This document shows positions 1 through 64,000 of a DNA stretch of 64,000 nt, in pieces (the first letter of the stretch is position 1; the number at the start of each line of letters is the position of its first letter). The stretch is from Candidatus Bathyarchaeota archaeon (lineage in GTDB: Archaea; Thermoproteota; Bathyarchaeia; Bathyarchaeales; Bathycorpusculaceae). Both the position numbers and the translations under genes were made by a program. The notes beneath the pieces are model-generated. The model saw only the letters and a program-made list of their open reading frames with translations, did not search any database and was not told the DNA's origin. The stretch is from positions 1-64,000 of the forward strand of contig CAVYHV010000029.1 of NCBI GenBank assembly GCA_963768425.1, read 5' to 3'.

Positions 1-3000
1 GAATCCATGATTACAAACACAACGGCAACAAACATGTCCGTAAATGCCACTTTTACTCAGCTAGGATCCATGGGCTTTTGCCGCGGATGCAGTGCAACTG
101 ATCACTCCTTCAACCAACACTCTGACGCTTTCGCCTAATAGCGGTCCTGTTGGTCAGACATTTACCGTCTCTGGAAGTGGTTTTGCAGCTAACTCTCCGC
201 TTTTAGCAACGTTTGCAGGCTCGATAGTACCTTTCAGCTTTACTACCACCGCTTCGGGGAATATCCCAGCTGGCGCCACAATTACAGTCCCTGCAGGTTC
301 AACCTCTGGTAGCAAACAAGTTGAAGTCGTCGATAGTAAGTTCAATTATGCTAATGGCACTTTCACAGTTAACTCGCCTGGCATAACTGTGAGTCCACCG
401 AACGGCGCCGTTGGCACATCAGTAACGGTGACAGGTACTTACTTTGTTTCTTCTGCAACTATTACTCTCAACCTCAACGGAAATCCTCTAGCAACGACTC
501 CCTCTATTGTTACTACGAACGCCGCCGGAGGTTTTTCGGCAACTTTTGTAGCTGCTGGTACGGCAGGTGTTCAGACAGTTTCGGCGACTGACGGAGTTAA
601 TTCTGCGAATACCGTTTTCACTATCACTCCTTCAATTACGATCACACCTGCAAGCAGTCCTAAAGGCTCTCAAGTTGCAGTATCGGGAACGGGCTTTGCT
701 GCCAATTCAGCTGTTACTTTAACATTTGCTGGGCAACCGATTTTGACTTCTCCAGGGACAATAGGTACGGATGTAACTGGCTCATTCTCCGGTGCAACAT
801 TTGTTGTTCCAACCTCATATACTGGTGTTCAGACAGTTGTTGCAACGGACACTAACCATAATTCTGGCTCATTTTCTTTCACCGTCGCCGCCGCAACGAT
901 ATCTCTGAGTCCCGCCGGCGGACCAGTCGGCACAACCGTTACAATAACGGGAGGTACCTTCGTGGCCTCATCTTCAATAACAATAGACTTTGACGGAGTA
1001 GCAGTCGCCACTACCCAAGCCAACAGCCTTGGCCAAATCCCCTCAGGAGTAACATATCAAATACCAGTAACCACCGCCGGAGCTCACTCTTTCACAGCCT
1101 TTGACACAAGTTTAAACTCAGCCTTCGCCACTTTCACAGTTGCCCCCTCAATAACAATAACTAGCCCAACAAGTGCTTCGGGCGTCGTGGGTTCATCAGT
1201 AACTATCTCAGGTTTAGGCTTTGCAGCTAACTCGGGATTGACTGCAACACTAGGGCGGAACTTCCGTAATTCTTAGTGGTACAACAAGTACTACTGCCCT
1301 GGGTTCATTTGCCGCAGCGACGTTTACCGTTCCCTCTTCAACCGCCGGCAGCAATACTATAATTTTCTCAGATTCTGCAATTCCAACCCAAAATACCGCC
1401 TCCACCACATTTACTCTTCTACCATCAATCTCATTAGCCCCAAACAGCGGCAACGTCGGAACCACAATCACATTGTCAGGGTCCGGTTTTGCTGCCAACT
1501 CCCAAATAACCGTAAAATACGGCACGAACACAGTGACTACAAGCCCCGCTACAGTTACAACTTCCGCTTCAGGCGCTATTCCTTCAGGCGTCACCTTTAC
1601 TGTTCCAGCTTCCACGGCTGGCGTCAACACAGTTACTGCAACTGATCAAAGCTCCAACACAGGATCTGCCCAATTCACAGTGATTCAAGCCATTACTCTA
1701 AGCCCAACGAGCGGAAACGTCGGCTCGACAGTCACTGTTTCAGGAACAGGTTTTGCTACCTCCTCAATAGTAACAGTAAGTTATAATGGAGTCGCACAAA
1801 CTTATCCGACTTCTAACAACGTCGGCTCATTTGCCGCAGTATTTGCTGTTCCTTCCTCAGTGCACGGAGTTTACACCGTCCAAGCTTCTGACAGCAGCGG
1901 CAATACTGCGTATCGCTTCGTTTACGGTGACTTCCGGCATTACTTTGAGTCCAACCAGTGGTGTTGTAGGTACAACCGTTACTGTTTCTGGTAGTAGTTT
2001 TGCCGCTTCTTCGACAATTACGATAAAGTTTGCTGGCGTTACCCAGATGACCATTCCGGGTACAGTAACAACTAGCAGTTCAGGTTCATTCTCTGGCGTG
2101 ACGTTTACAGTTCCTGCATCAGCCGGCGGTCCTCAAACGGTCTCTGCCACTGACGGTAGCGGTAACACTGGATCAGCTACGTTTACTGTAACTGCTATTA
2201 CTTTGACTCCAACTACTGGTGCTGTGGGTTCAACGGTTACTTTGACGGCTACTGGCATGCTTGCTTCGCATTCGGTGACGGCTATTTTCGGTGGCACAGC
2301 AGTTACTTTGAGTCCCTCAACCACGACTTCAACGGGCAGCTTGTCTGCTACGTTTACTGTTCCTGCTTCAACTTCGGGCAGTAAGACGGTTACTTTGACT
2401 GATGGCGTTAATTCGCCTACGGCAGCGTTTACGGTGACTTCTTCTATTACTTTGAGTCCTACTACTGGGTTGTTGGTTCGACGGTTACTGTTACTGCTAC
2501 TGGTATGCTTGGTTCTCATGCTGGTTGTACGGCTACTTTTGGTGGTACGGCGGTTACTTTGAGTGCTTCAACTACGACTGCTACGGGCGGCTTGACGGCT
2601 ACGTTTACTGTTCCTGCTTCGACCTCTGGCAGTAAAACGGTTAGTTTGAGTGATGGTACGAATTCCCCAACTGCTTCGTTTACGGTGACTTCTTCTATTA
2701 CTTTGAGTCCTACTACTGGGATTGTTGGTTCGACGGTTACGGTTACTGCTACTGGTATGCTTGGTTCTCATGCTGGTTGTACGGCTACTTTCGGTGGTAC
2801 GGCGGTTACTTTGAGTGCTTCAACTACGACTGCAACGGGTGGCTTGACGGCTACGTTTACTGTTCCTGCTTCGACTTCTGGCAGTAAAACGGTTAGTTTG
2901 AGTGATGGTACGAATAGCCCAACTGCTTCGTTTACGGTGACTTCTTCTATTACTTTGAGTCCTACTACTGGGATTGTTGGTTCGACGGTTACGGTTACTG

Positions 3001-3454
3001 CTACTGGTATGCTTGGTTCTCATGCTGGTTGTACGGCTACTTTCGGTGGTACGGCGGTTACTTTGAGTGCTTCAACTACGACTGCAACGGGCGGTTTGAC
3101 GGCTACGTTTACTGTTCCTGCTTCGACTTCTGGCAGTAAAACGGTTAGTTTGACTGATGGCACTAATTCGCCACGGCAACTTACACGGTGACTGCTTCTA
3201 TTACTTTGAGTCCGACTTCCGGCGGTTCTGGCATAACCGTGACTGTAACTGGTTCCGGTTTTGCCGCTTCATCTCAAATAACTATCACATACAATGGAAT
3301 TACTCAGACGACCAATCCAACAACTGTCACTACAACTTCTTCTGGAACGTTCAGCTGTACATTCACTGTTCCTACTGAGGGGACTCATACCCGTACGGTT
3401 ACTGCTACTGATCTTTCATCCAATTCTGCTTCGGCCACTTTCCAGCACTCTTGA
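1..3454 (+). CDS. Large Ser/Thr/Gly-rich surface protein with tandem ~84-aa Ig-like (IPT/TIG-type) repeats; 5' end outside window; split by ~4 frameshifts
   Basis: Overlapping ORFs 92-1276, 1473-1994, 1786-2562, 2505-3191 and 3188-3454 all repeat the unit ITLSPxSGxVGxTVTVxGxGFAAxSxITxxFxG...FTVP...G..TVTATD...A.FTV. Frame breaks near 1252, 1910, 2470 and 3175. Confidence 0.85.
2429..3210 (+). repeat. Three near-identical ~252-bp tandem intragenic repeats (84 codons each)
   Basis: tttacggtgacttcttctattactttgagtcctactactggg recurs at ~2429, ~2679 and ~2931, with a diverged start of a fourth unit at ~3183. Confidence 0.95.
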
Positions 3455-3548
3455 TAGCCATTGCACCAAGCACAAATACAGGAGTTGTGAATTTGAAGTT
3501 TACACGGTTTATATTGACTCTACGGGAATTAATTTTGGAGACGCTAAC

Positions 3549-5168
3549 TTGAAGCTATGGAAACCAAAGGGTAAACAGGAGCAACAGCAAAAACCAGCCG
3601 ATAATGTGGCAATGATAGATGAGGAAACACCTGGCCCCGCCGTAGAAGCTTCAACGGAAACTTCCGGAGTATCAGATGTCGCTGAAACTTACAAGGAGCA
3701 TTATCCTCTTTTAGTCCCATTCTCTTATGCTGCCATCGTTGAAGACGAAAAAAACGATGTAAAATACACAGTTTTAGAACCAACATTAACTGAATCGGAC
3801 AAGCTATCGTTAACTGAATTAAAGAACATCCTTTGGGATGAACTTTCAGTTAACCTTAAAAACCTCAAGGACCAGCAGGCAGCAGAAGACTATTTAAAAT
3901 ACAAAATTCTGGAAACAGCAGTTAAATATAACACTAGTGTTGACAGCAAAACACTGGGAAAATACCAGTATTACATTACCCGCGACTTTATGGGTTTTGG
4001 AAAAATAGATGGAATAATGAGAGACGAAAACATAGAAGACGTCTCCTGCGACGGAGTCAACTCTCCAGTATTCGTCTGGCACCGCAAATACGAATCCATC
4101 CCATCCAACATAATGTTCGACACGCCGCAAGAACTGGAAAACTTCGTTTTCAAACTAGCTTACCTTTGCGGAAGGCACATTTCAATCGCGCAACCCATCC
4201 TTGATGGAACTTTAAATGATGGTAGCCGAGCCCAAGTAACTTATGGAACAGAAGTAACCCCTAAAGGCAGCACATTTACAATAAGAAAATTCAAGAAAAG
4301 CCCTCTCACCATCACAGACCTTATAATATACAAAGCTTTGTCAACTGAAATAGCCGCATATTACTGGTTTATCATAGAAAATAGGCACTCAGTCATGATC
4401 GGCGGCGACATCGGCGGAGGAAAAACCTCAATGTTAAACGCCGTTAGCCTATTCATTAGACCAACACTAAAGATAGTCAGCATAGAAGACACACAAGAAA
4501 TACGCTTGCCGCACAAAAACTGGGAAATGATGGTCACAAGACAAGGCTTGGGAACAGGCGCTGGAGCAATGGGTGAAGCCGGAATCGGCAGCATCAGCAT
4601 GTTCGACCTACTCAGAGCGGCACTCAGGCAAAGGCCAGACTTTATCATTGTAGGCGAAATCAGAGGCGAAGAAGCCTACGCACTATTCCAGGCTATGGCC
4701 ACTGGACACTTAGGCTTAACAACGATACACGCTGAAAACGTGCAAGGTGTCTTACACAGGCTAACAACAAAACCCATGATGATCCCGCACACACAAGTGG
4801 AAAACTTGAACACTATTTCAATCGTCCGTAGGCTAGTCGTGAACAACGTTTCTTTAAGACGAACCATAAGCGTTTCAGAAATGGTTGGTTGGAACAAAGA
4901 AAAAGACGACTTTGAAGTTAAGGAAATATTTACTTGGGACGCAGAAAAGGACATTTACGTAAGAACAGGTAGAAGTCCACTGCTAGATAAAATAGCTGCG
5001 CAATGGGGATACGCACCAGAAGAAATTGATGAAGAACTAAAAATCAGACAAACAATTCTCGATTACATGGTAAGAAAACACGTACGCTCATACGAAGACG
5101 TTTCAAAACTGGTCCTAGATTACTTCTCAAATCCAGAGCAGGTATACAGAAAAGCAAAAGTGAGTTAA
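3549..5168 (+). CDS. Type IV pilus/type II secretion assembly ATPase (PilB/ArlI/VirB11 family)
   Basis: IEDVSCDG, TFTIRKF, Walker A GGDIGGGKTS, SIEDTQE, LRQRPDFIIVGEIRGEEA, TGHLGLTTIHA. Likely TTG start at 3549 after GGAG (ORF track starts at 3294). Confidence 0.92.
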   Translation: MKLWKPKGKQEQQQKPADNVAMIDEETPGPAVEASTETSGVSDVAETYKEHYPLLVPFSYAAIVEDEKNDVKYTVLEPTLTESDKLSLTELKNILWDELSVNLKNLKDQQAAEDYLKYKILETAVKYNTSVDSKTLGKYQYYITRDFMGFGKIDGIMRDENIEDVSCDGVNSPVFVWHRKYESIPSNIMFDTPQELENFVFKLAYLCGRHISIAQPILDGTLNDGSRAQVTYGTEVTPKGSTFTIRKFKKSPLTITDLIIYKALSTEIAAYYWFIIENRHSVMIGGDIGGGKTSMLNAVSLFIRPTLKIVSIEDTQEIRLPHKNWEMMVTRQGLGTGAGAMGEAGIGSISMFDLLRAALRQRPDFIIVGEIRGEEAYALFQAMATGHLGLTTIHAENVQGVLHRLTTKPMMIPHTQVENLNTISIVRRLVVNNVSLRRTISVSEMVGWNKEKDDFEVKEIFTWDAEKDIYVRTGRSPLLDKIAAQWGYAPEEIDEELKIRQTILDYMVRKHVRSYEDVSKLVLDYFSNPEQVYRKAKVS

Positions 5169-5170
5169 CG

Positions 5171-6052
5171 ATGAAGCTCGAACCCTGGACCACTGCTTAC
5201 CAGAAACTTGGCAAAAAACTAGAAAAAATATACCCGCAATTTCAAGAGTTACATATTCAACTAAAAAAAGGAGGCGTGCTAATAGCATTCAAAGCATACG
5301 TCGCCTTCATGGTCCTAACCTCTATAATCGCTTTCATAATTGCTTTTCCCGTATCTTTCGCAGTTATTCCTTTTTTAATGAAAATCCCATTCTTTTCGGC
5401 AACAAATTTCGTTTTCAGTTTAGCAGCTGCAGCCGTAGCGGCGTTGGCAGCCCTTATGTTAATGTACATGTATCCTGGAATAAAGGCAAACAACAGGAAT
5501 ACGCCAATAGACAAGAATTTGCCTTACCTATCAAACTTCCTCACTCTACTATCAAGCTCAAATGTTCCACCTAGCGTTATTTTCGAATCAGTTGCAAAAA
5601 TTGACACACTCAAAGAGTCCCGCCTAGAATTCAGCAACATCATTAGAGACATCGAAATCTTCGGTAACGATTTAATGTCTTCAATCTTAGAAAATGCCAA
5701 ACTGACACCAAATGATTCACTTCGAGAACTACTAACTGGTTACGTAGCGACAGTAAGAACGGGCGGAAACCCAACCGAATACCTCAAAGTTACGTCTGAC
5801 AAAATAACTCAGCAAAGAATGACAAAACTAGATGCAATGTTAGAATCGCTATCGGCAATGGCGGAAATATACATCATGCTTCTAGTCGCGGCTCCCTTGC
5901 TGTTCTCCGTTCTATTTGTAACCTTAGGCATGATAGGCAGCGGAACAGTTGGAGGTCTAAGCATGGCATCCCTCCTTTACCTGATGGTCTACATTGGAAT
6001 CCCAATATTGGGTGTTACACTAATGGTTATTATGTCATCATTAGAAAAGTGA
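5171..6052 (+). CDS. Type II secretion system F / PilC-TadC family membrane platform protein
   Basis: TM segments flanking a T2SSF domain (IDKNLPYLSNFLTLLSSSNVPP...FSNIIRDIEIFGNDL...TPND). Directly follows the ATPase. Confidence 0.88.
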   Translation: MKLEPWTTAYQKLGKKLEKIYPQFQELHIQLKKGGVLIAFKAYVAFMVLTSIIAFIIAFPVSFAVIPFLMKIPFFSATNFVFSLAAAAVAALAALMLMYMYPGIKANNRNTPIDKNLPYLSNFLTLLSSSNVPPSVIFESVAKIDTLKESRLEFSNIIRDIEIFGNDLMSSILENAKLTPNDSLRELLTGYVATVRTGGNPTEYLKVTSDKITQQRMTKLDAMLESLSAMAEIYIMLLVAAPLLFSVLFVTLGMIGSGTVGGLSMASLLYLMVYIGIPILGVTLMVIMSSLEK

Positions 6053-6888
6053 TCGCTATGAAAGTAACTAACAGAACAATAAAACGATTAACGATAATTT
6101 CTACTTTAGCAGCGGCCACTTTCTTTGTAATAGCGCTAATATTCTACGTCCTTTCTCCCACACTCGATTACATGATTGTGATAGCCATTGCAATAGGTGT
6201 CGTTCCTCCCAGTATAACACAAGTAATTCATAACAGATGGAAAACCAAAATTGAAAAAGCAACGCCGGAATTCCTACGAGATTTAGCGACTGCATCACGG
6301 ACAGGCATACCCTTGCAAGTAGCTTTAGAACATGCCTCAAAACGAATGTACGGGCCCTTAACTGGCGAACTACAAATATTAGTCGCACACATGAGCTGGG
6401 GCATGAACTTTAACGATGCCCTAACTGAATTTAGCGATAGACTTGATTTACCCCTAATCAAAAGAGCAACAGTCTTAATCAACGAAGCTGGAAAACACGG
6501 TGGAGACCTTAGCAACATCTTCGACTCAACCGCAAAATACCTAGAAAACATGAACGGTTGGAACGAAAAAAGAAGAATGCAGACATTTCCATACGTAGCC
6601 ATATTCTACTTTTCAGTATTCATGTTTCTATTCATAATCATCGTTATCTCAAAAATGATGTTTGCCCCATTGTCCCACACATCTACTTCAGGCGCTGCTT
6701 CTTTCATAAAGCCAATTCTAACAGAGTCAGAATCACGTGGGCTGTTCTTCCATGGAGCCCTGTTGGAGTCACTGTTTGGAGGTCTAATCGCAGGAAAAGT
6801 AAATGAAGACTCTTTTCTCGACGGACTAAAACATGTAGCAGTACTTGCAATTGCGACAGGAGTGGCATTCTACTTCTTCCTCCCATAA
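6049..6888 (+). CDS. Second T2SSF / PilC-TadB family membrane protein
   Basis: IEKATPEFLRDLATASRTGIPLQVALE...YGPL...WGMNFNDAL, and C-terminal GLIAGKVNE.SFLDGLKH motif. Confidence 0.88.
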   Translation: MIAMKVTNRTIKRLTIISTLAAATFFVIALIFYVLSPTLDYMIVIAIAIGVVPPSITQVIHNRWKTKIEKATPEFLRDLATASRTGIPLQVALEHASKRMYGPLTGELQILVAHMSWGMNFNDALTEFSDRLDLPLIKRATVLINEAGKHGGDLSNIFDSTAKYLENMNGWNEKRRMQTFPYVAIFYFSVFMFLFIIIVISKMMFAPLSHTSTSGAASFIKPILTESESRGLFFHGALLESLFGGLIAGKVNEDSFLDGLKHVAVLAIATGVAFYFFLP

Positions 6889-6951
6889 CGAAACAAGACT
6901 TAAATCAAGCCACTATAGATAAAATAATAAAAACCTTGGAAGACGCGAAAA

Positions 6952-8163
6952 ATGAAGAAAAACAATGAATCAATCTTTGAAACAAGAAGCAGTGACATAC
7001 AGTTCACAGCAGCCAAAACTTCAGTGCAGAACACAGAAACCATGCAAACTTTGGAATTAAACGATAAGATAGAGCTGGAGCGAAGAGAGGCCTACATTGA
7101 ACCTAAAACACGTAACCTCCTAAGAGAGCTAATTCAATGTGAAGATAAAGATCAGATAATCCCAAAATACAATCCGGCATCAGGTTTTGTTTATCAACTA
7201 GCAGAACAAAAAACCGACGGATCAGAGAACAGTTATCTTTCAAAAGACTTCCTGGAAAATCTGGCAAGACTAGATATACTTAACAAAAGTTTTTATGATT
7301 CAGTATCGGTTTGTCCAAGTTGCTCTTCGACTATAATCACACTTCATAGTCGATGTCCAAAATGCAAAAGCCACAACATTGACAAGACAAGTCTAATGGA
7401 ACATATCCCCTGTGGCTTCATTGATCAGAGAAACGAATATGTTGGTAACATTTGCCCAAAATGTGGCGAGCGGCTGATAGAAGGACAATTTAGAAACATG
7501 GGTCGCTGGTTCATTTGCAGAGATTGCAGCGAAAGATTCGAAGATCCTGAATATGATCTAAACTGTCGAAGCTGCGGTAAAGACTTCACAATTAAAGAAG
7601 CTCAACTGTCAGAGGTACCTAAGTTTTCTCTGAACCTAAAAAGAAAAAGAGAAATCAGGCAGAATGTTGCTAGCTTGGAAAGCTTTAGGGAACTTTTGGT
7701 GGGTCTAGGCTTCAGTGTTGAAATACCAGGACTTGCAACGGGCGAAAAAAGTGGAATGCAACATCACTTCAGCCTCATCGCTAAGAAACAAGTCAAAGGT
7801 CAAGATATGATTATAGCTCTCGATCATGCAGTTAGCGAACCTGAAGTTTCTTCCTCACCGCTGATCCTCTACATCTACAAAACGTCCGAAGTGAAGGTTG
7901 ACATCCCGATTTTTGTCGCTATGCCTGCCATAAACGAAACAGCTAAAAAAATTGCTCAGGGACATGAAATTCTGTTGATAGAAGGATCAGCTGAAGAAAA
8001 AGAGGTAATAGAAAAAATAAAATCCCAAATTGAGTCGAAAATAGAAATGAAGCTAATTGAAGCTGAAATGAAAGAAAAAATGAAAAACCAAAAAGGCTCA
8101 AAGAACTCGTTTATCGACAAATTAGGAAAAATAACTGATTTGGGGAAAAAACCAAAAAACTAA
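6952..8163 (+). CDS. Multi-CxxC metal-binding protein (TackOD1-like) with a C-terminal PD-(D/E)XK-like fold region
   Basis: CPSC, CPKC, HIPC, CPKC, CRDC and CRSC motifs, followed by GxSGxxHxFSLIA as in degenerate restriction-endonuclease-like domains. Confidence 0.6.
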   Translation: MKKNNESIFETRSSDIQFTAAKTSVQNTETMQTLELNDKIELERREAYIEPKTRNLLRELIQCEDKDQIIPKYNPASGFVYQLAEQKTDGSENSYLSKDFLENLARLDILNKSFYDSVSVCPSCSSTIITLHSRCPKCKSHNIDKTSLMEHIPCGFIDQRNEYVGNICPKCGERLIEGQFRNMGRWFICRDCSERFEDPEYDLNCRSCGKDFTIKEAQLSEVPKFSLNLKRKREIRQNVASLESFRELLVGLGFSVEIPGLATGEKSGMQHHFSLIAKKQVKGQDMIIALDHAVSEPEVSSSPLILYIYKTSEVKVDIPIFVAMPAINETAKKIAQGHEILLIEGSAEEKEVIEKIKSQIESKIEMKLIEAEMKEKMKNQKGSKNSFIDKLGKITDLGKKPKN

Positions 8164-8360
8164 ATTAATCTGCAACCTAATCCGCTGAATCCAATAATCA
8201 ATCGGGGATAAAAAAGTCCAATAACTGTTAACTTGCCTCGTTTTTCATCATTTAAACAATATTGGACAAGGAATTTTCAAACTAAAAAAAGCTTCAAAAT
8301 TAGCAAACTAGATGCGGAAATAGGAAAATCAGGTGAAATGGAATTTGGGCGATTCCGTTT

Positions 8361-8778
8361 TTAGATGACTGTTTTTAGTCCCGAGGTTTCGTAGTTTTTG
8401 CGTATGTTGTTGATGTTTTCTTCAAACGATGTGTCCATGACAATCCATTTTGAAAGTGACCACTCACATTCAGGCCATTCCACGTTTGCTTGCAGCTTTG
8501 GAATTAAGGTTTTGCATGAACTTGCGTTCGAGGCGGCATGCGCCCAAACCAAAGATCTTGTGGATTATGTTGCAGAATTTTGCAATATTTTTAGGAATAT
8601 CTTTCTTTGGTATATTAAAGTCCACTTCTAAATGCTGATAAAATGCGTTCTTGACCGGTAGACCTAGCGATGTCAAAACCTCATCAATCGCTTGAACTAA
8701 AACGTCATCAAACTGCTCCTGCCTGGACTTCATGACTAAGCTTGAGGCTATTCTCTTCTCGAGTTTCTTTTCCTGCAA
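8361..8778 (-). CDS. DUF3227/NitrOD5-like small helical protein (frameshift ~8505)
   Basis: AIDEVLTSLG...FYQHLE..FNI....IP.NI.KF...I.KIFG.GA..LE pattern. ORFs 8470-8778 and 8361-8552 join. Confidence 0.55.
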
Positions 8779-9251
8779 TGGAATTGAAGGGACTGCTGCT
8801 TGTGTTTTCCAAGTTTAAGTAAATTCTTTCTGTTTCTTGATTTTCTGAGAGTGAACCTGCCATCAGTTTTTCCTTCTACACCATCTTAAGCTTCTTTTAC
8901 AGTTATACCTTGTTAATTGCTGATATTGATTTGAAATAAGATATGAGTCTGTAGTGTATATAAACATTTAAGATTTAATACGCGTGGATGCAAGAGTACA
9001 ACACATAAACAGAATAATCACCAAAACGATCAATACCACATCAGAACGTCAATAGTGGAGCAAATACTGAAGGCGGGTCTGAGACTGATTATAGAAATTA
9101 ACAGTTACAGTTAAAGATTCATCACTGCAACATAGCGAAGTTGAAATATCCATTTCAATTGAAAAAGACAAAGAGACATTTCGGACGCAAGAAGACCGCA
9201 AAGTGAGGCTAATTTGACGAAAAAGACTTTTCTAACTCTCAACAATATAAC

Positions 9252-9614
9252 ATGCCCATCAAGGCGAGGAACATGAGTGAGACTGAAAAAGCCAAGGTTG
9301 CAGCAAAAGTTTTAGATGAGTTAAGCGTCAGTGGCAAAGACTTGTTCTTCGCAGAAAGAGGCACAGCTCGAGAGTTGATAGCCGTCAGAAAACTGTGGCT
9401 TAAAGGCAACAAGTCAAAACTAATGAAGATCGGTGTTGCCTTTATATTGTTTCCAGACCCTACCCCTGTGACGCCTGTTGTTGGTGCAAGCCTGATTACC
9501 GCAGGTTTAATTCAGAAAGAAATTCAGAAACGCGCTCTCCACATGGAAGACGTCAAAAAAGTCTTCGACAAAACACTAAGAGAAATTCAGATATCCAAAA
9601 ACAGCTTACAATGA
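9252..9614 (+). CDS. Hypothetical protein with a hydrophobic hairpin (IGVAFILFPDPTPVTPVVGASLI)
   Basis: 120-aa ORF with protein-like composition. Confidence 0.6.
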   Translation: MPIKARNMSETEKAKVAAKVLDELSVSGKDLFFAERGTARELIAVRKLWLKGNKSKLMKIGVAFILFPDPTPVTPVVGASLITAGLIQKEIQKRALHMEDVKKVFDKTLREIQISKNSLQ

Positions 9615-9775
9615 AGTTTCTTGTGCAACCAGCTTCGGGGAAGAACTCACCTCTCAATACGTAACCTTACATGTAATGCGCCATAACCGGAGCTTGACAA
9701 GGAACTTTAAACGTGTTTAAATTAGTCGGCAATCGACTTAGGGTTCCCTCGTAGATTTCTTTTGCGGCTTTTATG

Positions 9776-10384
9776 TTAGGCTACGAAGTGGGTTACACCC
9801 GTGAGGATGTACTGGACAGCGATTGCGGCGATAAGCAAAGCCATAACCCTCGCGATTACTATGGAGCCGGTTTTGCCTAAGATCTTGTAGAAGCCATTTA
9901 TGAACCGAAGAATAACCCATGTCAGAGCCAGCACGAAAACAACTGCCAGAATCGTTATGATGGTGCCGTAGGATTGAAGGTTAAATATGGTTGTGGTGAT
10001 GGCTCCCGGTCCAACAAGCAACGGAATAGCGATTGGGACTGCACCTAAACTTTCAGGAGATTCAGTGCTACTTTCATGAAAGCCAGAAATCAAAATTCTG
10101 ATGGCGATAATTAAGAGTAAGATGCCGCCTGCAACCTCAAAACTGTAGATTGACAGGCCAAAGAGTGATAGAATTTCTTGACCTGTAAACGAGAAGACCA
10201 AAAGCAGTGCGAAGCCGACTAGGATGGCGGTGTTGTAGGTTTTTTTCCTCTGGGCGTCTGTGATGTTTTCGGTTAGACCTACGAAGATGGGGATGTTGCC
10301 GAAGGGATCAACGATTATGAATAATGCTACGAAAGCTCTTGTTAGTTCTGAGATGAAATCCAAACTGGCAATCTCCGCAGGCAT
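9776..10384 (-). CDS. marC: MarC family membrane protein
   Basis: LFIIVDPFGNIPIF, AGGILLLIIA and VPIAIPLLVGPGAITT signatures. Confidence 0.93.
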   Translation of the reverse strand: MPAEIASLDFISELTRAFVALFIIVDPFGNIPIFVGLTENITDAQRKKTYNTAILVGFALLLVFSFTGQEILSLFGLSIYSFEVAGGILLLIIAIRILISGFHESSTESPESLGAVPIAIPLLVGPGAITTTIFNLQSYGTIITILAVVFVLALTWVILRFINGFYKILGKTGSIVIARVMALLIAAIAVQYILTGVTHFVA

Positions 10385-10510
10385 GCTAGTTTAAACGCGA
10401 ATTGAATAAAAGGTTAGCGCTCACTTTTCAGAAAGAAACTGCTAGAAGCAGGCTGGGAAGCGTTTAAGGTGGGTGGAAAGCTACTTATCTTATTCCCGAT
10501 AATGGTTGCC

Positions 10511-10969
10511 ATGGAGCTGGCTTAAATCAGCGAAACCATAGAATTCCCCAAAACCTTCACAATCATAGGAAACATCGCTTTAGCTGTCTGGATAATACTC
10601 GACTCGCTGGGTATCCTGCTTATCAGCATCGCCTGGGGCGCCGCATTCCTCATCATCCTGCTCTTCGGCGTCTACGGTGTACTCAAGTTTTTGGGTTGCT
10701 TGCGCCCCTGCTACAACTGCAAAAAATGCACTTTCGGCATGGGTAGACTAGCCGCACTGTACTTTGGCAAACGCAGCCTCAAAGACTACAAATATACCTA
10801 TCACCTACCCGTCGCCATCTTCTATTACGCCCTACTCGGACCCTTGCCAGCCGTAATCCTGCTCACCTCGACCGTTCAAGCATTTGCAACCGCAAAAATT
10901 GCTGTCCTACTTTGTCTCACCGCATTCTCGGCATTCAGCGCCCTAACATGGCGTAGCCAAAAATCGTAG
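10511..10969 (+). CDS. Membrane protein with a CxxCxxCxxC cluster; in-frame TAA at 10523 (probably an error)
   Basis: The frame is open and hydrophobic from 10526 into ORF 10691-10969 (GCLRPCYNCKKCTFG). ATG at 10511 is in the same frame. Confidence 0.55.
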
Positions 10970-10985
10970 CGGCTAATTGTTAATG

Positions 10986-11786
10986 TTACTCTTGGTTGAA
11001 GAAGCTTTCCAGTTTGGAGTTTTCTGTTTTCCGCAAAACTTCAGCGCAGGTTTTCGGGTCAAGTGCCTTGTACTCTAAACCAAGTGTGGATAGGAGTCTT
11101 TGCACGTCTTTGCCGAGGCTTGGGGCCACCAGCACTGCACGCAATTCGCGGTTGACTTTGGCTTTTATGGGTTCAATGTACTTTGCCAGTTGCAGTGCCG
11201 CTTCCTTTGACGCAGTTTTGCGTTTAACTTCCACTATGACGAGTTTGCCGTTTTTATCCTCGCCATAAATGTCCACAAATCCAGGCTCCACTTTTTTCTC
11301 CCAACTTATCGGCTTAAAACCTTCTTCGAATAATTCGGGCTTTAAAATGATGGCTCGATGCATATCATCTTCAGACGCAAAAAGCATAAACTCGCCTGAA
11401 TCTTCAAGGCTCAAAGCCGAAGCCATCAAGACGTCGGTGAAGGTGATTTTCACGTTTTCCCTTGGCTTCTGTCTGACCGCGTGGATTTCCAGGTCTTTTT
11501 CGTCTTTGACTTGGACGTGAAAGATGCTTCCTGCGGGTTGCCAGTTGACTGGTTCGTAGCCGACTGGGCGGTGGACAAGAAGCGACCCATCCGATTTGAT
11601 TATTAATATGCGTTCGCCAGGCTCCAATGTCGAGCTTGCGCGCCCGACATAATGCACTTGGCATGCACCTGCGACGATTAGGGTTCTTCTCTGCACGAAA
11701 GCTTTCTCAATCAGCTTCGCCGCTTCTGCCAGGGTGGGCTGTGAGAGGACCGCGAGTTTGTTGGGTTGCTGCATGTTTTCAGCCAA
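10986..11786 (-). CDS. nucS: Mismatch-specific endonuclease NucS/EndoMS
   Basis: CQVHYVGRASSTL, IIKSDGSLLVH, PVNWQP, GFVDIYG..IVEVKR, QLAKY. Confidence 0.95.
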   Translation of the reverse strand: MAENMQQPNKLAVLSQPTLAEAAKLIEKAFVQRRTLIVAGACQVHYVGRASSTLEPGERILIIKSDGSLLVHRPVGYEPVNWQPAGSIFHVQVKDEKDLEIHAVRQKPRENVKITFTDVLMASALSLEDSGEFMLFASEDDMHRAIILKPELFEEGFKPISWEKKVEPGFVDIYGEDKNGKLVIVEVKRKTASKEAALQLAKYIEPIKAKVNRELRAVLVAPSLGKDVQRLLSTLGLEYKALDPKTCAEVLRKTENSKLESFFNQE

Positions 11787-11798
11787 CTATTTTAGACA

Positions 11799-12389
11799 GT
11801 GCTTGGGTACATAAGATTTCTTGAAGGAACCTTGGTGGCTGGCTGGAAAGATAAGCGCAGGGTAATGCAGCGGTACGATTTGACAGCGGACATGTACGAG
11901 GAACGTTATCGGGAGGAGCAACGGGCAAAGTACGATGCCGCCTTGGAAAATGTCAAGTTGGCTGGCAAACGGGTTTTGGATGTGGGATGCGGCACGGGCC
12001 TATTTTTCAGTCAAGTTGCGTCTTGTGCAAGCATCGTTGTGGGAATTGACATTTCACGAAAACTCCTAATGAAGGCGAATAGTGCAGCGAAGAGGGCGAG
12101 CAACGTTTATGTGTTGCAGGCAGACGCTGATTATTTGCCATTTAACGCGGGTTCATTTGAAGCCGTTTTTGCGTTTACATTACTTCAAAACATGCCTAAG
12201 CCCAAAGAAACTTTGGAAGAGCTGAAAAGAGTCACAAAGCCAGATGGGAAAGTGGTTATAACGGGGTTGAAGAAAGCATTTGCGCTAAACGCTTTTTTAG
12301 ATGTTCTGGATGGCACTTCGCTGCATGTTTCTTCTCTTGCGGATAGGGAAGACTTGAAGTGTTACGTGGCTGTTATGTCCTTTCAGTGA
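11799..12389 (+). CDS. Class I SAM-dependent methyltransferase
   Basis: VLDVGCGTG, VGIDIS, ADADYLPF motifs. True start may be the GTG at ~11835. Confidence 0.9.
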   Translation: MLGYIRFLEGTLVAGWKDKRRVMQRYDLTADMYEERYREEQRAKYDAALENVKLAGKRVLDVGCGTGLFFSQVASCASIVVGIDISRKLLMKANSAAKRASNVYVLQADADYLPFNAGSFEAVFAFTLLQNMPKPKETLEELKRVTKPDGKVVITGLKKAFALNAFLDVLDGTSLHVSSLADREDLKCYVAVMSFQ

Positions 12390-12474
12390 TTATTCGTTTG
12401 CCTGGACTTCTTGTTGATTTTGAATTCAATTTTTGAATGCATAAGCGATTTATTTGTAATCCTGTATTAGATGT

Positions 12475-12720
12475 TTGTCATGGGATGGATTTAACGTGTC
12501 GAAGCGGCTTAACGTTAGGAGTAGACGAGCTCTTAGGAACAAGTTGGCTGAAGTGTTTAGCGACAAAATTAAGGTTTTGCCTGTTGACATGCAGGACATT
12601 TTGCTAGATGATTTAGTCACTGCTTTTGAGAATCGACTATCGATGTTCAGTCAGGTTAAATCAAGCTTGCATCTAGAGTTTGAGTTAGCAGAAGGAAGAA
12701 CGGAACAAGTCATTGCTTAA
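12475..12720 (+). CDS. Small hypothetical protein
   Basis: 81-aa helical ORF (LAEVFSDKIKVLPVDMQDILLDDLVTAFENRL). Confidence 0.55.
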   Translation: MSWDGFNVSKRLNVRSRRALRNKLAEVFSDKIKVLPVDMQDILLDDLVTAFENRLSMFSQVKSSLHLEFELAEGRTEQVIA

Positions 12721-12774
12721 GGGCACAAGCGTTCATAAATTGGCGACTGTGATTTCCTCGCTTTAATTCTCCAA

Positions 12775-12910
12775 TTGTCAAATATTGTCATTTTTTGTCA
12801 AATAAAGTCAAATAAAGTCAAATAAAGTATCAACCTGCAACTGGTTAAAGCCCCATTCCAAGAAAGCAACTCAAAACGCAAACAAAAAATTCACAGAATT
12901 TTCCACAACA
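12775..12910 (-). repeat. Dispersed leader + 10-bp-phased GAC array, copy A
   Basis: GTCA at 12777, 12787, 12797, 12807 and 12817, followed by gtatcaacctgcaactggttaaagccc. This is the reverse complement of 27514-27620. Confidence 0.9.
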
Positions 12911-12998
12911 CAAAAACCACCACAAACACACAACTGCAAAGCCGGGAAGTATAAAAAACGAAAAGGATGAAGAAAGCCAGGTTTTCGATTGATTTTGG

Positions 12999-14481
12999 TT
13001 AGCTTGGCGCTGGGCGGGTTCCTAAGGTAAGTGAAATATCTTGTTGTTGGCCGTTTCTTATTATGGTGACGCTTACTGTTTGGTTGGGTAACGTGTTTTC
13101 TGCGAGGTATGTTGACAGGTCATCTTGGTTAACCATCCGTACCTGATTGATGGCGATGATTATGTCTCCGCCGACACCTATCGGGGTTCCATCGATGGTT
13201 GCTTGGGTTGATCCGGCTTTAAGTCCTGCTTTGTCGGCTGGGCCTCCGCTTACAACCGACTCCACAAGCAAGCCATATGTAACTTTGTAGCCTTCTTGAG
13301 CGGCGATGTCATAACTCATGTCCGCCACGCTTACTCCCATATACGGATACGCAGTGTAGGAACCGGTGTTAACCAGCGAGTCGATTTCGCGAAGAATCGT
13401 AGCTGACGAAATGGCAAATCCTAAGCCCTGACCGGTGCCGCCGTTCTGGCTGTTTTCGATTCCCGCCGTGTTAATGCCGACGACTTCACCCGCCGCATTT
13501 AGCAGAGGTCCCCCTGAGTTGCCTGGGTTAATGGGGGCGCTGAATTGGATAACATCTGGTATTGGGTAGTTTCCTGAGCTTGTCTCCGTTATGGTTCTGC
13601 CCAATGCGCTCACGATCCCTGTTGTCATTGAGCCCGCCAACCCGAATGGGCTACCCACCGCGGCGACGAATTCGCCTACGCTAAGCGTCGAAGAACTGAC
13701 GATTTGAAGCGGCTGATACTCGCTTGCGGGAGCTCCAGTAACGGAGAGTACTGCTAGGTCGGCGTATTTGTCTGCGCCTAGAACTGTTGCGGCGTAGCCG
13801 TCTCCGTTGGAGAAAGTCACGCTTATGCCTGTTCCTGTGTTGATGACGTGGTCGTTGGTTACCACAACCATGCGTCCATCAAGATCATCGATGAAGCCGG
13901 ATCCTTCAACAAAAGTGCTTGACTGCGTATCAGTTATGACGACCACTGAATCTTTAACTTGGTCATAGAGACTTGAGAGCGAGACGTTTTCGGGCACAAC
14001 CTCAGCTGAAGTGCCGCTGTTGGCGGATAAGCTTGCAATCTGGTTCTGCAAGTTGGTAATCTGTTTTTGAAGGTTGGATTGGTTGTTGGAAGTGTTCATG
14101 TTGCCTATCCAGTAGCCGAATACACCCGCGAATAGGCTGCAATGCGATTATAGCTATGATTGATGCTGCGAGAAGGCGGTTCCTTCGGTTTCTTTTGGAG
14201 GGCTTTGGCTGCTCAGGTTGAGGCGTGAATTGGGGCTGTGAAGGTTGCGGGGCAGGTTGAGGTTCTGGCTGCGCGGATGGCTGTTGAGGAGCTTCGGGCT
14301 GCTGGGTGGGTTGGGGCTGTTCGGGCTGTTGAGTTGGAGGAGCAGAATCAGGCTGTTGGGATGACGGATTAGGTTCTGGTTGCGGAGTGGGTTCAGGTTG
14401 CGGGGGCTGCTGTGGCTCTTGAACAGGTTCAGGCTGCGGCGAAGGCTGAGAACTCTCGGGTTGCTGTGAAGGCTGATCCAT
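12999..14481 (-). CDS. htrA: HtrA/DegP-like trypsin serine protease with PDZ domain, N-terminal Pro/Gln-rich tail and TM anchor (frameshift ~14138)
   Basis: GSGF, VVTNDHVI, ADLAVL, INPGNSGGPLLN and PDZ GGPADKAGL...GDIIIAIN. The N-terminus lies in ORF 14002-14481. Confidence 0.92.
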
Positions 14482-14787
14482 TAAAATCCGCTCCGCTGGG
14501 AAACAAGCGTTTCTTTGAACTGTGAAAACACCGTTACCAACATAAATTGAAAGATCATGTTCCTGATTCTCCGTAGTTAAGTATGGTTCTTAAATCCAAG
14601 ATGTTATTAAAAAGTTTTTCACAATTATACCCCAATTATACGCAAACGTGAACGGAGCAAAATATCGTTAGAAAATGCATTGAAACTGCAACTTTTAATT
14701 GATTTGCAATATTGCCGCTTTTGCTTACGGATTTTCTTAAGAGGAATGGTTAAATACCATTTTAAGAGAAGTTTAATTTGACCTTTT

Positions 14788-15590
14788 ATGGATTTTTCAA
14801 GTCAAACTATAACTTTCAAATGTTCTGACGGCGCCGACATGACTGCTTATGTCGCCCACCCTAAACCTGAAGCCCGATACCCAGCAATCATCGTAGTGCA
14901 CGAAGCGTGGGGTCTAAACCAGCAGATTAAAGGTGTCTGCGACAGATATGCCCAGGAAGGCTTCACCGCCGTTGCCCCGCATCTTTTCAGCCGCGAAAAA
15001 GACCTCACTGAACAAGCTATCGAGAAAGCCATGATGCTGATGTGGCGTATCCCGCCTGAAAAACGCAACGACCCAACTGCAATCCAGAGCTTGATGGCAA
15101 GTCTCTCTGAAAACGAAAGGAAAATCGTCAACTTTTTCTTCACTGGACGGGAGAAAGCTGAAAAAACCATGGCGGAAGATCTTCTTTGCTGCATAAACTA
15201 CGCCAAAACTCTAAAGACCGTGGATCGGGGAGAGGCTTGGAATCACGGGGTTCTGCCTCGGCGGCGGACTTGTCCTATCAGCTTGCAACCAAGTACCCAT
15301 TTAATGCGGTGGTTCCTTTTTACGGCGCAAACCCCAAACCGCTAGACGAGGTCGCTAAAATCAGCTGTCCCGTTTTTGGAATCTACGCTGGCGAAGACGT
15401 GAGAATAACATGCGGTGTAACTTCCCTGGTTGAGGCTATGATTTTGCATAAGAAGACTTTTCAGATGAAAATTTACCAGGGTACGCAGCACGCCTTCTTC
15501 AACGAGAACAGACCCAGCTACAACAAAGAAGCAGCGGAAGACGCATGGACGATGGCTTTGGCGTTCTTCAACCATTACCTGAAGGCGTAA
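14788..15590 (+). CDS. Dienelactone hydrolase family protein (frameshifted ~15225-15270)
   Basis: PAIIVVHEAWGLN, GITGFCLGGG across the frameshift, PFYG, HAFFNE...YNKEAAEDAW. Confidence 0.9.
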
Positions 15591-16093
15591 AAAATGAGCG
15601 ACAAGCCAAAACCAACAGAGGCTCAAGCCTGCTCTGGGACTGCTTCACCAACTGGTCGCTGACCCTCGAAAACACAGTTGAACCAAAAGCTTCCCCTAAA
15701 AAAAGAAAAAGACAGCAACACACCTGCACTGAAACTGATTTGATACGTCAACATTGACGAGCCGGATGAAACGCTCTAACTTTGGAACTTGCGAACGACT
15801 GAATTGCAGCCTCAACCGCATTAGGCATACGCTTGCCTGCTGTATCAACAAACTGTATCAACAAAACGTATTGACACTAACCCGACCGGTCGGCTTGTAC
15901 ACACAAGAGAGAACCTACCCCGTAGGAAACCTTTCTAATTTGACTTGCGATTGAAATTTCATTTTCCAGACGGTTCTATTTTTTTAGGTCGCCCAGTTTT
16001 GACATAAACTTTAATGGACTTTAGTTGACGGACCTGAAACAACTCAAGTTCTAAACCAAGAAGCAACCTAATTCACAAGAACTCGACGGTTTT

Positions 16094-17744
16094 TCAATAG
16101 CAGAAAATTGAATGAACATTTTCGCTAAGATCGTCTAAGCACAAAGAAACCACCGCAAACTCGGCAAACGCAACCGCGCCCATAGCTAAAAGCGCGAAGG
16201 CATGGTTAAACGTTGCAAGGAATCCCACCGCATAGGCAACCTCGGGAACCAATATGACTACTACTCCGACAGTTAACTTTTCAAAATCGTTAAACACCGA
16301 TGCGATTTTGCCTTTAGCAGCGGTCCGCAGGAAAAGTTTGATTTCGAAGATGCTTGCAGAAGCCACAGACAAAACAATCAGGAACGGAATGAGAAGTGAC
16401 GACGGCGAAGTTAAAGGTTTAAACAGGGATAAAATGGCTAAAGCGATTGGTACGGGAACGTAGGTTGCTGTGGACACGAGCGCCTTGGGAACGACGATTC
16501 TGCGGGAGCTTATCGGCAGGGTTTTGGTGTACTCTAAGTCCTTTTCCTTCAGCGCTTAGAAGGGCAAGGGGCAAAAGCAGAGCGAAGACTGCACCAAGCG
16601 AAGTGCCAGAAAGCACCAGGGCTGTTCGAAGTGTGCCGAAGTTGGAGTCGAGCAGGATTATGATGACGGTTTCAAGGACAGGCAAGGCAAAGAAGAAGGC
16701 GGTAGCTGGGTTTCTGGAAGCCACTTTAAGATCTTTGAAAACGTAACCCAACAATGGACCTCGCGGGATTAACTGAAAAGTCCCGAGCCGTAACCCGCGC
16801 AATGTTCACTCCAGCACCCTGAGACACCGCGCCTCACCGTTCCCAAACTCCATTTGCCAGCGAAAACCGCAAGCAAAGCATACCCAACCATGGCGGCGGA
16901 CGCCACAAGCAGCGTTGTCAAAGTTACGTTGGAAACTGAAGCGGTTATGACAATGCCTGTTGAGAAGGGGTAAAGAAGACCAAGCAGCGAATTCCACACG
17001 TGCCCGGCGCTGAGCAGCGTGCTCTGCAGGTTAGGCACTATGTACCATGGAATACTGAACAGGAAGCCTACGGCGACAAGCAGCAAACCCCACATCAAAA
17101 TGAAGAACAACCGCAGAACCGTGTTGGCTTTTGACCTTCCTCCCCGCAGCATGTTCCTCTGGAAGATCCGTGAAAACCACAATGCGACGGCAACGGCGAA
17201 CAGAGCGTTCACGGTGGAGGCTGCAAGCATGATCAAGGTTGCTATGGGAGAAGCCGTCAGGTAAGCCACAAGCACGACTTGGCTTACGATTGAGCCTATG
17301 ACCATGTAGTCGAAGGATCGGATGAAAGAAAACAGGGTAATCAGAGAGAAATCATCCCGATTCAGAGGCATAGTTGACATTAAAGCTGAAGATTCCGGGC
17401 TCATAAAAGAAGAAAGAGTCTGAATCGCGTAGAGCGCCGTGAACCCGAAAGTTACTGCAAGCTAAGCGAAATCGCGCTGGTTAACCCGAAACCTGGGCTT
17501 CCAAGAAACAGCGAGGCAAAGGGAGCCAGCGAAACGATAACGTTGAAGAAAGCGACAACGGCTTTGTCGAACTTGGCGATTCGCAGCGCCCTTTGGTCAG
17601 TTCAAGGTCATCCTGCGATTCTTTGCCTTGGCGGTTGCGTCCAAAGGCGCCCCACCACATCCGCCCCCGCTCTTCAGCAAGCGAACGATAAACCATCTCA
17701 CGATAGCATGTCTTGCTTAGGCGCCAGGCTTCACTTAGCTTCAT
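16094..17744 (-). CDS. ABC exporter permease (multi-pass membrane protein), several frameshifts
   Basis: Hydrophobic ORF fragments 17481-17744, 16769-17404, 16419-16802 and 16094-16477, including a KDLKVASRNP motif. Overlaps the ABC ATPase stop. Confidence 0.7.
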
Positions 17745-18556
17745 TCTTGAAGAATGCCTCCCTAAGCATCCTCATCGTGTCGGCGACTTCGGCTTCTTCA
17801 TGAGTTAACTTGAGGAAGACTTCTTCCAGCGTGCCGCCGCTGCCTTCGGTTTTGCCTCGGAGCTCATCCAACGTTCCCTCAGCTATTACTTTGCCTTGGT
17901 AGATTATTCCGATTCTCGTGCAGACCTGCTGAGCCACCTCCATAATATGGGTGGAAAACAGGACGGCGCCGCCTTTCTGCGCGTGAAACCCAACAAGCTC
18001 CTTGACTATTCGGCTGCTTTTAGCATCCAAACCGTTAAGGGGTTCATCAAGCAGCAGGACAGGCGGTTGATGGATAAGCGAGGCGATTAAAGCGACTTTC
18101 TGCTTCATTCCCAATGAAAGGGTGGCTATGGGCGAGTCAAAGTACTGCGCCATGTCAAAAGCGTTCGCAAGTTGAGCGACCAATTCGTTGGTGGAGGCTT
18201 TGTCGGTTTTCCTGATGGATGCCACAAACTCCAAAAAATCCCGAGGAGAAAGGGAATCGTAAACTATCGGGTTTTCTGCGACGTACCCGATTTTTGATTT
18301 GACTTCGATGGGGTTCTTTGCAGGGTCTAAACCGACAACCTTGATCCACCCTGACGTAGGCTCCAACAACCCAAGGATAGTCTTGATGGTCGTTGTTTTA
18401 CCTGCGCCGTTAGGACCCAGCAAACCGTAAACTTCGCCAGGCATCACTCGCAAATTCACATCTGACTAAAGCTTGAAACGAGCCGAACTGCTTAGTAAGC
18501 GCGGAAATTTCAATCAAAGGTTCTGAGACCGGAACCAAACTTTCTTTGCAATCCAT
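17731..18556 (-). CDS. ABC transporter ATP-binding protein (frameshift ~18465)
   Basis: GPNGAGKTT, LSLGMKQK, LLLDEP, FSTH. The N-terminus LIEISALTKQFG lies upstream in another frame, from ATG 18556. Confidence 0.92.
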
Positions 18557-18834
18557 ATCGCCTATTTCGAAACCAAAATAATTAACTTGGCTTAAACAAA
18601 TTATACCTTGTTAACCAATAATTCATATTTGATTTTTCTAAAAACATGAACTATATGCAACTACTGTCAAACGAGAACGCCCGCGTTTATATCATATATT
18701 TCTATTTACGTCTTCGGTAAACGTGTCATTCCAGAAATTGGGGGGCTTATGGTTACTCATTTACCACAACATAAATATACGCGCCGAAGACTTGAAACTC
18801 TGAACTCTTTTTGAAGAGCTTTTCGGAGTAAATT

Positions 18835-19953
18835 ATGAACCGAAACGAGCTTGCCAAGTTATTTCTAGGTTCATTCAGAGAGTGGCTAGAAGACAACGTG
18901 CCTTTACGGGCAGCTGCGCTAACTTTCTTTATCATTCTGCCCTTGCCCTCTCTTTTGCTGGTTGTGATAACTATTTTTGCTTTGTTTTACGGTCAAACGC
19001 AAGCTACACAACAGTTGTTTCAGCAAATAAGTTCACTTGCCGGACCTGAGATAGCTGGATTATTTAAGCAGTTGTTGGCAAGCGCAATATCGCCTTTTAA
19101 CTCTGTTTGGGCAGCAGTTACGATCGTAGGCTTCTCTTTAGCTGGAGCAATCGGCGCTTTCGCAATTCTGAGAGACACAATGAATGTCATATGGAAAGTC
19201 AAGCTGCCTAAAACAAGAAAGTTGTCAACCAGAGTAGAGGAAACAATCGGACCGTTCCTTGTGGTTTCTTCGCTCGGCCTAATTGTTATTGCATGGACCA
19301 TAACGTCAGATGCTTTATTTCGGGCAATAAAATTCTACTCTATAAACGGTACTCTAACCCTGATTTCTCTCGTGGCAGCTCAAATACTGCTGTCGTTTGC
19401 TCTTTCAACTCTGCTTTTTGCTTTAATCTACAAGATTCTTCCAAACTACAAAGTACATTGGGAAGACGTTTTTTTGCCGTCAATAATAGGGGGAGTCGCC
19501 TTCACAGTGGTCAATTATATCCTCGGCTTTTACGTTCAGACCTTCAAGGTTACAACAATTGCAGGCGCAGCGGGTTCCCTTATGATTATTCTTCTTTGGA
19601 TCTATATTCTTAACCAGATTGTCCTATTCGGTGCTGTAATGTCCAAAGTCTACGCTACTACGGTCGGGCCGCACCCTCAGTACCATTTGACTGGGGACGC
19701 AGAGAAAATATTCGAGCCTTTGGAGAAAGTTGGAGAAGAAATTGAGGCAGCGGCGAGGGGTTCTATTGGAGAAGGTGTAGGTGAAAAAACGCAGACCGCA
19801 ATCATTAAAGAACCAATTAAGGAGGAGTCCGTAACTATCTCAGAGAATGGGGAGAAGCCACCGGGAAATGAAGAACTCGAAGGCGACAGCGTAGAAGTGA
19901 ATATTGTCATTAAGACTGGTCGCAAAAAAAGAAAAAGTGAAAAGTCAAACTAA
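18835..19953 (+). CDS. YihY/virulence factor BrkB family membrane protein
   Basis: AAALTFF...LP, MNVIWKV, LIYKILP, GAAGSLMIILLWIY...IVLFGA. Confidence 0.88.
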   Translation: MNRNELAKLFLGSFREWLEDNVPLRAAALTFFIILPLPSLLLVVITIFALFYGQTQATQQLFQQISSLAGPEIAGLFKQLLASAISPFNSVWAAVTIVGFSLAGAIGAFAILRDTMNVIWKVKLPKTRKLSTRVEETIGPFLVVSSLGLIVIAWTITSDALFRAIKFYSINGTLTLISLVAAQILLSFALSTLLFALIYKILPNYKVHWEDVFLPSIIGGVAFTVVNYILGFYVQTFKVTTIAGAAGSLMIILLWIYILNQIVLFGAVMSKVYATTVGPHPQYHLTGDAEKIFEPLEKVGEEIEAAARGSIGEGVGEKTQTAIIKEPIKEESVTISENGEKPPGNEELEGDSVEVNIVIKTGRKKRKSEKSN

Positions 19954-20188
19954 CCGCTGAATGTTGCGGATGATTGCCAGAGTTTTTTTGCTTAATTTCT
20001 TGCTTTTCCAAGAGTCAAACCCGGTCCATCCTATTTCGTCCTTTAGTAAGGTTTTTGAGTTCTCGTTATTTCCGGAAGGCGGAGTTGAGGTTTTGAAAAA
20101 GGTTTAATTGGATGGCAAATTGAATGGTTTGCAATAAAGTTGCATGAAAAAGTTAAATGTCTGAGAGAGTAAGTGCAGTAAAGCTTAG

Positions 20189-20263
20189 TGGGCCGAGCCG
20201 GATTTGAACCGGCGACCTTTCGATTATCAGTCGAACGCTCCAGCCGTGCTGAGCTACCGGCCC
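20189..20263 (-). tRNA. tRNA-Ile(GAT)
   Basis: Reverse complement GGGCCGGTAGCTCAG...TTCGA-CTGATAA-TCGAA...GCCGG-TTCAAAT-CCGGC-TCGGCCCA forms a full cloverleaf with no intron. Confidence 0.96.
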
Positions 20264-20361
20264 TCGCTTTTTGTGAAACAAGTTTAATATTATGTTGCTT
20301 TATAAGAATTGCCGTAAATACTTTAATGCGACCCCATCTTTGTGTTGTCAGGTTGCTGAGT

Positions 20362-20440
20362 GGGCTCGTAGCCTAGCACGGATTAAGGTGTCGGCCTTCG
20401 GAGCCGGAGATCGTGGGTTCAAATCCCACCGGGCCCGCCA
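20362..20440 (+). tRNA. tRNA-Arg(TCG) with encoded CCA
   Basis: GGGCTCGTAGCCTAG...CGGC-CTTCGGA-GCCG...GTGGG-TTCAAAT-CCCAC-CGGGCCCG-CCA. Confidence 0.96.
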
Positions 20441-20577
20441 TTAATTACTTTTGGAAAATTCTTTTGTCTAAAATCTAATGACGGACAAGTCTATCCCATG
20501 TCGGAATTATAAAATATAAGATAAGAAGAAATAAGGAAAAATAACAAAATTTGCGTAAAAATTGTTTCCGTTCGGTT

Positions 20578-20703
20578 TTATTGCCCATCTACTAGGTGGG
20601 CTGTTCCGTCTGGGCAATAGACGCAATTGCCTTTTTCAACAATGCAAAAGCGCCTAATGCATGCTTTCATTTGCGAACATCCGTCGCAGTCTCTTGACAA
20701 CAT
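20578..20703 (-). CDS. 41-aa Cys-rich small protein, not in the ORF track
   Basis: MLSRDCDGCSQMKACIRRFCIVEKGNCVYCPDGTAHLVDGQ, with AGGAGG 7 nt upstream of the ATG. Confidence 0.65.
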   Translation of the reverse strand: MLSRDCDGCSQMKACIRRFCIVEKGNCVYCPDGTAHLVDGQ

Positions 20704-21037
20704 TTCTTTTCCTCCTGTTATTGAGATTTATGATTTTTCATGGGACAGCTCTTATGCATGTTACACATGAGCTTATGTCTCTGATAGAACCTAACAGAAA
20801 CTCAAAAGCACCTTTTAAACTTTATTGCAACTGTTCAACCAATAGATCCGCCAGTGTCAGTTAGATGAGTTGTTTTAACTCTTATTCTGCAGCTTTATCC
20901 CTTCCCCGCTCTTTCTGATCTTCAATGGACCCATACCTTTCCAGTGTTTATGTAGTTTGATATAGGTTAAGTTTACACTCACCCACCAAGCAAGGTTTTA
21001 GCATAAAATAAGAGAGCAAGGATTTTTTAAGTGGGTT

Positions 21038-21660
21038 TTATTCGTTTTCTTCTTCTGTTTTTTCCGCCAGTTCTCTTGTTCCTTGCAGTTCAGAACTTTC
21101 TGATTTTTTAATTTCACTTGACAGTAGCATGTTGATTAGTGCTTTCTGGTCTACTTCCGCCCTTGTTCGCCAGTCAAGATAGACAATCCATTATCGTCTT
21201 GACCAAGGTATCCGTAGCGGATATATCGTTCAATGTTTAAGCCGATTTTCCAGTTAGGCATCTTTTCGCTGAGAAGTTTTTCAACGTCTTTCCGCGGTGC
21301 TTGCCCCTTTTTGCTTATTACGAATGAAATCGTTATAGCTAACCCTGCTAAATCGTCAATGCGCCAACCGATTAGTTTGTCTTTTGTCGCCAAGTCGCCG
21401 CGCAAGGCAACGTAGAATCTTGCTTTGTCCAATTCCTCAATAGTTGGTTTTTCGGGCGTTTTTTCTTCTTCGAAAACAGTTTTGACTTGAAGGTCCAACG
21501 GCTTGAGGTAGTCTTCAAGCAGGTCGAGCACTTTGGGGTAGTCTGAACCCAATGCCTTGTGCAGTTCGGAGCCTCGGACGCCTGGTTTCTGATGCCGCTT
21601 ATAGAATAGCATCTGGGTTGCTTTCTTGATTTTGCTGCCGTAAACGCCTCTTTTGCTCAA
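21038..21660 (-). CDS. Tandem winged-helix kite-like protein (Nse1/ScpB-like), frameshift ~21185
   Basis: Third gene of the SMC operon. The corrected C-terminus IERYIRYGYLGQDDNGLVYLDWRTRAEVD resembles the second WH of Nse1. Confidence 0.6.
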
Positions 21661-22487
21661 TCTAATTTGCCTCCTTCCATTTCCGCCAGTCTTCGATTGA
21701 AACCGCGATGGCTACGGATGCTGACTGCTGTGTTAAAGGTTCGATTCTTGGATTCTTGGAATGGGGTTATGAAAACAAGTTCTTCCAGTCGGTCGATTTC
21801 CAAAGTTGCAAACCCGTAAGTGATTAGGAAGCTGGTTAAGAATGCTTTTTGGACGGTTTGTTCGTAGGTGTCTGCGCCAATGAAGTCCCAGTAGTTGACT
21901 TTGCCTTCTTTTCCTTTGATGGCTACGCAGTCCTTGAGTTCTTGCCATAGCGTGCTGAGTTCGACGGAGAATTCTTTGTCGCTTAGGACGCGTTGCTTAA
22001 TCAATTCCTCTCGGCTTGTGTAGCTGTTTGAGACTTCGGCCGCTTCAAAGTTTTTCCATTTTTCACTTATGGGCGCTAATGCTTCCCAGTAAAGAAGCCC
22101 CTGAGCCAAAGTGTTTAGACTGATTTGCTCAAACTCTATCAACGGGTTCCAAGCTTGAAGGAAGATATCAACTATTTCCTGCTTACCAATCTGCATGATT
22201 TTTTCTTCCAAAAGAAAAGGGTCAGTATAGAGCGCTGTAGAGCGATGTTTCACCCATTCGCTCTGCATTTTGATGACTGTGGCTAAGTGATGTAGGGTTT
22301 CAGCGTCAAGCCTGAGCTCTTCCGGGTTTTGCCAATGCGGAAAATACTCCCTAACCACCTGGATGATTTCATCGATGTTTAACGTGAAGGGTTCGGTTTG
22401 ACGGGTTTCGATGGCGACGCACATTTCAATAATGCGTTCAAGCCTTTCCTTGCCTAACACTTTGGGTTCCTTTGCCCTCTGCATCAA
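21657..22487 (-). CDS. Kleisin (ScpA-like) subunit
   Basis: N-terminal EPFTLNIDEII...LRLDAETL..LA.VIKMQSE and C-terminal WH YWDFI...TVQKAFLTSFLITYGFATLE. Overlaps the SMC stop. Possible indel ~21750. Confidence 0.7.
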   Translation of the reverse strand: MMQRAKEPKVLGKERLERIIEMCVAIETRQTEPFTLNIDEIIQVVREYFPHWQNPEELRLDAETLHHLATVIKMQSEWVKHRSTALYTDPFLLEEKIMQIGKQEIVDIFLQAWNPLIEFEQISLNTLAQGLLYWEALAPISEKWKNFEAAEVSNSYTSREELIKQRVLSDKEFSVELSTLWQELKDCVAIKGKEGKVNYWDFIGADTYEQTVQKAFLTSFLITYGFATLEIDRLEELVFITPFQESKNRTFNTAVSIRSHRGFNRRLAEMEGGKLD

Positions 22488-24409
22488 GCCACTACCTCAC
22501 GGATAACGGATTTTCCTTCCATGTTCTGCACGGTAATAACGTTGGCGTCTTGCTGGGCGAAGGTGATTTGGCTTGGAGTGATGACGACATACTGCGCGTT
22601 TGCGTCTTTGATGACGGCGAGAAGGATTTTCGCAATCATTTCACGGTTTTTGGGGTCCATGTGAATGTCGTATTCGTCGACTGCGCGGAATGGTGAACGT
22701 ACATGCTGCTGCAATGCTAAGAGAAAACTCATAGTTGCCGTGGTGCGCTCCCCACCGCTCTGCGTGTAAGCGTCAAGGGCAACGGGTTTGCCGCCTTTGA
22801 ACCCTACTATGATTTCTAACCCGGCGGTTTCTATGTCCTGATTGTTTGATAGTTGTACGGCGCCGGTCGCCAATGTTTGGTTCATGATTCGCTGGTACTC
22901 CACGTTTACTCTGTCAAGAAGGCTTTCCATGACCGTTCGCCACGATTGCATCCGTGTTTTGACTTCTTCAAGCGTTTTCTCGCGGTTCTCTGCCACAAGC
23001 TGAGTTTTCTCTTTGAGTTCTAAGTAAAGTTTTGAGTATGATTCATATTGGCGTTCTATGTCTTCTGAAACGTCGGCAAGCGCCGCCAGGTGGCCGTCTG
23101 TCAAGCGGATTTCATCTTGAATATCGCTGGCGCTTTTCACTGCTGCTATCCGTTCGCCTGACTCTTTCGCCTTAAGAATCATTGATTCCAAGTTTTCTTT
23201 GGTTTCTTTAAGCGATTTTTCAAGTTCCTTTAGGCTCACGATCGCGTTTGCACGTTTGAATTCAAGCAGAGCAAGCTTGACTCTTTGCTCAAGCATTTCA
23301 TCCGACGCTTTGCCAGCGGACTCTTCCAGATAAGTCATTTCTGACTGATTCTGCACAACCCGCTCGTTTGCACTAGAAAGTTCAAGTTCTGAGTTCTTGA
23401 GCATTTCCTCCAAGTTCTCGCTTTGAAGCAGCCTTAGCTGGGTTTTGTTGGCTTGGATGGCTTGTTGCAGTATTTGGGTTTCTTCCAGTAACTGGCTAAT
23501 CAGCGATTGGGTTGATTGGTTTTGCGCTATGTCGTGTTCAAGGTTCAATCGTTCGTCAAAAACGGCTTTCATATTCCCTTTCAATGTTTCAGTTTGATTC
23601 TGCTGTGTGCTAAGCTGGTTGAGTATGTCTTGTTTTTCCTCTTCGATTTTGTTGAGGGTTTCCTGGTTTTTGTTAAGGGTTGCCTGCAGGTTTCTAACCG
23701 TGGTTTCCCGTTTTTCAACTTCAGCCCACGTAAGTACCCGGTCTAGAAAGCGTCTTTTAATTTGAAGCTGCTTTTTCTCTTGGTACTTATCATATTGTTC
23801 ACGCCAGTAGTTTAGTGTCTGCTTCGCTTGTTCGAACAGTTTGGTAACGGATTCCTCTTGAGTTAGGATTCTTGTTAGTTTGGTTTTTGCCTGCACCACG
23901 TTTTCTCGGAAGGGTTCCAGCCCGACTGCAGCTTCAACCATCCGCAATTTTTCGATGTTGCTTAGCACGGTAAATTGTTCAACCATATTTTGATGCATGA
24001 TGATTAGCATGTTGTCGGGGTCAACGCCGAATTTGCCGAGTAAGCGCTCAACGTCCTGTTTGCTTGCCGCTTTGTTTTCAAATTCGAACCAGTATTTGCC
24101 GTCGCGGCGCATGACGCGGGTCAGAAAAAGCTGGTCTTTTGGGTATTTTTGTACGGGGCGTTTGATGCCTTGTTTGCTGTTGTCTAAGATTAGTGTGACT
24201 CGGGCTTGGTCTTTTCCCCACCTGATGAGGTCGCTTAGTTTTCTTGAGCGTTCGGTGTAGGTTTGACCAAGCCCCACAGATATTGCAAGTAGAAGTGAAG
24301 ATTTTCCTGCTCCATTGGGTCCGCCGACGATGTTTACGCCTTTTTTGAAGGGTACCCGAGCGTACTCGTAACTCATAAAGTTTTCAAGTATAACTTCTTG
24401 GATTAGCAT
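22484..24409 (-). CDS. SMC5/6-like (ClsN/Sph-related) short SMC ATPase, ~641 aa
   Basis: ILENFMSY, Walker A GPNGAGKSS, long coiled coil, signature QSGGER, SPFRAVDEYDIHMD. Likely ATG at 24409. Confidence 0.9.
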   Translation of the reverse strand: MLIQEVILENFMSYEYARVPFKKGVNIVGGPNGAGKSSLLLAISVGLGQTYTERSRKLSDLIRWGKDQARVTLILDNSKQGIKRPVQKYPKDQLFLTRVMRRDGKYWFEFENKAASKQDVERLLGKFGVDPDNMLIIMHQNMVEQFTVLSNIEKLRMVEAAVGLEPFRENVVQAKTKLTRILTQEESVTKLFEQAKQTLNYWREQYDKYQEKKQLQIKRRFLDRVLTWAEVEKRETTVRNLQATLNKNQETLNKIEEEKQDILNQLSTQQNQTETLKGNMKAVFDERLNLEHDIAQNQSTQSLISQLLEETQILQQAIQANKTQLRLLQSENLEEMLKNSELELSSANERVVQNQSEMTYLEESAGKASDEMLEQRVKLALLEFKRANAIVSLKELEKSLKETKENLESMILKAKESGERIAAVKSASDIQDEIRLTDGHLAALADVSEDIERQYESYSKLYLELKEKTQLVAENREKTLEEVKTRMQSWRTVMESLLDRVNVEYQRIMNQTLATGAVQLSNNQDIETAGLEIIVGFKGGKPVALDAYTQSGGERTTATMSFLLALQQHVRSPFRAVDEYDIHMDPKNREMIAKILLAVIKDANAQYVVITPSQITFAQQDANVITVQNMEGKSVIREVVA

Positions 24410-24737
24410 TAAATTTTCTATGCCTCTAAATTGAGCGTTCGTAACTATTGAAAACCGTATTATTAAAACAATTTTGCTCAAAATGGAAATATCTCCCGCC
24501 GCATCTTCCATTTTTTCTATGATAATTAGGCGCTTTTTTTGCCTATTTTATGCCTATTTTAGCCATTGGTTTTCCTTAAGAGTGGAGAATCGCTCTTATA
24601 ATGTGTCTTTGAAAGACGTTCAAAAATATATGCAACCTGACAGAAATAGGTGATAAGCCAGAGTCAAAAATTCTTGTTTACTAACATCTACGTTTTCTTT
24701 TTTGTTTGCATCAGTCTTTGTTTCGTCAACTAATCAA

Positions 24738-24827
24738 TTACAGGTTTGATATAACCCAGCCTGTAAGGAAAAGCAAACTAAGAAAAGGGAACAAAACAAG
24801 CACGATGTAATGATTTTTCTTTCTCAT
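24738..24827 (-). CDS. 29-aa single-TM peptide, not in the ORF track
   Basis: MRKKNHYIVLVLFPFLSLLFLTGWVISNL preceded by GAGGTG. Confidence 0.5.
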   Translation of the reverse strand: MRKKNHYIVLVLFPFLSLLFLTGWVISNL

Positions 24828-25418
24828 TCGCCCACCTCACCGTTAAGCGTATACATTGAACCTGAAGAATCCATTTCAATATATCGTCAGCGTTTTTCTT
24901 TTAAGCTAGACAGAGGAAACGCCGTTGTTTCCATTGGAACTTTTTAGCGTTCTTTTTCGCTTTAACTCAAATCTCACATAGGCTAAGAAGAGTTGTTTTA
25001 GCTCCTAATTTATCTTAAAGTTTGTTTTCAAAAAGAGTTATTGTTGATCTATCGAGACTTTGCGATGCTTGCGATAAGATAATCGGTGGAGCGGCAAACA
25101 CTGCTCTAAATGCCACTCTTTTTTTGTTAGTGTTTGTACATAAGTTCTTTGTGCAACCGACAAAAGCCCTTACGTGCCGAGAAGTTGTTTTTTGAGGAGG
25201 GCCATCCTCTCCGTGAAGTGTCGGTTGCTTGTAAAAACCCCTGGGAGATAGGGATTCCGGAATTTGGGATCAAGCTGCGCCTCTTAAAGTGCATTCAAGG
25301 AACGCATGGTTGGAAGCAGCTGAGCCAGTATTTGTTTGTACAACGCTCAAAGGTGCTTTTTACGGTTGTTTTAAATATTCTTTCGACGATTACCCCTGTA
25401 ACAAATGTAGGTCTTTGG

Positions 25419-26696
25419 ATGGCAAGCTCAGAGGACGAAATCTACTCAATCATGTTCTCGTCGCTTAAGCATCCAGTCCGCCGCAAGATTATTCGTATGC
25501 TTTCAATCAAACCAATGACTTTCATGGAGATAGCTGAGCAGCTTGACATTTCCTCTTCTAAATTGACTTATCACCTTGAAAGCCTCGGTGACCTAATCAA
25601 CAAGATAGATAACGGCCAGTATAAACTGTCAACTTTCGGGTTGGCAACTGTCAGCGCCATGAAGGGTGTGGAAGATGTCCCAGAGATTGAACCCAAACGC
25701 AGGGTTCAGATGTCCTTTAAATGGAGAGCTATTTTGGGGGTGCTTCTGGTTGCTGTTTTGGTTTTGGCGAGTTTTTCGGTTCTTCAATATACTTCCATGA
25801 AGAATATGTCCGGCAAGCAGAAGTCTTTGGCAGCTGAGAACCAGCAGTTGCTTTCCTGGGGAATAGGCACCAACAAAGTCGTGAATTACCTGCAGAATGT
25901 GACCCAAATAGACACGAATCAATACACGACTTCTCTGCTAAGCAACACTTTGCAGTTCAATACAGAATTCAATGCTGCTGAGGAGCTGCTTACGTATTCT
26001 TTGACTAACGGTCCTTACACATTTAATGTGGACCTGCGGTTCAGAAACAATCATTTTTCCCGTTACCAGCTTGACATGGGTGAAAGCTCGCCTGTTTTTA
26101 CGCAGTCTCAGTCTGATGATGTTGTGCAGGCTGCCAAGGGAGTGCTTGAACGGTACCAAGCCTATTCAGGCGACGCATATCTTAGCCAGATGGTCGACTT
26201 GATAGACGCAGTAAACACAACTGGGCCAACATCGGTTACCCAGGGTAACATGACGCTTCAAATAACCGTTTCAGGAGACAACACTGAGTTCATGTGGATG
26301 TACACACAGAACGGGATAGACTATCAAGCGAAAGGTGTAATGATGACATTCCAAAACAACATTCTCGTAACAATGACTGACGGCTATTTCCTGTTCACCG
26401 TCGGAAACACAGAACTCACTATTTCACAGGAACAAGCAATCACTATGGCTAAAGACTATGTTCAAACTCTAACATGGAATTTCAACGGCACCAAATACAC
26501 TGGCTTTAGTGTGCTCGACAATCCAGTTTCAGTTCAAATGGTACCACATCCAAGAGGCAACTCCGTAGTGCTAATCCCATATTGGTACGTGGTCCTTGGT
26601 TTGGGCAGAGTTTATCCGGGAGCCGTAAACGAGGTTACAGTAGGCATATTCGCAGACAACGGCCAAATAGACGGCGTACAAATGCTAAGCGCGTAA
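25419..26696 (+). CDS. Membrane-tethered ArsR-type wHTH regulator with a large extracytoplasmic domain
   Basis: IMFSSLKHPVRRKIIRML...TFMEIAEQL.ISSSKLTYHLESL, then TM AILGVLLVAVLVLASFSVL, then an N/T/S-rich domain ending in a PepSY-like ISQEQAI..A...WYV motif. ATG at 25419. Confidence 0.8.
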   Translation: MASSEDEIYSIMFSSLKHPVRRKIIRMLSIKPMTFMEIAEQLDISSSKLTYHLESLGDLINKIDNGQYKLSTFGLATVSAMKGVEDVPEIEPKRRVQMSFKWRAILGVLLVAVLVLASFSVLQYTSMKNMSGKQKSLAAENQQLLSWGIGTNKVVNYLQNVTQIDTNQYTTSLLSNTLQFNTEFNAAEELLTYSLTNGPYTFNVDLRFRNNHFSRYQLDMGESSPVFTQSQSDDVVQAAKGVLERYQAYSGDAYLSQMVDLIDAVNTTGPTSVTQGNMTLQITVSGDNTEFMWMYTQNGIDYQAKGVMMTFQNNILVTMTDGYFLFTVGNTELTISQEQAITMAKDYVQTLTWNFNGTKYTGFSVLDNPVSVQMVPHPRGNSVVLIPYWYVVLGLGRVYPGAVNEVTVGIFADNGQIDGVQMLSA

Positions 26697-26988
26697 ACAG
26701 TAATATGGTTCTCAAGGTTTGTTATTGATAAAGGAACTACTGAAAAAATAGTCCATGGCGCGGTGAAAAAACTGACGCTAAGACAAATTGACCTACCGAT
26801 CCTTATTGCTTTCAGCCGCAGAACACTCTTGAATCAGCTAACGGGATTAGTGTGAGAATTCAATGTTTCTGGTCTTGGATTTTGACAGCTGAGGATTACA
26901 AAAAGCAACATCAGAGATTTTTTGTTTATAGAAAGGTAGATTGCTTAGAGCGGCGATTGTAAGTCTTACAAAAAAGAGATGTTTAAGC

Positions 26989-27406
26989 TTGCAATTGAAG
27001 TTCAAGAGTGAAGTTTTAGCGCTTCTTTTCGGCGCCTTTGTGATATTGCTAAATTTCGGCGATAGCCACACAGGTCCCAACGATCGGCAATTTAGATACT
27101 ATTTTTGGGTTACCATTTTGGCCTCTGATGGACGTTATCTATCCATTAGCTTCAATTTTTATTTTCATAGCTTATGGTCGAACAAAAGGAAACGGGTTCT
27201 TGAAGTTCAACGTCAAGACAGCACTGCCTCTATCAGCCTTCTTGCTTGCCCTTTTCCTTCTAAGCTTAGATGATATCTCTCTGGTTCTGAACCTTGGATT
27301 AGGATTTCCAAAAGCATATTGGATAGCAATAATGTGGCTGTATCCAACCATTTCCTTTTTGGCTTTCTTCAGCTTTGGTCAGGGAAATCAAAACGAACAA
27401 AGATAG
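26989..27406 (+). CDS. Small multi-pass membrane protein (frameshift ~27080)
   Basis: ORFs 26941-27273 and 27128-27406 join into one hydrophobic protein. Confidence 0.55.
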
Positions 27407-27513
27407 ACTAACTCAAAAGCAAAATTCAGGGAATTTTCCGTCAACGACCGTTTTATAGAGATAAGACAGCATTGATAGGCTTAAAAATAAGTTATCAACT
27501 GCCGCAACATGAC

Positions 27514-27790
27514 TGTGGTAAATTCTACGAATTTTTTGTTTGCGTTTTGAGTTACTTTCTTGGAATAGGGCTTTAACCAGTTGCAGGTTGATACTTTATT
27601 TGACTTTATTTGACTTTATTTGACTTTATTTGACTTTATTTGACTTTATTTGACTTTATTTGACTTTATTTGACTTTATTTGACTTTATTTGACTTTATT
27701 TGACTTTATTTGACTTTATTTGACTTTATTTGACTTTATTTGACTTTATTTGACACAGATTGACATTGATTTGACATAATTTGACAATTC
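27514..27790 (+). repeat. Leader + 10-bp array, copy B: 15 perfect TGACTTTATT units (27601-27750) plus 4 degenerate TGAC units
   Basis: Counted directly. The leader is nearly identical to the reverse complement of copy A. Confidence 0.97.
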
Positions 27791-27868
27791 ACAGAATTAG
27801 AAAGATGAATCTATCGCCGTTAACTGGACAGGTTAGAAAAAAGATTTTTTGCCAACCTGTGCTTTAAG

Positions 27869-28011
27869 TTGCTTTTTTGTGGAGAAGTTTGAATCATTTG
27901 TAGGTTGCGTCCTTTAACGTCGTTTACCGTCGTCTAAAGTCCTTCACCGTCTTTTAACGTCGCTTAAAGTCTTCAGGCGTCCACTAACGTCCTTTAAAGT
28001 CCCTCACCATC
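27869..28011 (+). repeat. Leader + 10-bp array, copy C: ten GTC triplets at exact 10-bp spacing (array inverted relative to leader)
   Basis: GTC at 27909 to 27999 every 10 bp. Leader ttgcttttttgtggagaagtttgaatcatttgtaggttg matches 38511-38549. Confidence 0.9.
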
Positions 28012-28302
28012 AAAAATTGGATGATTCAAAAGATCTACAAACCTCTGGCAAGACCTGAATACTGCATTATTCTAATGGTCCATTATAGAGGAAACTTGTA
28101 ATTATGTAATTTAGAACTCTGAATAAGATAGAAACAACCGATCCTTTTTCGCTTTAATCAGCCTATAATTCGGCACAGCTAAAGGGGGGGTTAAGGAAAA
28201 AGTATCTAAACCCAGAAAACCATGTTCTGACTGCTTCCAGTTTTAACAAGACATAAAAGGAGGGAGGTAAAAAGAGATACTTGAGCGTTTTGAGGTTTAA
28301 GT

Positions 28303-28734
28303 ATGGTCGAGAAACTGTCAAAATCCGATGTTGCATTTATTCAGCAACTTCCAGTTGGTCGCCTAGCAACTGTAACAAAAGAGTGCGAACCAGTGGTGAG
28401 GCCTATCTGGCCAGTATTTGACAGCGTATTCATTTACTTCGCATCCGACCCAGACATGCCCAAACTTGAACAAATCGAAGAGAACCCGGAGATATCATTG
28501 GTTTTCGACGATTACAACCGGGAAAATTGGGGTGCCGTCAAAGGAATCCGCGTTCAAGGCGAAGCAGAAATCATGTGGGAAGGCGAAGAATACCGTTACG
28601 CCCATTCGCTTCTGGAAGAAAAATACCCGGAGTACCGCACCGCTGATGGCGGCTGGAAAGAAGGCGACGTGCCCATTATCAAGATTACGCCCACAAGCTA
28701 TAGCAAATGGGCAACTAATCAATGGAAAAAATAG
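28303..28734 (+). CDS. Pyridoxamine 5'-phosphate oxidase-like (PPOX class, flavin/F420-binding split barrel) protein
   Basis: VGRLATV...PVVRPIW, K...IEENPEISLVFDDY, IRVQGEA, LLEEKYPEY. Confidence 0.85.
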   Translation: MVEKLSKSDVAFIQQLPVGRLATVTKECEPVVRPIWPVFDSVFIYFASDPDMPKLEQIEENPEISLVFDDYNRENWGAVKGIRVQGEAEIMWEGEEYRYAHSLLEEKYPEYRTADGGWKEGDVPIIKITPTSYSKWATNQWKK

Positions 28735-28874
28735 CCACATTGCCCTTTGATTATGTCTATTCTCCCAACCATAAACGGACGCTTCAAAGCTCCTGGAGCA
28801 GACGGGTCATTCATTTATTCGACAAACTCAACTCCAGCAAGCTCTTTTTAAGTTAAAACAAAATAACGGTTGTT

Positions 28875-29636
28875 ATGCAAAATATCGATCCCCTGCTTAT
28901 ACTTCAACCCGTCATCGTTATCGCCATCTGCATTGCTCTTTTGTCATACTGGTATCGTAAGCGCCGCTTTCACTGGATGGTGCTGGTGTATTCTTTGGTT
29001 GCTTACTCAGTCGCCATCGCGCTCAAATATGCAGTGCAAATCCCAACGATAAACGCTGTAACAAACTATTTCGGCTCAGTTAGTGTGGGGTTAGGTATCT
29101 ACTACGGATTTCAAACTGTGTTTTTCGAAGTAGGCTTGGCTTACTTTGTAGCTTGGTACGTAATTTCTCATGGGTTGCTTGAAAGAAAAGACGCGGAAGC
29201 TTACGGTTCTGCTTTGGCTTTCTGGGAAAACGCTGTGTTGCTCGGCATTCTTTCTTTGATCAACCTCACTGCGTATTGGAGCATTCTATCGTCGAACACT
29301 ACACTTGCCCAGACTGTTTACAGCCAGCTAAACGCAAATTCGCCCGGGCTTTTCGCGCCTGCCTCAGAAGCTTTACGGTCTGTTGCGTTAGGATCGATTG
29401 AGAGAGTCTCCTCTATTATGATACATTTTGCTTGGGGTTACCTCTGCTTCATGGCTGTCATCCTCCACAGAAAACGGTTATTTTTGATTGCATTGCCTAT
29501 GGGGTTTGTTGATTTCCTAGTTCCTTTTGCTTCAAATATCGGACTTGTGGTTTTCGAAGCAGTAGTGTTCACATTGGCGGTTCTCTCAGTTATCGTCGCT
29601 TGGTACGCAGTGAAGCATGAAAAGCAAGAGCTCTGA
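28875..29636 (+). CDS. YhfC/PrsW-like glutamic intramembrane protease
   Basis: VFFEVG, YGSALAFWEN, GSIERVSSIMIH motifs; multiple TM helices. Confidence 0.7.
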   Translation: MQNIDPLLILQPVIVIAICIALLSYWYRKRRFHWMVLVYSLVAYSVAIALKYAVQIPTINAVTNYFGSVSVGLGIYYGFQTVFFEVGLAYFVAWYVISHGLLERKDAEAYGSALAFWENAVLLGILSLINLTAYWSILSSNTTLAQTVYSQLNANSPGLFAPASEALRSVALGSIERVSSIMIHFAWGYLCFMAVILHRKRLFLIALPMGFVDFLVPFASNIGLVVFEAVVFTLAVLSVIVAWYAVKHEKQEL

Positions 29637-29721
29637 AGACAACTCTCCCTGCCCAAGCTTCTAATTAAAATGCACAAAGCTTATCCCTACTCGCCACCAA
29701 ATAGCCTTCGAGAGAGTCAAA

Positions 29722-30502
29722 ATGTCGTTTGAGACGGGAAGGACATCAGGTTTAGTCGGCAGCTTAATCGAAGTTATCGTGCCAATAGCCATTCTTGCAA
29801 TGGGTGGACTGTTGATTCTTTCCTTGTTTAGCGCTTTTCTTGGCGCCGCCACATCTGGATCAACCGGAGCCGTAAGCACTCCGTTGCTTTCCTTCACATT
29901 AATTCCTTTTCTGATTATTGCGTTGGCCGTAATCAGCTTAACTGGTTTCATCCTGTTCATCTTTTCCATGTATCGTTTAAGCCAATACTACAATGAACCA
30001 AGCATATTCAAAGACGTTATTTATGGTCTAATCATCATTGTCGTGGGAGTTGCAGCCCTAATTGCGTTGGTGATTGTAGCCTTGCTTTCTTCGCGTGCAT
30101 CCTCCGGGGTACTTCCGTCGTTCGCCTTCTCGTTCCTAGCAATAATCCTCGGCGCGATTGTTCTCCAAATAGTTGTTTCAATCTTCTTCATGCGGGCTTT
30201 CAATAAACTGAGCGAAAAATCAGGCGTTGATAGCTTCCATACTGCTGGCTTGCTCATCTTAATCGGCGCCGTTACATCAATCATCGGCGTCGGCGGCATC
30301 ATAGGATGGCTCGCTTGGATCTTTGCTGCATCAGGTTTCTATTCGCTTAAACCCAAAGCAACCGTAAATGCCCCTTTTTTATAATGCGCCGCCGGCATCG
30401 TCGCCAACCCCAACTCCAAGCTTGTATTGCTCCTACTGCGGAGCGCAAATCAGCAATGACTCGATCTATTGCCCAAACTGCGGAAGACAAATTAGGCAAT
30501 GA
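29722..30502 (+). CDS. DUF996-like membrane protein with a C-terminal double zinc ribbon (frameshift in the T-run at ~30378)
   Basis: LSQYYNEPSIFK, LSEKSGVDSFHTAGLL.LIGA. The other frame continues YCSYCGAQISNDSIYCPNCG to TGA at 30502. Confidence 0.8.
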
Positions 30503-30587
30503 AGCCCCCCGTTTCCTGAATTTGCAGCCGACAACAAATTTTATATCTCGGTGTCTGCTCATTTTCGAGTAGAAGTTGTGATACGTT

Positions 30588-31568
30588 ATGGCTGTTAAAG
30601 TAACCCCAGAGTATATTGTCCTGCTAAACCAAGCGGTAGAACGCGAATTCGGAGTTGCAGTCCAATACTTCCTTCAACATGCTAAAATGGAAAAAATTAT
30701 AAAAAAACAAATCCCAGAAAACATCCTTTTTGACAAGACAACTTACGACGCAGTTGGAAAAATGCTTCATGAAATATCAATCCAAGAAATGAAGCACGCC
30801 GCCTCCATCATGGAGAGAATCTACTATCTCGGAGGCGAAGCAACCACCAAAGGCGACAAACCAGTCATTGGCAATACAATAAGTGAATTTGCCAAACTGG
30901 GAGTTGTTGCAGAGGAAGAAGCCCTTAACCTGTACCGAAAAATAATCGGCAAAGCGGCAGAAATGGGCGATTGGGAAACACGAGAGATGTTCGAAAAAAT
31001 CTTCGGTGAAGAAGAAGAACACTTATTCAAGTTCCAAGAATATACAGCTTTCCAGGACGAGAAAGAAGAACCCGACAAGGTGCCTTTGTCAGAGTGGCGA
31101 AAAATATTCACTTCGGACTATCTTGAACTACTGAACAAGGCGGTTGCAGCAGAAATCTGCGGAATAATCCAGTACACTAACCAACATGAAAAAGCTGCGT
31201 TGCTAGAGCTCAGAATGAAGAAAACTCCCTTGGAAACTGTTCAAGGCACAAACTCTCAAGGAGTCGTAAGCAAGCTCCTCAAAGATGTCTTCATGCAGGA
31301 AATGCAGCATCTTGAAAAAATAAGCGAACGCATCTACCTTATCGACGGCGAAGCAGTAACTAAGCCAAATCCACTTCCAGTTGTCGGCAAAACCACACTT
31401 GAGATTCTATCGTTAGATCATCAACTTGAAGCCGATACCATCGCGCTTTACAGACAAATCATTGCTGAATCCATGAAACGCGGTGACACAACGACACGAA
31501 GAATCTTTGAAGACATCGTTCTGCAAGAAGAAGACCATTACTGGACATTCGACGACTACGTCAGATAA
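30588..31568 (+). CDS. Tandem two-domain ferritin/bacterioferritin-like diiron protein
   Basis: Two copies of LLN.AV..E.....QY...EMxH...I.ERIY...E.....LYR.II...GD..TR..FE.I...EExH. Confidence 0.85.
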   Translation: MAVKVTPEYIVLLNQAVEREFGVAVQYFLQHAKMEKIIKKQIPENILFDKTTYDAVGKMLHEISIQEMKHAASIMERIYYLGGEATTKGDKPVIGNTISEFAKLGVVAEEEALNLYRKIIGKAAEMGDWETREMFEKIFGEEEEHLFKFQEYTAFQDEKEEPDKVPLSEWRKIFTSDYLELLNKAVAAEICGIIQYTNQHEKAALLELRMKKTPLETVQGTNSQGVVSKLLKDVFMQEMQHLEKISERIYLIDGEAVTKPNPLPVVGKTTLEILSLDHQLEADTIALYRQIIAESMKRGDTTTRRIFEDIVLQEEDHYWTFDDYVR

Positions 31569-31670
31569 AACCTCCATCTTCTTTACCTTCAAGGTAAATT
31601 GATAGATTGGGGTTTAAGCGAAAACTTAATTCCGAAGTATATGCAACATAAGTATGGCAGAGGCGAAGCT

Positions 31671-31808
31671 ATGAAAGAAGAAAATTTGCCTCGTTGCATA
31701 AACTGCGGAAATTTTATCGACGATTGTAAATGCGTATGCCCATACTGCGGGGAAACTGCAAAGTGCACTTGCTGCATAGGCATCGAAAAAGCATCTGGCG
31801 GCGGGTAA
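31671..31808 (+). CDS. 45-aa Cys-rich (9 Cys) metal-binding protein ending in GGG
   Basis: MKEENLPRCINCGNFIDDCKCVCPYCGETAKCTCCIGIEKASGGG, directly upstream of OFOR alpha. Confidence 0.7.
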   Translation: MKEENLPRCINCGNFIDDCKCVCPYCGETAKCTCCIGIEKASGGG

Positions 31809-31852
31809 CCGCACCCTAAAATGAAAGTTATTCGTGAGAAGATGAAGCAAAA

Positions 31853-33777
31853 ATGGTAACTGAAAGTATAAACTGGATGGCAGGCGGCCCTCAAGGCAGC
31901 GGCGTCGACTCAGCTTCCACAATATTTGGAAGAGCATGCGGATACGGCGGCTTATGGGTTTTCGGCAGAAGAGAATACCACTCAAACATCAAAACCATGC
32001 ACAGCTACTTCCATCAACGGGTATCCAAAGAACCAACCTTAGCCAACATCAGCGACGTAAATTTGCTCGCAGCTTTCGACGCTGAAACAATCGTTAGGCA
32101 CGTCGGCGAAGTTGTGAATGAAGGTGGCATAATCGTTGATTCACGCGACATAGGCGTCAACGTCTTAACGGGAATACCCACGTTCTCAGAGGAATACAAA
32201 AGTCAAGTTCGCGCTTTCATGAAAGAAAACGGTGTCGGCGAAACCATAAACGATTTTTTGAACTATGCCAAAAAGAAAAACATTCAGGTCTATCCTGTTC
32301 CATACATGGATTTGCTTGCACAAATCGGCAAAGCAATCAACATTGAAAAAGTCAGCCAACTTTCAAGAATGATAAACGTTCTCACGATAGGAGTCTCATT
32401 TGCTTTTCTCAAATACGATAAAAAACTAGTTGAAGACGCAATCCGAGCCACCTTCCACGAAAAAATCGCTGACATGAACGTCACAGCAGTCGACTACGCC
32501 TACGATTACGCCGCAAAAAATTTCGATGTAAACCACTTCAAATACAAACTTGAGAAAATAGACGTTAATGAACCGAGGATTTTTCTGACGGGGAACCAAG
32601 CTGTCGCCATGGGCAAAGTGCTGGGCGGATGCAGAGTACAGACATATTATCCCATCACGCCTGCGGCTGATGAAAGCGAGTATTTAGAGGCACATGAAAT
32701 CCTAAAAACAAAAAAAGGCCAAGAAGCCATCATCGTAATTCAAACCGAAGATGAGATTGCAGCTGTGAATTCCGCTTCAGGCGCATGCTTAACAGGCGCG
32801 AGGGCAGCAACCAGCACGTCAGGTCCCGGATTTTGTCTCATGGCTGAAGGCTTAGGCTGGGCAGGAAGCAACGAAGTGCCCGTCGTCGTTACGTATTACC
32901 AGCGCGGAGGTCCCTCAACTGGACAACCAACACGGCACTGCCAGCAGGACCTACGGTTTGCAATGCATGCAGCTCACGGCGAATTTTCAAGAATTATCCT
33001 TGCGTCAGGAGACATAAGAGAATGTTTTTATGACGCTGCTGAAGTGTTCAATCTTGCCGAGAAATACCAGGTACCTGTTATCCATTTGCTTGACAAAGCC
33101 ATGGCCAACTGTTCCCAAACCTACCCTGTCTTCAATTACGGAAACGTTAAGGTAGACCGGGGCTTAATTGTCGGCGAAAAGGAGCTTGAAGGCAAAGAGT
33201 ACAAGCGGTTCAGATTCACTGAAACAGGAGTTTCCCCTCGGGCTTTTACGGAACAAAAAATGCTGTTCAATGGTGTACGGGAGACGAGCATAACGAGAGC
33301 GGAAACATAAACGAGGAACCTTTCATTCGAAGGCAAATGATGGATAAGCGAATGAAGAAGTTAGATTTGATCGATAAGGAAGTGCCGATTGATTTGAAAG
33401 TCAACTTTTTCGGGGATAAGGACTCAGAAAACGTCGTTGTAAGTTGGGGTTCACCTAAAGGTGCGATCATCGAATCGCTGAACCAACTAAAAGGAGAAGG
33501 CTTAAGCTTAGGTTATATCCAAGTCCGAATGATTCATCCGCTTCCCTCTGCCTATATCAAACAGATGCTTGAAGGAAAGAAACGAATAATCGACATAGAA
33601 GACAATTACACGGCGCAATTGGGCGGGATAATAACGGAGTGCACAACAATCAAACCCAACTTCTACATCCTCAAATACACGGGAAGACCAATGATGACAA
33701 CCGAAGTGTACGAAGCCCTGAAAATGATTCTAACAGACAAAGCCCCAGAAAGGCAGGTGCTTATGCTTGGCTCATAA
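31853..33777 (+). CDS. 2-oxoacid:ferredoxin oxidoreductase alpha subunit (gamma-alpha fusion), frameshift ~33245
   Basis: GGPQGSGV, YYPITPA, QTEDEIAA, TSTSGPG, QRGGPSTGQPT; GDEH appears after frame correction. Confidence 0.93.
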
Positions 33778-34729
33778 ACCGGCAGACTACAAAACCAGTG
33801 TCTACATGGACTGGTGTCCCGGCTGCGGAGACTTCGGAATCACAAGCGCAATGCAAATGGCCTTAGCCGACGTTAATCTTGAACCCCATAAAGTGGTCGT
33901 AGTTTCAGGGGTAGGCAACGCTGCCAAAGCGCCTCACTTCATAAAAGTCAACGGCGTTCACACACTCCATGGAAGACTGCTGCCCTTTGCAATGGGCATC
34001 AAAATCGCCAACCCCAATTTGGAGGTAATTGGCGTAGGAGGAGACGGCGATGGCTTAGGTATAGGCGCCGGACACTTCGTTAACGCGGGGAGAAGAAACA
34101 TAGACATGACCTACCTCCTATTCAACAACGGGGTTTACGGGTTGACAAAGGGGCAGGCTTCACCAACGCTTCCTCTAGGCGTCAAAACGAAGGCTCTTCC
34201 TAAGCCCAACATTAACCAAGCCGTTAACACAGTTTCCTTAGCCATTACTTCAGGCTACACCTTCGTGTCAAGGTCATACGCATTTGACGTCCTTCACCTG
34301 AAAAACATGATAAAGCAGGGAATTCAGCATAAGGGTTTGGCGCTAGTGGAGGTTTTGCAGCCTTGCCCCACCTATAATGACATTGATACCAAGGACTGGT
34401 ACGCGGGCGAAGATAGAAAAGACTCTGCAGGCAAGTCGCAGTCTAGGCTTTACAAGTTAGAAGACGAAGGCTTCGATCCTGTTGTACGCGATTGGAACGA
34501 GGACTTCAAGAAGAAAGTTGCGGGCATGGAAAAAGCTCACGAGTGGGGCGACAGAATCCCTATAGGTGTCTTTTACCAAAACCCGCTGGAACCCACTTAC
34601 CAGGACCGCATAATAAAACGAATCCCCTTCTACATTCAGAATCCGCCGGCTAAACAAAAGCTGAAAGATGAAAACGGAGACGCAACGGTCGATTTAAGTG
34701 AGTTTATGAATGACTTGAAAACGAGCTAA
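33767..34729 (+). CDS. 2-oxoacid:ferredoxin oxidoreductase beta subunit
   Basis: DWCPGCGDFG, HTLHGR, TPP-binding GGDGD...NNGVYGLTKGQASPT. Confidence 0.95.
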   Translation: MAHKPADYKTSVYMDWCPGCGDFGITSAMQMALADVNLEPHKVVVVSGVGNAAKAPHFIKVNGVHTLHGRLLPFAMGIKIANPNLEVIGVGGDGDGLGIGAGHFVNAGRRNIDMTYLLFNNGVYGLTKGQASPTLPLGVKTKALPKPNINQAVNTVSLAITSGYTFVSRSYAFDVLHLKNMIKQGIQHKGLALVEVLQPCPTYNDIDTKDWYAGEDRKDSAGKSQSRLYKLEDEGFDPVVRDWNEDFKKKVAGMEKAHEWGDRIPIGVFYQNPLEPTYQDRIIKRIPFYIQNPPAKQKLKDENGDATVDLSEFMNDLKTS

Positions 34730-35045
34730 TTTTTGCTTAAGGAAATGAGGTTTACAGAAGCCTTCTCCCTTTCTCCTCGATCCTTCTCCTCGCCTGTCCT
34801 CAAACAATCAACTGTTACAAAGCAATATAAACGGTATTGCTGCGCCCGATATATTCCAGTTATGGCTTATTTCGTTTGCTAAGGTAAAAGTAAGATATGT
34901 ATATCCATTTTTTTGATTGTTTTATCGCAAACTTTAACGTAACTATTATTTACTCGGAAATCGGTTTTTTTCCAAAACAAGGACTTTTTCTGGTTTTTGG
35001 GTTTGGAATTTTCTGTTTATTTTTCATGGAGTAGTCTTTCTGATT

Positions 35046-35103
35046 TCACGATATATTGCGAGATTAATGTTGAAACAACTTATATATGCGCTAACTATAG
35101 TGT
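35046..35103 (+). promoter_or_regulatory. Two NrdR-box-like sites flanking a TATA box (TTATATAT, 35080-35087)
   Basis: TCACGATATATTGCG (35046-35060) and, on the minus strand, ACACTATAGTTAGCG (35089-35103), compared with consensus acaCwAtATaTwGtg. Spacing ~42 bp. Confidence 0.65.
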
Positions 35104-35158
35104 GTTGTCAAGATCGTTAGCACTACCTATATATCAAACTATGAAAACTGTGTAAGAT

Positions 35159-35608
35159 ATGAGATGTCCATACTGCAACTCTGAAAACTCCAAAACTCTG
35201 GAAACACGTGAATCTCCAGAAAACACTACACGGAGACGAAGAGAATGCATCAACTGCGGAAAACGCTTCACAACTTACGAGTACGTTGAAACCGTCGAGC
35301 TCATGGTCAGAAAGAAAGACGACCGCCTTGAACGATTCGACGTTAACAAAATCATCCGTGGCTTACAGAAAGCATGCGAGAAAAGGCCAGTGACAATGAG
35401 CCAGATCAACGAGTTAGCAGAACAGGTAAGGCAGGATTTGATGCTTAAAAACACCGAAGAAGTCACGTCGCAGGAAATCGGCGATTTAATAATGAAGCAC
35501 CTAAAAAACGTCGACCGCATTGCGTACATTCGGTTTGCATCTGTTTACAAGCAGTTTGAAGAGCCTGAAGATTTCAGGCGGTTACTCCTTGAGGTGAAAA
35601 AACAATGA
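35159..35608 (+). CDS. nrdR: Transcriptional repressor NrdR
   Basis: MRCPYC...RRRRECINCGKRFTTYE, ATP-cone, AYIRFASVY. Confidence 0.97.
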   Translation: MRCPYCNSENSKTLETRESPENTTRRRRECINCGKRFTTYEYVETVELMVRKKDDRLERFDVNKIIRGLQKACEKRPVTMSQINELAEQVRQDLMLKNTEEVTSQEIGDLIMKHLKNVDRIAYIRFASVYKQFEEPEDFRRLLLEVKKQ

Positions 35609-37731
35609 AGTTCGTGTTAAAACGTGATAGTAAATTAGAACCCTTCGATCAAGAACGCATTACCATCGCCATTTGGAAAGCTGCGAAAGCATGTGGCGGC
35701 AGAGATAAAGAGCAGGCAAAACGCGTAAGCGAAGAAGTAGTCGCAGAACTCCAAAAAACCTACGGGGACGACGGGGTACCTACGGTTGAGGAAATCCAGG
35801 ATGTCGTTGAAAAGCGCTTGATCGAAAACGGGCACGCGCAAACGGCGAAAGCCTACATTTTGTATCGCAAACAGCACAGTGACATGCGTGAGTTAGCCGC
35901 GCTTCTGAGTTCCTCAGATATGGTTGACCAGTACCTTGAGGTTGAAGATTGGCGTGTTAAAGAGAACAGCAACATGAGCTATTCACTTCAGGGTTTAAAC
36001 AATTACTTGTCATCCACGGTTATAGCCAAATATTGGATATCGCGAATCTACCCAGAGAACATTGCTGACGCCCATTTTTCAGGCGACATGCACATTCATG
36101 ACTTAGGCGTTTTAGGCGCTTACTGCGTCGGCTGGGACGTAAGCGAGTTGTTGATGGCAGGGTTCGGAGGGGTCGCCGGCAAAATTGAGAGCAAACCAGC
36201 AAAACACTTCCGCACAGCGCTGGGTCAAGTAGTAAACTTTTTCTATACACTACAGGGTGAAGCTGCAGGCGCACAGGCTTTCAGCAACTTTGACACTTAC
36301 CTTGCACCGTTCATACGACATGACCATCTTAATCAGCAAGAGGTGCAGCAGGCGCTTCAGGAGTTCTTCTTCAACATGAACGTGCCGACTCGCGTGGGCT
36401 TCCAGACACCGTTCACCAATTTAACGTTGGATCTAGTTGTGCCAGACTTCATGAAGAACGAGGCTGTGCTGTTCAACGGTACAGTAACACAGGACACTTA
36501 CGGCGACATGACTAAGGAAATGGAAATGTTCAATTTAGCCTTCGCCGAAGTTATGCGTCAAGGCGACTCGAAAGGCAGAGTCTTCACTTTTCCAATCCCA
36601 ACGTACAACATAACGAAAGATTTTGATTGGGATTCGCCTGTGGCGCAAGCAATCTTCGAGGTTACCGCAAAGTACGGTGTCCCCTACTTCTCAAACTTCG
36701 TTAACAGCGATATGAAACCTGAGGACGTGCGGAGCATGTGTTGCCGCTTACGCATAGACAACCGTGAACTACGCAAGAGAGGAGGAGGCTTCTTCGGCGC
36801 CAACCCGTTAACAGGAAGCATCGGCGTCGTAACCCTAAACATCCCAAGAATTGGCTACTTGTCCAAAGATGAGGACGAATTCTTTGAACGCTTAGAAAAG
36901 CTGATGGAAACTGCTAAAGAAAGTTTGGAAATCAAACGCAAAGTGCTTGAAGCATTCACGGAGAACGGTTTGTACCCGTATTCCCGCCGTTACCTGCGGC
37001 ATGTGAAAGAAGGGTATGGCAAGTACTGGAAGAACCATTTCTCCACAATAGGCATAGTTGGAGTCAACGAAGCAATCATAAACCTGCTTGGACAAAACAT
37101 CGCCACGCGTGATGGACAAGCCTTCGCCGTTAAAATGTTAGATTTCATGCGCAACCGTCTGGCGGATTATCAAGAGGACACTGGCTGCATCTACAACCTT
37201 GAAGCAACCCCCGCCGAAGGCACATCTTACAGACTCGCTCGCATAGACAAGCGCCGATACAAAGACATCATTTTCGCTAACCAAAAACAGGTAGTAGCGG
37301 ACCATGCGGAACCATTCTACACGAACTCTTCGCAGTTACCTGTTGACTTTGCCGGCGACCTCTTCGAAGCCCTAGAACACCAGGAAACACTACAATCGCT
37401 CTACACCGGAGGCACAGTGTTTCACATTTTCCTAGGCGAGAGGCTTAACTCTTGGAAGGCTGCTGCCGAACTCATCAAAAAAGTCTCCTGGAACTCAAAG
37501 TTGCCCTACTTCACGTTAACGCCGACCTTTAGCGTTTGCCCAACACACGGCTACATAAGCGGCGAACACAAACAATGTCCAAATTGCCAAGCAAACTGCG
37601 AAGTTTACTCTCGAGTAGTCGGGTACCTTCGTCCAGTTGACCAATGGAACGATGGAAAACAGGCCGAGTTCGCAATGCGCAAGACTTTTGACCGATCAAC
37701 AATTATGGCTTCAGTTCCCCTGACAAGTTAA
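35605..37731 (+). CDS. nrdD: Anaerobic (class III) ribonucleoside-triphosphate reductase with ATP cone
   Basis: ATP cone VLKRD, HIHDL, SMCCRL, EATPAEG, zinc site, glycyl-radical motif YSRVVGYLRP. Confidence 0.97.
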   Translation: MKFVLKRDSKLEPFDQERITIAIWKAAKACGGRDKEQAKRVSEEVVAELQKTYGDDGVPTVEEIQDVVEKRLIENGHAQTAKAYILYRKQHSDMRELAALLSSSDMVDQYLEVEDWRVKENSNMSYSLQGLNNYLSSTVIAKYWISRIYPENIADAHFSGDMHIHDLGVLGAYCVGWDVSELLMAGFGGVAGKIESKPAKHFRTALGQVVNFFYTLQGEAAGAQAFSNFDTYLAPFIRHDHLNQQEVQQALQEFFFNMNVPTRVGFQTPFTNLTLDLVVPDFMKNEAVLFNGTVTQDTYGDMTKEMEMFNLAFAEVMRQGDSKGRVFTFPIPTYNITKDFDWDSPVAQAIFEVTAKYGVPYFSNFVNSDMKPEDVRSMCCRLRIDNRELRKRGGGFFGANPLTGSIGVVTLNIPRIGYLSKDEDEFFERLEKLMETAKESLEIKRKVLEAFTENGLYPYSRRYLRHVKEGYGKYWKNHFSTIGIVGVNEAIINLLGQNIATRDGQAFAVKMLDFMRNRLADYQEDTGCIYNLEATPAEGTSYRLARIDKRRYKDIIFANQKQVVADHAEPFYTNSSQLPVDFAGDLFEALEHQETLQSLYTGGTVFHIFLGERLNSWKAAAELIKKVSWNSKLPYFTLTPTFSVCPTHGYISGEHKQCPNCQANCEVYSRVVGYLRPVDQWNDGKQAEFAMRKTFDRSTIMASVPLTS

Positions 37732-37748
37732 AGAGGAATAAGCCAAAA

Positions 37749-38426
37749 ATGAAGTTTAGCGGACTGCAAAAGACAAGTCTAGTGGATTATCCAGATAGAG
37801 TAGCTAGCGTGCTTTTTACACCCGGCTGCAACCTCCGTTGTCCATTCTGCCATAACTGGCGCATAGCCGTTGATCCTCAACCTCCGTTTCTGCAGGAAGC
37901 TGCCGCACTAGAAATCTTGGAGAGCCGAAAAAGATACGTCGACGCCGTGGTAATAACTGGGGGCGAACCATGCATGCATAAGGAACTGCCCAAGTTTCTT
38001 GCTAAACTTAAGGAACGGGGCTTCGCAGTAAAGTTGGATACGAACGGGTTCTTCCCTGACATCCTTGAAGAATGCTTGGGAAACGTGGATTACGTGGCTA
38101 TGGATGTGAAGACTTGCAGAGAAAAATACAAGCTCCTCGGCGCACAAAACACAGATGGGCTTATGCGAACCATGGAAATCCTAAAGACGGGAAAGGTTCC
38201 TTACGAGTTTCGGACAACCGTGGTGCCGCAAATCGTCACCCAGCAAGACGCAACATGCATCGGCGAACTTGTGAAGGGCTCAAAAACTCACGTGCTCCAA
38301 CAATTCATTCCTGAAGACACGCTTGACAAAAAGTTCCAGTCACTCAAGCCTTACACGCCCGAAACAATCGGCGATTTCGCAGAGACAATATGCAAATACA
38401 CTGAAAACCTCCTGTTGCGGCTTTAA
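37749..38426 (+). CDS. nrdG: Class III RNR activating radical-SAM enzyme
   Basis: GCNLRCPFCHN, ITGGEP, KLDTNG; follows nrdD. Confidence 0.95.
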   Translation: MKFSGLQKTSLVDYPDRVASVLFTPGCNLRCPFCHNWRIAVDPQPPFLQEAAALEILESRKRYVDAVVITGGEPCMHKELPKFLAKLKERGFAVKLDTNGFFPDILEECLGNVDYVAMDVKTCREKYKLLGAQNTDGLMRTMEILKTGKVPYEFRTTVVPQIVTQQDATCIGELVKGSKTHVLQQFIPEDTLDKKFQSLKPYTPETIGDFAETICKYTENLLLRL

Positions 38427-38476
38427 GAATTTCACAGAATCCACAAATTTCTTGTGTTTTCTTTGCTTTCACGTAC

Positions 38477-38608
38477 TGGAAAATCCGGCATTTTTTGTTT
38501 GTGGTTTGGGTTGCTTTTTTGTGGAGAAGCTTGAATCATTTGAAGGTTGATACAATATTTGACAATATTTGACAAAAAACGACGATTTTTGACAAAATTT
38601 GACAATAG
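38477..38608 (+). repeat. Leader + 10-bp array, copy D: five GAC at 10-bp spacing
   Basis: The leader ends aggttgatac as in copies A and B. GAC at 38561, 38571, 38581, 38591 and 38601. Confidence 0.88.
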
Positions 38609-38957
38609 TAGAAATCAAAGGGATGAGAAAACCACATGCCGTTAACTCGAAAGGTAGCCTTTAGAGGCATCCGGAGAAGGGGAAAGAGTGCAACTAAAAA
38701 GAGTGTCCATTGCGTTTTGGGGTGCTCTCTTGGTTTAGAGCTTGAATAAGCCCTAAAAATCTCCATAAATCTCTTTTTTCCTCGAAAAACCAACAAGGAA
38801 GACAACAGAATAGGCCGTTAACCTCGTTCTTAACATGTTTTGACTTGTTGCTTCTTTTGTCTTATTGTGTCACTTAAGCGCAATATTCCAGATTTGGAAT
38901 ATCAAAGATATTACTGAAAACTATTAGAAACCACCTAAGAAAAGGAGACCAAAAATT

Positions 38958-39353
38958 GTGATGCTGTTCCCAAGAAACCTTGCAGAACTTGTAAAGAAAC
39001 CTATTTTTAGTTCGAAATGGATTTATTTTTCCTATGGTTTCTTGATTTTCTGGGAGCTCTTAGACGGTTTAACAACTAAGATTGGTTTTGATTTAGGTCT
39101 TACGGAAGTGGGAACTTACGCAAAAGGAGTGTTAAGCGTTTACGGTTTTTGGGGGTTGATGGCTTGGAAATACAGCATAGTAGCTTCTGTTGGTGTGATG
39201 TTTTTCTTAACATATTATTTAGTAAAGAAGTATGCTCCCACACGTTTGAACTCAGTATGTAAGATTATAACAGTCGGAGGCCTAATCGGAGGCATGGCTT
39301 CGGCTCAAGTTGTGCTCTCCAATATCTTACAGCTTCAACTTGTTCTGCATTAA
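38958..39353 (+). CDS. Small membrane protein
   Basis: Three TM helices with an LDGLTT.IG...GL.E motif. Confidence 0.65.
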   Translation: MMLFPRNLAELVKKPIFSSKWIYFSYGFLIFWELLDGLTTKIGFDLGLTEVGTYAKGVLSVYGFWGLMAWKYSIVASVGVMFFLTYYLVKKYAPTRLNSVCKIITVGGLIGGMASAQVVLSNILQLQLVLH

Positions 39354-39661
39354 CATAAAAAACCGTTCTGAAAGAACGTTTGCTTCAGCCAACAGCAGTG
39401 CGTATCCTAACATGACGTACAAATGAATATTCGGAAGATAACCACTATGATAATAATAGCGGTGTTGAAGTCAACCGCTCAGAGCCCTCTCGACACGGTA
39501 TTTGCTCTAATGGTTTGCATTTCCCCCTCTTTCTCCTTTTCCCGGGTTAAGGGGGCTCTGTGCTTCTAATTCAAATCTATTCTTTAGAAATCCTTACAAT
39601 TCAAAAATATTGAATTGGAACTGCCGAGAATTTCAGAGTTGAAATCTTCTCTTTTCATTGG

Positions 39662-40240
39662 TTACTTGTTCGATGCTTGTTTATCTGCAGGAGATGTTTG
39701 CGAAACAGGTGCAGCCGCTTCAAGGCTTGGCTGGTCTGGAGTCAGTTGTTTTTGGGTTTTATCTGACAATATTTGTATTTTCTCTGCCATCGGATGAAGA
39801 AGATCTGGAGGGGGATAAGGAGTGTTCAGGTTGGACGATAGAATGTAGATTGAATTGAAAACGTGCTGGTAAATTGTGAAGAGTATCTGAGGGATCTTTG
39901 TTTTGGGGTTTACTTCAAGTTTTTTCTTTATGTCATCAGGTTTACCAACTAAAGTTACAGTACCCGCAATATTGTATTTGACAACATTTGGTTTAGTTGA
40001 GATCGCCAAACTAAATGAAAGTGTTACTTCATTCGTACCTTTTTTCTGTTCTTCCAGCTTTGCGTTGACGTCAAAAAACAACTCGTCTTTTGAGAGGTAC
40101 TCCCCAGTTCGTTCAGCTTGTAGACTAGTGAGCTTTATTGAAACGATGACCCCTGAAACAGAATACTGTGGATTTACGTCTGATTCCTCTCTTACATCAT
40201 TCTCGTCATTTTAGTATTTAACTTTTGTATCTCAAACAAG
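39662..40240 (-). CDS. Hypothetical protein, possibly SecB-like fold (probable frameshift ~40210)
   Basis: Beta-rich N-terminal half, then helices ending in LNTPYPPP. The frame is open upstream of 40081 to ~40210. Confidence 0.5.
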
Positions 40241-40260
40241 ATTTAACATTAATGCGGGTT

Positions 40261-40839
40261 TTATTCTATTGGACTAAAGAATGCTGGCACGGAAAGCTCC
40301 CCCATGAAATTGAAGGTTTCGTTGCCCTTAGCATTCGGTTTCGGTTTTAATACTATTTTTTTCGGAATGTCATCTTCAAAGTAAACAACGTAATTAACAG
40401 TTGTTCCCAGTCCGAGCCGAGCGAGCTGTTGCACGGATGATTTGAATTTCTCGTTTTCTTGAATTTTCATGTTGATTTTTTCGATTGCTTCAAACAAGAT
40501 TTCGGTTTGTCCTTGTTCAGTAAATGAGATGTCAATGTCGCCTGATTGAACCCAACATGAGGCTTCTTCTTTGCCTTTTCCTTTTTTAGCTCCATTCTTT
40601 CCTTTATCCGTTTTTTCAGGTGGTTTCTTTGATTGACTACGCATGTTTTTTTGCAGGGCTGCTGATTTTTGGAACCATTCGTCATTTTTGTGTGATACTT
40701 CGAAGTCTCGCAATAGTGTCCCAAGCCATTGGCTATAATCTTCGAATGTTGCCCGGTATTGACTCGTTTGATTTGCTATGAATTCAGTCAATTCTTTTAG
40801 TGAGGTGAAAGTTTGAATTTCTGTTCCCATTTTTTCCAC
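40261..40839 (-). CDS. Hypothetical protein
   Basis: 192-aa ORF with a Lys-rich linker; co-oriented with the downstream gene. Confidence 0.7.
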   Translation of the reverse strand: MEKMGTEIQTFTSLKELTEFIANQTSQYRATFEDYSQWLGTLLRDFEVSHKNDEWFQKSAALQKNMRSQSKKPPEKTDKGKNGAKKGKGKEEASCWVQSGDIDISFTEQGQTEILFEAIEKINMKIQENEKFKSSVQQLARLGLGTTVNYVVYFEDDIPKKIVLKPKPNAKGNETFNFMGELSVPAFFSPIE

Positions 40840-41128
40840 TCAGTTTTCATAATTTTTATCAAACTGTTCCATTCAGACAATTACAAGGTCTAATTTTTGG
40901 GATAATAGGATTTGTCCATCGCAGAAATTACATACTCTTTTTAAAGTCGACATCTTGCAAATCTGCTTTCATTTTTAGGCGATTGATTGAAGATGGCTCG
41001 GCTGGCTTCATGACTATTTTCAGGAAAAAGCAATAATTGTTTTTATCCAAAATCTTTTATGTTATTGAACAGCATAGAAAGACTAACAGTGAAAGCTGGG
41101 CAAAAGTTAGTTGTGAGGTTGCTGAGGT

Positions 41129-41782
41129 TTGGGCGAAGATATGGACATTTTGATTCAGAGAGAGGAAGCCAAGCTTTTGCCTTTTTGCTCACGAATGGAA
41201 GAACTCAAAACAGAATTTATTATGGAAACGGCGGATTTTGCTTCTGAATGGTTCAAGAAAACTGCGAACGAATACGTTACCAAATATCCTGAAGTTACTT
41301 TAACCATGAGTGAAGAAAAACTAGCCAATATGAAAACTAAAGTTAATGAATTAATTGGAAACTCGGAAAAAATAGTGAAAAGTGAGTTAGAAAATCCCGA
41401 TTTATGGTGGCACCAAAAGCCGCATCTTCATGACTCAATCGAGCAATACACGCAAGTAGCAGACAAATACCCTGAAATCCTTGATCGGGCCGTAAGACAT
41501 GCGCTAGGAAATCTGGGTACCGTTTTGGAGGAATTTAGATTCCACGTTATCGCGAGCGGAAACACAGGTTCATATCAAGAATTCTGGTTTGAACATCCGC
41601 AGGATAGTGACAAAACAATTCCAATCTATCCCCATCTTCTTGAATGGACAGAAGAGATGCAAGACACAATCAGAAAATACAATGCCCAATTCGTTCAAGC
41701 AATGAAGTTGTATGATGAAATACAAAAGCTCAAAGACCAGAAGAAGAGGCTACAAGCCATGGCGCGCTGGGAATCCGTTTAG
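41129..41782 (+). CDS. Hypothetical helical protein
   Basis: 217-aa ORF; TTG start after GAGGT. Confidence 0.7.
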   Translation: MGEDMDILIQREEAKLLPFCSRMEELKTEFIMETADFASEWFKKTANEYVTKYPEVTLTMSEEKLANMKTKVNELIGNSEKIVKSELENPDLWWHQKPHLHDSIEQYTQVADKYPEILDRAVRHALGNLGTVLEEFRFHVIASGNTGSYQEFWFEHPQDSDKTIPIYPHLLEWTEEMQDTIRKYNAQFVQAMKLYDEIQKLKDQKKRLQAMARWESV

Positions 41783-41979
41783 AACAACTATTCCTTAAAC
41801 TTGAAATATTCTAAACTTAATTTCTTAAGTTAAAACGGTTCTTTGACAAATTTCATTAAACTTTGCAGCTCCAGTATTATTTGGAACAAAAAATACCCGA
41901 GAACCTGTTGGAAGGAGGCAACAAAAATCAAGGATATCAAAAACCTTTTTTTAGAAAGAAAGATATCGTCTGTTTATCG

Positions 41980-43653
41980 TCAGCTTCCCCTGAACTTTAA
42001 GAAATAAACTACCCCGATAGCAGCTTCAGCACCAATTAGCCCGGCAATAATAAACAGAGAATATCTAACGTAAAATGACGGTTCAGTCACGGTTATAAAT
42101 AACTCTTGGCTGTCACACCTTAAGGACGCCTGAGTTTCAGGCGAGGTTGCGAAAACAGCCCAAGGTCCACAAGAGTTAGGTCGGAAACTTGCGTCAAAAG
42201 TTCCATTGTCACTCACCGGGCATTCTAATGTTTTGGTGAAGTTAGAGCTGCTGAATTGCACGTCAACCACGGAACCATTATAGTCTGGAGCAACCATAGA
42301 ATCAGTGTTGTTCAGAGTTAGAACTCCTTTAATTGTTATGTTTTCGCCAAGGAGTATTCTATTTTCAACTGCGTTGATGTCAAGAGTCAACGGTTCCTTC
42401 ACCGTGTAGTTGCCCGATGAATAAAATCCATTTTCTATTACATCTGTCGCATTAATTTTGTATTGAACGAGCGTTCCGGCGGTTTGACCCGGTATTGTTG
42501 CTATGCATGTTTGGTTACTGACGTCCATATTCAAAGTTTTAGTGTTGTTCCAATTGTCGGTCGTGTATGATAGTTGAGCTGTCTCCAAATCTGTATTGTT
42601 CGTCGTATAAGTAAGCGGGGTTGGCTCCTCAGGATAAACTCTGCTTGGAATAGTTAATGGTATCAAGGAAGAATTTTCGAAATTAGTCTTTAACATAAAC
42701 TGAATATTGCCTGAACCTACCTCTCCGATAAATACCACATGATAGAGATTTGCTCCAATATTTGGCGAAGTGTAATTTAGAGACATTGATTGACCCATGT
42801 ATTCGCAGCTTGCGTAGGCCACGCCTCGGTAGCTATTTGGTTCAAAATTGTAACCACCAACTGAACCAGTTAGATTGCCATACAAACCGGGTTCCCACGC
42901 TAGTGGAAAATTGTCTAAGCTCGGCGATGCAGCATTATTCATTAAGTAAAGCCTAGCTTCATACATGTCTAACGTGTTTGGAACTTTTACGTACAATTGA
43001 ACATATGAGGCGTTGGTTTCGAATTCATATGCCCAATTTGTGTAAAAATTAGCGACACCACCGTTTGTGCCCTCGACAATACTATTATACCACTGGTCGC
43101 AAAGGAGATTTTCAATGATCATGAAAGTGGCTTCTTGAGCGCCCTCGCTGTCTACTGGATTGTTGTTTATAACAAATGTGTAGTTGCCTGACTGTGTTGG
43201 AGTAAAAAGTGCGGTATTAACGGTTGTGCCTAAGTGTTCTGGAAGACCTGCTGATTGAGTATGTGAACTCTCCAAGTTTCCTTGGGGGTCATAAACGTAG
43301 ACGTTGTAGTCTGTCATTGCTGAGGTTGACGTGTTTATGTACGCTCCATAAAAGTAAATGTGGTAGTTATGGCCTTCCAATAATGGGCATATAATGGTCC
43401 AGTTTTCGCCGATCGCTATTTGTGAACTCTTAATTAACACTGGGAACATTGGTTTTTCAATGTAAGTGCAGTTTCCTTCAGCGTTATTGAAATTATGTAC
43501 GTAATTTGTGTATTCTGACGTAGTGGTTAATTGAACAGTTGAGGCGGGGGTCTGGGAGGTAGACGCTTGAGCCATGAATAATGGACTGACAACTAAGACA
43601 ACGATTGTAATTAGTGATAGGATTTTAGCTTGTCGCTTGATTTTCAGATGCAT
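41980..43653 (-). CDS. Secreted, C-terminally membrane-anchored beta-rich surface protein
   Basis: N-terminal signal peptide, N/T-rich Ig-like segments, C-terminal TM followed by KFRGS. Confidence 0.8.
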   Translation of the reverse strand: MHLKIKRQAKILSLITIVVLVVSPLFMAQASTSQTPASTVQLTTTSEYTNYVHNFNNAEGNCTYIEKPMFPVLIKSSQIAIGENWTIICPLLEGHNYHIYFYGAYINTSTSAMTDYNVYVYDPQGNLESSHTQSAGLPEHLGTTVNTALFTPTQSGNYTFVINNNPVDSEGAQEATFMIIENLLCDQWYNSIVEGTNGGVANFYTNWAYEFETNASYVQLYVKVPNTLDMYEARLYLMNNAASPSLDNFPLAWEPGLYGNLTGSVGGYNFEPNSYRGVAYASCEYMGQSMSLNYTSPNIGANLYHVVFIGEVGSGNIQFMLKTNFENSSLIPLTIPSRVYPEEPTPLTYTTNNTDLETAQLSYTTDNWNNTKTLNMDVSNQTCIATIPGQTAGTLVQYKINATDVIENGFYSSGNYTVKEPLTLDINAVENRILLGENITIKGVLTLNNTDSMVAPDYNGSVVDVQFSSSNFTKTLECPVSDNGTFDASFRPNSCGPWAVFATSPETQASLRCDSQELFITVTEPSFYVRYSLFIIAGLIGAEAAIGVVYFLKFRGS

Positions 43654-44021
43654 GGCTGAATCAGATTACAAGCGTTATGTATTATGGATGTTTGACATAT
43701 TGCTTATGAATGCTAAATCAATATTTGCAAGATTAGGCTTGATTCAAGATTTATTAACTGGAAACTTTGTTTTCAGGCGTTTTCTGGTTTGCTAGCTTTT
43801 TGTCTGTCTGGATTGTTTCAGACAGTTTATTTTAAATTCATATCTTGAAGTTGGCTTTAACTTTCATAGTTGCAAGCATTATGTTGTGTATTGAATCTCG
43901 CTACAGAAGACACTTATATGAAAAACGTTCATGCTAATCTAACGGGAAGTTCACATGATGAAAATAACAAACTTCCAAACAATTCAACAAAGGATGTTCT
44001 GATATGGGAGGTGAAAATATA

Positions 44022-44700
44022 ATGAATTACAATTCTTTCCGCAGGATTTTAAGAAACAAGTACGCTCTTAGCACTGTCGTAACGACGCTCATTATCCTAG
44101 TAATTTCAGTGCTGCTGGCTAGCGTAGTCACTTACTTCGCTATTAACGTAGTTAGCACGAGGGTTCAAGAAGAAAGTCTTTCGCTAAGCGATGCTCACAT
44201 ATGGCTCAACCCATTGGCTGCCGCAGGGGCTGCCACCTATTCTCAGGCTTCACTTAAGGTCATTAATACTGGTGGTAGAGATGTGGTCATCACTAAGATA
44301 GCTGTCAGAGGTCAAGACAACGCATGGACTTCTTGGGCAACCGGAACACCCCCAACTGATAGTCAATTCTTGGTCTATTCAATAACTAACTCGCCCATAC
44401 AAACTGACATGTACTTCCAGCCTACTATGGCAATTCCAGTAGCTGATCCAGCCACCGTCGCTACACCTGTGACACAGCAACTTGCTCTAACTGGTGGCGC
44501 AGCAACTGCTCCAGCCGGATTCGCATTCAATTATGCTACAACTGACTTAGTGCTCAAATCAGGCTATACACTTGCTAGTCTACATAATGAATCCTGACAG
44601 CATCACCATAAACGACATCGGCTTAACCGTTAGCATAACGCTCTACACAGCGCAGGCAATGTACTATCAAGAATGCAACGTCCAAGCCTACACAGCATAA
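44022..44700 (+). CDS. Type IV major pilin-like protein 1 (frameshift ~44572)
   Basis: GGAGGTGA RBS; class III-like signal RRILRNKYA/LSTVVTTLIILVISVLLA; NTGGRDVVI motif. The corrected C-terminus matches pilin 2. Confidence 0.88.
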
Positions 44701-45057
44701 TAAGATCCTAAAAGCCATATCGAGGTTAAACCAATAATTCAAAACGTGACCGCTGAGTCGGGTTTCATAACAACCCCTCTTATTTGCGGGACTTATTTTT
44801 TTTACATTTCATCAAGCAGCGACTTGTCTGTCAGGATTGGCTCGCACAGTTTATTATAAATACTTATTTTAGAACATGGTTTGTTTTTCATATTTCTAAG
44901 AAGGATGGGTTGTATTAAATCTCACTACAGAAGACATTTATAAACAAAGCACCTAACAAAAGACCTAACAAAAGTTACTCGGAGTGGGGAATATTGAACA
45001 AAAACCAACAACAAATCGAACACACAAACGCATCCCTAAACAAGGGAGGTGACTAAT

Positions 45058-45728
45058 TTGAATTGCATTTCATTCCATAAACTCTTGAAAAACAAGTACG
45101 CTCTTAGTACTGTCGTAACGACGCTCATTATCCTAGTAATTTCCGTGCTGCTGGCTAGCGTAGTCACTTATTTCGCCATAAACGTAGTTAGCACGAGGGT
45201 TCAAGAAGAAAGTCTTTCGCTAAGCGATGCTCACATATGGCTCAACCCATTGGCTGCCGCAGGGCTGCCACCTATTCTCAGGCTTCACTTAAGGTCATTA
45301 ATACTGGTGGTAGAGATGTGGTCATCACTAAGATAGCTGTCAGAGGTCAAGACAACGCATGGACTTCATGGGCAACGGGTCCTTTAGATAGTCAATTCTT
45401 GGTCTATTCAATAACTAATCAGCCTATACAAACTGACATGTACTTCCAGCCTACTATGGCAATTCCAGTAGCTGATCCAGCCACAGCCGTTACACCCGCG
45501 ACACAACAGTTCCTTCTGACAGGTGGCACGGCAACTGGCAATAACGGATTTGTCTTCAATTATGCTACAACTGACTTAGTTCTCAAATCAGGCTATACAC
45601 TGCTAGTTTACATAATGAATCCTGACAGCATCACTATAAACGACATCGGCTTAACCGTTAGCATAACGCTCTACACAGCGCAGGCAATGTACTATCAAGA
45701 ATGCAACGTCCAAGCCTACACAGCATAA
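45058..45728 (+). CDS. Type IV major pilin-like protein 2 (frameshift ~45262)
   Basis: Near-identical to pilin 1; TTG start after GGAGGTGA; GGG versus GGGG in pilin 1. Confidence 0.88.
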
Positions 45729-45873
45729 TTATCCAATTAAAGTCCAAGATGCTAACACAGGGTTATTTTTAAAACCCTAAATTTTGTTTCTTTTTTGTTT
45801 ATGTGTTTTTTTTGTGACGCACAAGTTTACTTATCTTGATTTTGCTGAATAGTTTTTCAAAGTGAAATGTAAA

Positions 45874-46443
45874 ATGAGAATGAAGAATATACTGAAGAAT
45901 CGTTTGGCTTTAAGTACAGTCGTTACTACTTTGATTATTCTAGTGGTTTCGGTGCTGCTCGCAGGTGTCGTTACTTACTTTGCTATCAACGTTACTAGCA
46001 CTCGAGTTCAAGAAGAAAGCCTACAACTAACAAAACTACACGTATGGTATGATTCAGCTGCTCCCAGAGGTCAAGCTGCATTTCTGATAATGAACACTGG
46101 AGGCCGAGATGTCGTAATAAATAAAATTACGATACGTGGACAACAAGCAACCTGGGGTAACGTCTATTATGGCGTATCGGCAACTTACACAGTCAGCGCC
46201 GACCTGGCATACATAAATTCCGCCACTCCCGCATCTGCCCTCGCAGTGGATGGCACTACAGGTCACAACGTCGCATTAACAGCAGCTACAGGAGACATAA
46301 CTTTGCAATCAGGCGCTAGCATGGTTGTTTACATCGCAGGCCTAGACAGCGTAACTATTAACGACATAGGCTTAACTGTTGGAATTACCGTGTTCACTTC
46401 GCAAGCGATGTACTATCAAGAAGCCAACGTACAAGCAGCATGA
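45874..46443 (+). CDS. Type IV major pilin-like protein 3 (intact)
   Basis: KNILKNRLA/LSTVVTTLIILVVSVLLAG; shared C-terminus DSVTINDIGLTVGITVFTSQAMYYQEANVQA. Confidence 0.9.
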   Translation: MRMKNILKNRLALSTVVTTLIILVVSVLLAGVVTYFAINVTSTRVQEESLQLTKLHVWYDSAAPRGQAAFLIMNTGGRDVVINKITIRGQQATWGNVYYGVSATYTVSADLAYINSATPASALAVDGTTGHNVALTAATGDITLQSGASMVVYIAGLDSVTINDIGLTVGITVFTSQAMYYQEANVQAA

Positions 46444-46831
46444 TAAATTGAACAAGGCAACAAATATTTAACTCATAAGACCCCACCCAAAACCCCCCAC
46501 TATCTCTTCTTTTTCTTTTAAACTTAGATCTTTGATTACAAGAAATATTGCTACAATTAGCGTTAGTTTTTAAAATTTAATTTGCCAAAGCGAAAGCAAG
46601 TTTCAAGTTCAAGGAAACTAGAGCAGCATTTTTCTACAAAAGAATCAAAGAATGCGCTGAGCGCAGCCACAATTCTACTTCAGCTTTTTCTTTCTATCAA
46701 TCAAAACCCGCTGGTAGCTAACAAGTGAATAGATACAAAAATCGGGGTTCCCTTTTTGCAATGTGTTTTTTTTGTTACGCACAAGTTTACTTATCCAAAG
46801 TTTGCTGTTTGTTTTTTTAGTGAAATGTAAA

Positions 46832-47430
46832 ATGAGAATGAAGAATATACTGAAGAATCGTTTGGCTTTAAGTACGGTCGTTACTACGCTGATTATTCTA
46901 GTGGTTTCGGTGCTGCTCGCAGGTGTCGTTACTTACTTTGCTATCAACGTTACCAGCACAAGGGTTCAAGAGGAAAGCTTATCGTTGGAAATGCTACACG
47001 TTTGGTGTCCGCAGTCTGCAAGCGCGACAACAGGTCAATATCCAGCTGAAGCAGCGTTTGTGATCATTAATACTGGCGGTCGAGACGTAGTTATAAACAA
47101 GATCACGGTTCGAGGACAAGAAGCACCCTGGGCTCAAGTCTATTCGGCAGTAGGCTCAGTAACATCAGACCTTACATACATAGCAGGAACAGATGCGACA
47201 ACCAACAATGCAGTTGCAATTTTGACAACTGCCGATACTATTAATAACCGGTGATGACAATGGCTGTTGCTTCAGGTGATATTACGTTGAAATCAGGTGA
47301 TAGCATGGTTGTTTACGTTGTAGGTCCAGATAGCATCACTATTAACGACATAGGCTTGACTGTTGGAATAACGGTGTTCACTTCGCAAGCGATGTACTAT
47401 CAAGAAGCCAACGTCCAAGCATACAGCTAA
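46832..47430 (+). CDS. Type IV major pilin-like protein 4 (frameshift ~47250)
   Basis: Same N- and C-termini and upstream DNA as pilin 3, with a divergent middle. Confidence 0.87.
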
Positions 47431-47665
47431 ATAGCGTAGATTAAGTAATCTAAAAGTAATCTACCCCCACAACCCCCCAATCTTTCTTTTTTCTTTTCAA
47501 TATAGCAAACTTTTGAGCAAACCTTCAATTTTTGTGCTTACTATAATCTTGATTTCTAATATGAAAATAATGTGTAGATTGTTAATACACACAAACCGCT
47601 TAATCGGTTTCCCATAGTTTTTATAGTAAATGCATGCTTACGAGGAGATGTAACTGACGGCAGAT

Positions 47666-48493
47666 TTGCATAGTCGATTGTTCAGACGGTTTGTTCGTTC
47701 CAAGAAAGCGTTAGCTTTGCCAGTTACATTTCTAATACTGTTGGTATCTACACTTGGCATTATTTCAGTTACTTATTATTTTTCAATTGAAAGAATCAAT
47801 TCACAAAGCGAGGCTCTCAAAGTTTCCACAGCTCAACAGGACTTTTTATCTCTGGATAATGTTATTCTTTCCACTTTAGGCCAGCCTGGTTCTTCAGCGA
47901 CGTTTGACTTGGCGGACTCAGGTGGATTAATAAACGTCCAGCCAACTAACGACACTCTAACAATCGACGTTAATGACAACTCTACCATCGACGCAACTGT
48001 CTTTAACGCCTCAGTAGGGCAAGTTTCCTATGATCTTCCATTTTCAGGTTCAATCGAAACAGGTCTTTACTTGGAAGGTGATAGCCAAACAATAACCAAC
48101 CAAAGTGGCTCGTCACCAAGTCAACTTTTCCTAACAAATGGTGTTCAGGGACCTGTGATCCAGTTGCGATATCGGCCGACTGTGACATATGCGACTGCTG
48201 GATTCGAAAATGATCACGCTGTCACTGACATTCGCATCTATTTAGTCAACCTGAACTCTTCAGATCCAATTGCGCTGCAAGGTGCGCTTCCCTTACAAAT
48301 CTCTTGCGCGAGCACACAATTAACAACTGAAACCTACCAAGTTTCCAATCAATTTGAAAACTTGGAGATATCTTCACAACTGAACGGTGCTCAGGGATCA
48401 ATTTCTGTCCCCATCCAAAGCGGTCCTCAAGGCTCAATAATCAACATAGAAACTGTCATTTCTAACATATCAATTGAGAGGTGGATCTCTTAA
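47666..48493 (+). CDS. Pilin-like (minor pilin) protein
   Basis: RRFVRSKKA/LALPVTFLILLV class III-like signal followed by a beta-rich domain. Confidence 0.75.
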   Translation: MHSRLFRRFVRSKKALALPVTFLILLVSTLGIISVTYYFSIERINSQSEALKVSTAQQDFLSLDNVILSTLGQPGSSATFDLADSGGLINVQPTNDTLTIDVNDNSTIDATVFNASVGQVSYDLPFSGSIETGLYLEGDSQTITNQSGSSPSQLFLTNGVQGPVIQLRYRPTVTYATAGFENDHAVTDIRIYLVNLNSSDPIALQGALPLQISCASTQLTTETYQVSNQFENLEISSQLNGAQGSISVPIQSGPQGSIINIETVISNISIERWIS

Positions 48494-48937
48494 ATGGTAT
48501 CGATTATTCCAAGCTACGTGTACTCGCTGTTTGCAGCCCTCATCGTCGGCACAATTCTAGTTTCAAGCTGCAGCCTTTCAATGGTAAACTTGAAAAATGA
48601 AGCAGGAAATCAACAATTATCCAATGTTGATGAATATGTTGCAGCCCAAAGCCTGACTCTCATAGGCCAGACTATCCAAGACAACCAGAATACCACTCAA
48701 TTTCTGGATCTTCCTTCGCAAATTGGAAACCAAATTTACTGGGTATGCTTAACGAACGACTCGTTTAGTGCGTCGGTTGAATCCGGCTTCGGAACAACGG
48801 CCTCCTTGAATCAACCACAATTATACATACCAGCCGAAATCTCTGCATCAGGCATTTTCGTTAGCAGTTGGGGTAGGCCTCTGCTGCAATGTTGCTACCA
48901 AAACCAAACGATTACATTAACATTAACTAGTGAGTGA
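48494..48937 (+). CDS. Pilin-like accessory protein
   Basis: N-terminal hydrophobic helix, LDLPSQIG..Y.V motif; located inside the pilus operon. Confidence 0.65.
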   Translation: MVSIIPSYVYSLFAALIVGTILVSSCSLSMVNLKNEAGNQQLSNVDEYVAAQSLTLIGQTIQDNQNTTQFLDLPSQIGNQIYWVCLTNDSFSASVESGFGTTASLNQPQLYIPAEISASGIFVSSWGRPLLQCCYQNQTITLTLTSE

Positions 48938-50520
48938 TTGAATTGAAAATAGGAAAAAAGAAACAAGAAATCCAAGAAAAAGAAAAAACCTCAGACGAGG
49001 AAATGATTGCGTACTTAGGAATTCAGGGGTATCAGGTACCTGAAGGCTACTCGCAAATCGAAAGTTACCCGCTCAATCCGCCGTTCTCCTACGCATGGGT
49101 ATTCCAAGATGATGCCGAAGGAAGCTTTTTCTACGTTGTTGACGAACTTCCCATGTCCCGAGAAGAAAGAGAATCATACAAGCGGCTTAAGAATATTCTT
49201 GAGTATGAGCTCAAAGCCCCAAGGCTGGATGAAACGCTCATTTCCTCATTTCACAGACAGCTTCCAACCATTCTTGATGAGCACCAAAAGGGTCTCGAAG
49301 ATACCGATCAAGTAGGCCTGAGAAAAATCACTTATTATCTTGAAAAAGACTTAATCGGTTACGGAAAAATCGAAGGTCTCATAAACGATCCACTAATAGA
49401 AGATATAAGTTGTTTAGGGATAAACAAGTCTATCTATATTTATCACAGAAAATACGCTAACGCAAAAACCAACATTATCTTTACCGATGAGGAAGAACTA
49501 GATGATTTCATAACTAGAATAGTACACCGACAGGGAAAACACGTAAGCATAGCGCACCCAATAGTAGACTTAACTCTTCCAGGAAAACACAGACTTGCTG
49601 TCTCATTCGGAAAAGAAACAACCCCTGCCGGAACAAGTTTTACAATAAGAAAATTCAAAGAAGATCCGTTAACAATCGTAGATCTCATTATCAATGAAAC
49701 AATTGACGAATCAATCGCGGCGTATCTTTGGATGTTAATGGAAAACAAAATGTCAGTCATGATTGTAGGTCCAACAGGCGCAGGAAAAACAACCGCCTTA
49801 AACGCTATTGCATGTCTGGTTAGGCCAGAACTCAAAATGATTTCAGTTGAAGAAGTTCAAGAAATTAACTTGCCGCAGGAAAACTGGGTGTCAACTATCG
49901 CAAGAACAGGATTCGGTGGGGAAGGCGAAGGCGAGGTCACCCTTTTCGACCTGATCAAGTCAGCCGTCAGGCACCGACCCGCATTAATTCTTGTAGGCGA
50001 AATTAGAGGCGAAGAAGCATACGTTCTGTTCCAAGCTTTAGCAACAGGACACGGAGGCCTATGCACAATGCACGCCGACGATGTAGAAACTGTCATTAAA
50101 CGACTAACACAACCGCCCATGAACATTCCACAAAACATATTGTCGCTAATGAACTGCGTAATAGTGGTCAAACAAGTCAAAACAACAAACATTAACCCAC
50201 ACGAACGAAAACTATCATCAAGAAAATTCGTAGAAATCGCTGAAATCGATAACAACGGTATTCCTCACGAAGTCTTCAATTGGAACATGTCTTCAGACTC
50301 TTTCCAACAAAACCTAGATCAAAGCTACTTACTTTCAAAAATCGCAAAAAACCTCGATGCTCCATTAAGCGTTGTGCAGCAAGAGTTTGATCGAAGAAAA
50401 CAAATTCTGCTCAAAATGGTTGACAAAAACCTCCGTGACTTCAGGAGTGTCCACAGAGCATTAAACAGTTCAATAAATCTCTTGGAATTAGCGGCCAAAG
50501 AAAAATCAAAGGAGCAATAA
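48934..50520 (+). CDS. Type IV pilus assembly ATPase (PilB/ArlI/VirB11 family)
   Basis: IEDISCLG, SFTIRKF, GPTGAGKTT, RHRPALILVGEIRGEEA, TGHGGLCTMHA. Confidence 0.93.
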   Translation: MIELKIGKKKQEIQEKEKTSDEEMIAYLGIQGYQVPEGYSQIESYPLNPPFSYAWVFQDDAEGSFFYVVDELPMSREERESYKRLKNILEYELKAPRLDETLISSFHRQLPTILDEHQKGLEDTDQVGLRKITYYLEKDLIGYGKIEGLINDPLIEDISCLGINKSIYIYHRKYANAKTNIIFTDEEELDDFITRIVHRQGKHVSIAHPIVDLTLPGKHRLAVSFGKETTPAGTSFTIRKFKEDPLTIVDLIINETIDESIAAYLWMLMENKMSVMIVGPTGAGKTTALNAIACLVRPELKMISVEEVQEINLPQENWVSTIARTGFGGEGEGEVTLFDLIKSAVRHRPALILVGEIRGEEAYVLFQALATGHGGLCTMHADDVETVIKRLTQPPMNIPQNILSLMNCVIVVKQVKTTNINPHERKLSSRKFVEIAEIDNNGIPHEVFNWNMSSDSFQQNLDQSYLLSKIAKNLDAPLSVVQQEFDRRKQILLKMVDKNLRDFRSVHRALNSSINLLELAAKEKSKEQ

Positions 50521-50522
50521 AA

Positions 50523-52037
50523 ATGGCTTCTGGAGGCTTCATAGGCAAAATATTCGGTAAACTAACTAAAGCTTCCAGCGAAGAGAAAGAAAAAACTGAA
50601 CAAGAACTGCCTTTCGCCGTAATGATTTTTACTCTTTTGGCCGCAAGTGGAATATCTCCATATGACAGCTGGAAAAAAATGCGAAAGCTTTTCTTTCTTC
50701 CTCTATTCAAAAAGGAAGCAGATGAAGTCATACGTCAAGTTGAAGTATTAGGCAAAGACCCTCTAACCGTCATGCAACAGCGTTCAGAAACAACAACCTC
50801 AAAGTTATACAGAAATTTTCTGGGGGGCTTTGTTTCTTCGATTAGAAGCGGCGGACAAATGACTGATTACATGAAAAGCCAGTTGAAAGCGATCTTTGAA
50901 CTGCGATACATCAACCTGAACCGATCGATTGAGAGAATAGCTACTTTGGTAGAAGCTTATTCAGTCATGTTAATCGTTGTGTTATGCTCCTACATCCTTT
51001 TTGTAGTCTTAGGATCAACAAATGCAGTCTCGCTTCTTTCAAGCAGCTTCGCTTCCAATTCGCCCACATTGTCTTACTTGGTAGCTTTTGTCATTATGCC
51101 TGTGATGTCATGCGTCTTCATTATGATGGCGCATAATCTGCAAAGGAGCGCTTTTCCTGATTTAAAAGATCTCTACAGAAAAGCCCTATTCTTTATCCCA
51201 CCTGCATTCGCAGTAATAGCGCTCTTCGCAATGGTTCCTTCATTGTCACAGTTGATAAGCCCTATAGGATTACCTGCAATCACTACAATATGTTTGGTTG
51301 GAGCTTCGTTACCAATGGCTATCCAATATTGGCACATCGCAAAAATCAACTACAACGCAGAAGAATCAATCCCTAGCTTCATAAGAGACGTAACTGAATC
51401 ACAAAAAACGGGGCTTTCACCAGAAAAAAGCATAATACAAGCAACGAAACGCAAAGATTACGGCCCTTTCTCCAAGTTTTTAGACTTAATGCGAAGCCAA
51501 ATAGAATGGGGAATACCTTTAAGAAAAACTTTTGACAACATGCGTAAACAAATTCGAAGTTGGTTTGTAACAATTAACTTTTCTATGATGGTGGAAACAA
51601 TTGAAATCGGCGGCAACTCAATTCAATCGTTAGAGATACTTTCCGAATATAGCGAAAAGGAACGCGAATTACAACTTAATCGAAGGGAACTTTTGAAACC
51701 TTACATTCTTCTTGCTTTGATGTGGAGCGCATTGATCGCCGTTACTACCACAATAGTAGCTTTAACCACTAACTTAACCACCGGTATGATGACAACAATT
51801 GACGGCACAGACCTCGGGTCAGTGGCTGCAACGTCTATGCAGGGTCAGATGGGCATGTTCTCTGTAGGCATTATTATTCAATGCTGGATCTCAGGTTTCT
51901 TCATCGGAAAAATAAGCGAAGGCAACTTAGGTGCTGGTTTCAAACACGCAGCATTGCTGGCTTTAACAGCATATGTATCTTTGGTCGTCTCTCAATTCCT
52001 TCTAGCTGGTCTTTTTGGGGGACTAAAGTTCAGTTAA
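50523..52037 (+). CDS. Two-domain T2SSF/PilC (ArlJ-like size) membrane platform protein
   Basis: Two T2SSF repeats (ELPFAV..FTLLAASGISP and IPSFIRDVTESQKTGLSP); C-terminal GFFIGKISEG...GFKH. Confidence 0.9.
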   Translation: MASGGFIGKIFGKLTKASSEEKEKTEQELPFAVMIFTLLAASGISPYDSWKKMRKLFFLPLFKKEADEVIRQVEVLGKDPLTVMQQRSETTTSKLYRNFLGGFVSSIRSGGQMTDYMKSQLKAIFELRYINLNRSIERIATLVEAYSVMLIVVLCSYILFVVLGSTNAVSLLSSSFASNSPTLSYLVAFVIMPVMSCVFIMMAHNLQRSAFPDLKDLYRKALFFIPPAFAVIALFAMVPSLSQLISPIGLPAITTICLVGASLPMAIQYWHIAKINYNAEESIPSFIRDVTESQKTGLSPEKSIIQATKRKDYGPFSKFLDLMRSQIEWGIPLRKTFDNMRKQIRSWFVTINFSMMVETIEIGGNSIQSLEILSEYSEKERELQLNRRELLKPYILLALMWSALIAVTTTIVALTTNLTTGMMTTIDGTDLGSVAATSMQGQMGMFSVGIIIQCWISGFFIGKISEGNLGAGFKHAALLALTAYVSLVVSQFLLAGLFGGLKFS

Positions 52038-52052
52038 AGGAGAAACAATGCG

Positions 52053-53096
52053 TTGCCTTCAACCGCCATCGACACTTTTTTTGCATGTACCATCATTGTA
52101 GCTGCAGCTTTAATTTCGACCGCTTTTCTATGCTCAACATTGCAAACCAGCATGAACGGCACTCAAAACATCAACAAAGACAGTTACCTACAAGCCATAG
52201 CCAACGGAATCATAGCAAATCCTGGAGCCCCCATTGACTGGGGATCCAACAAAGGCGTTCCTGTTGACTTTGGTCTAGCATCCAATTCTTCGATACTTCC
52301 TTATGAACTAGACATAGATAAAATCTCTCGACTAAACAACCTAAACAACTACTCATTAAGCTATCCTGATATGGCCATTGCGGCTAAACTAAACAATATT
52401 GCTTTAGGCATAACAGTCTCTCAGGTTATGAACATAGACATTGAAAAATCAAGCACAACCACAGTAGGCAATGACGAATCTTTTGTCTTCACGATTTTAA
52501 CAAGTATCGATTCTGAACCCAATAGTGCAAGCATAAACTGCTATGTGGTAGCAAATAGTTACCTAAGCAACATAACCAGTAACACCTCAGACGTTGGGGT
52601 CGGTCAAGTTACTATTCAAATCCCAACCAATTCAACAAGCAATGCAATGCTTGTAGTGTTCGCGAGGGCAAACTTTGACGATAGAATAACATCATATGCC
52701 GTTTACAACTTCGATTCAAATCAGGAATCAGCACCAAGCGACAATATTCTAACTCTAACCCCCCTTAACTACACGTTAAGCTACTTAACAAATTCAACAG
52801 ATTTAACACTCCAACATGGCTACGTTTTCACTTACGCGCATCAGGATAATCTTGCCTCCGTGCAAGGTACAACTCAGTACCAAATTCCGATGCAAATCGA
52901 CAAAAGTCCCTTTGTATTAGTGCTCTGCGGTTTCAACAACGATACCTACTTTCAAGAATGGACTTCTTACCCTCAAATCCCATTGAAAGCAGGTTCAAAC
53001 TTTGAAGATTCGGAACAAAACGTCTTCAGCTATATTGTTACAATAAACAATGTGCTCTATAAAGTCAACATAAGCTTTGGAGATGTTGTTTCCTGA
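52053..53096 (+). CDS. Pilus-associated pilin-like/adhesin protein
   Basis: N-terminal IDTFFA..IIVAAALI helix, NPGAPIDWG...FGLA motif, N/S/T-rich body. Confidence 0.7.
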   Translation: MPSTAIDTFFACTIIVAAALISTAFLCSTLQTSMNGTQNINKDSYLQAIANGIIANPGAPIDWGSNKGVPVDFGLASNSSILPYELDIDKISRLNNLNNYSLSYPDMAIAAKLNNIALGITVSQVMNIDIEKSSTTTVGNDESFVFTILTSIDSEPNSASINCYVVANSYLSNITSNTSDVGVGQVTIQIPTNSTSNAMLVVFARANFDDRITSYAVYNFDSNQESAPSDNILTLTPLNYTLSYLTNSTDLTLQHGYVFTYAHQDNLASVQGTTQYQIPMQIDKSPFVLVLCGFNNDTYFQEWTSYPQIPLKAGSNFEDSEQNVFSYIVTINNVLYKVNISFGDVVS

Positions 53097-53521
53097 GGCT
53101 GCTAAAAAATAAGAAAGGACAAGTTCGAATAATTGAAGCATTTTTGGCCTCAGTCTTGTTGATGTCATGCCTGACTCTCATTCCTGCATCGCCAAACGTC
53201 CAGAATTCCTCGGGAAATCTTGCTTCAACAGCCCAAAATGTTTTGTTAAGTTTAGATGGCAACGGGCACTTGACAGCCTTGGTTGACAGCAAAAACTGGG
53301 CAGAGCTTAGAGATTGTCTGGCGTCTGCTCTTCCGCTTACAGTATGGTTTAACTTAACAGTTTTCGACCAAAACATGCGTATCATAAACGCTTTTCCAAT
53401 CTGCAACGCAGGCACTTTGAGTGATAAAATTGTTTCAGTAAACTATGTTTGCGCAAGCCAAAACAGTACATATGCAATCTACATCCTGAGGCTGCAACTT
53501 TCAGAGGAAGGAATAACATGA
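53093..53521 (+). CDS. Minor pilin with class III signal KKG/QVRIIEAF; probable CTG start
   Basis: The frame is open back to CTG 53093, which overlaps the upstream TGA; GGAG lies upstream. Confidence 0.75.
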   Translation: MRLLKNKKGQVRIIEAFLASVLLMSCLTLIPASPNVQNSSGNLASTAQNVLLSLDGNGHLTALVDSKNWAELRDCLASALPLTVWFNLTVFDQNMRIINAFPICNAGTLSDKIVSVNYVCASQNSTYAIYILRLQLSEEGIT

Positions 53522-54297
53522 AAAGGCGCAGCCTAAAGCACAACAAATCAGGCCAAGTAATAATAATCACCGCTTTACTCGTAGCGTTGCTTTTACTATC
53601 CACCTCCATCTATGTCATTGAAACCGAAAAAGAAGTACCACAAGCAGGGACCAACGAAAACACCGTTTTCTCGGCATACAAGCAAAGCACAATAAACACC
53701 GTGATAAGTGCATTAGCAAACGCAACTAATGGCGGCGACTCCAGCGTTTTGACCAATGACCTAAACGAATTGAAATCGACCATCTCTTCTAATTCATACC
53801 AAGCCATTGTCCAAATGGATTATAATACGCTGGACGAAGCTCCCTACCAAAATGGCATTTGGATTTCTTGGGGTACAGCTGGTCAAGGCATCTCAAGCGC
53901 TTGTGTCAATTTGGCATTTAAAAGCTTAGGGTTTTCAACAACTTCTAACGTGGAATATAATGTAAACATAACGACGGCGGCAGATTTGAGCGGAAAGTGT
54001 TTCCAACCTAAAAGCAACTTAACTCAAGTAACATTAACAATCAACATATTCAACGAAGGTAAACCAGCTTTAGCTCAAAACTTAACCTTTTACTTTGAAT
54101 GTAACCCTTCCTGGATAACTCCAAATTGGGTAAAAGTGAACGCGCCAAGCATAACAAACTTCGGAAATGGAACATATCTGGTTTCTTTTACGACTGAACC
54201 AAATCCTTTGAACGACCCTGTTCTTGTCTCTATGCTTTGCCAAGATCAACGCGGTATATATGTAGAAACAAACGTGACATGTACCAACACAGGATAA
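53518..54297 (+). CDS. Minor pilin with class III signal NKSG/QVIIITALL
   Basis: ATG 53518 overlaps the previous stop; basic leader followed by a hydrophobic helix. Confidence 0.78.
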   Translation: MKRRSLKHNKSGQVIIITALLVALLLLSTSIYVIETEKEVPQAGTNENTVFSAYKQSTINTVISALANATNGGDSSVLTNDLNELKSTISSNSYQAIVQMDYNTLDEAPYQNGIWISWGTAGQGISSACVNLAFKSLGFSTTSNVEYNVNITTAADLSGKCFQPKSNLTQVTLTINIFNEGKPALAQNLTFYFECNPSWITPNWVKVNAPSITNFGNGTYLVSFTTEPNPLNDPVLVSMLCQDQRGIYVETNVTCTNTG

Positions 54298-54364
54298 AAA
54301 TTAAAAATGTTAAATCTAAACAAAAATGCCTTGCTCTGTTTGAAGAAAGGAGAAGCAGCAACGA

Positions 54365-55708
54365 ATGAATCGCGCTAAAGCTACTAAAATTTTAGTTCTG
54401 CTAATAGCCACTTCAATTATTTTGACTGCAAGCATAAATATTGTCCAGAATTCTTCACCAAAGCTTACTGGCACATCAGTGAGCGTTTCGCCTGCAAGCG
54501 TGGCTTGGGAGAAAAATTACGGCGTAGTAGGAGATGACGACCGTGCATATTCCGCTCTTCCGATTGGTGACGGATGTTTAGTTGTCGGATCATCTGAATC
54601 GAATAAGACAGGTGTAACTGTTGGTTGGGCTTTAAGGCTTGATAGTAACGGCAACGTTATTTGGAACCAAACGTTCCTCGAAGGATCCGGCACTGAACTT
54701 AGATGTGCGCTTAATTTGACTGATGGATTCTTGCTTGTAGGAAACGAATTCTTGTCTTCGGGAGATGAAAACGGTTACGTTGCAAAAATAAGTAGTCAAG
54801 GATCATTAATGTGGCAAACGCCTATTATTGGCGGAGCAGACGTCAACAAGTTCTTCTCGGCAATTACTGTTCAAGACGGCTTTGTACTTTTCGGGTTAAC
54901 TTATTCCAACGCAAATGGACAATCAAATGCTTGGGTAGTCAAAATAGACCCAAATGCAAACGTTTTCTGGAACAAGACATTTGGAGATGCAACAGACACC
55001 GCCGCTACAAGCGGCGCTTTAGCTCCCGATGGAAATTATATGGTGGCAGGTTACACAAACTCTCGAGGAGACAATAACTATGATTTTCTACTTATGCAAA
55101 TTGCCCCGAATGGGAACATGGTGTGGAATAAAACCTACGGGCAAACAGGTACCCAAGAAGCCTCTGCCATGACAAAAGCCCCTGACGGCTACGCAATAGT
55201 TGGAAACACTCAATCACCAGATGGAATAATGCACGCGTGGGTAGTGAAGGTTGATTGGAACGGCACAATGTTATGGGCTGAAACAGTCGGGGGCAAAAAC
55301 GCAGATTCACCTTATTTCATAACTAATGCTCAAGATGGTGGTTACTTAGTTGGCGGCTTTACTTTTTCTTTCGGCGCAGGAAATCGGGATTTTTGGCTCT
55401 TTAAAATCGCCGATTCAGGACAAGTTTCATGGAGTTGCACTCAAGGCGACTCGGGTTACCAAGAAGCTTATGGCGTTATCCAAACAGGAAAAAACCAATA
55501 TATTATGGTGGGGTGGACAGACCCTCCTGGGCACCCTGCCTTAATAGGTAAAGCTCGGTACATGTTCGATGTTGTAACTATCATCTACCCTCAAAATAAC
55601 ACTTGGTTTTCAAGTTTACAGTTTATCTCTTATGCAACTGCAGGATTTGCGATTGTACTGGCGGTTTTACTTGTGGCATTAAGACTCCGTAATAGAGCGA
55701 ACATGTAA
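54365..55708 (+). CDS. Extracellular beta-propeller-like repeat protein with C-terminal TM anchor
   Basis: Repeated W.KT(Y/F)G...D.A......DG...V.G.....AWVVK.D.NG units; N-terminal signal and C-terminal TM. Confidence 0.78.
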   Translation: MNRAKATKILVLLIATSIILTASINIVQNSSPKLTGTSVSVSPASVAWEKNYGVVGDDDRAYSALPIGDGCLVVGSSESNKTGVTVGWALRLDSNGNVIWNQTFLEGSGTELRCALNLTDGFLLVGNEFLSSGDENGYVAKISSQGSLMWQTPIIGGADVNKFFSAITVQDGFVLFGLTYSNANGQSNAWVVKIDPNANVFWNKTFGDATDTAATSGALAPDGNYMVAGYTNSRGDNNYDFLLMQIAPNGNMVWNKTYGQTGTQEASAMTKAPDGYAIVGNTQSPDGIMHAWVVKVDWNGTMLWAETVGGKNADSPYFITNAQDGGYLVGGFTFSFGAGNRDFWLFKIADSGQVSWSCTQGDSGYQEAYGVIQTGKNQYIMVGWTDPPGHPALIGKARYMFDVVTIIYPQNNTWFSSLQFISYATAGFAIVLAVLLVALRLRNRANM

Positions 55709-55811
55709 TCAAGCTTCAAAAATTAGCCACAAACTACCAAGCAAAAGCCCGAAGCTACTCCGACTAATAAACTCTTAAAAAATCTTAAATGATGATTGGT
55801 TTATCAGTCGT

Positions 55812-56705
55812 TTATTCTTCATTTAGTTTAGAGAATAGCATTCGAAGAACCTTAACGAAGGCACTGTAGTTTGTCCAGATTGCCGCTGTTTTGTCTTTCT
55901 TTTTTACGTCTTCATCGTTTGCTGCATCTTCATGGAATGCGATCAATACTTCTTTATTATCAGAAATCATAATGCATGGCAAGTTTTGATCATCAACGAT
56001 GCGATTAGATTCACTTAACCATTGTAGTTGTCCAATGAAATAAGCGCTTTTTAAAGAGTTATCAGTTACCAAGGTGATGTTTGCTTTGTCCGCTTGCTTT
56101 TTGAGTTTGTCCGAAAAGTCGCTATAATATAATTGTGCAAGGTAGTCGGCTGAGGCGAAGACTTGGAATTCTTTTTCGGATTTTTCAAGCATTTCATTAG
56201 CCTTCATCAGTACCTGCTGTTCACCCTCAAGCATCTGGAAAAGCTCTTTCTTCGCCGCCACTGCTTTCCGCTGAGGCATTGATTGCCAAAGTTCCACAAG
56301 ACTTGTTTTCTCTTGTTCTAAGAGCCTTATTTTTATTTTTTGTGCATCTACAAGCATGTCAATAGCTTTGTCTAATGGAACAGCGGTGAATTTTAGAGGT
56401 TTCTCGAAAATGGAAAACACTATGCCCCTTTTCTCAAGATCCCGCAAGATTCTGTAAGTTTCAGTCCGATGAAGTGAAATTGCTTCCGCTATTTCTCCGG
56501 CTTTCATTTCGCCTACTCTTGCAAGGTGCAAGTAAACTTTGATCTCGTTTTTAAGTAGTCCAAACCTTGAGAGTGTCTCTTCAACGGTTGATAATTGCTC
56601 AGTGTAAGTCTGATCTTTCTTTACTGTTCTCCACGATTCGTTTTGCTTATTGTACACTTTTATTAGTTCTTGCTTTTCCATTGCGAGTACCATTTTGGGG
56701 TTCAC
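55812..56705 (-). CDS. TrmB-family transcriptional regulator
   Basis: LSRFGL..NEIKVYLHL...AGEIA..ISLHRTETYRILRDLEKRGIV...KPLKFTAVP, then a coiled coil and effector domain. Confidence 0.88.
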   Translation of the reverse strand: MNPKMVLAMEKQELIKVYNKQNESWRTVKKDQTYTEQLSTVEETLSRFGLLKNEIKVYLHLARVGEMKAGEIAEAISLHRTETYRILRDLEKRGIVFSIFEKPLKFTAVPLDKAIDMLVDAQKIKIRLLEQEKTSLVELWQSMPQRKAVAAKKELFQMLEGEQQVLMKANEMLEKSEKEFQVFASADYLAQLYYSDFSDKLKKQADKANITLVTDNSLKSAYFIGQLQWLSESNRIVDDQNLPCIMISDNKEVLIAFHEDAANDEDVKKKDKTAAIWTNYSAFVKVLRMLFSKLNEE

Positions 56706-56875
56706 CTTTCTCCATATTTTAGGTCTTGTCTCCTAATTCTAACCATTTATATATAATATGATTACGACTTGAAAATCTGAATTCAGAATTCATGTTCGGT
56801 TAAAACTTACAAACAAGCAGCTTTTTGGAGGGCTGTCCCCAAATCAGATTAGCAGCGTAGAAGGCTATTTTTAGG

Positions 56876-58594
56876 TTATGTTTCAAGTGCTTTTGCGGAA
56901 GCGTTAGCGTAAACTGACCCGAATTTGTTCACAAGGTCTTTCTGAGTGTAAACTGAAGAGTGCAGTTGGAAGAAATTTCCCATTCTTCCCGTTTCTACGC
57001 CAATTCCAATTACGATGACGCCTTTGCGCAGTAAATCATCGACGCATTCCTTCAAAGCGATTGGCATGTTTGGGTAGCCATATGGCCAACCGTCGGAGAT
57101 AACTATTAAGACGCGTTGTTCTTCAAATCTTTTAGCCAGCATTTTTCCGGCCATCTGAATTGCGTCGGGAATATATGTTAGCCCTTCAAATCTCAATCCT
57201 CCGATTCTGGCCCTGACTTTCTTTGAATACGACTCATTGCTGTCTTTAAGTATGTAGAATTTGTCACTGAAGGCAAAAAAAGTCCAAGACGTTGGGTCCA
57301 TCATTAATTCTTTCGCTGCCTCAGCAACAGCTATGGCTAACGCGCGACCATATTCCCCTTTCACCTGCATGCTACTGCTGACATCAAAAATCAGGGACCA
57401 AGCAAAACTTGTCTTGAGATACTCATCGAGCACGAAAACATCTGTCGCTGGCTTATTACTTGCCAAGGATTGAATTACAGATGCCAAATCCAGTTGACCC
57501 ATTTCTTGCCTTGGGTCCTCATCAAGATAATTAAACGCTGATCTTAGAATATCGAGAAGTCGCCGACTTGCTCCTTGCACTAGATTTCTGGCTCTCAGAT
57601 ATTGAGTGTAATCTTCCTCTGGAATAGAGACTGATTTGAATCTGGTCATAGTCACATAGGGTTTGATTTTCGAAAGTATTTTTTCTTCACGTTGCTTCTG
57701 GTAGCTGTCCGAATTGAATGCTTGTAAGGATTCTGCTTCTTGTTCAGGTCTCCAACATTGGTCAATATTGTCTACGGTAGGCACGTTTGCTCCTAAGCTA
57801 ATGAGTGACTGTACAAACAAGCCTTCAAAATCGTTATCAACTGATCTATCCGTTTCACTGTATATGCTGCAGTTCCCATTGCTTTCAGTATGTCGAAGTG
57901 AGGGCGCCTCCAAAAAAGGTCCAAAAGGCTCAAGCAAAAGCTTTATGCCTTTTACTTTTTCGTCGAATAACTCTTCCACTTTAATTTCCTGGTCGGCTAT
58001 TGACATTAAGAAAGTTTCTTTAACGGCTGTTAAGTCGTTGAACAGTTGATTTACCGTTTTCTCCTCTTCAACGCCTGGACAATTCTTGATTAAGCCCAAA
58101 TTACATTTGGTTAGTAAAGCAGCCATAAGTTTTGTTGAGGAGGTAAAGATTCTCTCTGAAGGCTTTATTTTCTGGTAAGCCAACGCATTTGCATACGCAA
58201 TGTCAAAAAACCTATCGGGATACCATGCCTGAATGTAGGCGTTTACGTATGTGTCATTAATTAGAGACTTAGCAAACGCTTCAACTATTGAATCTGATTT
58301 TTTTGGCGCAATTTTTTCTTTGGGAAATGGCTCTAAAGTATGAGTTGTTAGGTGCAGAACAGTTGCTCTAAATAATCGCCCAATTTTTGATTTGCCTCCA
58401 TTGTTTAGGGCAAATTTGTGCCCAAGATACGAAACATTTCCCCCTTCTAAGATTCGAACGGTTGGGAGCTTAATGGTGAACCCAACATTATCAATTTGCA
58501 GGGTCGGCTGATCCAAAGTAGGATCCTGAAGTATTTTCACTTTTGTGTTATCTTTTTGTAGTGAAACCGACCAAGCGTAATCAATAAACCCCAA
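56876..58594 (-). CDS. vWA-domain protein (NorD/CbbO/CobT-like partner of MoxR AAA+)
   Basis: MIDAS DVSSSM, GLTYIPDA, ISDGWP; GQLDL motif precedes the vWA domain. Confidence 0.85.
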   Translation of the reverse strand: MGFIDYAWSVSLQKDNTKVKILQDPTLDQPTLQIDNVGFTIKLPTVRILEGGNVSYLGHKFALNNGGKSKIGRLFRATVLHLTTHTLEPFPKEKIAPKKSDSIVEAFAKSLINDTYVNAYIQAWYPDRFFDIAYANALAYQKIKPSERIFTSSTKLMAALLTKCNLGLIKNCPGVEEEKTVNQLFNDLTAVKETFLMSIADQEIKVEELFDEKVKGIKLLLEPFGPFLEAPSLRHTESNGNCSIYSETDRSVDNDFEGLFVQSLISLGANVPTVDNIDQCWRPEQEAESLQAFNSDSYQKQREEKILSKIKPYVTMTRFKSVSIPEEDYTQYLRARNLVQGASRRLLDILRSAFNYLDEDPRQEMGQLDLASVIQSLASNKPATDVFVLDEYLKTSFAWSLIFDVSSSMQVKGEYGRALAIAVAEAAKELMMDPTSWTFFAFSDKFYILKDSNESYSKKVRARIGGLRFEGLTYIPDAIQMAGKMLAKRFEEQRVLIVISDGWPYGYPNMPIALKECVDDLLRKGVIVIGIGVETGRMGNFFQLHSSVYTQKDLVNKFGSVYANASAKALET

Positions 58595-58611
58595 AATGCA
58601 ATAACTCCTAA

Positions 58612-59637
58612 TTATTGCGATTTATTAAAAACTGCTTCCAGGATCCTCCTCACGTCTGCTTGGACTTCAACGTTGTCGCTGGTTAGCCCAATTAAAGTTT
58701 CTTCAGCTGCACTCATAGGAGTATTTCCATCTTTTACTAAAGTAGCCCAGTTGATTAAGTCACCCAACGAGGGTCCATAAGGCAGGTCGCCGGCTTTGTA
58801 TTGTCTTCTTAATTCAGCGCCAGCTTGAATGATTTTATAAGCGGTATCCTGATCAATCTTCGTCCTTTTCTGTAACATGTCCACTTCATCTGGAGAGATG
58901 GTTTCTCCGACACTTAGGAAATCAAAGTTTATCCAGACAGCCATGCGTCTTCTCATGGCGGCGTTTAGAGGTTTTGTCCCCGAGAATTCAGCTGTAGCGG
59001 GGTTCATGCTGATAATCATATACCCGTATTTGTGGCGTTCAATGACTTCGCTGTCTTTTTCATTAAGAACCAAGTGACCTCTTGTGTCTAAAACTGGGTT
59101 TAGTCTTGTGGCTACGTCTTGTTTCATCATGTTTGCTTCGTCGAGGTACATGATGCCGCCTTTCCTTAGCCACTGGGTTAATAGTCCATCTACCCAGTTT
59201 TCTTTGCCAAGCCCGATAAATCGTCCAATGAGGTCGAATGATGATGTTGATAAGCCGCAGTTGACTTCCCAAATTGGTAAACCCGTAAGCTCAGCTACCA
59301 AGTAGACGATATGGGTTTTTCCAGTTCCTGACGGTCCGATTAAGCTGCACTGTTTAAAATAATAGAGCGCGCGCACAATCCGTTCAACGTAGTTAAAGCC
59401 ATGGTCTAAGTATTCAGGTGTTCCTTTTGGTATCATGCTGTCCAAGTGGGCGAAGCTGAAGTTTGGGTGTAAGTCAAATCTCTGTATGTTGTATTTTTCG
59501 TATAATGGGCTCTTAGACATTGGGCGCTCTTTATCAAGGGATACTGTAACCTTGAATTTGTCTTCTTTGAGGGATGATACCTCTTGAACTCTACTTGCTT
59601 CAGCTTTTTCTTTTAGCCCTTGATGTCCATAACTCAT
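58612..59637 (-). CDS. MoxR-type AAA+ ATPase (CbbQ/NirQ/NorQ-like)
   Basis: Walker A GPSGTGKT, DLIG...WVDG.L, Walker B YLDEAN, SMNP, PLNAAMRRR. Confidence 0.9.
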   Translation of the reverse strand: MSYGHQGLKEKAEASRVQEVSSLKEDKFKVTVSLDKERPMSKSPLYEKYNIQRFDLHPNFSFAHLDSMIPKGTPEYLDHGFNYVERIVRALYYFKQCSLIGPSGTGKTHIVYLVAELTGLPIWEVNCGLSTSSFDLIGRFIGLGKENWVDGLLTQWLRKGGIMYLDEANMMKQDVATRLNPVLDTRGHLVLNEKDSEVIERHKYGYMIISMNPATAEFSGTKPLNAAMRRRMAVWINFDFLSVGETISPDEVDMLQKRTKIDQDTAYKIIQAGAELRRQYKAGDLPYGPSLGDLINWATLVKDGNTPMSAAEETLIGLTSDNVEVQADVRRILEAVFNKSQ

Positions 59638-59930
59638 TTGGCGCCGTCTCTAACGCGATAAAAGTTGGAAACCGAATAAATAAGTATTATGAATTACTAC
59701 TTGATATGTCATATACACATGTGAATGTGAAAAAGCCTATTCACAATTCCTCGTAGATTTCATTAAAGCAAAGTACCTCACGGATCCTAAACGTTTGGCG
59801 TTTAATTTATTTGCGTTTCTTGTTGAATTATGTTCCAAAATATAGTGCAATGTTATAGTGTAGTGCTACACAACGCTTTTATATGGTTATCTTAAGATTT
59901 AAGATAACAATATCTTAGAGACGAACCGAA

Positions 59931-60299
59931 ATGGGCACAATCATGATAGTGGATGACGCTTCGTTCATGCGGGCAGTCCTGAAAAAAATAGTCTTACAAG
60001 CGGGTCACGAAGTAATCGCTGAAGCTGCAAATGGGGACGATGCTATCGCTCAGTTTCAACAATCAAAACCGGATCTCGTACTTATGGATATAATCATGCC
60101 TCCTGGACCAAAAGCCAAAGATGGCATAGAGGCCCTCAAACAAATCGTTGCATGTGATCCGTCTGCAAAAGTAGTAATGTGCAGTTCAATGGGGCAGCAA
60201 TCATTAATTGTGGAAGCAATAAAGTCGGGTGCTAAAGACTTCGTCATAAAACCGTTTCAACCTCAAAAAGTAATTGAAGCAATCACAAAATACTGCTGA
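59931..60299 (+). CDS. cheY: Chemotaxis response regulator CheY
   Basis: IVDDASFMR, PDLVLMDIIMP, MCSSMGQQ, DFVIKPFQ. Confidence 0.93.
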   Translation: MGTIMIVDDASFMRAVLKKIVLQAGHEVIAEAANGDDAIAQFQQSKPDLVLMDIIMPPGPKAKDGIEALKQIVACDPSAKVVMCSSMGQQSLIVEAIKSGAKDFVIKPFQPQKVIEAITKYC

Positions 60300-60420
60300 G
60301 GCAAATCAGTTGTTTCCTCTTTCGGCGAGTCACGAATACAAGAAAGCATGGTTTAGCACGCCCAGTAAAATTAGGAGCAATCCTAAGGTTGCCTATCAGC
60401 GACTGGAGTTAACACCATGT

Positions 60421-60927
60421 GTGACCATAGAAGCTAATACGGGTCCAATGGTGGAAGAGGTTCGAGTGGACATGGCAGATATGAGGGTAGAAAGCAAAAA
60501 TGTTGAGCTATTAACAAGTGTCGGATCTTGCGTAGCAATATGCTTGCACGATTCCGTGCACAAATGTGGGGGGTTAGCTCACATTATGCTTCCAAACTCT
60601 GCTAATGTATCGCAAGAACCTCTTCCATCAAAATTTGCGAACACAGCTGTTCCAGCTCTTATAAAGGAAATACACGCAATTACTGGAAAACAAAGTCGTC
60701 TTTCAGCTAAAATCGCAGGAGGCGCTAACATGTTCGCAAACATAGGTACTAATCATTTAGACATAGGCGCTAAAAATGTTAAAGCAGTTAAGACTTCATT
60801 AGATGAACACAAAATATGGCTGGCCGCTGAGGACGTAGGTGGCTTGCATGGAAGAAGAATTTCATTCAATGTTGCTTCCGGCAAGACAATTGTCAAGCAG
60901 TATAACGGAGACATAAAAGAGCTATGA
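60421..60927 (+). CDS. cheD: Chemoreceptor glutamine deamidase CheD
   Basis: VGSCVAICLHD...GGLAHIMLP, AKIAGGANMF, IGAKN, AEDVGG..GR. Start uncertain (60421 or 60448). Confidence 0.93.
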   Translation: MTIEANTGPMVEEVRVDMADMRVESKNVELLTSVGSCVAICLHDSVHKCGGLAHIMLPNSANVSQEPLPSKFANTAVPALIKEIHAITGKQSRLSAKIAGGANMFANIGTNHLDIGAKNVKAVKTSLDEHKIWLAAEDVGGLHGRRISFNVASGKTIVKQYNGDIKEL

Positions 60928-61598
60928 ACAATCAAATCAAGGTCGACTTAACCACCGAATCTGACAGCAAAGAACCTTCCAAGCTCTCTGTTGGTAAAGA
61001 AATCAATTTAGGTATTCTCTTAGAGCTTGGAAGTATAGGGGCAGGGCATGCTGCAACCTCTTTATCTGACATACTCCAGCAACCCATATCAATCGATGTT
61101 CCTACAATTCATACAATTCAAGCGCATTTGATTCCCACTTTCTTCAACATGCACGAAATGCCAACGATTGCCGTCTATCTGCAACTTACGACAGAGTTCG
61201 GATGCGACATTTTATTAATGTTCGAGCTAACGGAAGCGAAAAAGATAGCAGCTATGATGACTTGTGCATCTTCTATTGAAGAACTGGATCCAGCAATGGA
61301 AACATCAGCTATACATGAGCTTGCAAACATTCTCATAGGATCATTCTTGACAGCGATCTCGGATTTCATTGGAATCAGCCTTCTTCCTACTACGCCTCAA
61401 AGCTCAGTTGATACCTTCGACGCGATACTTGACGGTTTTCTCATTAAGCAATCTATGTTTTCCGAAAATGCAATGGTATTTGAAACACGCTTTAAACGCC
61501 AAGGTGAAAACGCAAATTGCATACTAATGATATTTCCAAGCCAGGAACTGAAAGAACTGATTGCTAAGAAATCAAAACCGGTCATCGAAATTCAATGA
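60924..61598 (+). CDS. cheC: CheY-P phosphatase CheC
   Basis: ELGSIGAGHAATSLS and SAIHELANILIGSFLTAI. Confidence 0.92.
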   Translation: MNNQIKVDLTTESDSKEPSKLSVGKEINLGILLELGSIGAGHAATSLSDILQQPISIDVPTIHTIQAHLIPTFFNMHEMPTIAVYLQLTTEFGCDILLMFELTEAKKIAAMMTCASSIEELDPAMETSAIHELANILIGSFLTAISDFIGISLLPTTPQSSVDTFDAILDGFLIKQSMFSENAMVFETRFKRQGENANCILMIFPSQELKELIAKKSKPVIEIQ

Positions 61599-61629
61599 AC
61601 GCAAAGAGAAGGTTGAGGCAGAAAAATAT

Positions 61630-62468
61630 TTGGTCGAGCAAGTCAAAACGGATTCTTTGCAGGACTTCTTAGATAAAATGGCTTTTCAAAAAGTTAAAAA
61701 AATGCTGTTTGAAAATGCCGGAGTAAACTGTTCAGGTTACAGAGATGAATATTTAAAGCGGCGTTTTGAAATCCGATTAAGAGCAACTGGCGCCAACTCA
61801 TACGGCAGGTACATTACTTATTTAAGAAATAATCCGGAAGAATTCAAAAACTTACTTAATGATATGACGATTAACTTTACCATGTTTTTCAGAGATACTG
61901 ATGTTTACACATATCTTGAAAAAGTGCTTCTTCCCAAGATCTTCAAGTTATCGAAGCCTACCCGAATTTGGAGTGCCGGCTGCGCTAGTGGGGAAGAGCC
62001 TTATTCCTTGGCCATTTTGGTTCATAAAGTCCTTGGGGAAAAAATATGTGATCATCCTGTAACAATTTTTGCTTCTGATATCGACAAAGATGCGCTATCA
62101 ACTGCTGCAAAGGGCGAGTATTCCCAAAGGCAGCTAAGTAACCTGAGTAGGGACTTAGTGGACCGATTCTTTACAAAGAGGGAGAACTTTACAAAGTTCG
62201 CAATTCTGTGAGACAAATCATTCATTTTCACGAGTTCGATTTAATGGCTCCTTCTGTGCACCTGAATCTAGATCTTATTTTATGCAGAAACGTAATGATC
62301 TATTTTTCAAAGGAAAGTCAACAACAAATCCACATGAGCTTCTATAAGGCTTTGAAATCTGACGGTTACTTTATTACTGGAAAATCAGAAATCTTGAGCG
62401 GTGAACCAGCGGCAAAATTTCTAGCGGTGGACCAACAAGTTAGAGTTTATCAAAAACCCAGCAAGTAA
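61630..62468 (+). CDS. cheR: Chemotaxis methyltransferase CheR (frameshift ~62178)
   Basis: TINFTMFFRD, RIWSAGCASGEEPYSLAI, ASDID, DLILCRNVMIYF. Confidence 0.93.
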
Positions 62469-62620
62469 ATGAATCGTCAAAATACTTGCTTTCAAATATG
62501 TCTCTTTAAGGTCTGAGTGTCTGATTAAAGACACACTCTACCAAATTACCTAATTTGTCTCAGATTGTTGTATTAGATCTGAAATTCGAAGGTGCAGATT
62601 CGACCTTAGGTGAAAAGGCA

Positions 62621-64000
62621 ATGTCATTTGATAACGATCAATATAGGCAATTATTCATAGATGAGGCAAAAGAGCATTTAGATACAATAACTAAATCAAT
62701 GTTGATTTTAGAAAAAGAACCCGAAAACCAAGAGGTTATTAACATGCTTTTTAGGGCAGCTCACACGTTAAAGGGTTCGTCAGGAATGATGGGCTTCAAA
62801 GACTTTCAAGAGCTCACTCATAACATGGAAGATATCTTTGATGACATGCGAAAGGGCAATCGACCCTCCTGTAATCTCATCACAGCTCTTCTGGAATGTT
62901 TAGATGCTTTATCACAGCGACTTGAAAACATACAAAATAAAGTCGATGGCGACATTGAAGTTGAACAATTCAAAGATAAGTTGCAAAAGGCTAAGTCTCA
63001 ATTGCAAATCTTGCAACCACAAAAGGAGAATGAAAGTAAGCAATCAGCGCTTGAAAATAATAGGCTTGATTTTAACGAAAACGAAAAAGAGTTAATCAGT
63101 AAGGCTGAAAATGCAGGCGAACAATGTTTCATAATTAATTTCAAATTTGCAGACGATTGCAGTTTCAAGACTATTCGAGCAAGTATGGTTTTGGACAAGA
63201 TTGCCGAAGTTGCGAGAATAGTGAAGTCTGTTCCAGCAAGTGAAGAATTTGACGAGCAGAAGCTCAGCCAGGGCTTTAAAATGGCTGTCACTAGGCAAGC
63301 TTGACGAAGAAACAGTCGCAAAAAGCGCTAAGAGCGTTCTTGAGGTAGAGAGTGTAAGCATTTCAGCTTATAACACATTTGCTCCCCCTGTCAAGAAGAC
63401 TCTTGATGGCCTTTTGGCTGAGAATAATTACGTCATAACTGTTGAAAATAAAAAAATTGTCAAGGTCCTTCAGGACCAGGCGGCTACTCAAACTGTTCGA
63501 GTAAAGTTTGATCAGCTTGACAAATTGATGAATTGGGTAGGTGAACTTGTTATCAACAAAATCGCCCTTCTTCAGATAACCTCGGATAATCGAAACGACC
63601 AATTGAAGCATGTTACAGAAAACATTGATCGGTTAACCGCTGACTTGCAAGATCTCGTAATGGAAGTCCGAATGGTGCCCGTCAGTCAGGTATTCGACAG
63701 GTTTCCGCGTTTGGTTAGAGATCTTTCGTTAAAAAAAGGAAAGAAAATTGATTTGGTTATGGAGGGAAAGGACATTGAAGTTGACAGGACAGTATTGGAT
63801 GAAATTGGTGAGCCGTTAATTCATTTGCTTCGAAACAGTGTTGACCATGGTGTGGAAACTCCAGAAGATAGAGTGAAAATAAACAAAAATGAAACTGGAA
63901 CGATTAAGCTTTCGGCTCAGAGAAATGGCAATCAAGTAATTATAGAAATCCAAGATGATGGGGCTGGAATCGACCCTGAGAAACTAAAGGAGTCAGCTCT
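62621..64000 (+). CDS. cheA: Chemotaxis histidine kinase CheA (frameshift ~63295; runs off the window)
   Basis: HPT LFRAAHTLKGSSGMMG; then TVRVKFDQLDKLMNWVGELVI, RMVPV..VFDRFPRLVRDL, HLLRNSVDHG, IQDDGAGID. Confidence 0.95.

Follow-up and report, generated by a model that had tools for sequence, protein, structure and literature searches.

In archaea, chemotaxis signaling usually reaches the archaellum (ArlB and ArlF/G/H/I/J) through CheF. What might such a pathway control where its genes lie beside a type IV pilus? The question is raised by a 64,000-nucleotide stretch from a Candidatus Bathyarchaeota archaeon (contig CAVYHV010000029.1; the whole stretch is here called the window), for which an original prediction had proposed a chemotaxis-controlled pilus or a divergent archaellum. 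Bathyarchaeia are a widespread group of sediment archaea. The complete set of che genes found there beside an adhesion-type pilus, and not beside the usual swimming filament, suggests that these organisms may use pili for steering or attachment. Our main reading, to which we give slightly better than even odds (roughly 55%), is that an Aap-like pilus is fed by an F1-like Che pathway through lineage-specific adaptors. We found no published description of such a che-pilus arrangement, in agreement with the prediction that it was possibly undescribed.

Two modules in one island

The island consists of two modules of Bathyarchaeia, a pilus machine and a chemosensory pathway (Table 1). As part of the main reading, and with the same slight preference, we regard the first as a TACK-type, Aap-like type IV pilus (T4P) machine. 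Positions 44004-55708 encode four major-pilin paralogs, five pilin-like minor subunits, a single assembly ATPase with a single platform, and a surface beta-propeller, which is one of the two surface-anchored proteins that we count in the module. The second module, on the same reading and again by a modest preference, is a complete F1-like chemosensory pathway without the archaellum adaptor CheF. Its parts are MCPs, CheW, CheA, CheY, CheR, CheB, CheC, CheD, and a REC-CheC fusion, and the place of CheF is taken by two lineage-specific small cytoplasmic proteins, X1 (~113 aa, within the operon) and X2 (~150-175 aa). Pfam confirmed the gene content originally described, but the che genes "adjoin" the pilus locus only loosely: cheY-D-C-R-A begins at 59931, and 4.2 kb with three opposite-strand genes (TrmB, vWA, and MoxR/CbbQ-like AAA+) separates cheY from the last pilus gene.

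Table 1. Features of the island, with coordinates in the window and the main evidence for each assignment
Feature	Coordinates	Strand	Evidence or remark
up192, conserved cytoplasmic protein of unknown function, 192 aa	40261..40839	-	no TM segment
up557, surface protein, 557 aa	41980..43653	-	signal-like segment 7-33; C-terminal TM anchor 531-554
Pilin copy 1	44004..44700	+	class-III-like N-terminus; frameshift near 44575-44597
Pilin copy 2	45049..45728	+	frameshift near 45255-45265, G run
Pilin copy 3, intact, likely start 45880	45862..46443	+	Pilin_N 27.7 bits (cut-off 25.2)
Pilin copy 4	46763..47430	+	frameshift near 47250
Pilin-like accessory protein, 275 aa, candidate minor pilin	47666..48493	+	basic leader, hydrophobic helix 14-41
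Small membrane or pilin-like accessory protein, 147 aa	48494..48937	+	N-terminal hydrophobic segment 1-33
T4P assembly ATPase, 528 aa, not ArlI	48934..50520	+	T2SSE 116.3 bits (Pfam)
Single-gene membrane platform, 504 aa, PilC/TadC type	50523..52037	+	T2SSF, two stretches (Pfam)
Pilin-like accessory protein, 347 aa	52053..53096	+	N-terminal hydrophobic segment 1-32
Small pilin-like ORF, ~125-141 aa	~53096..53521	+	class-III-like leader: basic stretch ending G-Q, hydrophobic helix
Pilin-like accessory protein, 282 aa as listed	53449..54297	+	likely start near 53518; basic leader ending S-G-Q, then hydrophobic helix 32-60
Surface-anchored beta-propeller protein, 447 aa	54365..55708	+	signal-like N-terminus; C-terminal TM anchor
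TrmB-family transcription regulator	55812..56705	-	TrmB 55.1 bits (Pfam)
vWA-domain protein, 572 aa	56876..58594	-	VWA_2 31.5 bits (Pfam)
MoxR/CbbQ/GvpN-like AAA+ ATPase, 341 aa	58612..59637	-	AAA_5 74.1, CbbQ_C 49.8 bits (Pfam)
cheY	59931..60299	+	Response_reg 95.8 bits (Pfam)
cheD, with N-terminal extension	60274..60927	+	CheD 103.9 bits (Pfam)
cheC	60924..61598	+	CheC 63.4 bits, two stretches (Pfam); CheC_Thtogales 115.8 bits
cheR, two frames (61561-62211, 62208-62468)	61561..62468	+	CheR_N plus CheR; frameshift near 62190-62211
cheA, runs off window	62555..64000	+	frameshift near 63240-63304; frame 62555-63304: Hpt, P2; frame 63240-63998: dimerisation (H-kinase_dim), HATPase_c

Several flanking genes are conserved among related che loci (designated L001 and so on). 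The beta-propeller protein (CylK propeller match, E 5.8e-9; weak NCBIfam match to the delta-60 repeat) is retained in L001 and L004-L006, where the TrmB gene also keeps its position. Copies of the MoxR/CbbQ-like AAA+ gene, which has a weak GvpN match, lie beside che in L001, L003-L010, and L019 (77-100% identical). Two further genes, up192 (no Pfam or NCBIfam match) and up557 (no match in Pfam, NCBIfam, or PDB), are not fixed to one side of the island, lying with the pilus genes in some loci and with che in others: homologs of up192 lie just past the che-operon MCP in L004, L005, and L006, and homologs of up557 follow cheB in L015 and L018 and also occur at the L014 edge. The window also holds a second pilus locus (3294-8163), which has two platform genes; the che-linked locus has one.

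Frameshifts interrupt two che genes (cheR and cheA) and every pilin copy but the third. Assembly error is the likelier cause, because both cheR (302 aa) and cheA (675 aa) are unbroken in L001, a 99-100% identical relative, and the sites inspected fall at short homopolymers.

Pilus machine or archaellum

Judged by sequence and structural models, the ATPase and its neighbors are a predicted pilus machine and not an archaellum. The original prediction had left room for an ATPase nested within ArlI, and this was not the outcome. On the NCBIfam equivalog for ArlI, which has a cut-off of 550 bits, the window ATPase scores 345.6 and its orthologs 341.5 (L012) and 337.2 (L015), whereas the ArlI beside che in another archaeon (control locus L042, verified with the NCBIfam model) reaches 688. 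The nearest 50%-identity representatives score 288-456.5 bits, and none of the 56 tested, drawn from 150 listed, reaches the cut-off. Among PDB entries, A. fulgidus GspE (336 bits) ranks above S. acidocaldarius FlaI (229 bits). Three trees unite the window ATPase with L012 and P0241 (and, in the 61-row tree only, L015) at 100 support. This clade is nested in a larger one, also with 100 support, that leaves out ArlI in all three trees, and a topology forcing the ATPase clade together with ArlI is rejected (AU p = 0.005), the ArlI side being a single verified sequence (L042) on a long branch. The platform, with seven TM-like segments, matches BasF (95.8 bits) and UpsF (93.6) ahead of ArlJ (70.5), all far under the NCBIfam cut-offs.

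The pilins point in the same direction. Only copy 3 of the four tandem copies is in one frame; copy 4 is 85-89% identical to it over the repeat families. In copy 1, which carries repeat families D1-D3, the conserved C-terminal block runs on in another frame, and copy 2, 92-98% identical to copy 1 over these families, gives 20 bits to Pilin_N on its N-terminal piece. The tandem paralogs share conserved termini and a variable middle, and conserved elements stand in the separate region upstream of each pilin. Copy 3 has 3672 homologs, and among the best 120 of these all taxon-bearing names are Bathyarchaeia, Bathyarchaeota, or Bathyarchaeales. Pilin_N is found in 39/39 family members, and Arch_flagellin in one, at E 0.13. 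As modeled (AF2, pLDDT 87.9), the pilin folds like the adhesion pilins of Sulfolobus, Pyrobaculum, and Aap, which favors a pilin in the earlier question of pilin or archaellin fold. Its best matches are the S. solfataricus pilus 6w8x (E 6.7e-5) and the P. arsenaticum pilus 6w8u, followed by the S. acidocaldarius Aap filament 8q30 and the S. islandicus pilus 6nav. The matches are modest (query TM-scores 0.39-0.43), and no archaellin is among those listed.

The accessory genes recur in other loci. The 275-aa protein, which has no Pfam match, also neighbors the ATPase in L012 and L015, and the 147-aa protein is kept in both. The 347-aa protein is kept in these two and in L001, L004, and L006; the last three also keep the 282-aa protein and have an ORF at the place equivalent to the small pilin-like ORF.

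Could the machine instead be a divergent swimming filament that rotates under Che control, analogous to an archaellum but with ArlH lost or never present? Several tandem major-subunit paralogs with this pattern of conservation are reminiscent of archaellin families, the positions just before the ATPase, where one would expect ArlF and ArlG, are taken by two small membrane proteins, and an Atlas feature search returned, at rank 26, a Nitrososphaerota cluster with an archaellin family in 10% of members (score 0.91). However, this is hard to reconcile with the ATPase and pilin assignments above, and the archaellum-specific families are missing. Scans for CheF-arch, KaiC/ArlH, Arch_flagellin, and Arch_fla_DE gave no match in 43900-64000 (23 ORFs, E <= 0.01) or in 1-44000 (41 ORFs of at least 110 aa, E <= 1e-4), which bears out the earlier claim that the window lacks a KaiC-like ArlH, an archaellin, and CheF. 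Nor do CheF-arch, Arch_flagellin, or Arch_fla_DE match any of 144 otherwise unassigned ORFs from 19 Bathyarchaeia che loci. ArlF/G, ArlX, and ArlCDE have no family match in the ORFs scanned (window and che loci), and profile comparison with the ArlF and ArlG of L042 gave only 2-3% probability. An equal scan of L042 recovered CheF, ArlJ, ArlH, ArlF/G, and ArlC/D/E beside che. We therefore regard a rotary filament as highly improbable. One KaiC protein among the 144 ORFs (in L013) was considered as ArlH and fails the ArlH model (40.3 bits against 215).

The chemosensory pathway and its possible link to the pilus

The Che proteins carry lineage-specific features. In CheY, the acidic pocket, the phospho-acceptor Asp53, Ser85, and Lys107 are invariant in 16 sequences, and a 4-residue insert follows the phospho-acceptor strand in the window and in all 18 Bathyarchaeia loci giving a match (0/45 other loci with a REC match). 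The best 120 CheD homologs share 64-100% identity, and most of them have a length of 180-217 aa. It had been foreseen that an arl operon or cheF might lie just beyond cheA; in L001 neither does, and the operon continues with REC-CheC, X1 (114 aa), cheW, cheB, an MCP, and X2. X1 occurs in 17 of the 19 Bathyarchaeia che loci and X2 in 10, and both are absent from 61 other loci. Since X1 has no recognisable fold or family, any role given to it is a guess.

In 8 of the 19 loci, parts of this pilus locus are found no more than 10 kb from cheD, in two gene orders. In the first (L001, L004, L005, L006, and the window), the pilus genes are followed by TrmB-vWA-MoxR and then che; in the second (L012 and L015 in full, L017 and L018 at contig edges), the pilin genes are directly divergent from cheA. 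The two orders belong to separate CheD clades. Because the neighborhood recurs in a second, different order, a functional link is supported. Co-occurrence across Bathyarchaeia, which the original prediction had proposed to test, holds in part: pilus genes are absent from L002, L008, L010, L011, L016, and L019, with ~10 kb seen on both sides, and from the L003 flanks (10 kb upstream, 7.7 kb downstream), and close linkage is therefore not obligatory. The proposal of a chemotaxis-controlled pilus is strengthened as to the pilus; the linkage is confined to these eight loci, and control by CheY is conjectural.

These seven loci are also what one would expect if adjacency had no signaling meaning, the pilus being a mere neighbor in a cell-surface island and Che controlling an archaellum encoded elsewhere, perhaps a TACK-type one that requires no CheF. 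Our archaellum searches covered the che surroundings and the window, not whole genomes, and F1 systems of other archaea may sit far from archaellum genes (PMC13747009). Ammonia-oxidising (thaumarchaeal) archaea are tabulated with an archaellum and che genes and without cheF (PMC7554672); absence of CheF alone is therefore no proof of a non-archaellar target. Against this stand the recurrence in two gene orders and separate CheD clades and the lack of any archaellum part among the 144 ORFs around che, where the control locus has the full set. Moreover, a 2026 census names Bathyarchaeota for Aap-type systems and not in its archaellum row (PMC13705601). We consider a meaningless adjacency unlikely.

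The pathway might also have a non-motility output ("alternative cellular function") and govern an adhesion or biofilm state rather than movement, for example through pilus gene expression or the vWA-MoxR module. The TrmB regulator and vWA-MoxR pair between the modules would fit, as would the separate upstream regions of the pilins; vWA-MoxR adjoins che in 11/19 loci, even without pilus genes within 10 kb. The class's only cultivated member, Bathyarchaeum tardum, compared by phenotype, is described as lacking motility, and neither pili nor flagella were seen on it (PMC10477458), which also counts against our main reading. However, the full taxis-type adaptation set is present (CheR, CheB, CheC, and CheD), CheY is a single domain with all phosphorylation residues, and the operon ORFs scanned contain no output domain (DNA-binding or cyclase, for example). 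A non-motility output thus seems distinctly unlikely.

Under the favored reading of a Che-fed, Aap-like pilus, we infer that CheY output is directed to the neighboring pilus, that X1 or X2 may be the couplers, and that the outcome would be control of motility or adhesion. Receptors, many with PAS or Cache domains, would set CheA activity. CheY-P would then act, directly or through X1/X2, on the ATPase and platform that form the pilus motor, at their cytoplasmic face, and bias pilus assembly versus disassembly, altering surface movement (twitching-type taxis) or operating an attachment/release switch. CheR, CheB, CheD, and CheC would provide adaptation and signal termination, and the TrmB regulator and vWA-MoxR pair probably act on expression or assembly.

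Comparison with known systems

The pilus module resembles Aap of Sulfolobales, and the "Aap-like" systems reported from Bathyarchaeota, in having one ATPase, one platform, pilins with class-III signals, and no retraction ATPase; the solved structures closest to the pilin model include the Aap filament and related Sulfolobus and Pyrobaculum pili. Aap pili power S. acidocaldarius twitching without a retraction ATPase (PMC10418518; PMC13705601), Aap-type systems are common in Bathyarchaeota, at 12% of hits (PMC13705601), and Sulfolobus twitching is described as a random walk, not directed (PMC10418518). Unlike Aap, the island has four major-pilin paralogs, five pilin-like accessory ORFs, and an adjoining chemotaxis operon, and the Pfam scan revealed no AapX-type Fe-S protein in its locus.

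The vWA and MoxR/GvpN-like pair beside a TACK-type T4P locus recalls thaumarchaeal T4P subclade 4A (Makarova et al. 2016), and a vWA and GvpN-like ATPase pair is reported as linked to thaumarchaeal T4P loci (PMC4858521). However, subsystem 4A is described without a che link and has two platform genes (PMC13705601), whereas the che-linked locus has one.

The chemosensory module matches the archaeal F1 system (CheF/ArlCDE to archaellum) in its set of Che proteins, CheC and CheD included, and the best NCBIfam matches of its CheA and CheY are haloarchaeal models, below cut-offs. It differs in that the 19 loci have no CheF, ArlCDE, ArlH, ArlF/G, or archaellin near che, the neighbor being a pilus, and in its X1, X2, and CheY with the 4-residue insert.

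In bacteria, chemosensory control of type IV pili is known from Pil-Chp (Pseudomonas), Frz (Myxococcus), and Tax/Pix (cyanobacteria). These are of other chemosensory classes, retract their pili with PilT-type ATPases, and have regulators of the PilG/PatA type. The island would be like them in concept: a pathway of Che type would bias how pili extend and retract so as to achieve surface taxis. Unlike them, it is F1-like, with CheC and CheD, a CheA that has one Hpt plus P2, and a single pilus ATPase.

Identity of the filament machine

The pilus genes occupy 44004 to 55708 on the + strand, according to the ORF listing and the Pfam and NCBIfam scans of the window (see table). The T4F core parts are present: an assembly ATPase of the secretion-ATPase family, a TadC/PilC-type platform with seven transmembrane-like segments, and a pilin of the Pilin_N family. 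The gene content is thus as described in the original prediction, except that the che genes do not directly adjoin the pilus genes; a 4.2-kb spacer lies between them. The reported lack of ArlH, archaellin, and CheF in the window also held, as none of the 64 ORFs scanned matched CheF, KaiC/ArlH, archaellin, or ArlD/E. The scanned ORFs of the window include no class III signal peptidase (PibD/FlaK type); its gene is usually situated elsewhere in the genome. For AapX, Pfam gave no Fe-S or comparable family match in the ORFs of the pilus locus. A promoter and terminator scan of 55600-60000, made with a bacterial-type model unsuited to archaea, stayed at shuffle level (9 versus a mean of 8.6 and 3 versus 3.6, respectively). 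Elsewhere in the window lies an SMC-like set consisting, in order, of a 675-aa SMC_N-type ATPase, a 276-aa protein weakly matching the kleisin-like Nse4 C-terminal family, and a 169-aa ORF.

Positions of features in the window
Feature	Coordinates	Strand	Remarks
Fragmented TIG/IPT-domain (adhesin-like) ORFs	92-3191		ahead of second T4P-like locus
Second T4P-like locus	92-8163
Second locus, ATPase	3294-5168		624 aa, PilB3_C tail
Second locus, platform	5171-6052, 6049-6888		two half-size genes
Second locus, TackOD1 protein	6952-8163		Cys-rich
SMC-like three-gene set	21151-24511	-
up192, cytoplasmic protein	40261-40839	-	no family
up557, surface protein	41980-43653	-	no family
Upstream elements, one pilin pair	43800-43918 / 44824-44942
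Upstream elements, other pilin pair	45779-45857 / 46739-46817
Four tandem pilin genes	44004-44700, 45049-45728, 45862-46443, 46763-47430	+
acc275, 275 aa, pilin-like N-terminus	47666-48493	+	3' of pilins, 5' of ATPase
acc147, 147 aa, pilin-like N-terminus	48494-48937	+	3' of pilins, 5' of ATPase
T2SSE-family ATPase, 528 aa	48934-50520	+	T2SSE, 116.3 bits
Single platform, 504 aa	50523-52037	+	T2SSF twice (Pfam)
acc347, pilin-like accessory protein	52053-53096
Three ORFs (acc347 and two others), hydrophobic pilin-like N-termini		+	3' of platform; basic leader ending G-Q in two of three
Surface-anchored beta-propeller protein		+	last gene of pilus locus
TrmB regulator, vWA protein, MoxR/CbbQ/GvpN-like AAA+ ATPase	55812-59637	opposite to pilus genes
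cheY, cheD, cheC, cheR, cheA	59931 to window end		3' of TrmB/vWA/MoxR genes
CheY	59931-60299
CheD, region of N-terminal extension	60274-60447
Example frame breaks	1473-3191, 14788-15590, 44575-44597, 45255-45265, 47250, 62190-62211, 63240-63304

The four pilin genes group into two pairs of close relatives, with a separate upstream region before each gene. Elements common to each pair (74-76% identity across 79-119 nt) lie in these regions, and because they are conserved within each pair, each of the four pilins may have its own promoter, and these promoters may be used differentially.

Genes throughout the window are split between frames, among them three of the four pilins, cheR, cheA, a dienelactone hydrolase, and the TIG-domain ORFs, which may reflect decay specific to this strain. 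However, all of the frame breaks inspected coincide with short stretches of G or A, and cheR (302 aa) and cheA (675 aa) are intact in L001, a relative whose proteins are 99-100% identical to those of the window. For these reasons, (long-read) assembly error seems the likelier cause of the frameshifts.

The filament subunit resembles pilins. Pilin_N matched all 39 members of the pilin alignment and Arch_flagellin just one, at an E value of 0.13; pilin copy 3 scored above the Pilin_N cut-off in Pfam. The AF2 model of the pilin (pLDDT 87.9) has a 42-residue N-terminal helix (residues 2-43) followed by a beta-sandwich, and a Foldseek search of the PDB with this model returned 15 matches at an E value of ≤0.001. 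The best were the Sulfolobus solfataricus and Pyrobaculum arsenaticum pili, the Sulfolobus acidocaldarius Aap filament, and the Sulfolobus islandicus pilus, with modest query TM-scores of 0.39-0.43; Iho670 ranked 40th, and no archaellin was among the matches listed. The comparison of pilin and archaellin folds proposed at the outset thus came out on the side of pili. In a profile search of PDB sequences, the Aap subunit 8q30_A was the sole match (E value of 0.2). The accessory ORFs had no Pfam match, and hhalign against ArlF and ArlG of the archaellum control locus L042 gave probabilities of 2-3%. A Nitrososphaerota archaellin-like cluster, ranked 26th (score of 0.91) among Atlas neighbors of the pilin, found no support in the Pfam counts or the fold search.

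The assembly ATPase can be separated from ArlI by several lines of evidence. On the NCBIfam ArlI equivalog it scored 345.6 bits, below the cut-off of 550, and its orthologs in the Bathyarchaeia loci L012 and L015 scored 341.5 and 337.2 bits; the ArlI of the L042 control reached 688 bits. Representatives at 50% identity were taken as the best 150 of 22,899 matches (E value of ≤0.001), of which 56 of ordinary length were scored; none reached the cut-off (range, 288-456.5 bits). The remaining 94 were kept out of both the ArlI scoring and the trees; most were short fragments, or long or multi-stretch sequences that probably contain inteins or fusions. The best PDB sequence match was the nonarchaellar GspE of Archaeoglobus fulgidus (336 bits, E value of 2.7e-99); S. 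acidocaldarius FlaI scored lower, at 229 bits.

In three trees (FastTree with 61 rows; IQ-TREE with 31 rows under LG+G4 and LG+C20), the window ATPase, L012, and P0241, joined by L015 where included, formed a clade with support of 100, inside a larger clade, also with support of 100, that excludes ArlI. ArlI lies in the opposite half of the trees, and forcing it together with the che-linked clade cost 31.3 log-likelihood units (AU test, P = 0.005), the ArlI side being represented by one verified ArlI on a long branch. The nesting within ArlI that would have spoken against the original prediction was therefore not seen. For the platform, the top NCBIfam matches were BasF, UpsF, and then ArlJ, all well under their cut-offs.

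The window holds a second, different T4P-like locus. Its ATPase scored 401.6 bits on the ArlI model, below the cut-off, and belongs to the other major tree clade, shared with the verified ArlI.

From its predicted proteins, we conclude that the che-linked locus encodes a real T4P machine of the TACK type, probably Aap-like, and no archaellum. The pilus machine itself belongs to an already known kind. The automatic JGI name of its ATPase is "FlaI"; because automatic annotation applies this name, archaella in Bathyarchaeia may be overreported by MAG studies.

Conservation of the che-pilus neighborhood

The best 120 homologs of the ATPase, CheD, and pilin (77-100%, 64-100%, and 62-97% identity, respectively) come from Bathyarchaeia wherever the source is named. 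When one genome per species was scanned with a CheD alignment, at least 600 stretches matched, and the best 80 of the 584 confirmed ones were retained. These include 19 Bathyarchaeia loci (L001-L019), 18 of which form one CheD clade (support of 97) in a tree that omits L019, where cheD is frameshifted. The other 61 are mostly from Bacillota and other bacteria, with CheD identities of 37-46%, and include three from other archaea (L024, L042, and L078). Bathyarchaeial CheD proteins (P0121-P0240) are mostly 180-217 aa long, with an N-terminal extension of about 40-60 residues before a 159-aa core; part of this extension is conserved in alignment A1.

Mapping of the window proteins onto these loci by tblastn placed pilus genes near che in 8 of the 19 Bathyarchaeia loci among the best 80 of 584, in two arrangements. 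Order A, that of the window, occurs in L001, L004, and L006 and at the truncated edge of L005. In order B (L012 and L015), the pilus locus is inverted, with pilin genes directly divergent from cheA; the ATPase is 65% identical, and the platform, the accessory proteins acc347, acc147, and acc275, and two pilins are recognizable. Both L017 and L018 break off in a pilin situated as in order B. No pilus genes were found within about 10 kb on both sides in L002, L008, L010, L011, L016, and L019, nor in the 7.7 kb covered downstream in L003. The flanks of L007, L009, L013, and L014 are too short for a judgment. The contigs of L002 and L019 are as long as the longest contigs recorded for a pilin cluster and for an ATPase cluster, respectively, so the pilus genes of these two loci may be located farther along the same contig. 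Two family-less proteins encoded near the window pilus locus also appear on the che side: up557 in L014, L015, and L018 and up192 in L004-L006.

Order B corresponds to one clade of the CheD tree (support of 91), and order A corresponds to two subclades within a clade (support of 95) shared with loci without nearby pilus genes. By rough reckoning, a 20-kb window would overlap one 12-kb locus in a 2-Mb genome with a chance of <2% per lineage. Given this figure and the different arrangements, it is unlikely that the two che-pilus occurrences are accidental.

A Che pathway without CheF

Past cheA, L001 continues with a REC-CheC fusion, X1 (114 aa), cheW, cheB, a 502-aa MCP, and X2 (175 aa). Its F1-type set (F1 by gene content) is complete, with CheA, CheW, CheY, CheB, CheR, MCP, CheC, and CheD in one cluster. 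Neither cheF nor any arl gene follows cheA in L001; a complete arl operon with cheF just beyond cheA, one of the outcomes that would have spoken against the original prediction, is thus not present there.

The 19 loci contain 219 ORFs with no other assignment, of which 144 were sent to Pfam; the 75 left out were mainly homologs of the window pilins and accessory proteins, ORFs of near-duplicate loci (L005, L006, and L009), and short ORFs. There was no match to CheF-arch, Arch_flagellin, or Arch_fla_DE in the 144, and none to ArlCDE or ArlX in the 144 or in the window ORFs scanned. No KaiC family protein (ArlH) occurred in the window ORFs scanned or in the pilus-bearing loci. The one KaiC protein among the 144 (L013) scored 40.3 bits on the ArlH model (cut-off, 215) and is thus not ArlH. 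In L013 (11081-12313), X1 adjoins this 249-aa KaiC-domain protein, which has a "thermo_KaiC_1" model as its best match. As a positive control, L042 (11682-20219; uncultured archaeon) has a textbook archaellum set directly beside che, comprising CheF (126.8 bits), a HEAT-repeat protein, ArlJ, ArlI, ArlH, two Arch_flagellin family (ArlF/G-type) proteins, and ArlC/D/E.

Three features are particular to the Bathyarchaeia operons. X1, a protein of about 113 aa, occurs in 17 of the 19 Bathyarchaeia loci and in none of the other 61 (among the best 80 of 584 CheD loci); the other two Bathyarchaeia loci stop short of the place where it would be expected. X1 is always within the operon, next to cheW or cheY. 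Its model (pLDDT 77.6) shows a small alpha/beta fold for which Foldseek found no PDB match at an E value of ≤0.001. Its profile found nothing meaningful among PDB sequences and no Pfam or NCBIfam match, and an Atlas feature search returned unnamed clusters alone, with scores of <0.9. X1 as a CheF relative was considered and rejected, as hhalign against L042 CheF gave a probability of 0.2%.

X2 is present in 10 of the 19 loci and in none of the 61 others of the same best 80 of 584. The loci that bear it are the subclade that keeps vWA-MoxR next to che; it matched nothing in Pfam, NCBIfam, or the PDB and has no similarity to CheF. CheY retains all phosphorylation residues. In the window, as in each of the 18 Bathyarchaeia loci with a hit, its phospho-acceptor strand is directly followed by a 4-residue insert. 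This insert is absent from the 45 other loci with a REC hit, two of which, from Omnitrophota, have a 3-residue insert there. X1, X2, and the CheY insert set this Che pathway apart, as a diverged one, from the archaeal type that is coupled through CheF. Any new output coupling would most obviously be sought among these three candidates.

Proposed function and comparison with known systems

On the genome, the pilus locus is linked to a full set of Che genes that lacks cheF in the loci scanned and includes genes for lineage-specific proteins. We infer a functional link between the two solely from the conserved neighborhood. Our tentative reading, to which we assign a probability of roughly 40%, is that Bathyarchaeia perform chemotactic surface behavior via an Aap-like T4P driven by F1-type Che, with X1 (perhaps also X2) in the place of CheF, connecting the pathway to the pilus motor. 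The behavior would be directed twitching, or attachment and release under stimulus control. Twitching in Sulfolobus is powered by Aap pili and is undirected (PMC10418518). The description of cultivated Bathyarchaeum tardum as nonmotile, with no appendages seen, counts against motility (PMC10477458).

If chemotactic control of the pilus is real, this would be the first archaeal taxis machine other than the archaellum. The conserved che-pilus island would give archaeal chemosensing a second output, here in a lineage that ranks among the most abundant in sediments; the island lacks CheF and has its own small proteins within the operon. It provides concrete candidates for the coupling in X1, X2, and the CheY insert and hints at a way for slow-growing, particle-associated archaea to locate substrates or keep hold of them.

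Archaeal chemotaxis is taught as a path from Che through CheF to the archaellum. The survey of Makarova et al. (2016) places chemotaxis genes beside the archaellum, states that nothing points to other T4P being under Che control, and links a vWA and GvpN-like pair to thaumarchaeal T4P loci (PMC4858521). The sections seen of a 2026 T4F census mention CheF with archaella only, assign 12% of Aap-type hits to Bathyarchaeota, and report simpler Aap-like systems lacking AapX for this group, which the window locus fits (PMC13705601). Archaeal F1 systems are treated as archaellum regulators in a 2026 F1-archaellum study (PMC13747009). We found no description of a che-pilus link in Bathyarchaeia, and no paper on Bathyarchaeia, chemotaxis, and archaellum together, in full-text searches; subscription journals and supplements may hold more. 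The coupling to chemotaxis, together with the X1, X2, and CheY features, appears to be undescribed so far.

The bacterial Tfp-class (Pil-Chp type) systems have a multi-Hpt ChpA-type kinase and PilG/PilH regulators and are not known to include CheC or CheD. In contrast, the window CheA combines a single Hpt with a P2 domain, the window encodes both CheC and CheD, and the nearest non-Bathyarchaeia CheD relatives among the best 80 of 584 loci are mostly from Bacillota.
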